This document shows positions 1-64,000 of a DNA stretch of 64,000 nt, piece after piece. The stretch is from Paragordius varius (lineage: Eukaryota > Animalia > Nematomorpha): positions 7,378,001-7,442,000 of the forward strand of contig OZ176050.1 of NCBI GenBank assembly GCA_964247055.1, written 5' to 3'. A program made the translations under genes and the position numbers. The notes beneath the pieces are model-generated. The model was not told the DNA's origin, did no database searches, and was given only the letters and a program-made list of their open reading frames with translations. Within the stretch, counting starts at the first letter, position 1, and every line of letters begins with the position of its first letter.

Positions 1-1044
1 TCTGAAATAAAAATTATAACTCGATGGAAGAATTTTGTATAATTTAATTTTTTTGATTATGCGCCCTCTTTATCAAAATATTACTAAAAAATGTTTCTTT
101 GAAAATATTCAAGTAATGCCCATTTGTAATATATCATTCGAAAGAGTATTAAAAACTCTATAAAATGCATACTAATATGTATTACATCGACAGTTAATAT
201 TGGACACATAGAGCGACAAACGCGCGAAGCGAGAGCATTTTTTTAATTATTATATTTTTAAAACTAATGGATGAAAATAGCTCAAACTTTGTTTAGATGG
301 AGATGAATATCCAAAAAAGATAACACAAGAAAGTTTTTTTTGATTAAAACATTTTTTATTGCTTTTATGTCACACAAAACAGCCATTTTTAAGTTTTTTT
401 GTTTTTAAAAATTACCATCTCATCAATAATTTATTTTCTTTACAAGGCTGATAATTTCGAAATTTTAAAGGCAATAACAAAGTTTAAGGTATTTTAGATC
501 TTTTATTGCCATTATGTAATAAATTTACAGTTATAACTATGCATTTTAGTATCCACTAGGTAAAATATTTATGATAATAATAATTTTTATTAAAAAGCAA
601 ACCAAAAGCTTTTTCAAACATTTTTTTAAATTAAATACTAATATAACCCTAATAATTATATTAAAATAATTTTTATAATTTTTAAATTAGTTTGTCTGTA
701 AAAATTCTTGACTTATTTAGGAATTGAAAATTTCGACCATTTAAATTCAAATAACTTTTACATCCGATTGATTTTAATGTCTTACTACCATTTTAAAGAT
801 TCAGTTTTTTGCGCTCTTTCGAATGATATAAAATACATGGTTTAATATCTAAAACTTTAAATTTTCGAAAATTCGATTTTAATGTTAAATCGGGGCCAAA
901 AATTATCGATAAACTCTAATATAAAAAAATACTTCCATGCTAGACCAATTTTCTTTTCAGATATACTAATTATGTACTTTGATGAAATAAATTTTAAATT
1001 TACAAGAATGGCAGTTAAAAAAAGTTAAAATTTGTTGTCTAGTG
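1..1044 (-). mobile_element. Non-autonomous DNA transposon (MITE) with CACTAG terminus, truncated by window edge; inverted copy of 43646-44760
   Basis: Bases 1-1044 are the near-identical reverse complement of about 43646-44687. They end in TTGTTGTCTAGTG at 1044, the same terminal inverted repeat. Confidence 0.85.
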
Positions 1045-2095
1045 AACACAAAAAATGCTGATATATTAATGGTATATATCTTTGATTTTACAAGGCCCTT
1101 GTGCATTATGCAAAATTTTTAATTTTGGAACATATTCTTTGTGCATGTTTAAATTTTAACAAAAAAATCAGATATAATACTTTTAACTATGATATGCATA
1201 TATAAAATATCAAACTTAACTACTATTTACCATAATTGCTAAATAACTTAGCAATAGAAATTAAAAGTAAATTATAACCTTTGGAGAGATTTGGGAAGAA
1301 GGTATTTGAGATGATGAATTAAACGGTAAATTAATCGATGTTACTACAATTTTATTGGATGAATCAAGAAATCTATGATCAGAATTATTCATCGAACTTT
1401 TGTCTCTCATAATTTGTAGAAAATATTAAATATTTATATAATTACTGAAAATATGATGTAATGAGGTGTGTGTCCCTTCTCTTACTCTATATAAATGTTG
1501 CGAAATAGAACTGTTTACAACTTATATCTCTTCAACTTAGCCAATCAAAAATATGTATTTGTGTGGTGTGTTCATCGTCATACCGGTTTTTCATCCAACT
1601 TTTTGGCCATTTTATCCTCTAGTCATTTTTATAACAAAAAATATAATTAATGATAATGGCTTATAATAAAAATATTGCTACAAAAATATTTTGTATTGGA
1701 GCCAAACTTGTATTGAGATAAACAATTGTTTGATAGTTCAGAGAACTTCATTCATACAAGCAAAGCCACTTAGAGATTCATTGTATGGTCTGCAATTAAT
1801 TATAAATTTTAAAACTGTTTTACCAAATACTTAATTATTTGATATATGTATAAAAGGAACAAAAGTCAAATAAAATGTGGTGTGATTTTGTCGCAATAGT
1901 GGTGTGTTTTAACTTTTGCTGTTAAAACTCTTAATTTAATCTCTAGTTCACCACATGCGAATGACGTAATTATCATCTTACAATATTAGCACATTTTTTG
2001 TGATAATTTCACATCAAATAAAATTTATTATATATATATATATATATATTAAGGTATGATATTATGCCAACAATAAATCATAAATCCGGTAAAAA

Positions 2096-2595
2096 TTAAA
2101 TTATTATTTGATAATCGGCTGCCAAGAGGGCATCTTCATCAGGGAGTATCATAGTTTCTGGTGGTATATAATTTGGGTCAACAAGAGGCAAACCATATTT
2201 TTCACGACGAGCTAATTCAAAGAAAGCTTCGCGTGTGATCCAATCACGATCCCTTAGATTAGTTTTTCAATATTACTTTATAATGCTGGGGCGAAATAAA
2301 AGAATGAAAGTTACACCAACAACAAAAATAGATATGCCTAGAAAAAAACTTTCCCGTGCTTTCCAAGTATCAAGAAATTGATCTGTATCATGGTACCCAA
2401 AACTTACCCAATTCTAATATTATAATCTAATTATACCGGATCATGATAATTTGTTTTGAATTTGGCATCAACTGCTGATATTTTTTGATATAATATATCC
2501 TCATCAATTTTGGGTTGTGGTCCAAATTCTTTAGGGCTTTCTAGAGTTTTTGGGGTGGGCAATCGAAGATATTTGACAAAGCGTGCAAGTGCCAT
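2096..2595 (-). CDS. NDUFB11: NADH dehydrogenase (ubiquinone) 1 beta subcomplex subunit 11 (ESSS), 150 aa, 3 exons
   Basis: Exons complement(2437-2595, 2277-2413, 2096-2252), 453 nt, with GT-AG introns of 23 and 24 nt. Translation: MALARFVKYLRL...DP|NWVSFGYHDTDQFLDTWKARESFFLGISIFVVGVTFILLFRPSIIK|DRDWITREAFFELARREKYGLPLVDPNYIPPETMILPDEDALLAADYQIII*. This has the NWxSxG motif, one TM helix, and the W..REA..EL.RRE..GLPL..PNY and terminal III motifs of invertebrate NDUFB11. Not in the ORF track. Confidence 0.9.
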
Positions 2596-4473
2596 ATGAT
2601 AATATTTTTCATATGGTGTATATTTGTAATTTTATTTTTTTTACCGTTTAACACCTTCTTATCCTTATTTTTTTGTAGCCGTTATATTTTGGATGTATTA
2701 TATTGTTCATAAATTTTTGTTACAAAATGTGTGTGTTGGTTAATTAAAACTTCATTCCTCTCATTTTATTAACGATATTTGGTTCAATTTTGCATCTCAG
2801 AGCAGAAACTTCTAAATATAAAACTATATAAAAAGTTTTTTTTAATTTAATTATCATCCATTTTGATCGTGTGTTAAATATAAACTTGAACTCTTTGTAA
2901 TGTAAGGAAAGGTCAAAATTTAAATATTAACAAACATTGTTCTTCTATACCGCGGTGCTCAGCATAAATTTTTTGATAACTTGATGGACTAAAACTTAAG
3001 ATATAAGACTAGAAAAAGATAATTTTTTTCTACTTATTTAATTATAAATAACATTTATGTCGCATACGAGGTTGATTAGAAAAATACAATGAAAAAACGC
3101 GTCAACGAAATTATATTCGTATATCCATACCAGTGGTATTCAGCAAAAAAACTAAACTGCCGGACTTTTCTCTCAAAAGGCCATTCGCCGCATACTAACG
3201 ACTAATATCGAATAGCTATTTGATCTTTTATATATATTACCAAGTCTGTAACAAAAATGCGCTTTGTTGAATAATAATAAAAAAGTAAAATGACCTTTTA
3301 GGTAGACTCTTAACCACACTAACTATATGAATTTCAGCTTTTGGCATAGTTCATGAGCGTAGATTAGTGTATTTGATCTAAAAGGCTTATATTTTTTATA
3401 TATCTCTCTAGGAGTCCATAATTAGGTACCTCCACCCACTGATACAAACAGCTGATAACATCAATAATTATCAAAATTTGTTGCTATGAAAGCTTTCTAA
3501 ATTCACTTATTGACACTATTTAATCATAATCATCATTTATTAATATTTTAGAGATTTTTATACATAAAAAAATAGTGGCGAAAAACTTTGAAATGCCTAT
3601 TATTTGAGATTTTAAATGTTTTTAAAAATTCATGCGCCCGCGATAACCCATTTTTATATGCCTTTTTAATTATTTGTATTAAAATTGCTTTAAGGTGCTA
3701 AGCTACTAGAAAATAAAGTGCTAGAATCGCTGGCATACAAATTTACCCTAAAATGTAATAGTTAACACTTCGATTCGATTCGGTGTATCTGAGGACAACA
3801 GACTATATTTAATTGAAATTTTATTAAAAAACTACTGAAACAGTTCCAATTGAAATTTATACTTTATCCTAAAAATTATATAAATAAGCCAAAATATCTA
3901 AATAAAATTTAGTTTTGAAAGAATTATATACCTACTTCAACGCCATTTTTATTATACTACATTTTCGAAAAATTTCGTGTTTATTTGATTCTATCGCTAA
4001 AATTAAAGCTAACCTTTATTTAAATCATATCTAACATTGATATAAACAGAAAAGGAGATTTTATTTTCATTATTTTTATAATTTAACACACATATGTCAT
4101 GTTGACTGAATTTTCACCTTTAGGTTTATTCAACAAAGTAATACTAAGTTTTTGAATATTTTCTAATATTTGGTGCATCAATGTTAAAAAGTACAAACTT
4201 TTGCAATGGTTTTATTTAATTCATGTTTTTTAAAATATTTGATTTTCAGGTCTCGTCCTGAAGGTCTTAATTTTCGGACGACTGTAATGAATATCTATAT
4301 AAGTGTTAAAATAGCACTCAAATTCTTCTAACAGCAATTAGTTTATTTAAATAAAGATGTGTTGTCAGAATATAATCATAAACTTAAAACTCAATTTATT
4401 AAATTTTATTATACACAGTGTGTCTGAAACATATTCGGATGAATATATATTCTGCTCGAAAAATAAATATTCA

Positions 4474-5474
4474 ATGTGCTTTTGGTTTCGGCTCTTAGGA
4501 GTGATTCAGCTTTTTACAGTTTTGTGGTAACGGCTTGGTATCAGAAAATGGTATAAATTTCTAAAATTATGATAAATAAAATATTTTGAAAAATTAATGT
4601 TATGCCATAAACGGCGTGTAAAAGGTAAAACAATATTTTTATGAAATTTTAAAGTTGAATGTGGGCTCCGAAAGTCATAAATTTTTGGATCCGTCCAAAT
4701 TGGACAAGAGTTTTATAATATTTTGAAGCATTTTGGTAATAGTATGTAATAATATACAGTATAGATAGAGTATCCTTTTTCCTTTTATATTAAATGGTAA
4801 AATCATAAATTGTATATGGACATGTGAAGGCTTTAACACTCGCCTGCCCAGGGCTGACAGTGATGATGAAAAAATTGAATAGTTTCGGGGTTCGAACGCT
4901 GGTACGCAGTGTAAGAGTCCGGCGCCCTAACTACTATATCATCGCGCCTCTTTTGCTAATGGTATATGTCTTAAGATATTCTAAAAACCGAAACATTTCT
5001 ATCACATTAGAAATTCAATTTAAAGGTTAGTCTAATTATAAATTTGGGGAAATTTTCTAAATAAAACGAATATTTTAGCTGAATGTTCAGCATCATCGAA
5101 TTATACAAAAAAAAGTTATTTTAAGCGTTTTTATATCGTTTCATCATGCCACAAAATAGTATGAAGTATGCTTCAACTAAATTTTGTTCATAATTAATTT
5201 TTGAATTAGGCATTTTTTCAAAAATGTGATTTTTTGATTTCATAATCTAACATATATTGAAAAAATATATTTCGTAACCCCCATCTAATAATTAAATTAT
5301 TCTAAAATATTGTTTTGTAAATTTAATATATATTATTGATCCTTTTTGGAAGCAAACGTTCAGCGTTCACCAAATAAATTTTTTTAGCATAATAATTCTG
5401 CGATTTTTGGAAATGGAGCATTTGCGACAAATGTTTAAATATTTCTTATTTCTCTAAAGGCAACTAAAAGCACC
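4474..5474. mobile_element. Degenerate MITE of the GGTGCTTTTGG-ended family, with a SINE inserted
   Basis: Left end ATGTGCTTTTGGTTT at 4474 and right end AAAAGCACCA at 5474. Subterminal segments (GGGCTCCGAAAGTC; TGGAGCA...AAAGG) match the copy at 7946-8987. Confidence 0.45.
4776..4950 (-). mobile_element. tRNA-derived SINE, copy 1
   Basis: The minus strand begins GAGGCGCGATGATATAGTAGTTAGGGCGCCGGACTCTTACACTGCGTACCAGCGTTCGAACCCCG, with Pol III A-box-like (TAGTAGTTAGG) and B-box-like (GTTCGAACCC) motifs. A unique body and A-rich tail follow. A second close copy lies at 56163-56331. Confidence 0.7.
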
Positions 5475-5479
5475 AGTAG

Positions 5480-5510
<31 letters not shown>

Positions 5511-5899
5511 CCATATACAATTCAATTTCACCCTTAAACAATTCAAATTCACCCTCGAACAATTCAAATTTATCTTTGAACATTTCAAATTGACCCTCAA
5601 ATAAAATATTTGTTTTTTGAGATTATAAATTACCTATATTTTATATATTTTTAAAAAATAAAAATTCTATTTTAAATAAAAATAATACTGAAAAATAATA
5701 AACTATACCATAAACATATATTTATATTAATAATGAATTATATTAGTTCGAAAACACATAATTTATTTTTAGGGTGAATTTGAATTGTTCAACGGTGAAT
5801 TTGAATTGTACGAGGGTGAATTTGAATTGTTCGAGGGTGAATTTGAATTGTTCAAGGGTAAATTTGAATTGTTTAAGGGTGAATTTGAACTGTAAATGG
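5511..5899. mobile_element. Foldback-type element with 21-bp subterminal tandem repeats, inserted in (TA)n
   Basis: The left arm has about 4 units of AACAATTCAAATTCACCCTCG and the right arm about 6 units in inverted orientation. Termini are CCATATACAATTCAA and (reverse complement) CCATTTACAGTTCAA. (TA)n tracts flank both sides. Confidence 0.75.
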
Positions 5900-6659
5900 T
5901 ATATATATATATATATATATATATCTTAATATATGTATTTCATGCGGAAATTTTTATAATCCCCTCCCCCGATTATATAGATATTAAAAATATATGTATT
6001 ATCATAAAAAGAATGTATCAGTACTATCGTATTGCTTTTGGTTTTGGGCCTGAGTGATATAAGGAAGTTATTACTACTTTTTTGGTATTTAATCCACATC
6101 AAAAATTGTGCCCTCTCGGCGCATTTATAAATTATATTCACCGCTCTTGGATTCAAATGGACCTACACGTTTTCCGGTCTATTATTTCAAAGTCATATTT
6201 TAAAAAACACGGAGTGGTTTAAAAATAAGGGGCTAATTAAAAGAGAGTATTACGCCTCGGAGCTTTCGTAAAACATTAAAAAATTACCATTGAAGTTGAA
6301 TAGCACGTTTTAAGGAAAGTCGGTTCAAAGCGAATTTTTTTTCTTTTTTACTCGGGGGCCGAACTGAGGGGTCAATCAGCTTTTACACATAAAACAATAA
6401 ACAAAGTTTATTAATTAGACTTAGGCGTTTACATATATCGAACACGTGCTTAAAACCAATATTTTTTCAAAAAAACATATCTTTACACGCATAGGATTGA
6501 CCTGAGGGGCTAATTGCAAAAGTGGAACAGTCACTTTCTGCGCATTTATAAAAAACTAGTTGGCCTTGCCACGCTTCGCTGTGATGTCACCTCCAATAAT
6601 ATTTTGAAATTGTTAACGTAAATAAAAAAAAAAGATATTTATATTCTTATTACTTCATT

Positions 6660-6840
6660 ATCTTTTGGGGTGGTTTTATTCCTCAAGGTCATTCAGATAA
6701 ATATATTAAATAATTTTAGAATTTAAAAAATGCTTCTTAAACTTTTATAAATATCATACAAAAATATAAAAATGTAAAATTTTAAAAATCTCACCTCAAA
6801 CTTTTTTGCCGTCTAGCCCATTTTTTATATTTATTGATTT
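6660..6840 (+). repeat. Dispersed repeat family with TTTTGGGGTAGTTT-ATCCCAGAGCGATT motif
   Basis: Longer related copies at about 20280-20470 (-) and 45030-45230 (+). Motif-only hits near 7525, 20007, 20675, 45490 and 48250. Confidence 0.6.
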
Positions 6841-7871
6841 TGTGTCAATCCTTTTTCGATATATCTGAATTTCGGACTCTAGTTAATTAACACTTGGATA
6901 CAACACATTCATTTTAATCCTTCGATTCAAATTGGGGTAGTTGGATACCCCAGGCCTGTTTTAAATTTAATTCTTTAAAGAATATGGAAGTAGTCGAAGC
7001 CATGGCAAAGTTTTGCACTTATATAACATTAATAAACATAAATCTATAAAAATATTTATTCAAAAATACTTGATATTAGCTTTTAAGCTAAAAATTAATA
7101 AAAATTTAGTCAACGTGGCATGTGTGCAATGGTAAATTGAAATATAATACAAAATAAACCATTTTTCTATTTATATCAATGTTAGATGTAATTTTAATAA
7201 AAAATAGCTTTTGCCAAAATTTTGAAAAAAATGGCGTCGATAGAGACATGCAACTTTTTTTAAAAAACGAAATTTTAGTTAAATACATTGGCTTATTTAA
7301 ATAATTTTTATTAGGATTGAAGCATAATAAATTAGGGCTGTTTCCTTCAGTAGATTTTTAAAAATCATAAGTTAAATTTAATCTGGGGTATTTAAATACC
7401 CAAATTTGAATCGAAGTGTTAAAAGAGTTATCCTTGTATAATACAGTGTGATTTGATAATTAAATTTTACCCACAATAACTTTCAAAACAGTAGTTTGTA
7501 TTATTTTAAGCCCTGTGGTAGATAACTACCCCAAAATGTTATAGCATAAAAATTAAAAGTATAAAAAAGTGTAAACCATTCTTTCACGGTGTTGCGTACG
7601 CTCAACTATTGTTCCTATAAAGCGAAATTGGTGAAATAAATTCAATGATAATTGATTAATAAGGGACAGTTGTAATATGGCAATTTTAATATTGGTCAAA
7701 TGTTTAATTAAGTTGGTTCACACATATCTGGGAATGAATTTAAGTATAAAATGATAATCATATATGATCCTATTTATGAAGGAGATGATATGACTAAACG
7801 CCCCTATGGGTGCTTTCACGATGTGAATATATAACTAAATTTTTTTATTATTAAACAAAAAATTATCATGA

Positions 7872-7873
<2 letters not shown>

Positions 7874-7919
<46 letters not shown>
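7874..7919. repeat. (TA)n microsatellite
   Basis: Direct reading. Similar tracts lie near 2030, 5485, 5900, 27100, 28230, 32130, 41505 and 51172. Confidence 0.95.
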
Positions 7920-7920
<1 letters not shown>

Positions 7921-7945
7921 GATAGATAAATATATAAAGAATCTT

Positions 7946-8987
7946 ATGGTGCTTTTGGTTTTGTGCTTATTAGTGGTATATGAAAGTTATTTACAGTTTA
8001 GGGGAAGTACTCCATATCAGAAAATGACAAAATTTCGGATTTTTTGTAATGAACAAAGCCAAAAGCTACATTCCAAAAAATATTATAAAATATATCAGAA
8101 ATTCTGCCAGAAAATATTTTTATAATATTTTCATTCTCAGATATGGGCTCCGAAAGTCCCAAATTTTTTTACTTTTCTAAAATGAACTGGTTCTTTTAAA
8201 ATAAACAAAAAATGCCGGCATCGCGCAATAAACATTTTAAATTTATGCTACATTTTGAAATAAATAAAAATATTTTTTAAAAGGCCTGACCAAAACATTG
8301 TTGAAGCGTACTACTTTCTCTATATGATGAAAACGAAAGACGTTTTAGATATTATAAAAACACTTTTATATAATTTGATGATGCTGTATTCTATCATAGA
8401 ATTTTGATTAAAATATTTGTTTCTCTTCATATGTACTCAAATATGAATTTTTTTAGATAAAAATTTACCGAAATTTGAATGTAAAAGAACCTTTTATCAA
8501 AATTCTGAAGCGATATGTTCAGCGTCAGCAAATTATATATAAAGAGTGTTTTAACAATATCGAAAGCGTTTTTATAGTGTTTCCATAAAGACTAAAAATA
8601 GTAAGTGGCGCGCTTTATCAAAGTTTTGCTAAAAATTGAATTTTATAAAAGTATGTATTTTTAAAAAAAATTTTATGTCAAAGTTAGCATATATTTAAAA
8701 GTTTTATTTCAAAATTCTGGCATTTTTGCGTTTATTTAAAAAGAACGAATCGTTTTACAAAATTATTTGGGACTTTCGGAGCTCACACCTAAAAATTTTA
8801 TATTATAAAATATTGTTTTGATTAATAGAAGTTTATCATATATTTTAGTGATATTTTTTGAAATGAAGTATTTTCATCAAAAAAATTATTAAAAAAATAT
8901 GGCCAAATTTTGCCATTTTGAATATGGAGCAATTAGCAAATAAATAACTTTCTTATATCGCTCAAAGGCCAAAACCAAAAGCACCAT
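7946..8987. mobile_element. MITE with long imperfect terminal inverted repeats
   Basis: ATGGTGCTTTTGGTTTTG at 7946 pairs with CAAAACCAAAAGCACCAT ending 8987. Further inverted matches: GAAAGTTATTTA/TAAATAACTTTC, CTCCATAT/ATATGGAG, GGGCTCCGAAAGTCCCAAA/TTTGGGACTTTCGGAGCTC. Confidence 0.65.
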
Positions 8988-9378
8988 GATAATTCTAATA
9001 CATTTCACCAAGATGTTTTTTCATGACTCAACACTGCATAATGTTATAGTGTAAACGTTTGCCATGTTCACCCTCAATATTTTTCTAAGTTTTTAGTTTT
9101 AAAGAGGCCTGGGTGCAACTAGTCCCAATTAAAATTGTACTCCCACATTACAACATTTTTTAAAACAATAGCATAATCTTTTGATGAGTTACTCGGGTAT
9201 TTACGCCACAATCAGCTAATAATAAATGCGTTGGAATATTGAATAATATTAAATTAATATTTTAAATTAATATTTTTTAAAAAAAAATATTTTTTATATA
9301 GATACCAATAGGTAGAGCACAACGTCATAAAGTGTTCATTCATTTGTTTGTTTCCTTTACCTTGGTTGGTTTGAAAAT

Positions 9379-9571
9379 ATGCGAGCTAAGTGGAAGAAGA
9401 AACGTATGAGAAGGTACATTTTTTTTGATGAGTATCATGATGACAGAACTTATACTGATATAAATGATATTTGATTATGAGATCTGAAAATTTTTGATAA
9501 ACAAAATTTATTTATTTATATTTTTTAGGTTGAAGCGCAAAAGAAGGAAGATGAGAGCTCGTTCCAAATAA
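9379..9571 (+). CDS. RPL41: 60S ribosomal protein L41 (eL41), 25 aa, 2 exons
   Basis: join(9379-9413, 9529-9571) with a 115-nt GT-AG intron gives [25 protein letters not shown], essentially the invariant eL41 sequence. A pyrimidine-rich stretch (TTTGTTTCCTTTACC) lies just upstream. Too short for the ORF track. Confidence 0.97.
9421..9491 (+). ncRNA. Candidate intronic box C/D snoRNA in the RPL41 intron
   Basis: Box C-like TGATGA at 9426-9431 (second ATGATGA at 9437-9443), D'-like CTGA at 9455-9458, C'-like ATGATAT/TTGATTA at 9464-9477 and box D CTGA at 9484-9487. A weak T/A terminal stem gives about 70 nt. No target was identified. Confidence 0.4.
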
Positions 9572-12416
9572 TTCATGTATAATGAAAAATAAATCAACTT
9601 TTATTATATTCCTTATGTATGGGTATCAGTTGTTTAATTTTTCGGCATAATATTTTCTTTATGTTTAAAACTTTTTTTGGCTTGTACATGTAGATAAAAA
9701 TTAAATATTATCAAGCTCGAAGTATTTGATTTTGCAGCATTTAATATCATTTGTGACAACCTTACTAAATAATAAAATTAATTATATCTTTTCTTGGTCA
9801 GATTTTATTCTAGTTCATATGCATTTAGATATAGTTTTCCACGTATTTATTAAAAATTATTTCGGTATTGTCCATAATTATTTTAAATTACGTATCTAAT
9901 GGCCATAAACAGTTAATATTATATTGTACTTTCTTTAAAAAAGAATTTAACACGTAAAAAATATAATATACGGTGGTTTTGGTTACTAAAAACAATATTT
10001 ACGGTTATGCAAAAACAGTTTTGGTTCATATTTCCTAGTTTCTCTCACTTTTAATGTGAGGGTACATCCTGAATTGTTTGGTATTAATAAAAATTGCAGC
10101 GTCATAATTTTGTTTTTAGCAGCCGATCATTGAAATTGTTCTTAATGCCGTCGGCCTAAATAAGTTCACTAGCCTTAAATGAATGGCAATCTTTTAAAAC
10201 CTCGGTTGCACCCATCTTTTTTTCCACATATTTAATTATATGCTTATTTACAGTACATGGAATTTTAGTACTTTCATTCAAATTCTTTGAAGAGGACGGG
10301 CCAATTATTTTCATTTGATACTTAATACTGTTACGTAGTAAAAGCTTAAAATAACGAAAAATAAAACTGTCAGGTGCAATTTACTTAAGTGGTTTCAATC
10401 TGCAAAAAGCCCCAATCCTCTCACAGAAAGAGCCTTCATTTGTTATTGTTGCAAAGGCCGATTCCGACAAACTTTAACATTGAATATATTTTCTTCTATC
10501 ATTTTTTTACTATATCTACCGTTTAGTTCGGTTCATAGAGCGATTCTCTTTTACGAGCACTACTCACTTTTCAGAGTTGGATATCATATGTTACCTTAGT
10601 AAGAGCCTTTTTGCTGTATTAAGCTGCCAAGTAGGGAAATTTCGGGATTAATTTTGTTCGGAATAGTAGAGTTGAGTATTTTGTCTGCGCATTTTATTTT
10701 ATAAATTATCCTCCAAACCTATTGTTGAAAAATTTATTAATTATAAATAAAATCTATTTCTTGCAATCGATAAAAATGGCCAAAAGATTTTTTAACACAT
10801 CTTTTCAACTCGCTGACATTTTGAGGTAGTTTTCTACCTCAAACTCTTTAGTTAATACATTTGGGCTGAATTACTTACTTGAGCGAGTTGAAATTGATAT
10901 AAATGAATCATATTTAAATTTAGCGGCTAAGCTGGAATTTGCAATACTTTTAAACCAGAAAATTAGGATAGCATACAAAATCTAATTGAAATTAACAGCT
11001 GATTAATAGATTTTTAGTAGAATTATCTGATTTAATAATAATAATAGTTTTATAAAACCTCAAAAATAATTTGCTGGCAAAATGTGCGATACGACGATTT
11101 TTTTTAATTTAAATATTTATTAATATATAAATTACCATTAAAAGTTCAAGTTCTTAAACACTTTAAGGTCTCAACATTTTAATTTTGTTTACTATTATTG
11201 ATCTAACCATGTTTATTCATCTGTTCTATCATTTTTAATCTATTCTCTTTGTTTAACTTTAAATGTATATAAATTTTTTTTTCATACAACCATATTTATT
11301 ATTTTCTTAAAATTATTTCAATTATTTTAAGGTTTTAATATAAAAATATATAAGAAGTTTTGTGGGTGATTGTAATTTTAATCATTATTTATTTTAAAAT
11401 ATTGGTTAAATTGGACAAAATTAGTTCGAAACAAAAAAGTATTTAATAAAATATTTTTTAATGAAAAATTATTATCGTTATACGCTAACTTTAAAAAATT
11501 AAGGATCAATTTAAAATGTTTAAGGACCAACCAACTTGAAGTGTTCAAGGACCAACTTGAAGTGTTGAAGTACACTCTTGTAACGCAAGTGGTATATTAT
11601 CTGCTCAATATAGATATTTGAGATATAATGGAAATCGTTCAAGTTCTGCAACCACCCGAAAAGAATAATTATTTAATTTTCCCATTATCTGTTTTAAGTG
11701 ATCTTTAGCTTAAACTGCTTGTTACGCATGCGTTTATAACTCAAATAAAATAAATGTCCCGATTTGACGTGAAGACAGTACCTCCTTCGCAAATCTCTCT
11801 TTATATATGGGAATTTAAAATTTCCATATTAAATATTATAAAAAATGGTTTTTTGCACAAAATTCTTTTAGCTGGCAGAAAATTGGCACACATTGCTAAA
11901 ACTAATTTGTTATCCTCAAAGGAATTATTTTGCCTATTAAGTATTTATTGAAAACAGTTATACTTTAAAGTGTCCTGTTTTGATTTTATAAAAAATTATT
12001 TGGTACACTTAAACAACAATATAAACAAACATATTTATAATTTAGTTATTAATCGTAGCTTACACATATTGACACAGCCAAATCAATTGACAATAGCTTT
12101 GTTTAATAAATAATATGATATTTTAGAAATAACTGTCAAACTATATAAAAAATTAGATATTGTTTTTAGAATAGAATTATCAAAATAAATTGTTGAATGG
12201 TTAAATTAAGCTATCAAAACACGCTCCTTTTAAACCAAACCTTCCATTGTTTTTATTCTTTAAAAAATGGTTTAAGGTGTAAAATGTTTGTTTAATTCGA
12301 CTGACCTTGGTCATCAATATCGTTTCTGACATCCTTTAAACTTATAAAAATAATAAACCACAGATTTATTTAAAGTATAAATTTAACGTTCATAAAATAT
12401 TTCCATGCATTCAAAT

Positions 12417-15400
12417 ATGGTTAAGATACTGATTATTATAATTCATTCCGTATCATGGCGGATTAATACCCAATGTATGTTTTTTTAAATCTCATTTATA
12501 TAATTTAGGTGAAATAAGTAAAACCGAAATCAGAGTGGTTTCCTAATTTTGGAATCGGAACCAGTACCGAATTTCGCTAATTTTAGGAACCGGGTTAGGG
12601 TTTTATGTGGTTCCGATTTGAAGCCCTACTTTTGCCAAATTTAATCTCTACAGGAGTAAATAGAAATGCTTTGATTGATGACGGGAGCTCATTATGCAAC
12701 ATTCAATATTACACATAACTATAATAATAATCTGTTTAAAACTCTTATTAATTGTTAACTAATGATTATACTAACATTAAATGATCAAAGTTGTACTTAA
12801 CATTTTTGCAGACTGGGCTTGACGCTTTTATTTAGCACAAAACTAAAGCAGTCTTTTATGAAATTAAAAGATATGGCTATATTTTTGATACTAAATCCAT
12901 GCATTATAAAATTTTATTTTAATAAAAAATACTGTTACGTTATCAAGTCATTGGTTATCTAAAACGATTGATTTTCATAGCTATAAAATTTTAATTAAAA
13001 TTAGACTAATATCTTTTATTTTATCATAATACATATGTTCATTTACTGATAAAATCCTCATTTATTAATTAAAAAATTATCCGTTTCCACTGCCTTAACC
13101 TAATATAATATATTTTCATATCTAGTGCTCCCAGCCCTTCCGTTAAACACAGATGCACTGTTAACAATTGCTCCCGTTTTACCAGTAAATAATTTGGTTT
13201 CAAGCTTGCCTGTAGTTGATAGCTTAGTACCAGCTGTAACCTCATTATTAGGTAATTAATATGGTACGTTACTATCATCTATTTATATTCAAACGTAACA
13301 TTTTTCATTTAGACACAACACCTTTGCATTCACTAAACATTATTTCCCTCATTGATCCTTTTTCGATTTCCTGGTTATTCAGACCATTTGCAAATTTTAT
13401 ATTTATTTTTATGATTTTGACAGAATGAAAAAATTATTATATAAGTTTCTTAATTTAAGTTCATAGCGAGTATTTATTTATAACACTTTTTCAACCGAAC
13501 GCAACATTTTCTCAAGCAAAGGTAGTTTCCATTTGTTAACTTGTAAAAGATGATATGATAATATAAGAAATGTGAAAATGAGTTATTTATTTGGTTTTTT
13601 TTAGGGTTTATATATAGTAATTTTAGTTGTTCATAATTTGCATTATATCAATAAAATTTCAAGTAACAAAGGATATAATATTTACATATTACACAAAAAA
13701 TATAGAAAATAATACAATTCAAATAACGGTGAAAGTTATGATATACAACCAAGGTATGTATTTCACATTTGCATGTAACACAGAAAATGATATAAAAACA
13801 AAGTATATCTTTCAGATTTGCATAACACCATTCAAACGTAAAAATGTTGCGTTTGGTTTAAAAAGTGTTGCCTTTGATTGATAAATGGTATGAAAACAAA
13901 AGATGTCGGTTTATTATTCCAAATTTTTAATAAAAAGATAATAAAACCACCCTTATGAAGGTCAAGCCCTTCCCAAATTTTTGAAACTCGAAACAGGATG
14001 CTTGACCAAGCAATCCGGAACCAATTCCTGCGTATTAAAATCTGGAGGTTTTGTTCCAGTCAGTCACTTTTCGGTTCAAGTTCCGCTGAAATGTGTTTAT
14101 ACGAAGAATCAAACAAAAAGAAAATTCATAAAACTTTTTTTTAATGTTTTACCCCTAAAACAAAACCAAGATAAAAATAATAAAAAATTTAACTTTGTGA
14201 TTTTGAGAAAGCGCTCTATGCATTATGATCCTTTGCAAAAGTTAACATTGATTGTTAAAGTAGCTTATTAGATTAAATTATCTTGTTATTGGTCTGCCAA
14301 AAGGACTCTTTATTAACTACTCACAAGAGTGTAAAGATTTTTTTGGTTCCAAAACGGTTTAACGACGTACTGATTCAATTTCCTGGAGTTTATCACTTTT
14401 CATCTTGAACAATTATAGTGGAATCAATTAAAAAAATGATTTGAAAAAAATTACTACATTTGTCTAATATTATATTAAGTTTATTATTTTATTTGACGAA
14501 AATTTAAAAACAAAAATTTATTTTACGGCTCTTTCAATTTTACATTTTTAGTATCACGGATTATCAGCACTTTATTGATATACTTTCTTTTCGTTCAACG
14601 GCATAATATATACCTTAAAAATTTATATCTAATTTATCAGGGCGGTTTAGAATCATCCAGATACATAAATTCAATCTAAAAATACGTTCAAAATAATGTT
14701 TTATAGTAAATTTAAGTTATATGTTTGCGCCGGCTGCATTATTGTTATTGCTAAATGGTGGAAAAATAGTCCTTATATTAACACTATATTTATAAACAAA
14801 TATTTATTAAAACTTATGTAAATAAAAGTATTCATCATATTTGTTTTTATACTATATTGTCTCTTTGCTAATAGAATATGCCCAAATATGAATTTATAAT
14901 AGATATTCAATTTTTCATAATTTTCTCATATATATATGTATATATATAATCATTTTTAACATTTGTTATCCAAGGTAATGTTCCCATCGTCCCGACTCTT
15001 TTGGGCCCTTCTCTCACAGCATCATCTGCGTCAAATCTAAACGGAAACACTCCATCCCTTCTATCAACCGTGCAATCCAACAATAATAATAATAATCAAT
15101 CACCAATAAATGGTGGGAATGCCATAACAACTCCTGTAATTCCTGTCAGTCGTAACGTTAGGCCAATAAAGATTATAGCTAATAGAAGAAAACGAAAGCC
15201 ACGACCCACCAAATCTATGAGGCAACGAAGAACCCGGCCTGCTAAACAGAGAACTTCCCGTGCACCTCGTAAAAGGACGCCACAACTTCCGCTTAAAAGG
15301 ACACCTAAAAGCTCGATTCGAAAAACACCTCGTACCAAGGTTAAAACCAGAGGTATGACAAAGCCCAAAATGATCAACAAAAGACGGAAAATGCGAATTA

Positions 15401-15420
15401 CTCCAAGACCTCAAGCTTAA
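12417..15420 (+). CDS. Uncharacterised secreted Val/Pro-rich protein with Arg/Lys-rich tail, paralogue A (209 aa)
   Basis: join(12417-12474, 13126-13251, 14975-15420) = 630 nt, both introns GT-AG and phase 1. MVKILIIIIHSVSWRINTQ|LLPALPLNTDALLTIAPVLPVNNLVSSLPVVDSLVPAVTSLL|GNVPIVPTLLGP...PVSRNVRP...KQRTSRAPRKRT...RPQA*. Exon 3 corresponds to ORF 15001-15420. Confidence 0.75.
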
Positions 15421-15859
15421 CATAAAAATATATAATTCAAATATAATTTTGTAATTTGGTCTAAATCTAAATGTCATTTTCTTCCAAATTAATAAATGAA
15501 AGGCGTGCACAACTAGTATAAAATTGTCACTTAATCAGCGGATATAATTGTTGGTATTACATTAAATATCATAAATTAGCATAACAGAAGAGAAAATTTT
15601 ATTTGGTAATAGCATTAAAAGCGAAAAAAATATCTATATTCCGATAATATTTCGCTTTGCTGGATACCCTATCTGGAATAAGGGGATATAGCTATATCTA
15701 CTTATAATAATATACATTGACCAGTATATAGTATATGTTGGTTAGCCAAAATATACATTTAAAAATAACACAGTATTTTTTATCCCAATAAGTCAGGAAG
15801 ATTTGGTTTATTGGAAAAAAGGAGTAATCGATAATTTAAATAGGTAAAATGTTGGTTTA

Positions 15860-17250
15860 AATAAATGCGGAAAACGTGTGAGCCCATTTTCCAAAACAAG
15901 GAATATTTTCAATCATTTATTTATGCCCTGATTATTATCGAACCACTTTTTTAATTTAGCGCCCTCAGTTAAGCGACACTTTTTGCGAAAATAGAGACTT
16001 ATAACAAACACATTTCCCCAATATTCGTGTCTTTAAGCAATTTTCTAAAAAACGTGTTTACACAATCTATTTCAATTAAAAATTATTGTTTTTTTTAGAT
16101 ATGCCCAGTTACAGTTGGACTTTTTTGACTTAGCCCCATTATTTACCCACTCCCCCATAAAATGACATTTTTATTAAACGTATTGAGACAAAAATTTCAT
16201 TACCGGTTTTCTTACAGTTGCCAAGCCGGGGTGTACCCCCTAATGCCCATATAAATAATACGCTGCCTGCTAGTTTTCAGAAAACTTATGAGCCAATATG
16301 TATTCAATAAGATGAGATATTTCCCGTATAAAAAATTTATACCGAGCTTTTGTTAATTAGACACTGGATAAAACTCCACGCCCCAAAAATGTGCCATCAT
16401 ACAAATATATTTAGCCTTGAATCATTTTTTCAAAGGCATAAGGAATCAACTTGGATTATATCAAATCATATTTAAAACAAAAAATTTGGACGCTTTTTTA
16501 ATATGGCCGGGTACCTATTCTGTGAAATGCGAAATTATTTAATAATACTTTGGGGGTTTTAAAAAACCCATGAGACAGTGTTTAATAATGAATCAACAAT
16601 GGTTTTAGATCACATTTAAATATCTTAATGCATAAAATGGCTGCTGGGAAAGCTGGACCAACTTGAAGTGTTCAAGGACAAATTTGAAAAGCAGATGGTA
16701 TATAAAATAATGTTAGGCAAGCGTTTTTTTGGTTGGGAGCTGAGTAGATCCACACCTTTAAATTCCCCACCATGACATACTGAGGATTTTAGCTCAGGCA
16801 ACACTATCTAAAATTAGTACTAATATAAATACAATAAATAGTAATCAGGCGCTTTTAAAATAAGGCCGCTGGGTAGGGCATCACACTCTGTAAAAGGCGA
16901 CACCGTGTAAATATGACATGACTCCGAGTCGCGTTTTTGACAAAACTATGAGGCCTTATAAATTCAGATTTTTCTGCATACGCTCATAAAATTCAGTAAA
17001 GTGCTGTTTTTTTAACCTGTAGGTTAGGTTTTCACCCCTATGAAAGCCATTTAATAAAAAATCTGGCTTTGAAGCAATTTATTTTTGGTTTCCTGCCCAG
17101 ACAAAGTCATAAATTCTAGATGAGCGTATTTTTTATATGCTGCTTGGCAGGGCGCAACCCGCTTTATAATGACATATAAAAATAACGTAGCTAGGGTTTC
17201 AATAATGTTAGTGACATCAATATAGAAAAAATTTAATGACCGCTTTTCTC
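15860..17250 (+). repeat. Diverged composite repeat with internal ~160-bp units, related to 49200-50760
   Basis: Shares motifs with the 49-50 kb array: CGTGTCTTT.AG.CAATTTT, TTTTCAGAAAACTTAT, GGCTGCTGGG and CCCCAAAAATGTGCCA. Boundaries are approximate. Confidence 0.5.
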
Positions 17251-19127
17251 AAATTTAATCAATTTTAAATACGCCAATAAATATTATGGCTTGGAATTTT
17301 TAGGGAAGCCATAAAATATATATTTCCCTAGTGAAGACATGACCAAGAGTTTTTTAAATAAGTATATGGCTAGACCTTCCTACCTTATATAGTGTGCGCC
17401 TTTGTACATAAAGCCATGTTTATGACTAAATAATTTTTGTATTATCGATTATAATATTGTCGACTGAATCACAGATACGCGCAGGACACAGTTAGTATTT
17501 TAGATAATAGAATAAAATGTTAAACATTTGGTTTTTATAATTATTTATTAATTTTACGTGTTGTGTAAATATGCGTCCAAATCAATAATTATTAATATAA
17601 ACTTAGATATTTTATATTGAAACTCAATTATCGATGATAGCGACGAAATGAGTGCATTTTGAAAGAGCATCCTTTCTGAAAATAGTCCTATTTTTAAATA
17701 TGTGCTTTTGCATTCTCCCCAACATGTAGGAAAATTTTAATTATTTGCTATGTGCGGATATATTTTATTTGCTTAAAAGATAATTTATACAGAAGAGGAT
17801 TTAACATTAAGAAAATCAAAGTGTTTCACTATAATCGGCATAATCACAATTCAAATAATATTTTTTGTATTGGTTTATGTGTTCTGTGGAAAAACGTTAC
17901 ATAGATGCGATTTTTTTTGTATTACCACGAGAGTCATATGCTCCTACCTTAAACTTTCATATGTTCGAATTTGGAAGCTGCTGAAGAGGAGCGTAAGCTA
18001 ATATTAAACAGTGGCTCGATTACTGATTAGCCCAATGACAAATAAATACAACTTCAAAAACGCGATTATCAGCAACTTATGTTTTTTCAAAAACACTCTT
18101 TCACAATAAAAAAATGGTTAAGCTTTGGAGCATTAATGAATAAAAAAATCTTTATTGTCTATTCAGAAAATTGCGTCAAAGCCATCTAAAATAATTATAG
18201 TATCAACAAATAAACTTTGAATATAAATTAAAAAACTCGAAAACGCCTACAAGCTATTGAAAGACCCAACTTTACGCAAATAAAAATAAATATTATTTAA
18301 AAAATTATCACATTGTTAAGGATTTTATTATAGGTAAGAGGTCTAAAAGGTTAGTTAAAATTTAAGGAACTAAATCTGTCCTAACGCAATATAAGAAAAC
18401 TAATTTTTAAAGTATTTTAGATTTTTATACCCACGTTGCTCAGCATATAAATTAATAAGAACTAACTCATCGTATAAATTTATAATCATAGAAATTAATA
18501 TTTATTTTTATTGAATAAAAATGATAATAAATGGGATAATTAAATTAAACTTTTATGTTAACAAAAAATTTGTGATTAAGTTAAATTTTGCATATGTCCC
18601 AATCGAAATAATTAAATAAATAAAAATTTATGAATAAAATAACAGTGAATGGTGCATTCAATATGGTGAAATTCATTAGCCTTTTCTTGCCGGGCGCCCT
18701 AAAATATAAAAAATATGATAAAATTAAGAAATTTTTATTATTAAACTATTGTATTGATATTATTTAATCTTTTCTATACAAAAGAATGATAATTTATAAT
18801 TAATTTTGAAATTTGTGCTACATATGGAGACCATATAATTGCATCGTTAAACTATTCCAGATTTTATAAAATCATACATATATCTTCTTAAACGCATTAT
18901 ATTTAATGACAAAATTGCTCGATATATGATGCCCTAAATGAGTGGTCACCAGAACAAGGGCCGAAAAAATATTTTTTTTATCTCAGGGACAATAATTCTG
19001 ATAAAAATTAGATAGACATTTGCAAATATTTATATATATAGTTTAAATAGTACATTAAAAAATTTAATAAATAGCCATAAAAAAACACTTTTCGGGCCGC
19101 AGTCTAAATAAAACTGCCCTAGATTCT

Positions 19128-21057
19128 TTAAATATAATAATTTTCTCTATCTTTACCAACAAGCAAATAATATGAACAAAATATAAAACTTGTAAGTTTG
19201 ATAGGTGCGCGGGAAGTTCTTTTCCTTGGGGCTTGAGAAGTGCGACTCTTTGCTTTCTTGGGAGGCGGAGGGAATCTTCCACGGGATGGACGGGCTCTTG
19301 GAGAACCGCCGGCTCCTCCGGTTCCGCCTGCCGCATTACCAGCAGCTGGATTGATGACAGCTGGAGGGATGACCGGACCGGCTGTTGGGGCGACCGGATT
19401 CAAAACAGCTGGTGGCACAGTCACTGCACCTCCTCCTACGATGGGATTCACGACAGATGCAACCGTGTTTAAGAGGGAAGGGACGACCGGTAAGTTATTG
19501 ACGACACCACCCACATTACTCACCAGGCCGCCAACGATGGATGGAACCGTAACTAAACTTCCAACATCGGGCACTGCCGGGACAGCAGGTATTAAACCAG
19601 ACGTGTCTACTGGTAAAACATCTAAAGGTACGGCAGGAACACCCGGGACTTCTGGGACTAATGGGACTGCTGGGACGTCTGGGACTAATGGGACTGCTGG
19701 GACCAGTCCACCCACTATTAGGCCCCAATAGAATATTATATAAACAAAAATAAATAAAGTATTATGTATCTCTATTCTTTTTTTGCAACAAAACCTTAAA
19801 CTAAAACGAAATTCCTACTGAAAAATTTTTGAACTGCCAAAATCGATTCTTGCAATCTACTTTTTATATGACAAATAATGTATAGAAATTTTATTAGTAA
19901 ATTGTTAAAGATTTGTAAAATATTCTAACGATTTCCAAATTAAACTTACCAACATAATTTTTATTACCACTTCATCACCCTTTCACTTTTTTGTCAGCGA
20001 TCACACTTTGGGGTAGTTTTATTTCCCAGAGCTCCTCTTGTAAACTTGAAAGTTATTTTAGTGAAAATTTAATTATGAAACATTTTTCTATATTAAATAA
20101 AGGAGCTAATATTTTTAACAGTTTTGTGACTTCAGGAGTCTAAAATTGGAAGAGTTCCAAACCATGATTAAACTAAACAGCTGATTTATAACCAAATATC
20201 AAGTTTGCATGTAAAATGCTACCACAAAGCTTATGTCGTTTTTTTACATTTTGTAACAATATTATACATATATATGCCTCAAATTAAAAATTTTAAAAAT
20301 GGCGGCAAAAAAGTTTGAGATGAGGATTTTTTAACATTTATATTTTTTAAAAATTTTTATATAATGCACCTTAAAAGTTAAAAGCATATTTTTTAATTCA
20401 GCTTAATATTTTTAATATTAAATAAAATATTTAAATTACAAATCGCTCTGGGATATGAAACTACAAAGGGTCGTGGAGAGTTAACAATAAATATCAAATA
20501 TTTGCTGGTAATATATATTCTAAAGATTTTAAAGTTAGTTAACATATTCTAATCATAATAATTTTTACTGTTGTGTTAGGATTTTAAAAAAATAGCGGCA
20601 TTCATAAGAAATAACCTGAAGTTTTCGTATAATTTTATTAGTCAAATACCTCTTTTTATATCCAAATTTTATATTGCTCTGGGATATATACCCGAAAAGG
20701 TAATGAAGTGTCAATTTAATAAAAAAAAACAATACGTAAATTTATTATAACGATAAAATTTTATTTATAAGGTTGTTACTGCAATTTATACTTTAAAATT
20801 TTTTAACATTTAAACGGCGAGAGGATGATACCGATATTTATACAATTAATATTAAAATTATAAAAAAAAAATTAAGTAAATTTGATTCCAAAGTTCTTAG
20901 TATTACGTTTTCAAATGTTAGTTAAACTATATCTAAATAAAGTTATTAGAATTGGAAATATATATATATTATGGTATAATTGGAAATTCTTACATTGTCC
21001 ATAAGTACAGCGGAGAAGTGTAAAGGATAGGAAGATACAAGAATATAAAAGTTTCAT
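19128..21057 (-). CDS. Uncharacterised secreted Val/Pro/Gly-rich protein with Arg/Lys-rich tail, paralogue B (~216 aa)
   Basis: complement(join(20994-21057, 19128-19714)), phase-1 GT-AG intron of 1279 nt. MKLLYSCIFLSFTLLRCTYGQ|LGGLVPAVPLVPDVPAVPLVPEVPGVPAVP...GGTGGAGGSPRARPSRGRFPPPPKKAKSRTSQAPRKRTSRAP. The last ~25 codons may be intronic, so the true 3' end is uncertain. Confidence 0.8.
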
Positions 21058-22100
21058 CTTTTAGCTTTTAGAAAAGTAAAAAATGTTAATTAATTTTATA
21101 TGCAATATTAGAGCTTATTTATACCTTTTTTTGTTCAATAAGACGGCATGCATTAATATAAACATTTTTGACAATCACATATAATTGGCAACACCTAAAT
21201 AACCTGACATTTTGACATAAAATTTATTTTTAAATGTCACAATTCGATGTGTCCAAATATTTGGTTTAAATAGATGATTTTCGATATTTTTAAATCACAA
21301 AATTGATGACCTATTTATTTAGCGTTATATGTGTGTACTGTCAATTTTGTTTAATATGATAAATACAAAATTTTAGTTTGACAACCTTATCGTTGATCTC
21401 TTAAATTTATATATTGACCTTGAAAAAAAATATTTTTATGTGCTAATAAATATTTAAGTGTAAGTCACATTTCATGAATCAAAATCAAAGATATTTGAAC
21501 ATAAATTAAAATTAAATTTTTATAACGATAGCCATTGACAACATGATGGTTTTAAATAACTTATCAATAATCCATAATATTTAATTATTCTCCTAAATTA
21601 TATAGTATATAACTGTGATATATAAGATCACCTCGGTGGATGTCGACTTCTTGCAAAATGTAAATAAAACTTTTCCATAGGTTGCGATTTTTAGTTTTAA
21701 TCTGCCTGTGTTGCCATTTGGCCAACAATAATGTGAGTAGGCCAGCTTAAATGTGCGTGTATTAGGGATAAAAGAAGAAATATTATATATTAACTATTAA
21801 AAAATACACTGATTCTTAAAATTAGTTTAAAACCGGAATTGGAATTGCAGGTAACCTAACCCGTTATCTGACATTTCAGCAGGAACCGGTTGAGTTGGGT
21901 TGGAACCAAAATGATTTCGGTTCCACTTCATTAGAACACACTTATTCCATTTTTATCTTAGAAACTACGCCGGTACCGGTTTTTAAAAGGGAGTTTGAAT
22001 CCGGACCTCCAAAATAAGTAATTCTCATATAGCTTTATTTTTAAAAAATAAGAGTTATTGTTTATATTATTTAATATTGATTGTATCAAAACATTTTTTC

Positions 22101-22944
22101 CAGGGCTTGGAAACGGACCCGCCTGGAGCCGGAACCCGGTTCCTGCGATTTTAACAAAAACCGGTTCCATTGGGATGGAACCAACGCGGTTCCGGTTCCA
22201 ACCCTTCAGGAACCAACCCGGTTCCAGTTCCACCCCCTTAAAATTCCCATGTGATTTTTATTATAAAAATTTTATTTTAATTTTTAAAATTGGTTTTACC
22301 ACTACACATTACAACATACTTTAAACCTAGCGGCTAATATTAGCGATACTCTCTGAATTATGGACGATTCGGCTCCCTAAAATAACTAAGCAGAACTCAA
22401 GTTTATTTATAATACATATGTTCGTATATATAGGTCTCCGTTGAAAGGAATTTTTGACCCTTAATTTTCTATTTTCAGACCTGAGAAGCAATTTGACCAG
22501 CGAATTGCTTGGTGCAATAATTAAATATAGTTAAATAAATTTTTTTAGATGCCATACTTAATATAACTCTCATTTTATACCTTTGTAATACATTTTCCTA
22601 TTATATTTTATAATTTGTTTCAATTATTATGCTACACTATATTTCTTTCACAATACATTTGGCAATTCATGATAAATTTGATTTAATTTTGGTTGTGTTA
22701 TTATAATAATAATTTTGTAAATCATTTAATTAAAAGTCAGGAACCAAAAATGGAACCCGTTCCAAATGTAAAAAACCCCCGGAACCGTTAAATTTTTAGG
22801 AACCAAGGCGGTTCCGGTTCCAAAATTTCAGGAACCGCCCGGTTCTATTTTTTAATTTTTAAGAACCAACGCGGTTCCGGTTCCACTTGTTCAGAAACCG
22901 ACCCGGTCTCGGTTTTACATTTTTTGAACCGGTTCCAAGCCCTG
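22101..22944 (+). mobile_element. hAT-superfamily internally deleted element with transposase C-terminal remnant
   Basis: 12-bp TIR CAGGGCTTGGAA/TTCCAAGCCCTG and a perfect 8-bp TSD ATTTTTTC (22093-22100 and 22945-22952). Subterminal GGAACCGG arrays are present. The internal 22430-22535 segment translates, with a stop and a frameshift, to VSVERNF*...SDLRSNLTSELLGAII, like the hAT dimerisation domain. Related fragments lie at about 12520-12630, 13990-14090, 21830-22010 and 23950-24060. Confidence 0.85.
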
Positions 22945-23136
22945 ATTTTTTCTAGTTTTCCCATCAAAATAAAATGCCCATCATATTGCTGAAATAATAT
23001 TTTTAAAAAATTTGACCTTATGATAATTTCTTTTCTATCTGATGATATGGAATTACCATTCTGTTTGAATATCTTACCTTTAATACTTGAAAAAAATCAC
23101 AAACATATTATTTACGTAAATTTTTTCCTTCTATAC

Positions 23137-23449
23137 CGGGGGTGTCCAACACCAGTGGCTTCCCCAGCCGCATCTTAAACTCAAAACACAGCGAGCCGCA
23201 TTTGAAATAAAAATATCGGCATTCATATAGAATTCAATAGATTTCAAACATAAAACTGTAAAATGTAAACCTACATAGCAATTTTTTCTAGTTCTTGCCG
23301 GCCAATTGAATAAACCAAATTAAAAAAAATTGTTTAAAAAATGTTAATTTAACAAAGATTTTATGAGCATATAATTACTAATTAAGGATATCCAGATTTT
23401 TCGCCGGCTACACATAAAGTCTCGGAGGGCCGCATTTAGGGCATCCCTG
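23137..23449. mobile_element. Small hAT-like MITE
   Basis: Imperfect TIR CGGGGGTGTCCAA / TTAGGGCATCCCTG. Flanks TTCTATAC and ATCTATGC match 6/8, consistent with an aged 8-bp TSD. A related end lies near 62455. Confidence 0.55.
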
Positions 23450-25074
23450 ATCTATGCATTAAGAACATTCACCTTATTAACAAATCTGGCACAAAATCAA
23501 ATAGGGTCCGTAATTAAATATGCATAACAGCAAAAAGTAAGCCACACTATATAACAGTGGGGCTCAAACCGCGGCCCACGAACTGCATGAGGCCCTCAAG
23601 TTTTTTTCGGCCTTTGATTATGCAAAAATATTAATATCGTTACATTAGTGGTGCATATTACGGCTCACAACATAAATACAAAGTTTTTCTCGCTAAATTA
23701 TTTATATCTGAGGAGTAGTCAACGACCAAAATGCTTGGTGCACTCATTTATTAATATTAAATAAGAATCTCATCCATAGGTGCGATAGTTAATACAAATA
23801 CAATTAACATTTACCATTGTACTACTTTTACATTTAGCTATTTGATTTTTCTAATATTTATGTTTTGATTCACAATCATTGCTATTTTGCGCTATATTAT
23901 AATAAAAATGTTGTATGAAAATCATTTAACGAAAAAGAATAAAAATAGAACCGGTTTCAAACGTAAACGATTACGGAATCATCAACCACACTGATTTTTA
24001 AATTCTTAGGGACCAGGCCGTCGGTTTAGGTTCCACTTTTTTTAAACCGGCTTAACCTGCTCACAATTTTAAAAGAATGGGAATGAGTTAGAATAGATAG
24101 ATGAAAATAAATATTTAAGTGGAAGATTTATAATTTTGAATTGGAGGGTATGGAGTGATAATAAAGGTAGATAGATGATTGATGGAAACATTTTGACTGT
24201 TTCACTATAATTGTTATTCTAAAACAAGGTGCTCAACTATTTTGAATTCTTAAATACATATCATGCGTTATAAAACCACCTAAAGCTATAATTAATTTTA
24301 TTGAATATGTCTTGGTTCAAATAGCCAACCGTTTTTTGCTTCTAGTTATTGATTTTCCCACCAAAATTAAAAGTTCCGTTTTCACTTTATTCACTTTTTT
24401 ACTGCAAGGTTGTAATCCAATTTTATTAGTTTGCGAGCTGTCTGAATCATCATATAGTATCATTTGAATATCGCGAATCTATACAGCATTGTCCCACTTC
24501 CTATTTCTTCCATGTATATAATAAATAGCAACGGACTGATTACTCCCGACTGATACACAGCCTAATGTTTTCGAATAGAATCAAGCACCCCTTCCATTTT
24601 AACTTTGGTATGGCGAGATCCGTTTATCCTTTTCATTTTATAAAATTATTAACAGTGATTCCCAACCTTTTTTGTTCACGCCTGACCAAAATGGAAAAAA
24701 ACCTTGCCACCCCCCTCCCCTCCACCCAAAAAAATAAAAACGCAAAATTCATATAATAAAAAATTATCAGCAATTATCAAAATATTTCATATTAATCTTG
24801 ATAATATGAACCTCAGATCACCTTAACCTTCAATTTGGTACACCTTTTTCCATATTTTCACGCCCCTTTTGGTGAACCCTCCTTTTATTTGAGAATTTAT
24901 GGTGTATTATAAATTGTTATAATTTTTCGGGAATTAGCTTTCTAAAAATATTTAGTAAAAAAATGTGTGCTGATATTGCGTTTTACGAAATCACCACAAA
25001 AGTGCAAAATAACGCTTTTATCACTCATGAGTCCTGAAAACAAAAGCACCATGAGAATCCTTATATATATTTTA

Positions 25075-25290
25075 CAGTCAAAAGCAACCTTTGCCAAACG
25101 CAACTTTTTTTCAACCAAAAGCAACATTTTTTACCAATTGCAACATTTTTTCAAGAAAATGCAACATATATCATTAAAACGGAAATAAAATGTTACTTTT
25201 GCTTGAAAAAATATTGCGTTTGGTTAACTAAATGTTGATGTTTGGAAAAGTGTTGTTTTTGGTTGAAACAATGTTGCGTTTAACTGAAAA
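25075..25290. repeat. Degenerate ~21-bp tandem units (GCAACATTTTTT core) of a dispersed element
   Basis: Forward units followed by inverted units. The same arrangement occurs at about 36920-37150, with fragments at 13480-13880. Confidence 0.55.
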
Positions 25291-26112
25291 ATGGAATGAA
25301 TTATCCTATCAGAATACATTTATTTTATCAGACTATTTTTTATCCCTCGATTTTGTGGGCAGTGTATTTAAATAATTATTTTTTAATTAAGTGGTTATTT
25401 TAAATCAATTTTTAACCTAGATATCTTGATGTATAGTGATTTCTTACTAAATATTATTAAGGATATAAAAAAGTTGTATTAACTAGGAATATAACAAATT
25501 ATTTCAATGAATATATACCGTGGCAGATAAAACAATTATGAAATTCCGAATAAAAAATAAAAAAACTGAGTAACAAACAGTATTTGCATCAATTTATTTT
25601 ACTCCATTTTGTAACTGACAAATTGGGTTGGTATAATCTTCCTTTTCTTAAAACAGTTCCATCAATTAAGCGTATGCATAATAAATAAAATGGGGATTCC
25701 ATATTAAACATAGTTTGATTGGGATTGGCTCAAACTTTAAAACCGTAGAAAATTAATCCGTGGGAAAATTGACAAAAATTTAGAGTAAATTAATAAAATT
25801 TGTAATTGTATATAAATAAGGATTCAAATAATAGATTATTATAATTTTGATATTAAGTTTTTTGGGCAGTTATTTTATTAATAAATATGATTAAATCTAA
25901 AAAAATAATATGAGATGGGTATTGTGTAATGTCCAATGAAATATTTATTATGGTCATATTTATCAGACACGAATTGAATTAAAATATTTACCTTTTTTGA
26001 TTAAACATATAAGTTACAAAATTACTGATTGGTGTCATTTTTTAATTAAATTATTTACATAATACTCATAACCAATTTTATATGATATAGCTAATTTTTA
26101 ATATAACCAAAC

Positions 26113-26780
26113 TAGGGTTGTGCTGACCAAGTCAAGACCCGGTCAATTGACCGGCTCATGACCAGGTCATTGACTATTTATTTTTTGACCATGGTCATCT
26201 AAAAAAACAGCTGTTTTTTGAAAAATTGCTGATAAATTTTTTTGGAAGATTAATGGTAAATATATAATTTAACATATAAATTAATTATCTAAATATACTT
26301 ATTTAACAATAAATAATTGTACGCATCGTTATAACATAGCATTTAAGCATATCCAGTTACTTCGAAAAACAAAACAATCAAGCACTTTGCAAAACATGCA
26401 ATTATTCCATAACCAATATGCGAAAATATCTTATGATAATTAATTCATTATGAAAAAAAATGTAAAATAAACTAGGTAAAATTTAATTTGAATATCCAGT
26501 GTTAAAAGCTATTTATTTGAAGATTCAGAAGGCCACAACCATGTGGCAAAATTTGAAAACAAAAATCTTGTTTAATTGAAAATATTTGTAAATAATAAAT
26601 ATCAAAAAAATGTACAATAAACTTTTAAGAATGATATTATTAGTGAAACGCTAGTGTCGTACGAACATTATTTTCACAATCCAATATCACATGATATTTA
26701 CTTAAGTAAAAAGTGGTCTTGACCATGGGCTGACTGGGTCTGACGGACTTTTTTGAAAAAACAGTCAAATGCACACCCTA
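26113..26780. mobile_element. hAT-like MITE
   Basis: TIR TAGGGTTGTGC / GCACACCCTA, 8-bp flanks AACCAAAC and AACTAAAC (7/8 match), and subterminal TGACC/GGTCA repeats. Confidence 0.75.
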
Positions 26781-27094
26781 AACTAAACGCATCAAGATAT
26801 GCTATCGTACTTTAATACTTTGTCATAAAAATTAACATCATTTTTCAACCATGTATCTATCAAAAATTCTATTTCAAAATAAGTAGTTTCACCTTCATGA
26901 TCGGTAAAGCAAAAGAGACATCCGCAGTACAAAAGATATTCATCCAACTGGAAAATATCAAAGGAGGTGATTAATATCCAAAATTATTGGTCAATAAAGG
27001 TGGTGTATTCCCTTTCAATGACATGTATTTATAAAATAATGAAATATAGTTTATTAATTTATATGTTGAGACATATATTAAAAGTTTATTAAAT

Positions 27095-27127
<33 letters not shown>

Positions 27128-27498
27128 ATCCCCAAATGTAATATTTCTGCATTTTCACCATATCATATGAATACATATAGAGAATTTCGAAAAAGGCGTA
27201 TAATAAGTAAAGTATAAAATTGATATTGAGCCACAATTAAAAAAAAAAGACTGTCAGTTTTCATAAATTTAACTATATTCCAATATCCGCAATAAAAATT
27301 GTTTACTAAATAAAATTAAGAGCCCCACCCAATTTTTCCATTGGCTTTATATAATAAATTAAGGATGATTAAAAATATGTTTTGTTTCTTAAAATTTGAC
27401 AATCCTTTTTATTTTAAATCGCTGTTCTCAATTTCAAATTCTAACTTTACATATGTTAGGCCTAACATTTCAAACATATAGTGATTGATAAACACACG

Positions 27499-28229
27499 CT
27501 AGGAAGCGTTTAGATGTAACAAACGATTGCTATGTTGAACCAAATCTGTAATGGATATTCGGCCTTGTTGTTCAATAAATTTGGCCACTGCTAATAGTTC
27601 GTCTCTCGTAACGTAAACGAATTTGCCTCGATCATCAAACACACCATCTATGATTCCATCTTTTATCAATTGTTCTAATCGTTCAATGATATCCTTGATA
27701 AAAGTGTATATATATATATTGCCAGATAGCATTTATAGATATAAAGAGATATATTATTGGTTAAAAGCAGAAAATATTTTTTTACTATTGTTATATTAAG
27801 CTAAAAATATTGCTCTTTTTAATTAAGTGAGTAACGACGAGGGTTTGCAATGTAATTGATGATATGGAAATCGTCGTAAAATAACGTGAAAATAAAATTC
27901 AATTTATTGATTCTTATATTAAACTTGTCATTATGCGGTATTAAATTTTATTACCCAATTTATCCTGTTAAATAATTTAAAGCATAAATAAAATAATAAA
28001 TTTTCTGCGATTCGCAACGGGAGTGGCGAATACTCAATCACAATGTTAGGGCATAAAAACTCCACTGAGTAGATATTTTTTTCCATCACAATGTATGGGA
28101 AAGTATTTAGGATTTATATGGGGATTTATAAAAATTATATGCTGTTTTCGCTTTGGCACATATCACAAAAAATTCTTTTTTAAAAAAAAGCTATAAATAG
28201 TTTTTTAAACGGAATATATTGGGTAAACC

Positions 28230-28260
<31 letters not shown>

Positions 28261-29676
28261 AATATATGATAGCCAAAATAAAATTAATATCACCGCATAT
28301 TAACAAGTTTATTGGATAAGAATTGACGCCAAGTACAATTTTTTAGAAATATATCCTAATAAGTTCTTCAAGGACCCTCTGAAAATTTTTAAAATCCATA
28401 TCGATAATGTTTTGCGTTCAGAGTTATCCTTGTGGTACATATTATCAAAAAAAATTTCGTTGAGACGCTTTTATATATTGTATTTAATTTCCTTCAACCT
28501 AAAGTCGACAAAAATGCGATATTTGATTTTAACTAGCCGAAAAATTAAAATACTTTTATTCTAAATTGTCAACCGTATTTATTTTTGATATTCATTATCC
28601 TGAAGCTTTTAGCTATCAAACGTTATATAATTTATAAAGCACTTTAGCTGCGCACCTTATATACAAAGCCTATTACTATTTAAATGGTTAACAAAATAAT
28701 GTATATATATGTAAGATAGTGAATACACTATTCTTACCTTATTAAGTAAGATTAAATATAATATTAATAGTTAAATAATGCCGTTATATTTTAAGCTAAA
28801 TGGAACAGTCAATGATAAGAAAAACAAATAGAAAAGGGGTCATGATATCTATATATTTTAAAAAGAGAAAATATATAAATAATATAAAGGTCTACCTTAA
28901 CTTTAAGTTTAAAGCGAGAAGCCAAATCCTCCAACAAAACAATTTTGTTTGTCTTAATGTAATCCAAAAATTCTTGAAACATTTTTGAAGTCTTAAATAT
29001 ATATAATAAATATACTTCAGACAAATCAGCTTGTTCATTGTAACCTTCGTCCTCTATTGTAAAATGTTGCTTCCAAGAATTGTATTCTTCCTGTTCCTTC
29101 CTTTTAATTTCTTCCAATTTTAATTTTTCTTCCAATTCCTATTATTTTAAAATGTAATATAATTATATAGATTAATTTTCAATTATTACAATTTTTTCTT
29201 TAAGTTTACGGGCGTTTTCCTCTTCTAAGAGTTTAAGCTTCTCAAGTTTTTCCTCTTGCTTTTTCTTTTCTTCACGCTCCAACATTTCTCTCTATTATAA
29301 AAACATATTTTTTACCTCGCGTTGTACCTTCTTTTCTGCTTTCATTTCCAGTTTTCTTTGTTTTTTAACACCTAATTTCTTGGAATTCGCTTGCTCTGTA
29401 TCAGATGTCTCTGATTGAGATATATATGGTTGCGATCTTGCATTATTTCTAACCAAACGACTACTTAAAGATGACACATCGGTATTATCTTCATCCGTGG
29501 TAGTTGCGATGTATGAGGATGTAGTATCTACCAAAATAACCTTTAAACAAACCATTTAGTCCTTTTAGTAATTTTTTTACAAACCATGATGCAATTAGGA
29601 TGACTAGTGTGCATACTATTAATAAAATTTTATATATTGATGGATCAAGCGAAAACGCTGTATTTTCCTGATCCAT
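27499..29676 (-). CDS. DDRGK1: DDRGK domain-containing protein 1 (UFM1 pathway adaptor), ~283 aa, 6 exons
   Basis: complement(join(29553-29676, 29316-29527, 29190-29291, 29016-29138, 28896-28991, 27499-27693)) = 852 nt. GT-AG introns are 25 (alternatively 40), 24, 51, 24 and 1202 nt. The protein has an N-terminal TM anchor, KKLGVKKQRKLEMK, a coiled coil, EFLDYIKTNKIVLLEDLASRF and the signature GVFDDRGKFVYVT. Confidence 0.93.
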
Positions 29677-31008
29677 GTGGTTTGATGTTTGCAACAAACT
29701 AACACCGTATGGAAACTTCGGCAGATTTTAATGGTTTTGATTTAATTGTAATTTTAGTTAAAAAAGAAGAAAAAAATCGAACTTCTAAATGTGTATCGAA
29801 CGGGAAACAAATTAAATTAATACCGTTAAAGACCATTAAGGATTATGCCGGGTATGATTTTTTTTATTATAGAAAACATTGCCATTTACTTTTACCAAGT
29901 GCTAAAATTGTTAAGGATCAGGAGCTGTTACACAATTTAATTAATTTTATAATTCAAAGTATTAATAAAAAAAGTATCATAGTATAAAATTTTTTAGGCC
30001 CTAATAAAGACACTTCAATTACATCGAAGTAGATAATTATTTAAATTTTAGTGAGTTCGAGTCGCTTCATTCTTCCAATATATTAAATAATATAATGAGC
30101 ATGTTAACGCCCGAAGCTAAAATTAATTTAGCGAATCTCTCTAAGACTAATGCTTTAATTGGTAAATTTACGAGTTTTAACCTTTGTTTATTTATAGATT
30201 ATTTTTTGCGACTGTTAAACACATGAAACCCTTATGGGCTGTATAATAATATTTAAAAGCCTTTTAAAACAAAAAATTTAACCGACCATAAATTTAAAAT
30301 CATTTCCTTATCTCCTATAAACTAATAGGCTCATGCTGATCATCAGCACCTTATATATGTAATTCTACTTTTTTACTAGAATTTAGTGGTAGCCAAATAT
30401 TATTAAAGGGCCGAAAAAATATTTTTTTTGTCTCAAGGGCCATCCACCATATAATACCGATAAATATTTTGAATACGCAGATATTTATGTTTTAAAAAAG
30501 TACATCAAAAAAATTTAAAAAAATGGGGGCCATAAAAATTACTTTTACAGCCGGATGCCGCTGATGGGCCGCGGTTTGAATACCATTGCTATAATGTTTT
30601 AAGGTTAACATTTCCCATATACTATTTTGTGGATTTAAAGTCTTCTCATAATGAGCCGAATTAATTGTTAAATTATTTTAATATATATATATATAATAAA
30701 ACTTAATTTATAAATTATATCAATTTTCTAATTATTAATTACTATTATTCTACTATATATATATTTGATAAAATTGAGTTTTGACTGTTTGACGGTTGGT
30801 TTACAGGCACTAGAAACTAGTATAATGGAATCTTATGCTCCAAAAGAATATAACTTGAAAATCCAACCAATATTTCGAAAACTGTAAACTACTTAGTGAT
30901 CAGCATGAGCTCAATAGTTTGTAAGCACTATTTATTTTGTATAAAGTTCATTATGCCAAAGGGTCTTTCAGGTCCACATTACATCATAATTAATAATCTA
31001 CCATATAG

Positions 31009-31340
31009 GTTTGGAAAATTCTAGTGGTACAGGCATTAGTACAGCTCTCTCCACTAATTCGGTGAGAGAATCCTTGAACCATGTAATGGCTATGAAACGA
31101 TCGTTGAGTAAAGGCAATCAATCTACGGATGCCCGACCTTTTGCTTGTTCCTGGCCTGATTGTGAATGGCGATTTCCTAGCGTCGAAACATTAAGTCGTC
31201 ATTACAGAAAACATACGGGAGAAAAACCTTTTCAGTGCTACGTTTGTCAAAAACGATTCACTCGAGCCGATCATATGCGATCGCACGTTAAGCGACACGC
31301 CAAACAAAATAATAAGTTGGGTAAAGGGGTAAGTGAGTAG
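31009..31340 (+). CDS. KLF/Sp-like C2H2 zinc-finger protein with two fingers; 5' exons unresolved
   Basis: FACSWPDCEWRFPSVETLSRHYRKHTGEKPFQCYVCQKRFTRADHMRSHVKRH matches KLF fingers 2-3. An in-frame stop at 30987-30989 means an acceptor (31008 or 31024) or an internal ATG must be used. Confidence 0.8.
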
Positions 31341-32135
31341 AATTTTGAAAACAAATTATGAAAGAAATATTTTTGGACAAAAATTGACATAAACCATCTT
31401 TTTTCTGGGTTAAAATAGCTAGATTTTGAATATTTTTATAAGGGTTTATGTCACATTAAAATTTATTTATATCTATGATTTCATTGTCACAACTATAATA
31501 CTTTATGACTCGGGTGCTCAATAGAAAATGGTTTCGCGGGCTGCTGATTTTTTAAAATAATACAAATGTGCATTAATATATATTCATTTATACATTGGAT
31601 GTATTTGATAATAGCCTTAATTTTTGTTAGTATTGTGTTCATAATTGTAAATTATTATTCAGCTTTGCCTCATTTAAAGTAAAAAATTCGATTTAGCTCT
31701 CTTTAAATGGATATTAAAACAGTAAAAAGATTATTTTAACCTTAAATAAATGGTGTTTATTAAACAAAATAGATACAATTCCAAATTAATTATATGAATA
31801 TTAAAAATATATCAAAAGTCAAAATATATTTTTAATTTATTAAGATTTAGATAATATGTATTTCCAATTGTAAATTTTTGAATTTTTCTCGGGCGGTGAA
31901 AATAGTTAGCTTCATGGCATATACTTTTATTTAAGATGATAAACTATAATAAACATTAAAAACGCAATAAATGATACTGTTAGGGATACAAAAATAGGAA
32001 ATGGAATTATAAATAATAATGAATATGTATACAATTTTAGCCGCAATAATATTCACAAATCCGGAGCCTGTTATGGAATAATAAATCATTGTTGCGCTGT
32101 GTATTTATAATATAATATTCAAAATGTAAATATAT

Positions 32136-32168
<33 letters not shown>

Positions 32169-32649
32169 ATAAATTTTATGCTACAGTAAATTATATATAA
32201 TACAATAATCATTTAATTGTTCTCCAATTTATACTATATTTTAAATTGAACATTTTTCAATTGCCCTATCCAATCATTTTAATTTGCAAAGGTTTATTTG
32301 CACAAATGAAAAATTTTATTTATAAAGTTCAAGATTGATAATTATTTAAAAAATTAAAATACATTGTATCAAAAATAACTTATGTTTGCGATAGCTTTGG
32401 GGCATAAATATTCAACAAAGTTCTAGATTTAGGCTTGAGACTTGATTATTTGTATTGACTATAATACATGTACATTTAAATTTTTTTATAGGTTTTGTTT
32501 AGTTATTCAACTGGTTACATACAAGAATGTAGTCAGCAGATAAGATTAGATGCATGTGGTCAAGTCTCTTAATAAAGAAACCACACCCCCTCCCTCATAA
32601 TGAGCCTTTTTTAAAAATTCAGCGTTTATTAATTAATAAAATCATCTGA

Positions 32650-33332
32650 ATTTCATGCATTTTGGTTTTATGAGTATTATGAGCACACATTCTAAACGAC
32701 TACTTTGTGGGTTACATGAAATCTTCATCCCAAAATAATCATTTAGTCGGGTAATATATGAATGCCGGACATTTGTCAAACCATCATCTAACGTCTACTA
32801 ACTAGCTGTTCTGCGAGAGTTTTACCCCATTGATGAAAATAGAAAATAACATGCCAGGAGAGTACGACGGCGGAATAATTTTCCAAAGCGATTTTAGGGT
32901 GTTTTTCGCTCATTTTACGGATCATTGTCATGTAGTATAATCACTTTGCTATGGCCTCAGACTCACTCCCGTCGTTTTGGTGTATTTAATCATTTGTTGA
33001 CGGTTGCGTGGGAAATAACGGTTTCACAGGGCTCCAAAAATGCACAATGTGACTTCATTCCTGCCAGACAGAGTTCATGATCTTCATATCGTTTGTCCTT
33101 GGTGAACCGGCTTCAATGATTTTTTTCGCTCTGATATATTACAAAATTAAGTCGCTTTTCATCAACGCAAAGCTCATTTTATTGCCCAGTTTGGTCTTTC
33201 CCATTGCTCGTAACTGTCTACTGATCGTTTTTTGTACATGTAATGCTTCTGTCATTTGCCGTTGATTTTAAGCTGTCGTCTAATAAATAACTCTTGCTCT
33301 TCATCGCCTTCGTAGTTGTGTAAATTTATCAT
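32650..33332 (-). mobile_element. Decayed mariner transposase remnant
   Basis: Frameshifted minus-strand fragments QMTEALHVQKTISRQLRAMGKTKLG, ...KVIILHDND... and ...IIPPSYSPG... correspond to the mariner HTH, HDNA and YSPDL motifs. Confidence 0.75.
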
Positions 33333-33969
33333 AAAACATACAATGATGCATTATTTATAATTGAGGGGATAATAATAAAAACCTTTCACAGTGCGCAAAA
33401 AATAGCCTTATAAAAGATATATATTCTAATAGATAAATGGGTCAGTATTCTCATGGTGGTTTTGTTGGTTATAAGAAATTTTTATACCCTTTTTGGTGAT
33501 AGCTCTGTTTAAAAAAATCGCAAAATTAGCGCGTGCCAAAAACATTTTGGCGGATTACAGTATGCATTTTAATATCTGTTAAATTTTATAGCCAGTCAAA
33601 TGAAAGAAATGGTCATTAAATGTTAAAAATACTCTCCACAAAATTATTTCGTACCGCACATATGAAAGAGGATTGATGTGAGAACGTAGGCTTATTGTGA
33701 TGGATATTTTGTAATGCTAAATATTGAGAATATTATAACAATTTATGTTAACCTTTGAATTTATTGTTAAAACGTATTTAGATGCGTAGTTTGTGTTAAC
33801 CTTTTCATATTTCCTCAATTTGGATGGTAAAAAGAAATGTAGATTGAACACATAAAATATCATTTTTAAATTTTTTCCTGAATAAGATATTTTTTTACAG
33901 ATTTAGTAGAAATGATTAAAGTGCAGATTAATCTTATTTAGTGCTCTTTCAGACATTGGATGTTTAAGG

Positions 33970-34720
33970 TGGTTCTCAAAATATACATACAAGGAGTTTG
34001 AAATAGAGCCAATTATTTATCGAGATGGCCGGTTGACAGATCAATGCCTATGACTAAGATTATGCAGCTACCCGATACCTGATATTTTTAAATTGCCACA
34101 CGTGCTGTTAAGTATAGATGAGATTCGAAAAGAAACTGCGTTAAATCCGATAATATACAAAGCAATTAAAGGGTTAAACAACCATGTTATCCAGAACTTG
34201 AAAGGTTTCGTATAGACGAGTTGTTATATTAATATGGCTTGTTAAGTTTAAATGATCGGATTTTAATTCCGAAGCCCCTCCAAAAGGAGGTGGTGAGAAA
34301 CCTATACAGCAATCGTAACAACGTAGAGACCATGAAAGCGATGGCCAGATTGTAAAAGCCAGTAATCAGTGTGAATCCTGCCATAGTTAGCCGGTAACTC
34401 AACCCCTTTTTAGTGGGATTACAATGTTGCTGTGTGGGAGCGTTTGCATATTGGTGTAGAACCGCCAGTCGGTTATTATTGATTTTTGTAATCGATAGCG
34501 CCTCTAAATGGGCAAAAGGGTTTACTAAAAAGGTAACCGCACCAAATGTAATCAACAAGCTAGAAGAAAATTTTGCATCATTTGGTTTTGCAAATGAGAT
34601 AGTTAGCGATAACGTATCGCATTTAAAAGAGTATTTTAGGTCAACCTTAAGTAAGTTAGAGGTGAAATGTAAAGGTACCCCCTACCATTCTAAAAGCAAT
34701 GGGATGGTAGATGGTTAGTA
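33970..34720 (+). mobile_element. Decayed Ty3/Gypsy pol remnant (RNase H end, zinc-binding and rve integrase)
   Basis: Fragments LNDRILIPKPLQKEVVRNL...MKAMARL and FVIDSASKW...VINKLEENFASFGFANEIVSDN...TPYHSKSNG (ORF 34413-34718), interrupted by stops and frameshifts. Confidence 0.8.
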
Positions 34721-37700
34721 GGTACGATAAAAAATAAATACAAGAGAAAATAAAATAGTGCGATATCCACCCACGAAGGTTTTAACACCAGCCTATGGGC
34801 GTATCGTTACATTTGATTCGAAATTTCATATTCTTTATTGACATTACAAAATTTAAACCTATTGCATGGGAAACTCTATTTTATTATACAAATGATTTCT
34901 TGAGTAAATTTTCAAGACATCTTTTTGTCATTTATATAAAGCTCTTTAGGACACAACAATTATACGATGCCAACAGACTTCGATCATACACCACATTCGT
35001 TTTCAATAGATCCACACTCGCACCATCCCATATTCCCTTTTAGTTCAAATTTTAATACAACAATAATTCTGATGATTAGGCATAATTTGTTTTTCTAAAT
35101 TAGGTAAAATTCATTTTTAGAAAACTTCATGTTATGATGAATATAAACTTTTAACAGTTTTATATAAATCATTAAAAGTATATCAATATATTAGTCAAAT
35201 CATTTTTACCCCCTTTCCCAAATCTAAAAATTTGAAAGTTTTTAGTGACATATTTGACTTAAACAACTTAGGATTGTGTGCTCTATATTTTATACAATAT
35301 TAATATATGCTAGATTAAACCATATTTGTAACTACCTGTGTTTTTTTGTATAAAATGAGTAAACATTACCAAATAAAAACGAAACGCTAAGCGAATAACA
35401 AAATGCATTTAACGACTGATATTAGTTTTTCCTGATATTTTCTTAATATAAGGGCAAACATTGGATGGATCTATGTGTTGCTGTCCTGGTCGACTTTTTA
35501 CAATATTATAAATAATAGTTCTCCATAAATTACGGTTTTGTTGTGTTTCGCAAAGGTTGCATTGTTATTTTATGTCAGCTAGTTTTTTAAAAAACCGAAT
35601 GCCGGTTAGCAAGCAAAAAATGGGTTCGTTTTATAGTTTTAGAACTTTTCCAATTTATTTTTGATTGAATGGTTAAATTATAGTTTATTTTTTACTTCTT
35701 TTGTTTTTGTGAATATGAACATATTGTATACCATTATTTTGTTTAATAAATGCCAGGTCCAAAGTCATATAGGTTATTTAAAGAAGAAGTCAACGATAAG
35801 TACCCAGATGATTTTTTTACAGACACTTTATAATCGGACGTTGAAAAGCAAACCACACATATTCCCGCCAAATTATCGCGTCTTTTTTTATTATTCTAAA
35901 TGTCAAATTTGTGTTTGAAAAAGATTCGCGACATGCATCACTTATTCCTTCCTAAGAAAAAGGCTGTTATCAATCATCGTTTTACTGGTAAAATCATATA
36001 CATATTCTATTGATTAAAACAAAAATTTAAAAATGTGAAGTTCAATGCTGTATAGCTGCGAAGAGGTCGAGTGCAAGAGTTAGTGGATGATGTTTCAACT
36101 CATTTCCGGAAACAGATTACAAAGCCAGTATTTTCCATTTTTATAAATTGACATAAAATTCCACAGAATTCCACATCTAAATGCGTATCAAATAAATTCT
36201 AAAGCTAACATAGATTGCTATAATATTCTCAAAATTTAGCATTACAAAATATCCATCAAAATAAGCGAATGTTAATTATCACGTCAGTCCTCTTTCATAT
36301 GTGCAGAAATAATTTTGTGGAGCAGTATTTTTCACATTTAATAAACCATTTCTTTTATTTGACCGGCTACAAATTTACTTAACAGACAATAAAATGCATA
36401 GTGTAGCGTTTTTACTAAAAATATAAAATATATTATAAAAAGAAAAAATTAATATATCATATTTGGAATTCGGCTCTAACTCAAAATTGAGCTGTTATCT
36501 TGTGATAAACGCAAATAGTCCGAAATCGAGCGATAAGAGTCTTATATATAGCTGCTAAATTTTGACACCAAAAAAAGTTTTTTTAAAAATAATGATACTT
36601 TGCTGAAAAATTTATCAGCAAAATATGTTTTAAGATACTTTATGGTATTTTGCATGTTGAAAACGTTATAAAAACGCTGCGATATATAATAATTAGGGGA
36701 TGATCATAATTTTCATCAGCTCAGGTTTAAAAGATGTTTTTGTGTCTGAGGCGATAGTAATGTTTAGTATCGTTAAATTCAAAGTTTTTAAAATATCTAA
36801 AATGTATGTATTTCCTTTTCCAACATGATGTAATATAACATAAAGCCTTAAGAAATTTCGCTAAAAATTAGATTTTTCATGTATCCCTTTTAATAAAAAA
36901 CTTTTTTTTGATATACTTCTTTTCAGTCAAATGCAACATTTTTTCCAGCAAATGCAACATTCTTTCAGCTAAATGCAAATTTAATCAAACGCCATAGTTC
37001 AGTTATCTTTGATTTAAAAAATGTTGTCTCTTGAAAAAAAAGTTGGATTTGTTTGAAAAAAATGTCTCCTTGTTCAAAAAAACGTTGCGCTTGGTTATAA
37101 ATGTTGCATTTGGTTGAAAAAATGCTGGCGAAATGTGTTACTTTTAACTAAAAATAGTATTATATAATTTAGCTATGAGATTTTTGGAATGAACATTTTT
37201 TACCAAATAATGTGCCTTATTTTGCGATTTTTCGATATGAAGCAATTATTATAAAAAGGTAACTTCTTTAAATAACTTGCAACCTCACCAAGATAACAAT
37301 GCAATTTTTAAAAAATATACATTTTATCAGGAGATTTGTCACCCACCGATTTCGTCCACTGTTTTATCAAAAATTTTAGTTTATATGCAACATCGTACCA
37401 AGTTTCAAAATTTTTATTTTTAGAAGTTCCATGTTATTAAATAATAGCTATTCAATGGTACCCCTATCCTTACATGTTTGATAACTCAGGCTTTATAATT
37501 CTGTGCCAAAAACTTTATAATCTGATCATTATAATTTAATTAGATCAATATCAGGACGTTGTTTTAAGTTATTTAAGCTTTTATATAACAGATATGTAAG
37601 AGTTTTGCTTTCTTATACATAATCACAAGACCTGAAATTTCTAAAAACTGACGTAGAGAGCCTATAACCATAAAAGAAAAGGCTATTTACCGATCATCAT

Positions 37701-38058
37701 CCGAACTTAAATCAAAGCTCTTTTATTTTAAAGACGTTATTAAATAAAAATATTTTGATTTATATTACCATAACTACGTTATTTATAAAAAAACTGTCAA
37801 AAATACAAGAAAAAAGAATTGAAATGCGCAAACATTTTTGACATTTTGGCAACACAAAAATGTCATTTTAGTCACAATTCATAGGTATGACATACAAAAA
37901 CAAGGTTGTCATTTGATTTATCATTGACGATAAAAATATTCAATCAATATTTTGGTAATAAGCATTAATTGCCAATATATATAAACAGAACTGAATTAAC
38001 ATTTGTAATAAAGGATATTTATTTCTTAAAATTTTTTAATAATACAGATATTTCGATA

Positions 38059-39356
38059 ATGACTAAAATACTATGGATTGTTTTTGCTCTATTCTTACGC
38101 CTACAAAAAACCGATGCACAACGTAAGTTTAAGATTTAATTATATATAAAATGTAATTTCCCTTTAAAACTATCCATTCTTACAAATTCATTTTAGGTCC
38201 ATAAATAAAAATACATTAACATTTTGGGGTAGTTATACACATGAACCATATAACTTTTTAAAAATCTGTGTTAACAATATCCATATTACTAGTTGATTTT
38301 ACATTAATAAATATTAATACTAACATTTTGGTGTAGCACATGAATCAGATTAAATTTTTAAATACCTTAAGCCGTGGTTTTATTAAAAACATGCACTCTA
38401 TTTTCATTTACTCTAATAATATAGAATGTATCCTGTTTTATTATAATATATCTAGTGGGCGGTATATTGACACCAGTAGGCAACATATTGGGTGGAGTTA
38501 CGAATGCAGTAAATTCTCTTGTTACCAATGTGCCGATTGTGGATCCACTTGTGAGTGCAGTCGTAAATCCTGTGACTAACATTTTAGGGGGAGTCGTGGG
38601 AGGAGCAGTTTCAACCGTTTCAAGTGTTATAGGAGGGGCCGGCGGTTCTAACACTGTAGCCGGAGGGGTGACTCAAGGCCCTGCTAACACTGCAGCTACT
38701 GCTGGTAATTTTTGTTTTAGGATAAAAACAACTTATCAAAAATGTGAATGCGTTGTTGGTAATATACTGACTCGTATTAATATTTTCAGATTGGTTTTTT
38801 ATTATCTTCCTAAAATAGTTTATAAAAGAGGCGAAAACTAATGTATCATAAATATGTGATTAAGGTGCTGGGGCTGGGGGTGCAGGTGGAAACGTAGCTC
38901 TTCCTGTTTCAAGAAACGTCAGACCCTTCCCCCAAAATAATGCAAGACTTAGAAGTACAAGAATGGTTTCAACCCGAATGACAAACACTCCCAAAACGCG
39001 ATCCACTCGTAACTCAATATATTTTAAACATTTATTTGGCGGTGTTGCCATCTTTAGATAAAGGATTAGTTAAAAATAGGTAATACAGCTAAGTATCATA
39101 AAATATACGAATTTATTAGGCATCAATTTAGAAAATAATCAGACTTTTCAAAATTTGTACCATATTTCATTCCAGCCTTTCTTCATTAGAAAACAGTTTT
39201 TTTTTTCGAATACGGTTATAATTTATAATTATTATTTTAGAAATGATGAGGACACGTTCTAGCAGAATGGCTAAAAGAAGGACCTCGCGGGCTATGGCCG
39301 TTAGATCTAGACGAACTACTACTATGATGATGTGGGTTAATCATCGTCCAATATAA
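38059..39356 (+). CDS. Uncharacterised secreted Gly/Val-rich protein with Arg-rich tail, paralogue C (190 aa)
   Basis: join(38059-38122, 38456-38704, 38865-39008, 39241-39356) = 573 nt, all introns GT-AG and phase 1. MTKILWIVFALFLRLQKTDAQ|LGGILTPVGNILGGVTNAVNSL...GGAGGS...|GAGAGGAGGNVALPVSRNVRP...TRST|QMMRTRSSRMAKRRTSRAMAVRSRRTTTMMMWVNHRPI*. If the last intron is unspliced, the ORF stops at 39061. Confidence 0.8.
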
Positions 39357-41499
39357 AAATTCACTTGATATATTTTTGCTTTATACGAAATCAATAATTT
39401 TTACCATATCAATTAATGCACCTGTTATTTTATAACGTTTTCACTGTTAATCAATGCAATAAATCTATCATTCACCATATTATTATTTTCCATTAAAAAG
39501 AAATCCGCACAATACATTATCAATCCGTCATCCAACCATTATAATGATGAATTATATTTAAAATAATAATAATATAATAATTGGAACGTTAAATTTCGAT
39601 GAAATTTAGTAGTTTTGTCAAATTCACATTTTGTAGAGGGAATCAAAGAAATATACTTTTTTCAAATTTATAATTAGGACGGATTCCTGGTACAATATGA
39701 GTTTGCTAATAATCACTAAATATACCTAAAAATAGTGAGATGCAATTTATGTCGGATTGACCTGCTAAAATATATTAAAAAAATCTTCGGTCCCACTGTT
39801 TAATTTACCAGTTACTATTTCAACTGGCCAACAGAGCTTCGGTTCAGAGCGGATTTTTTCAACCAAAATGTAATTATTAACAACGTAACCACAGGTATAT
39901 CTTCTGCCCTCTCAACTTTTGTATTATACGCTACAATTTATTCGTTTATTTATAATAAGGAATAAATGGAATGTAGTCAGATTTTTAAGTTTTGTATGAA
40001 AGTAAATGAAATTTCATATAGATAACGCAATCGTTGAGTATTGGGAGAACAACCAGGCCGCAAAAAGTGCCTTTTTCACGGCTATCGCTTTTAAGGGCAA
40101 AAAAATATTTCATGTATTTATGTTGTTTTTATACAAACATTTTTTAAATTATACATTTACATAGAAGGATTATGCCATTCGTAAGTAATATTTTTTAAGC
40201 AAAATAAAATTTATATCACAGTGCACAACATTTGGCCTTATAAAGAATAGCCATATATATAATTTGTTAATATATCACTAGTCGACAAATTTGGACATTT
40301 TTAAGCACCACCACTCAAACTTTTTAAATTATGACTAATTTCAGTGTTTTAAAACCGAATTTGAAAAAATTTTGATCCCGCAAATCAGAATTTTGAAATA
40401 TTATAGGTTTTTCAATTTTTCAAAAACAAGAGAAAATCGAGAGAAAATTAAATATAATTTTATAATAAAATGTTATTATATTATAAACTTAATATCATTT
40501 AATAAAGCGTTTAAAACTCTATCTTTTGAATATAAATATGTCATTTAGATATCAGAGAGAAAAAAATAGTACGGACTTAAACGTCAAAATTTAGTCCTTT
40601 TCATTCAAGTGAATTTTTAATACGTATAAAAAATTTTTAAAAAAATACTAAAAAAGGGATTCTATGGTTTAATCCTTCGGCTTTTAGATAGGCTATATTT
40701 ATTTGTTAATTTTCGTTCTTTCGAGTACTTATTAGACTTTTTCTCTTGAGTTGGTTCTAATAAAAAATTCTTTATTTATACCTAGTCTTATACCTTATTT
40801 TTTTAAAATTATTGGTTGTTTTGTATTTTGAATTTCAAATGGATGTTGTTTAGCCACTTTTAGTAGAATTTACTGTTATGGGGTTGGACCATTTGTATTT
40901 ACCTAATTTATATTCAATTTAATTGTATTTATCTAACTTTATTCTGTAAATTGGTTAATTTGACATGTCAATTTGCCTGGATTTTGCTTGCAAGTCTCTC
41001 TTATCGGGCTTTACGATTACTTATTGTTATCTTTGCCATATCTGGCATAATTGGATCGCTTGGGGGATATGCAGAGCTTGTGCAGCCGCCCGGATCTATC
41101 ACACTATACATAAGCCCCTTTTAGATTTTTAAAACTTTGGCTCTTAGCTTGTTTAGTATCTTATTTAATGCCTAGAATTTTGTTATTCATGCATGGAATA
41201 TTACTTGTATCGACTTGTTCGTTTGAATATTTAAACATATGTACACGAGGAATGATTGTTATTTTTGAATTAAATACAAATTTAAAAATTAAATTTTGAA
41301 AAAATCCTATTGGTGGCCTCAATTTTCTTTTTTGTTTTAGCCTATCCATGCCATTAGGTATCAGAAAATGCAAAAATAATGGGGTGGTGCAAAACCTTGT
41401 TGATCAGTGATATGAATAATGGTTTTATATTTTGGTAATTTTAAAAAGTTTATCCAATTTTATCGTGATTTCATGTGAAAAATCGAATTACTAAAGCAC

Positions 41500-41544
<45 letters not shown>

Positions 41545-43645
41545 GAAAAATATATCAGATCGCCACAATTTGGGTTGAGTGGAATTTTATACTATCGCTA
41601 TGGGTAAATCTTTAAAATCACGCAAAGAATTTAATATATGCTATATTATGACAATAAAATAATTTATTTTTTAAAAACGCTTAATATGTGTAATTTCTTA
41701 ACAGCAAATTTTAGTAAATTAGTGATATTTAAAATCCACTGCTTGCTTTATATTGATTAAAGTTAAAAATTGTACTGAAAATCTAAAATATTTTTGGGCA
41801 ACACATAATTAGATTTCCTCCAAATTACTTTAAGGCATATTTATCACAAATTGAAACCTATAAGATTTGAAAAAAACGCATGTAATCTTTTATGCCTTTA
41901 TAATTTCTATTACTTCCGAGTATGAATAAACTCAATTTCGAATTTAAATCTAAATGTTGATCAAAATTGAATTATAACTATTTTAGCGGTGTTTTTGAAT
42001 GTAAATTTTCTGTTTCCAGTATGCTATGCCCTAAAATGTACTTTAACAAATCGATATTATATATGCAAAATTTCTTTATATATTAAACTTGGTCCGACCA
42101 ATGGCTTTTAATCAATATTTAACACAAAGTTTTTTAAACCCTAAAATCTTGTGGCAAAGTTTGAGATGTATTTTTTTATTTTGTTAACTTATGCATCTAA
42201 AAAACCATATGCATATTAAATTAGGATAAAATCCCGGATATGAGGAAATGGTTGACCCAACAAAAAAAGTCTTAAGGCAAAAATCGAAATATGTTTTAAT
42301 CGAAAAAATTTTTGTAAGTGGACAACCCTTCTTTACTAAATACTATATTTATACTATAAATATTTGAAAAAATCAAATATAATCTCAAGATGAGAACATT
42401 CATATTGTTAATATGTAATACAGCGACGTACCTGAGAGGATTTCCAAACTTATATTGAGTAGGTATATTTTAAAATTATTATATCTTATATTTTGTATTT
42501 TTATTACTTGGTGTTAATATTTGGCTATTATATAATCTTCACAAAAATTGTTTGATGGCGCCACCAAAACCTATTAGAAAACTAAATGGAAAAAATTATT
42601 GTCTCAGGTAAATATCATGACAGATTATTTTTTACATATAGCTAAAAAGATGACAGACACGTCATTCATTCTTTTAATACGGGAAAAAAATTTGTCACAT
42701 ATATTTACCCAATTATTTTTCGTTTAATATACACCTATAAAATAATTTTAAGCATAAGACCATTTCCAAACAAATTTATTTGGCGTCACCTAGTTGTTTG
42801 CATGTTAATTTACCCTGTAACTATTTTTTAAGGTATTTAAACAATATAATTCTCCAAAAAATTTACTGATAAAACAAATTATACCTCAGAGATTATAATT
42901 ATCATATTACCCAACAATGACAAAATATTCTGAATATAACTTCTCCAAAAAACCACTCGAAAGCTACAAATTAGCATATCTGTATACAATTTTCTCATCA
43001 TTTTATACGCATGAACGAACAACAAAATATAAATTTATTATACAAATAGAGGGCGACACAATTCTTTGAAGTTTAGACACACAAAAATACACCCTTTATG
43101 GCTAACAGATTAATTACATCCATAAATATTATAAATATTTTAATGCATTACACATTAAATTTAATAAGCTTTTTCCCACTTTCCTTCAAATTTTTATACA
43201 AGTTTATACTTTGTAAATTAAAGATAAATTAGAACTTTCTATTTCTGAAATTAAATTTATGTATGTGACACTGTAACAATTTTAACCTTACAAGCAGTAA
43301 AAAACGGATATTTTAGATGAAAGTATTTGGTAAACATTATCCCTGCCAAACAAAGAGCTATTTAGGGTTAGGACTTACTTTAATGAAATAAACAATGTTT
43401 CCAAGTTTCTTTCAACCATCAATGCAACATTATAAAGTAAGTATTGGTTTTGTAACTACAGAAAGGTAAACTTTAAAATATTTTAATTAATTTTAAATAA
43501 AATGAAAAACATTAGTTGTTAAAAGGCACATCGTTATGAAATCTCCCTCCTAAAACAAGTCACTAAATATAGCATTAGGCCAAATTTTATAATATATTAT
43601 TACACAATATGTTTAAATTATAATTGGATAAGCGAAAATTAATAA

Positions 43646-44760
43646 CACTAGACAACAATTTTTAACTGCCATTCTTGTAAATTTAAAATTTATTTCATTA
43701 AAGTACATAATTAGTATATCCGAAAAGAAAATTGGTCTTACATGGAAGAATTTTTTTATATTAGAGTTTATCGATAATATTTGGCCCCGATTTAACATTA
43801 AACTTGAAATTTCGAAAATTTAAAGTTTTAGATATGAAGCCATGTATTTTATATCATTCGAAAGAGCGCAAAAAACTGCATCTTTTAAATGGTAGTAAGC
43901 AATTTAAATCCATCGGATGTAAAAGTTATTTGGATTTAAATGGTCAAAATTTTCAATCATTAAATAAGTCAAGAATTTTTACAGACAAACTAATTTGAAA
44001 ATCATATAAATTATTTTAATTTAATTATTAGGGTTATATTAGTATTTAATTTAAAAAAAATGCTTGTAAAAGCTTTTGGTTTGCTTTTTTAATAAAAATT
44101 ATTATTATCCTAAATATTTTACCTAGTGGATACTAAAATGAATAGTTATAACTGTAAATTTACTACATAATGGCTATAAAAGATTAAAAATACATTAAAC
44201 TTTGTTTTTATCTTTAAATTTTCGAAATTATAAGCCTTGTAAAGAAAATAAATTAATATTGATGGGATGGTAATTTTTAAAAAACAAAAAACTTAAAAAT
44301 GGCTGTTTTGAGTGACATAAAAGCAATAAAAAATGTTTTGATCAAAAAAAACTTTCTTGTGTTATCTTTTTTGGACATTCATCTCCATTTAAACAAAGTT
44401 TGAGTTATTTTCATCCATTAGTTTTAAAAATATAATAATTAAAAAAAATGCTCTCGCTTCGAGCGTTTGTCGCTCTTTACGTCCAATATTAAATGTCGAT
44501 GTAATACATATTAGTATACATTTTATAGAGTTTTTAATACTCTTTCGAATGATATATTACAAATGGGCATTACTTGTATATTTTCAAAGAAAAACATTTT
44601 TTAGTAAAATTTTGATAAAGAGGGCGCATAATCAAAAAAATTAAATTATACAAAATTCTTCCAACGAGTTATAATTTTTATTTCAGATTTACTGTTAAAA
44701 TGATATTTAATATCAAAAAATGCAAAAAACTCGAATGGCAGAAAAATTTGTTGTCTAGTG
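43646..44760 (+). mobile_element. Complete 1115-bp MITE with CACTAG termini (CACTA/Chapaev-like, CMC group)
   Basis: The ~28-bp imperfect TIR CACTAGACAACAATTTTTAACTGCCATTC pairs with GAATGGCAGAAAAATTTGTTGTCTAGTG. A 3-bp TSD TAA is present on both sides (43643-43645, 44761-44763). No transposase ORF. Confidence 0.85.
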
Positions 44761-47700
44761 TAATGATCGTTGTTAACTAATTTGGCAACATGCATTAAAA
44801 TACAACTTAAAAATAATGGATATTAACAAGATATACTTATAAAGTATATTTGCACTTTAATTACTCAATCGTTGAATGTATGATTGCAATCATAAATTCT
44901 CAGGCCGATATTTTTTTGGTCAGTCATTATCTGAAATTACTTGGTGATAAAAATATTTTTAAATTCTGAAATAACCTGATTTTCTAGTTTTTATTAATAA
45001 ATGTTAAGTTATAGTCTGCTTATGTCGATATATTACTTTTGGGGTAGTTTATATCCCAAAGCGATTTAAATTTGAATATATTAAAAAGTATTTAAGGCAT
45101 TAAGCATTTAAAAATATGCTTTCTTAAGTCTTTATGGCGCATTATACAAATTTTTTTAAAAAAATGTAAAATTGTAAAAAATCATCATCTCAAACTGTTG
45201 CCATTTTCTATAATTTTTTAAATCAATGAAACATGCAATAAGTACATATTATGGTTAAAAATGTAAATATTTAACTAAGCTTTCAGGCTTCATTTTACCA
45301 TCTATAACTCGATAAATTTTGATTTTAATATCAGCTGTTCGCTTCAATCGTCTTTTAAAGCTGTCCCAAATGTAGACTCTGGAAGTTACAAAATAAGAAA
45401 TATAAACTTTTTTATCTAATACATGCGAACAATGTTTGATAATTAAATTTTAACTATAAAAACCTCCAAAACTGAGTTTGGAATATAAGACTACCCCAAA
45501 AGGTAAACTAGAAAAAGTAAAAAAGTATGATAACAAAAACAAATTTTTTAGAAAAGGAAGAGTGCAGTATTTATATAGCGGAATTTAAGGTATTAAGAAT
45601 TATCCGTAGCTTTGGAGTTTTTTATGATTAAATTTAATCGAATCCAATATGTAAAATGTACATTTTACACCACAAATTTACCCATGAACAATTCGAATTT
45701 AACCTCAATTTCATTATCTTTAAATATAAATTATCCATATATTTTTTGGACAAATCTAACTCTTTATATATAAATATTTCTTTGTGGCATAGTTTATCTT
45801 TTATTCTGTATTATGATAATATTAAACAAATTTCATTTTTTATTAATTATATAGGTAATTTTAAATTTCAAATACATTGGTTATTTTTAAAAGGAATTAG
45901 AAATGTTTAAGAAAATTGAAATGAAAGCTGAATTGTCATCAAGAGTAATAAGGTGTAACCTGTAAATGGTGTAAATAAGCTTGGATTTAGTAGACATTTT
46001 AGTATACACCAAAGAGTCAGAATATAATGCATAATTATTTATTTTTTAATGTCCTTTTACTTATATTTGCAAATAATTTACACGAATAAATAAAGAAATA
46101 TTAGGCATTTTAATATCGAATCCTAGAAATTTTAAACTCAACCCCGATGACTGCATCAAAAAGTAATTGTAAATTTGTTGTGAGTTTCCTAGGGATATAA
46201 CTGGGTGATATCCTCTCTTTTTTTAGTATTTTTTGCATGATTACCAATAATACTTATTAAGATTAAATAGTGGCAGTTATGATGTATTGTATGGGTACAT
46301 CTTTAAGAATATCTTTATTTATATATTATAGCACAATGCTTTAGATTCAACAAATTTTTTTAATCAAACACATGTAAAAACTCTCCTCTGAAGAGCTTTT
46401 GGATTTGGAAAATGCATATTATTGCAATTGGTTTGGAAAAGACAATAATGATTGGTAAAAGATCTTTTTATTTTTCGAAATCTATGATATTACCAATCAA
46501 TTGACATAATCTGAATGCATACTGTATAATTTTCATAAGTTTTAGTTTTGAAAATTTATGTTAAGAAAAAAAATTTGTAAAGGGAAAATGGAAATTCATT
46601 TCAGTAATTCATTTTTATGCAATTGCAAATTGTGTTACTTTTTACAAAATATCACGGACCGCGCAAAAATTTAAAAGCTGCATTTTGCACACCCGTGCAA
46701 TAGTGGTAAACAATGCTTTGTTACTTTACAAGATTTGTTGCGATCGTTGGAATTTGGATATTCCCTAAATTTAGTTAAAACAGGCAACTGATTCTGAATA
46801 TTAATAATTAGCAAAAATTTGCTATCAAAAGATAGTTTTAAATAAATTTTATACTTTGATTCTTTGTTATTATGTGCCAGTATTTTTACGGTAAAAATTG
46901 GAATTATACGGACTAAATATTAAAATATAGAGACAAATAATCTTTTTAAAGGATCATACTTTTTAAATCTTGATTTTTAATATAAATCATTGTTTTAAAT
47001 TGCAAAATACATAATAGAGATATGTATTGGTAACACAATTAATTATGTATTTACGATTGAAATTATATAATTTTTATAGGATAAATTGAGGTTTAAAAAG
47101 TATGGTTGTCTTTTGAAAAAAAATATTTCTTAATATTTTAACGTTTTGTCCGTATAATTTCAGTTTTTACTGTGAAGTTATCTTAAGGCAACAAGTGTAC
47201 ACTTGAAGATCGTTGATAAAAAATATTTAAGTCAAGTATTTTGCTTATGAATGTAACGTTTTTTTGCCAAACAATTTAAATATTACGGAAATTATTTTGA
47301 TCATTTTCAACCAAAATTTATGAAATAAGACACAAAAAGATAAACAATTAATACAATAGGCATTTATTGAAGTTTCTCAAAATCACTGGTACGTATATTT
47401 AATATTATAGATTTTTCTAAATATTAAGCCCGGTAATAATTTTTAAGTTGATTAAACCAATGACCTCAAATCACTCTCTATTATTTTACCACACTACTAA
47501 TTTTGTTAGGGGTTCATTTGCAAATATAATGGGAAGATGTTTATACAATATAACATATTATTATTATAGCAACATTACATTCGAAAAAAAATTTATGATG
47601 AAATAAATTCTTTACATTAAGTAACCTTTAGCGTTTATTAAACAAAGATTTGAAATTTTACAAGATTAATATTTAATTATTAATTTTATGTAATTTAAGA

Positions 47701-49199
47701 TAATCAAAATTTTTTGCGGGTTCACGGAATTGATATATTGAGCACATTTTTATATGCATTTTCTTAAATATTAACAAAGTTTTTCTAAAAATTTATCCTC
47801 TTTTGTATCCACCCAATTTGAATAGGTTAATTGGCCAAAATTTATCAGATAAAAAATTTATATCATTAACAAAGATTTAACTACATATAAAGCCTAAATT
47901 ACATCCATAAATAGTTTCTAAAATAATTTTATTTATATTTTAAAATATGTCAAGAGTGCCCTACACCACACTTGAAAAATCTATAAGTTTTACTTGATCA
48001 TATGATTTTTTATCACCTCCGAATCAAGTTTCTTGCTTGAATTAAGTCGTCTAATGTTAAATTTTTTTTATCACATGAAAGAAAGCCATGACTTAAACTT
48101 CCAAGTCTAGTCAAAAAAAATTTATCACCTCACCCTATATCTTAAACTTTGGAAGAAACTGCACGACAAATTCCAAAAAATATTTACTAAAAAATGGACC
48201 AAAAGGCCGTTGAATGCATAAATTTGGCCAATTATAGATTTAAATTCAAAATCGCTCTGGGATAGAAACCACCCCATAATACATCAATGTTAACAGCATT
48301 AAAATAAGTTATAATCTGTTTCAACTTTAGTAAAACAGTTTTCTTCAAAAAACATTTTTTAAATATAATTTGGAGGGAATTTACACAGTATCTACCCTAA
48401 TGAGGCATTGTGAAGAGTTTTTAATGATTTTAATATTATTCACTTTTTTCCAGAGAATATATATATGATCATACAAATTTAAAAAATATTTATTATTATC
48501 AGGGCGAAACGGAGTGTTTTTTAGAATAGCTATTAGGTAACAACGAGCCAAAAACTATAGCTTAAATAAATCAAAAACTTATATATATTAATACAATTTT
48601 AATGAGGACCATTTAAATATCATTTGTTTGCGGAGGCGTCATTGAGCGCTTTTTAAAATGGCATCCAGAGACGGCAAGGTGCAAAAGGATAAGGTTTGCA
48701 CATATATTAATCCCATCTTTTGAAATAACGTCGCCTAAATTTTAAAAGCTTGCAAGTTTAAACACACTTGGGCCATATGCGATAATAATATATAAAGGAT
48801 TTGCTGAAAAATAAATATTGGTCATTTGTATTTTAATATGGTTGAGTAGAACGGATCAGAATGTTTATTTTTGATTAGCTATTGGGTGGGCTCAGAGAAA
48901 TAGAGAAAATAATTACCCTAGAAACAATTATTTTGGGTGTAGAATCAAAAATATAGAATTTTTTGTTAGTAATATGTGTATCAATTAGGATTAATTTAAA
49001 TTAGTATTTGTGGCACGTCCTATCGCCATTTTGTAAATTGAATGCTTGGTTTATTTAGTAGCAAGTTTTAATCTATATATTTATAAAAATGAAAAATTCT
49101 GGCTTTGTGATCTGTTTCCGGAAAACCGGTAGACCCAGTCAAAATGTCGAATTAATGAATGTCCCGACAAAAACTTCACGCAGTTCGGGCCCTCGTGTA

Positions 49200-50760
49200 A
49201 AAAACGAGTTTTTTTAACGCAAGTTCACAAAAATCGTGTCTTTGAGACAATTTTTCGGAAAACTGTTGGACCATTCGATTTCAAATATGATTTTCTTTTA
49301 CTTTTTTTTGATTGCGCCGAACATAGTCGGCTAGCTTCTTAAATTTAGGCCCTATTTTTACCCCTTCCCCCGGTAAAATGCCATTTTTTTCAAAAAAACC
49401 AAGTCCACAAAAATAGTTTTTGAATCTATGTTTCGCCCAGGGTATGAGACCGTAAAAATTTAATGGGGATTCCAGATATTCCCTGTTAAAAGGCAAAAAT
49501 TTTAGTCGTGCGTTTTTTATATTGGCTGCTGGGTAAGGAGATATCCGGCTAAAACCGCCCCACCATATCGAAATTTTTATTGTTTAGTAATTTTCAGAAA
49601 ACTTATCGGGCCATATAAGTTTAATAAGGGCCTGAAAAAATACCCGTAAAAACGCAAAAATTTAAGTCGAGCGGTTTTTTTAGCAAGTAATTAGGCCCTT
49701 TACCCCCTAAAAATGCGCTATCATTGTGTGTTATTTAGTTTTGAAGCCATTCTTCCAAAAACTAAGAACATAAGGAATGAATGATGATTCCAGGTATTTC
49801 CCTATAAAGCAAAATTTTTTATCGAACGTCTTTTTATATTAGCCTCTGGATATGGGGCTACCCGCCAACAACTGCGCCACCATATCGATACAGCGTGACT
49901 TTGGAGGCAAATAAAAACTTATCAGGCCATATGAGTTCAATAAGGGCTTGAAATATTACTCTTAAAAAGGTAAAAAATTAAGTAGAGCAGTTTCATTAAA
50001 TAACCCTTAATTAGGCCCTTGCCCTGAAAAATGCGCCACAATAGAATAACTTTTTGGTTTTGAGACAATTTTTTGAAAATCCCTAGAGAGCATATGGAAT
50101 CAATCATGATTCCAGGTATTACCCGAATTAAGGCAAAAATTTTAATCCAGCGTTTTTTTGTTAAGCCCCTGGTTAGGGGGCTACCCGCGTAAAACTGCGT
50201 CACCATATCGATACAACATGCCTTTGGAGCCAAATTTTAGAAAACCTATGAGTCTAATAGGAATATATGGAATCCATGATAATTCCAGATATTCCCCCTA
50301 TAAAGGCAAAAAATTTGCCCAACGCTTTTTTTATACCTGCCCCTGGGTAAAGAGCTACCCGCCAAAAACTGCCCTACAATAAAGAAATTGCGTTGCTTTA
50401 GAGCTAATTTTCAGTAAATTTATGAAGCCATATGAGCTCATTAAAAGCTTGAAATATTACCCGTAACAGGGTAAAAATAAGGTCAGGCGTTTTTTTATTA
50501 GCCGTTAATTTGGGGTCTTTATGCCCTAAAAATACGCCATCCTCTAACGATTATTTAGTGTTGAGGTATTTTTTGAATAACCCATTAGACGATGGTATCA
50601 AAGATGATTCCAAATATTTGCCCTGCAAAGGCAAAGAATTTTACTCAGCGCTTTTTCCATATAGGTCTATGGGTAGGAGTCTATCAGTTTAAAACTGAGA
50701 CGCCATGGGGTGTTTTGGGGATACTTTTCAAAAAAACTTAAGAAACCATACGAGTTCAGT
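49200..50760 (+). repeat. Diverged tandem array of two alternating ~160-bp monomers
   Basis: The monomer-A anchor (G/A)ATTCCA(G/A)(A/G)TATT recurs at 49468, 49786, 50108, 50281 and 50606, giving spacings of 318, 322, 173 and 325. Confidence 0.7.
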
Positions 50761-53700
50761 TAAACTCATTTCTGGTCTTTAATTTGACACATTGTCTATT
50801 TTAGATCCAAATATGTCCTAAAGTTATTAAAAGTTAAAAAGTCAATTACATAATCATCAAACCAATGAAGTTCCCTAATTTGGCTTTAAAAAATATATAT
50901 GCTTGTTTTGAATTGGTTATTTTTTGTTTGTTATAATCTTTAAGATAACATAAATTGAATTATTTTTGATACAATAAAATTTTTTAGCATTATCGAAATC
51001 GTCAAAAATTAATACTATACTTAGTGTTTTATTAATAATAACTCTAATCGGACTCTGGCTATATTGTTGGTGCGACTAATTTGTCTCCATTTTATATCTA
51101 TTTCGCTTTTTTATATTATTTAATTATCCATTAATAATTAATAATAAATAATTGAAATTACCTTTTTACTATATATATATATATATATAATCAGATTTAC
51201 TTTTTATCTATATACTCAATATGCATGCCGTCATAATTATATTATTATTAATAAACACTTAGTAGACAACAGTTTAGATGATTTAAAATTTGTTTATTTT
51301 GCGGCAAATTACAATAGAATATTGAAAAAGTTGGTTTCTTTGATCTATATTGATTTTATTTTTAATTGACAGGTAGAGATAAATTCAAGATATACTTATG
51401 ATTGTTATCAATATGATTAAAATTTTTTTGATAGATCTATCTATTAATCGCTTTTGAAAAAAAAGAAACAGTCTTAAATTATAACCTTCTTGACAATAAA
51501 TAGTTTCGTCATAATTTGGTTTTTTCTTAAAATTTATGTGCAGAAAACTATATTAACCTTTAAATCAATATTTTTAAAATAAATCATTATTACATGTACA
51601 ATATGAATATTATGTAAAACGTGTGAATAGGCTAATAAACTATATAATATATAAATTTTGACTTTTATCTGCACAATTAATTATAAATTTTTCTTATAAT
51701 TTTTATATTAACATGATTGATGATATTGAAGTTAACAGTTTGTGATTGATTCTTTGAAGTGATTAAATTATTCCGATGAATATATATTTATTATAAATTT
51801 AAATATTTCAAAATATAAAATAAGACTCATTATCATAAAGGATCAATTATATTTGCCACAAATTTAAATCTAAAACTGACTATCTCAAAATATTGTAAAA
51901 ATATTTGACTTTACAAAAATAAAATTTATAATGTAATATTAAAAATAATTTTAATATTATATGTATCTTTATGTATAGTGTCACCAATATTGATTGGAAA
52001 AAACAAGTCAAATGTTTTAATATAAAAAAATGTAGAAAAATAACAATGAAAAAGATTGGCGCCTTATACTTAACATTAAATAGTTTGGGTTTAAGCTATT
52101 TCAAAAAGTGGCTATTATCTTAAATTCTACAAATGTGTTTTAAGGCGCCATATATTTCAGATATTTTATCATCTTTGAAAGAATGATGGTTGAATGAAGA
52201 TAATTTGTAATTTAAATTTAAATGATATATTGAGGTCTATTAAAATATGTTAAGCTTATATTTAGACATCTCTAATAAATTTCTAGTATCAATTATGATT
52301 ATAATTTATTATTTATCCATTATCTTTTAGACAGATAGTTTTAAAAGGGGATTCGCACAATTTGAATAAACCGATTATCCAAAACAAATGATAAGAAAGC
52401 GTGACACATAACGAAATTCTTGTCTCCTTTTTGCAATTTTTACTGAGACGTGCTCAAAGTTAATTAAAATTTGAGTTTATGCAAAACTATAAATTATACT
52501 AGATGTTTAAATTGGATATATTCCGTTAATTTAGGTGGATTTAACAACTTTTTCTAAATATGATGCCTATATCTAAAATTCCATTAATTTACATTTTATT
52601 TTTACGTTATTTTACGACGATTTCCACATCGTTTCCTTACAAACCCCTGTCGTTACCGAAATTTTCTGAAATACAGTTTTTAAAAACGGGTTTTTACAAT
52701 TTTTATATGTTATTAGGTCGTAATAATTAAATATGAACTTTAGTGTCCCATCCATTTTCTATGTTGATCGCATTTGCTTAAAAAAGTCAATTTTTAGAAA
52801 AACATAGATTTTTTTCAGTTTCATCGGGATACTTTTATAAAGTCGACGATGAGATTCACACATTGGAAAAATACTTAGAGCTATAAATAAAAGCTAAGTT
52901 TAATGGATATTAAAAGGACATAAAAAGGAATTTAATCAAGTATTGACTTTATTTTTGATACACGATACAATAATTGCAAACAAGTTCAGCAATGATAAAT
53001 ATAGCAAATGGTTTTGATATGTACTGCTAATAACTTTCAAATACTATGGGCGTACATGTAAACTTTCAATTTTTATAAATTGTCCGGGAATATTACACGT
53101 TTTGGTTAAGTGTTTCTTTATGCACATTAAAAATATATTTTTCTATTAATTAGTAATTGAATGTTTTCTACCTTTCAGTTTCAGCCTTTTAATCTTTGTC
53201 CCTTTTTTGGTTGTAAAAGCTCACCCTTAAACCTTTCTGGCAAATACTATATCAACCAGATAATTCTCAAAATTTAAAACGCTTCCATATGTAATAAGTA
53301 CACCTCTTATTACTAAGTATCATATTGTCGTTATAAAAATTAATCGGTGCAAAACATTAATGTTAAAAATTTACCTTGTCCTAAAACCAAAGCGCATATG
53401 TGTGACATGTATAAAAATGCAAATTATATTATAATTAGCCAGCAGAAGAATATAAATTTGGTTGGATAAATATTGCGTTGTCGTCTACACAATAAATAAT
53501 TTAGAAAAAACCATTTTACCTGCCATATGTAGCACATAACTACTTTCTACTTAAAAGACTCTAACGTTAAACGAAATGGTAATTGGGCTTAATATGGAAA
53601 GAGAGAGAGAGATAATTACCTATTTTATTTATATTATTATAACACCACACATGTTTCGTTAACATACTCAAATAAAAGGTGTGTATAAATAAATAAATAA

Positions 53701-56162
53701 AAAAATTTTCCAAAAGAATTTTAATTGCGTCTCCAAAATTGTTTTATATATATGAATACTACATACACCTCTCGAAAAGATACGCTAATTTTGTATCATC
53801 CTAACAATACACAATAATAATAATATAATCCAATTATATAAAAATAGTTAAAAAATATTATTTCTTCCATATCACCAGCAATATGACAATAGCACTCCAA
53901 AGACCTTTTGGTATTTAACACACATCTCACGACGACACTCTATATATCTAATAACAAAAATATTATTCATTATACATAGATATATATAAATATGAATAAT
54001 AATTGTTTAGCAAAGAGTCTCATATTTTTGGCTGCACAGTAGCGTATGGTATATAACAAAGTTTGTCCATAATTAAGTGCTTATTTAATGTTTGTAGTTA
54101 GGAAAAAATAGTTTAAATAACCATTAGGTGTTTTTATACATACGCTATTGTAATTTTTATAAAGAAAAATTAGCAAAAATATAATTTAATTCTCTTTTTA
54201 TTAATTTCTATTCCCTTAAATCAAAATGTTTTTGGTTATTATTTAATTAGTTTTTTTATGAAAAATAGTTTTAAAATGTATTTAATGACATTGGAATCTA
54301 TCTGATTTAGTTTTAAAAAAATCTTGTTAACTTTGCTTTAATAAGACACTTTTTAAATAGTAATTCTACTTTTTTCTAATGTAATACCCAATTCGTAATT
54401 TTATTTCACGCAAAAATATGGGATGACAGATAACCGTGTGTCGACACAATTCTGCGTCAATTTGCATACAAAATATATATTATTATTATATGTAGGATGA
54501 CAAATATTTTAAGCAAGTTTAGGTTACTCATTCATTATATTACATTGTTATGGGTTTGGCAGCAAACAAAAACAACGGAAATATATTATATATCAAAATA
54601 CAATATGCTATTGCCCATTTTTTCATACAAAAATGTTTAAAATTATTACAGCCTTTGAATTATTTTAGGAACACCAAAAAAATAAAAATAGGGGAATAAG
54701 ATAAACTTTTTTTAAAAAAAAGATGCTAAGAATTTAATCAAACCCTCCCTCATCCAAATCAATGATTTGAAATAATAAAAATAACTGTCACTATTGTCAC
54801 AAGAAAATCGAATATAAAACATAGTTATTTTTATTGCAACAAAATATATCATTGCAAGTCGAAATAACCAATTTAATATCATTTTGTTGAAGAGTGTTTT
54901 TGATTAATTAGTGTTTAAGTTTCGATAATTTGTATTATATGCACTCAAATGATAGAAATCTATGGGTAATTTCCATCACCACTTTCCCTCAAAACTTAAT
55001 TCACTATGAATTAAAATTATACAGACAAAACGTAAAAACAAAAGGACAAAAATTTTTAAACCTTGTTTTTTTTTCAAATATAACTTGTAAAATTGGAAAA
55101 GTAATTTGATAACTGACGCAATTTTTTATTTCAATATTATGTAAGAATCAATGCTCAAATAGGTATGGTTGTTACTTTAAAATAAATATTTGTCTTTTAG
55201 TTTTTACATTCTGTCTGCTCAATTTTAATTTTTACTGTGGTAAATATTACAGGAAAAATAATAACAAGCCTAACAGTGGAACTATTTATGATGGCAATCA
55301 GTCAGGTAATAAAAAAGTAAATACAGCCAGAATTCATTTTAATAAGCTTAATCAACAAAAAATCACATTTTTGAATTCGAATATTTTGTGAACTAGATTT
55401 ATTCAGCAGAAAAATGCAAGATAGTTTTTGGTACGAATAAAAAATCGCGTGAAAAGTTTCCCTTATCGACTGACTAACGGACTATACGATAAAAAATGCA
55501 CGGCTTCGTTGCTTTTGTTACTCTCTTAAACTGAAGATCATTGTAACAACTGATAACCACGAATAAATTTAAAAGAACACATACAAAAAATGACAAAATG
55601 AAATTAATCAATTTCGTGTAGAATGATATAAATGTCGTTTATTTTATATATTAGTTTAAGTTATCAAATATAAAATTAACTTAATTTGATTCTATCGCAA
55701 TATTTGGATAATTCTAACCAATGGAAAATTTGTTTATAGCGAAACTATAATGTTAATTGACTTATTTTTCCAAATTAATATTAAAATGTTAAATATTATT
55801 ATTTATCACCTTATTACTTTAAATAATAATTGTTTCAATAAAACACTCCCAGAAATTCAACAAAACTGTGAAAAATCTAATTCTTTATAGAGAAAAAATT
55901 TCATATAAATAATATTATCGGAAATCAACCAAACAAAATTTTCAAAACCATCAGATGTATTTATAAAAAATTTAAAATATTTCGATTACATTATAAACAA
56001 ATTTTCGCAAAATAGTTAAAACTGTGGTTACAAATTATATGTTTCTATATAAAACGTAATTAACCAATCTTACTATTCATCATTATTAATGTGAAACTTT
56101 AAAAAATATTGTTCAAAAATTAAATAATAATGTAATAAAAATAATATACAGTTTAAAGTCTC

Positions 56163-56331
56163 TTTTTTCCTTTTTTTATTAAAGAGTAAGGACTTAAATT
56201 GTATCCGGACATGTGAAGGCTTTAACACTCGCCTGCCCAGGGCCGACCGTGATGATGGAAAAATTGCGTAGTTTCGGGGTGCGAACGCTGGTACGCAGTG
56301 TAAGAGTCCGGCGTCCTACCTACTATACCAT
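56163..56331 (-). mobile_element. tRNA-derived SINE, copy 2
   Basis: Aligns with 4776-4942 over about 165 bp (GGACATGTGAAGGCTTTAACACTCGCCTGCCCAGGG...GGTACGCAGTGTAAGAGTCCGGCG). The head is shorter by a few bases. Confidence 0.7.
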
Positions 56332-58921
56332 TAAAATTAAATAAAATTTATTTATTATTAACATCAACACCATTAGTTTATATGTATTAAGCGATAAACG
56401 AATATTTAAAAGTTTTTTGACTAATTAATTTTAAAAGCGGTCACCGTTACTGTATACATATATTAATGGTCAAACCCAGCCCTATTCACACTATTTGCAA
56501 AATTTTAATATATAGAATTTAATCAAAATTAGATCGATTGTTTAACAATTGCAATTTGGCTCATAGATCTTTGAAGAATAAAATAAATCTTATATTTTTA
56601 AAATACAAAACCCTAATTCAAGTAAATCGGCCATTATATTAAATTTGTATTCGCCGGGATGGATTCACTTAAAATTAATATAATCAAAAATTAATTTATT
56701 AGAATGCATGCCCTACTTACAATTTTTGATGTACACTCTGTAGGTATTGTCAATTTAGTAAGTTCCAGTAAAGTTAAATTAACATTAACAAGTAGGCAGT
56801 TTCGGTATTTTATGAGATTATTCCTTTTTATTAGTTTGATTTTTTTAATTGTCCAAAAAAAGTGTTCAATTAAATATCAAATAAAATGATTCATATACAT
56901 GGCAACGATATGTAAATTAAAAACCGTTTAATCCAATTCAAATAAAAAATGGCCAATAATAGCTCTGGTTATTATCTAACAATCAAACTTCAAATTTTTT
57001 AACAGAATACAAAATTTATCAGAAGGAACTGAGCGTAGACATTTTTAATAATTTGAATTTAATACCATGCACCATAAATAACATCTTAATCGCAATAATT
57101 TTCATTTAAAGCATTTAAATTTGTCATTTTAGACACTTCCGTTTTTAAGCGTTTTACACAACTAATAAGATTAATTATTTGCTAAAAAAACCCATTAAAC
57201 AGGCTCCAAAAAAGTGTAAAATATATTTTTTGTACTCCTCTCTCACACTTTCGCAATTCAATTTTTAAACAAATTTTTCATTTATATAGTATAAAAAAAA
57301 TGCATAACCCCTTGAAATTGCAAACACATTAACATATTGTTATGTAATATTAATGGAAACAAAAAAAATTATTTTATAAACCAGTCAGTACTGATTAACC
57401 ACACATATCAAAAAAATAATGATACACATAAACGCACAAAAATTTATTATGTCGCCAAATTTCTTTAACAAATAAAAAAATTATGTATTGTATTTTTCTT
57501 TACAATTACTAAAGGTACATATGTATACATTTCTAGTTTTTGAAATTTAAACTTTACCAATTAATTTGTTACTGCATGATCTCGAATATTTTGGGTTTAA
57601 AACCTATAGTTTGTAACAATTAGTAATGTATGAAAAAAAGTTTAATTAATTTATAACTTTAATTTTAAATTACACAATACAATTACGGTGAGAAAAGATA
57701 GTCACATAAAAGAGTAGTATTTGCACACAAACCTTTTAACATTGTAGTCGGTGTGTCGTATTTTGACAGCACAGAGTGTTTATTATACAATTGTTAAATA
57801 TCTATACAACTTATAATTAGATATGTTTATATTTTTATTTTATACACATTACTTCTAAATTTATTTACCTTCTCAAAGCTTTTGACCTAAAAAACCAATC
57901 GAAATTCATATTTTATTAATTTTATATCATATTTATAACATGCCCAAACTTTTATTTTGGCTAATATCGTATTTTATGTGGTTAAATGCAAATTTCTTTA
58001 TCTAGTTCTGTGTCCAGCCACTTATGTATATATATTCAATCGATTTAAAAATATATTTTTATTTTAATCAACATAATAGACACGTTATAGAATCGAATTA
58101 TGTGCATATAACCACCAATTGTTTTAAAATAGTTTCTTAATCATTTCCAAATTACAATTAATTAACTACATTTTAATTAATTTAAAACTATCGTTTGAAA
58201 TAAAAGTATTGTTTCAAAATATTATTTAGTTTCATTTAAAACATACGATAAAAAAATCATACAATTCGAATTTGTTTTTAACATATTTTTACAATCGCGC
58301 CTCTAAAATTCCAATTATTCGAAAATTTATTATGTAATTCGTATAAAACTTATATTAAATAAAAGATTCGTTTCATATTAGATTTAACAAATCAATCATC
58401 ACACATCTTTCTTGTGACAATTATATCGATATATTAATAATAAATATTAGAATCTTATTATCTTCATATTATTTATTATATTATCTCATTGTTATAACAA
58501 ATTATTTTCCGATTAAAATAATTTTTTAATAATATTTTTTTATCAAATTTTCCCATCCTGATGTTATTTGATCCCAATAGCTTAGTTTTAGCTTAAAATT
58601 CATATTTCGCATTTGATTATATTCAAACAAATGATGAATAATAATTATATGAAGAAAGAGATAAATGGAAATTATCAATTAATCAAAATATATGTAATAA
58701 AACTTTTTTTAAAAAGATAATAATAATAATATTTTTGCATATATTTGCCACCAATCAATGTTTTAACATAATCTATTATATGTTTGTGATAGCTTAATAA
58801 TGTATATTATATAAAATGTCACATTTTAATTAAAACAATATGTTTGAAACAAATTATTGTTACATAAAAAATTCGGCAGTACAAATTTGCTTGTCTATGA
58901 TTATAGTAGTGTAGCCGCAAA

Positions 58922-61900
58922 ATGAAATCCAAAAATAATAACTCACTTACCTCATTTGGAATCAGTGATATACTCAATGGGCCAGCAGCTGTTAATCAAT
59001 CCAGTTCGGATAGTTTATTACCTAAAAGCTGCTCTAAAACCATAGCCGAATCCACAAAAACGGATAAAAATTCTAATCTTACCCAACAAATTTTATATGG
59101 CTCCGATGAGGCAAGATTAAATTTTTTTGCCCATCCGACAATCACTAAAGAGGGTGTAATGACTGATTCTTTCACGGGTTGTTTGTCAGATTTATATCCA
59201 TACTTTTTTCATTATAACATGCTGCACCGATTGTACAATAATGAGATGAATAAAATATTGAACAACAAATCGGACGAAACGAATATAACCGATTTTTATA
59301 CATATATAGCGGGCGTTTCAGCCTTGTTGTCTCAGAATAATCTTGCTAATGTCGGAGACTTCTTTTTAAACACAAATAAGGAAAGATCCAAACAAAATTG
59401 TCCACCAACAAGCAAAGAAAAAATAGCGTGCGATGTGCTTAATAAAGGAATTGTAGAAAAATGTACTCCTTCAACAGATTCAATAACATCAGTTTCAAAT
59501 GCAACAATACCTAATAATAGTTTTTCAACGCCTTTCTGCAACATTAACACATCTAGCAAAACAACAAATTATCATGATTCACAATGTAGAACCGATACTC
59601 ATAACAAATTTATTACCAGTAATCCCTTCTGTAATTTAGGAGGCTTAGGCGCCAATCAGAACGGCGACTTCATCAAATACAATAATACATCTTCCAGTAT
59701 TAATAAAATTGCATTGAATTCTAATACTCATATTATCGATAATGAAAATAGCAATAAAACTAATGATACGGCAGATGCGAAATTGCGATTGCCTGCAAAT
59801 GTAACCGGTTCACATACAACTGATCGTAATTTACTCAATAATTATGAATTCACCAATCTTACTAATATCCTTTATAATAATAATAATTTGGCTAATGCGA
59901 ACAAGAAAACCCCAACATATCAATTATACTGCTGTAATAACAATGGGCCAAAAGCTGAAAATTTTGAATCCTACCAACCGATTAATAACACGAATGCGCA
60001 AAATGAACAAAGAAGTTCAAATAATGTTATACAAGAACAAAAAGGGAACATTATGGTTTCACCAAATTCGGCCTCCAACTATCGTATTCAGGCTAAAAAG
60101 CTCTTTGCAACAAACAAAACTCCGAGAAGTAATGTTTAACCTTTTTTTAACTTTTGAAATATATATCTTTATAACCGTTAACTTATCTCTACATGATAAA
60201 AATTTGTGTATAGTTAAACCATTTTTGGCCGAAATCGATTTGAAAGATCCTGAAACTTTAAGTCGGTTAAGTGTATGCACGCTGAGGAAACATAAAGCAA
60301 ATCGAAAACCTAGAACACCCTTTACTTCAAGCCAGCTTATCTTGTTAGAAAAGAAGTTCAGACAAAAGCAATACCTAACTATAGCAGAGAGGGCCCAATT
60401 TTCTAATGCACTTGAACTCTCAGAAACTCAGGTATATTATTATTACATAAATACCGTTTCCACCCATTTTGTTGCTAATGAAACGCAAAATTAGTTAACG
60501 TGATTGGCAGCTGTCAATTAATATAGCTAACCAATATTTTTTTCAACTAATATTTTAATTATATTTATTTATTAAAATTTATTTGTTAAATATTAATTTG
60601 GTCATCGTATATTGTATCTTTAATGAATTTATTACTTTTTTAATTACATCTAAATATATATTAACATAAAGAAAAAAAAATGTCATTTTTGTCACATCCA
60701 AAATAAGACGCAAAAATAAGGATTTTTTTATAAGAATGTTTTTGTTTGTTTTTCATTTTTTTTCTATGTTACAAATAATGACTTTTAAGTTTTTTTTAAT
60801 TAAATAAATCAGGTAATTACGAAAAAAATTTATAATAGCAAATTATGTTCTTCTATAAATATTATTAAAATTGACCAACAGTCTGATTTGAGACCAAACA
60901 ATTTATTTAATAAATTTCATAAAACTCTGTTTTTGTCATAATTTATATTTTACAATGTTTTTTTTTTCATTGTTTTGAAAAATTATCTTGAAAAAATAAC
61001 GTAATTAAGAAAAAAACTATAAATCTTGTGTACGAAAGGAGGTGATAGATCAAAATATGCAAGGTAAATGAAATAATTATATATCATTGTTTGACACAAG
61101 CTAAAAATAAAATTATACTTTTTTTAAACAAACAAAAATAATAAATATTATTATAAAAAATGTCAAAAACTTGGCAAAATACAGAATATCATATAGCCAT
61201 CATTACAAAAGTCATCCATCCATGTTAAATAAACGGCTAAATTTATAATGTTACCTCACCTATATGATACTCAACTTTTTTTTTAAAATAATTTTATTAA
61301 ATAAATGATAAAATATGAAATGCTAATTATATGCAAAAACTCTTAAGTCTTATATTTTAATTTGGTATACACTTCAATGAAAATTAATAAAGTTTGAAAC
61401 AAAGTGCATACAAAAAAACAAGATGATGTGTTTTTTAAAGAGGCTAGCTTTTACCCCATATTTTATAAATATAAGGTTAGATATCCGTAATAAGTACCAT
61501 TTTCTTTATGATTTGAACAAACGTTTAATTTGTATTTTCTTCTTGTTCAAAGGTTAAAATATGGTTCCAAAATCGTCGAGCCAAACAAAAACGATTAAGG
61601 GAGGCTGAATTGGAACGCTTAGCTAAATTAAAACAAACTTCAGGGAAGACGACCAAAGATTGTATGATACAAAATGCTATTCATCAGGAACATGATACCA
61701 GCACCAATACCATAATTTCGGAAGAGTTGTTAATAGATGGCTCAAATATTTCTGACTCCAATGATGATAGTAGACTTGAGATTTTGTCAACCAGCGCTGA
61801 TATCATTGAAGTTGAGTCATGTGATAACAATGATGACCCCGAGATAAAAACAACTAGCAAATTAGATTATCATTCAACTACAACATTTGATTCTTCCAAT

Positions 61901-62098
61901 CCATCTTCGCCGTTAAAAGCAGCGCTTTCACCTCTAAACAAAAGTCAACTTCGTTTCGATGATAATGGCAATAAATTTAAAGATAATAATGAATTTAAAA
62001 CTAGAGATGTGGACAACAACTTAACTACAAAATTTAGGGGGGACCCTGTGAATTGTACCTATCATCCCAATATATTTTTGATGAAACATTACTCATAG
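58922..62098 (+). CDS. Msx: Msx/Drop (muscle segment homeobox) transcription factor, ~656 aa, 3 exons
   Basis: join(58922-60128, 60214-60431, 61553-62098) = 1971 nt, with introns of 85 and 1121 nt. It has an N-terminal eh1 motif (SFGISDIL), the Msx-diagnostic [21 protein letters not shown], a homeodomain split at ETQ|[11 protein letters not shown], and the C-terminal extension [11 protein letters not shown]. Confidence 0.95.
60501..60520. promoter_or_regulatory. Candidate TALE (Pbx/Meis/Prep/TGIF) binding palindrome in Msx intron 2
   Basis: TGATTGGCAGCTGTCAATTA is two tail-to-tail near-matches to TGATTGACAG around a TG(G/A)CAGCTGTCA core. Motif match only. Confidence 0.3.
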
Positions 62099-62689
62099 AT
62101 ATTTATGTTACTATATATATGTATGTATATACGTTAAATTAACTTGGGCTTAAAATTTAGTTAATAATATATTAATTAATAAAGTATGTATAGCTTTTAA
62201 GATAAATGTAATTTTGTATTGCATATCATATGATTTTATAATGCACACTGATTCTTTCTTCATTTATATTATGTATATATTTAAATTTACATGTGTGATT
62301 CATACCAAAAGTGCCAATAAATTTATTTTTTCAAAATTTATAAAATTATCTAACCTTCTCATTTTTTGAAGATTGGATGGCAATGTTAAGCAGCCCTCAA
62401 TTTAATCAAGTTAATAATTATTTCACCTTTAAAATGGATCCTAAACATTATAAGAAGGGGTGTTCAACTTAAATTGCTTGGGCCGCATTTTTGATTTAAA
62501 AACCGGCCACATTCGAAAAATATGCATTAATAAATATTTTATTAGATCCTACACACAAAACTATAAAATAATTACTATCTATATCATTAATTGCTAGTTT
62601 TTTGTCGATTGGTGAGACTTATTTGGAAGATTTGTTTGATGATGATGGGTATCTTTTAGTTTGATGCAAATACTAGGACAGTTGAGACA

Positions 62690-63060
62690 GACCATAGCGT
62701 TCTGTTTATACAAATCGTGCAATTGATGGATATGTGCCGCATTTTTTAGATCTGATCTAAATAGCGCAATAGGCCTTCCGCGTTTTCTACCCCTTCTACT
62801 GGGCCTAACATGGTCGCTTCTATGTTATCGGCTCTGATCACGTAACCTGGTGCGTGTGTATTTTTTGAGATAGGCTTAATGAACTCTGGTATTTTAAGAT
62901 ATGTTAGCAAATTCGCCTGTTTAAGAAATAACAAATTCGTCTTTTCTCGGGTCGCACATAATACTCGGCGAATCACGGGCACCCTGTTTATTTTACATGT
63001 AAGTTTAATGGTTAAAATTTGTTTTTTAATTTCAGTTACAGACTTTAAAACAGACGACAC
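62690..63060 (-). mobile_element. Probable decayed LTR-retrotransposon gag/protease fragment
   Basis: ORF 62746-63060 contains NLLFLKQANLL...YVIRADNIEATMLGPV, resembling the C-terminal half of retropepsin-like proteases. No intact catalytic DTG is seen. Confidence 0.3.
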
Positions 63061-64000
63061 TGTTTAAACAAGTACCGATAACTTTCTGGTATATCTGATC
63101 CAATTTTATTTTCTCCTAATAATGATCTAAAGCAAAACCACGTGAACTTTCAAAAAATCATTTAGTTTGCTTTTAAGTCACAATGACACATAATTTTTTT
63201 AATTTTAGATTGATAATATTACTAAAGAAATCTTATTAAAGGGTCATAATGCGGATATTGAGTCTTTCATCCATGATTATATGAGAGACAGTCCTCCGTG
63301 GGAAAGTTAAGAATTAAATATGTAATATTTTTTACCCTAAAAACTTAAAAACACGTTTGTTTTCGTGGGACCAAAATTTACAGTTCAAATTTAAAATTAA
63401 ATTTTTAAAAATGTTTGAACGGTTATATAAATGTGTTATAACGTCTTATATCTACACATTTGATTTTTTTGTTTTAAAATTTATAATTTTGATTACCTAT
63501 TGAGCATCTCTTTACCAATAAAGACGATATACATTAAAGAAAAAAATTCAGTCTAACAACTGTCAAATAATATTTTACCGCTATATAATATTCTTTTGTT
63601 TTAAATTTTATTATTAAAATTCAATAATCCCTAGCTTGTCATTTTATATATTGTAGAAATAATAAGATTCAATGATAGAATACTGTTTTAATAATTCCTT
63701 TGATCAATCAAAACAAAATTATTGTACTTACTATTTTTATTAATAAAAATATGCCGCTATTAAATGCTAATCGTAAGTTATATTACAAATATGTTTAAAT
63801 TAAAATTTATATTTTTATTTATATTTTTATTTTAATTAAATATATTATCATAATGTAATTGGAACAATGCATAATTAAAAAAATTATAGCTTTATAATGT
63901 TTTAAAAACAATGACCGTTAGATATTATTAATTAACACAAATTATATTATATTAAATCAATTAAAATTTTAAAAATTTACACTTCAAAGTTGTTCAAAGT

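Follow-up and report, generated by a model that had tools for sequence, protein, structure and literature searches.

Several families of secreted proteins that are lineage-restricted, low in complexity and phase-separating build the pharyngeal cuticle of C. elegans, and phase separation in the extracellular matrix has been proposed for the families IDPA, IDPB, IDPC, APPG, NSPB and FIPR (PMC9629831). Molt-linked expression and cuticle localisation have been shown for these C. elegans families. Tropoelastin has hydrophobic domains that coacervate and a C-terminal domain, ending in RKRK, that engages heparin and cells. The precursors of apidaecin, drosocin, Bac7 and PR-39 combine a signal peptide and basic processing sites with Pro/Arg-rich sequence, and the peptide MPG joins a fusion-peptide-like hydrophobic segment to a basic nuclear-localisation segment.

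The window, meaning the whole 64,000-nucleotide stretch of DNA that was analysed, holds three genes (A, B and C) that lie together in 27 kb of an animal genome of very high AT content, probably that of a horsehair worm (Nematomorpha). These are very probably three anciently duplicated, intact protein-coding genes that would code for a secreted family of two-block proteins, and their predicted products are small (roughly 190-215 residues each). Exon borders were set by script after reading of the sequence, and the searches, folds and composition counts were all made exon by exon. The features, in window positions, are as follows.

12417-12474, + strand: gene A exon 1, 58 nt (19 codons + 1 base), signal-peptide-like, last codon Gln
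13126-13251, + strand: gene A exon 2, Leu/Pro/Val hydrophobic block, phase 1 at both ends, matched by the genome search with the family profile
14975-15420, + strand: gene A exon 3, spacer rich in Asn/Ser/Thr, then a 92-residue tail with 37 Lys+Arg and 0 Asp/Glu
15142-15165, + strand: gene A PVSRNVRP, in exon 3
15250-15267, + strand: gene A RTSRAP, in exon 3
15418-15420, + strand: gene A stop codon, with AATAAA 71 nt 3' of it
20994-21057, - strand: gene B exon 1, 64 nt (21 codons + 1 base), signal-peptide-like, ends Gly-Gln
19191-19714, - strand: gene B exon 2 as far as it is confident, a Val/Pro/Gly/Ala block of 136 residues leading into a basic tail of 38
19645-19703, - strand: gene B tandem repeat in the exon 2 block, 27-nt unit, VPAVPLVPD/E encoded twice
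19319-19302, - strand: gene B GGAGGS, in exon 2
19292-19281, - strand: gene B RPSR, in exon 2
19220-19203, - strand: gene B RTSRAP, in exon 2
38059-38122, + strand: gene C exon 1, 64 nt (21 codons + 1 base), signal-peptide-like, ends Ala-Gln
38456-38704, + strand: gene C exon 2, hydrophobic block rich in Gly/Val/Asn/Thr, with the periodicity of an amphipathic helix
38632-38649, + strand: gene C GGAGGS, in exon 2
38865-39008, + strand: gene C exon 3, GAGGAGG, PVSRNVRP (38903-38926), then the start of an Arg/Thr/Met-rich tail
39241-39356, + strand: gene C exon 4, the rest of the tail, with RTSRA at 39279-39293
39354-39356, + strand: gene C stop codon, with AATAAA 102 nt 3' of it

The original prediction of a first exon of 58-64 nt that resembles a signal peptide and closes on Gln was recovered in all three genes, where exon 1 finishes with a Gln codon plus one base (3/3) and exon 2 opens with TG, completing a Leu codon (3/3). 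Its phase-1 introns were likewise found, all six introns of the predicted gene models being GT..AG and phase 1. PVSRNVRP in A and C, GGAGGS in B and C and RTSRA in all three genes were present as it had described; for GGAGGS, five of six codons are identical between B and C, GCCGGCGGTTCT included. An in-frame ATG upstream at 12405 is a possible alternative start for gene A. The 3' end of gene B is doubtful: the long ORF extends to 19128, its final ~20 residues are unlike the family, no AATAAA was found within 389 nt of its stop, and a small GC-rich extra exon near 18699-18676 is possible. TATAAA occurs 5' of each ATG in the three genes and is uninformative, being too common at 73% AT.

The three genes are true paralogues by BLASTP similarity (A/B, 8e-9; A/C, 3e-4; B/C, 2e-3) and by a first intron of common position and phase. 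Outside short motifs they are highly diverged, in keeping with the fast evolution that had been foreseen, and comparison of the three loci gave no DNA-level similarity or shared promoter elements beyond AT-rich noise, which indicates that the duplications are old. A and C share PVSRNVRP residue for residue, with six of its eight codons different (including AGT/TCA for Ser and CGT/AGA for Arg), RTSRA is identical in the same two genes although all five codons differ, and none of the other five frames was conserved at these sites. Judged from these codon comparisons, the reading frame of the three genes is under protein-level selection, which has kept two short tail motifs, and conservation runs longest within the hydrophobic block and around the motif sites. 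Exon GC is 0.40-0.48 in comparison to ~0.27 for the window, and several frames on both strands are open through the GC-rich exon regions, as might be seen if A, B and C were not functional genes but open frames that are decaying, or were never expressed, in DNA that is locally GC-rich. Such an origin is highly improbable in view of motifs conserved as amino acids through many synonymous codon changes in a single frame, of three intact multi-exon models with canonical splice sites and consistent phase, and of the polyadenylation signals 3' of the A and C stops. Short motifs that survive synonymous codon change can thus validate an orphan gene without RNA data.

Reading of exon 1 alone predicted a cleavable signal peptide in A, B and C, followed by a mature N-terminus Gln-Leu, at which pyroglutamate might form as first proposed. 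Exon 1 shows n-region Lys, a hydrophobic core of 7-13 residues and, at -3/-1 ahead of the Gln, residues that are small or allowed, and the core in gene A is a short hydrophobic stretch. The proteins could instead be intracellular and basic, for example sperm chromatin or RNA-binding proteins, with exon 1 misattached or serving as a membrane anchor and with RTSR-type sites phosphorylated by basophilic kinases. The tail composition does resemble that of protamine and histone H1 tails (Arg/Lys/Thr/Ser/Pro-rich, acid-free) and R-K-R-T-S fits the AGC-kinase consensus, but an intracellular location appears improbable: all three paralogues keep a signal-like exon 1 ending in Gln and a phase-1 intron in the same place, these exons are the sole or best such candidates in the 2.4-2.8 kb 5' of each exon 2, exon 2 of B and C has no in-frame ATG of its own ahead of the hydrophobic block, and a 100-residue hydrophobic block would be odd for a chromatin protein.

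The predicted products have a strongly divided composition. The hydrophobic blocks are rich in Val, Pro, Gly, Leu, Asn and Thr and contain no Lys or Arg in any of the three proteins, while the tails (38-92 residues) have a net charge of +13 to +37. The claim of a hydrophobic block joined to an acid-free polycationic tail was supported; the hydrophobic blocks themselves hold 1-5 Asp/Glu; absence of Asp and Glu from the tail, first claimed for A and C, was true of B too. Cys was absent 3' of exon 1 in all three genes, as had been expected of the mature regions, and Tyr, Trp and Phe are almost absent from the proteins, so the chemistries that usually cross-link tough cuticles and glues are missing, which argues against a cross-linked hard cuticle material. 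AlphaFold modelling of B (pLDDT 57, pTM 0.18) gave helices at residues 59-71 and 78-88 only, and modelling of C exon 2 (pLDDT 64.5) gave two helices. These helices are amphipathic with an uncharged polar face, and the helical hydrophobic moment of 0.43 in both B and C was reached by at most 0.4% of shuffles; the hydrophobic block of A had no significant amphipathic periodicity. The models, which are of low confidence, suggest that the hydrophobic block is mostly disordered but, in B and C, includes amphipathic helices that are short.

We infer, tentatively and with rather less than even confidence, that the A, B and C proteins are a self-associating extracellular coat, matrix or adhesive material. 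The proteins would be secreted and act outside the cell, where the greasy block may drive self-association or coacervation and the cationic tail may attach to polyanions, for instance glycans (sulphated or acidic), nucleic acid or acidic lipids. The C. elegans pharyngeal cuticle families and tropoelastin provide precedents for material of this type. As in tropoelastin, the three proteins are predicted to be secreted and are nearly acid-free, with Val/Pro/Gly/Ala-rich hydrophobic segments and a basic C-terminus, and B, alone of the three, has VPxVP-type nine-residue repeats. Unlike tropoelastin, they possess no Lys-Ala/Lys-Pro cross-linking domains (there being no Lys in the hydrophobic blocks), no C-terminal Cys pair and no hPGhGG repeat style, they are far smaller, and their basic part comprises 38-92 residues in comparison to a few. 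Sequence similarity to tropoelastin was absent from every search, and the likeness is one of design analogy only. Counting against an extracellular material are the missing cross-linking chemistries, the three copies, which are few for bulk structural use, the Pro after RNVR, the short signal core in A, the low AlphaFold confidence and the A block without amphipathic periodicity.

Both conserved tail motifs fit RxxR, as RNVR-P in A and C (RPSR-G in B) and as RTSR-A in all three proteins, and the proprotein-convertase-type sites comprise RNVR (A, C), RPSR (B), RTSR (A, B, C) and RRKR (A). If the proteins form an extracellular material, these may be convertase sites at which the tail is trimmed or removed once the protein is outside. 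Pro at P1', as after RNVR, is unfavourable for furin-type cleavage. The same sites can be interpreted as those of precursors of cationic host-defence peptides, in which convertases would cut at RxxR or dibasic sites to free antimicrobial Pro/Arg/Thr-rich tail peptides, and the hydrophobic block would be a pro-region or a second, membrane-active product. The order of signal peptide, pro-region and cationic C-terminus suits such precursors, as do the conservation of RxxR motifs under selection, their density, which exceeds that of shuffled sequence in A (8 observed, 3.1 expected) and also in B (2 observed against 0.3 expected), and the rapid divergence of the paralogues, which is usual for immune effectors. 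PRP or RPxxR-type strings in the A and B tails (KPRPT, TRPA and TPRPQ in A; RFPPPP in B) recall proline-rich antimicrobial peptides, and the proteins have in common with the apidaecin, drosocin, Bac7 and PR-39 precursors a predicted signal peptide, basic sites for processing and cationic Pro/Arg-rich sequence that is acid-free and has PRP-like strings. A host-defence role is nonetheless unlikely, as the tails of 38-92 residues are long and highly irregular in comparison to typical mature peptides of 18-40 residues, the best-conserved stretches are the hydrophobic block and the motif sites rather than a defined mature peptide, and the cationic part lacks the acidic pro-region by which many such precursors balance its charge. 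Unlike apidaecin, drosocin, Bac7 and PR-39, moreover, the A, B and C proteins have a large hydrophobic N-terminal block and Thr/Ser/Lys/Met-rich tails that are longer and have no repeated mature-peptide unit, and no homology to those peptides was detected.

Manipulation of host behaviour by hairworms is well known, and a parasite that manipulates its host is the probable source of the genome. By analogy, the proteins might be natural cell-penetrating effectors invented by hairworms and secreted by the parasitic juvenile into its insect host, where the hydrophobic block and polycationic tail would carry the protein into host cells in the manner of a primary amphipathic cell-penetrating peptide, basic nuclear-localisation-like strings could direct it to the host nucleus, and the outcome would aid nutrient capture, immune evasion or manipulation of host behaviour. 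Engineered carriers such as MPG likewise join a Gly/Val/Leu-rich hydrophobic segment directly to a polybasic one, the gene A tail contains RRKRKPRP and KRRK strings, and the amphipathic helices with an uncharged polar face in B and C would also be suitable. This reading is an analogy alone and seems improbable, since any tail of this kind would be expected to contain polybasic strings, the tail of B is short, and that of C is poor in Lys and lacks a classical nuclear-localisation string. The A, B and C proteins are also natural and of about 200 residues, unlike MPG-type synthetic carriers of 20-30 residues.

Database and genome searches bore out the original statement that no described family could be recognised, as neither Pfam, PDB, ESM Atlas, word nor profile searches assigned the proteins to one. 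A Pfam-A scan of the six exon translations at E up to 10 gave a single chance match (Totivirus_coat, E 3.7, 6 bits). B exon 2 and A exon 3 drew nothing from word-index protein searches and no usable match from the ESM Atlas, and a profile search of PDB sequences gave nothing. The profile search of 1.84 billion protein representatives, of the kind suggested with the original prediction, gave two matches and no true relative; both were rejected as repeat artefacts, one in a GC-rich repetitive frame and the other in a bacterial SpaA-type wall protein. Genome-wide search for further members was likewise carried out, and the profile matched the exons of A, B and C alone in the whole 110.6 Mb genome, while single-protein, profile and back-translated-pattern searches of the genome together gave just these three genes. 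The RTSRAP pattern occurred elsewhere at chance level, and one extra match on contig 3, which sits in an unrelated short frame, was rejected as chance. As compared with the families searched, A, B and C form an unclassified family with no match to a known one. The original description of the family as lineage-specific is weakened, as a control query from the same window (a 405-residue ORF of an Msx-like gene) also had no match; proteins of this lineage are therefore absent from those databases, and a lack of relatives should not be read as species specificity.

Known cuticle families were also compared. Chitin_bind_4 (PF00379) was absent from the A, B and C proteins in the Pfam-A scan and had no match in the 110.6 Mb genome, where the control genomes, being prokaryotic, were likewise unmatched. 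Neither Gly-X-Y repeats of nematode cuticle collagens in the three translations nor a match to Col_cuticle_N (PF01484) at E<=0.001 in the genome was found. An insect cuticle protein family was rejected, as the genome has no Rebers-Riddiford domain and its mitochondrial genes have hairworm-type coding palindromes. The nearer comparison is with the C. elegans IDPA, IDPB, IDPC, APPG, NSPB and FIPR families: these and the A, B and C proteins are small, with a predicted signal peptide, biased composition and largely disordered structure, and belong to small, lineage-restricted paralogous families without alignable homologues. Profile and word searches showed no sequence similarity between the two groups, and the C. 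elegans proteins are not described as a strict hydrophobic block followed by an acid-free polycationic block.

In summary, if expressed as modelled, the A, B and C proteins are an unclassified family from one of the least-studied animal phyla, with an unusually clean design in which a hydrophobic segment is joined to an acid-free polycation, Cys being absent and aromatic residues nearly so. On present evidence this is another taxon-restricted, secreted, low-complexity family of a kind common in under-sampled lineages, and its value depends on expression and localisation data. Two-block proteins of this type are obvious candidates to form coacervating coats or glues or to act as membrane-active agents, and the family could inform how hairworms build their surface, egg strings and cysts, or deal with their hosts.

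Splice borders for the three paralogous genes A, B and C were read from the sequence and located by script, and all six introns are GT..AG and in phase 1.

Exon models and hydrophobic blocks of genes A, B and C
Gene A, + strand: exons 12417-12474, 13126-13251 and 14975-15420; hydrophobic block, exon 2 and residues 1-55 of exon 3
Gene B, - strand: exon 1 21057-20994, exon 2 from 19714 down to at least 19191; hydrophobic block, the first 136 residues of exon 2
Gene C, + strand: exons 38059-38122, 38456-38704, 38865-39008 and 39241-39356; hydrophobic block, exon 2 and 12 residues of exon 3

In each gene exon 1 opens with Met, has a Lys within three residues and a hydrophobic core, and closes on X-Gln (position -1 is Thr, Gly or Ala; position -3 is Ile or Thr), and exon 2 begins with TG to give a split codon for Leu that is directly followed by Gly-Gly in B and C. 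These borders bear out the original prediction of a signal-like first exon ending in Gln, a TG start to exon 2 and phase-1 introns; its motifs PVSRNVRP (A and C), GGAGGS (B and C) and RTSRA (all three) are present as described, and the observation on the three genes is confirmed. A scan of the 2.4-2.8 kb that precede each exon 2, covering ATG-started, stop-free, hydrophobic mini-exons ending at a phase-1 GT, returned the predicted exon 1 as the sole candidate for gene C, two candidates for gene B, both from the predicted ATG (the alternative, at 49 nt, is shorter and its donor weaker), and three starts for gene A, of which the predicted exon was the best and one, at 12405, gave a 12-nt longer form. 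AATAAA occurs 71 nt downstream of the stop in A and 102 nt in C, and none was found within 389 nt after the open-frame stop of B. The B frame continues for ~20 residues dissimilar to the family, leaving the 3' end of this model provisional, and its last exon may be a small GC-rich stretch near 18699-18676. With such leaders A, B and C are predicted to be secreted, and the N-terminal Gln of the mature proteins could cyclise; that they are non-secreted basic proteins is improbable.

Comparison of codons provides the strongest evidence that these genes are real and related. PVSRNVRP has the same residues in A and C despite different codons at 6 of 8 positions, including Ser AGT/TCA and Arg CGT/AGA that each require several base changes, and the identical RTSRA residues use different codons at all five positions both in A versus C and in B versus C. 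No comparable identity was found in the other five frames of the same motif DNA blocks, and residue identity of this kind, confined to one frame, points to purifying selection on the protein in that frame and strand. The GC-rich exons happen to carry antisense open frames, which this frame-specific conservation rules out as the coding frame, and the view that the A, B and C frames are themselves non-functional is very hard to sustain. BLASTP of exon translations gave 8e-9 for A exon 3 against B exon 2, 3e-4 for A exon 3 against C exon 3 and 2e-3 for B exon 2 against C exon 2. The loci have no nucleotide-level similarity to one another, indicating that the duplications are old.

Composition, calculated per exon, showed that the hydrophobic blocks contain no Lys or Arg and just 1-5 Asp/Glu, with GRAVY values of 0.8-1.2 apart from a spacer rich in Asn, Ser and Thr that makes up residues 1-55 of A exon 3 (GRAVY -0.14). 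At the start of gene B exon 2, a 27-nt tandem repeat encodes VPAVPLVPD/E twice. The tails have no Asp or Glu and are rich in Lys and Arg (37 of 92 residues in A, 13 of 38 in B and 19 of 72 in C), so that the acid-free character originally described for A and C extends to B, and the lack of Cys originally noted in the confidently exonic mature regions holds for everything after exon 1 in all three genes. Aromatic residues total one Trp, two Phe and no Tyr. A, B and C are a three-member family maintained by selection, whose proteins have a signal-like leader and strictly divide their charge between two blocks. Both conserved tail motifs match R-x-x-R (RNVR in A and C, RPSR in B, RTSR in all three), RRKR occurs additionally in A, and RxxR is enriched over shuffles in A exon 3 (8 versus 3.1) and B exon 2 (2 versus 0.3); convertases may use these sites.

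AlphaFold modelling of B exon 2 with a six-row alignment (pLDDT 57, pTM 0.18) gave two short helices whose position coincides exactly with the segment that A, B and C all conserve, and C exon 2 alone (pLDDT 64.5) gave two long helices. The best 18-residue window reached a helical hydrophobic moment of 0.43 in B and C, equalled in 0-0.4% of shuffles and peaking at 100 degrees periodicity in C; the moment of A was not significant against shuffles. Uncharged residues (Asn, Thr, Ser, Gly) make up the polar face of the B and C helices. Precursors of cationic host-defence peptides, a reading that the basic tails and candidate cleavage sites bring to mind, are an unlikely identity for these proteins, and host-directed cell-penetrating effectors a considerably less likely one.

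The search for further members proposed with the original prediction was run genome-wide with a profile built from the exon translations and returned the exons of A, B and C only; single-protein searches and a back-translated RTSRAP pattern gave nothing above control level in the genome. No true relative was found in Pfam, two word-index protein searches, the ESM Atlas, PDB sequences or a profile search of 1.84 billion cluster representatives, the last of which gave two matches that were rejected as repeat artefacts. The searched databases also returned none of the window's own proteins, and a control query of 405 residues, the first exon of the Msx-like gene nearby, had no match in a word-index protein search. 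Control and family alike being without a match, the lineage is absent from these databases, and such negatives carry no information on presence in other hairworms. Within that limit the analysis agrees with the earlier statement that the proteins belong to no recognisable family, and the trio is, on sequence comparison with databases lacking this lineage, unclassified.

The window (GC ~27%) is animal DNA, with a DDRGK1-like exon, a KLF/Sp-type zinc-finger exon and an Msx-type homeobox gene; no tRNA gene or Rfam match was found in it. The Msx/Drop-type gene lies at 58922-60494, its first exon encoding ~400 Asn/Ser/Thr-rich low-complexity residues. The Rebers-Riddiford chitin-binding domain had no match across the whole genome; a six-frame search of an arthropod genome is expected to give many. 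The nematode cuticle-collagen N-domain had no genome match at E<=0.001. Contig 1 carries the window in an assembly of 110.6 Mb and 44 contigs. This is about half the size of the nematomorph genomes examined by 2024, which a 2024 preprint gives as 200-300 Mb; the hairworm genome would be unusually small or compact, or else its placement in a taxon calls for caution. The mitochondrial contig has zero-spacer palindromes with arms of 131 nt and 97 nt, the latter within the ATP6 reading frame, and palindromes in mitochondrial coding sequence are a reported peculiarity of Nematomorpha (PMC6649704). On these grounds the genome is probably that of a horsehair worm, which serves here as background to the family. 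On the same contig (region L015, G000 contig 44, 5980-10320), ~10 tandem 72-nt hairpin units lie directly upstream of COX1, which has six in-frame TGA codons as expected under the invertebrate mitochondrial code.

Several repeats were observed in the window. GGAACC/GGTTCC-rich pieces occupy 12520-12620, 13960-14100, 21826-22321 and 22790-22990, in the gene A introns and in the interval separating B from its neighbour; they resemble a set of small, related palindromic elements and include a 63-nt tandem repeat at 22791-22924. An inverted repeat of ~1 kb (1-1026 and 43654-44687; 87-98% complementary in five collinear pieces) has arms 42.6 kb apart that flank the entire A-B-C cluster; its left arm begins at the window edge and may extend further, and the arms could be two dispersed-element copies in opposite orientation, or could mark where a large inverted structure ends. 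Inverted repeats of 83 nt (33683-33765 and 36191-36273, 2.4 kb apart) surround open frames at 34232-34715 resembling a retroelement or transposon integrase fragment. A 167-nt direct repeat (4776-4942 and 56165-56331; 88% identity, 51 kb apart, local GC 0.40-0.49), without an Rfam family match, is probably a dispersed short element, and 49446-50409 holds four diverged copies of a ~82-nt unit (61-82% identity to the reference copy, spacing 174-323 nt).

We tentatively favour a role outside the cell for the family, as a self-associating coat, matrix or adhesive in which the hydrophobic block would self-associate and the cationic tail would bind polyanions. This reading is drawn by analogy with the secreted, phase-separating, lineage-restricted low-complexity protein families of the C. 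elegans pharyngeal cuticle (PMC9629831) and with the design logic of tropoelastin. The absence of Cys and near absence of aromatics argue against a hard cross-linked material and for a soft, transient or surface-active one. Probability left over from the readings named here falls to something else. In summary, A, B and C are a well-supported orphan family of interesting design, and since secreted low-complexity orphan families are common in poorly sampled phyla, their interest is modest.
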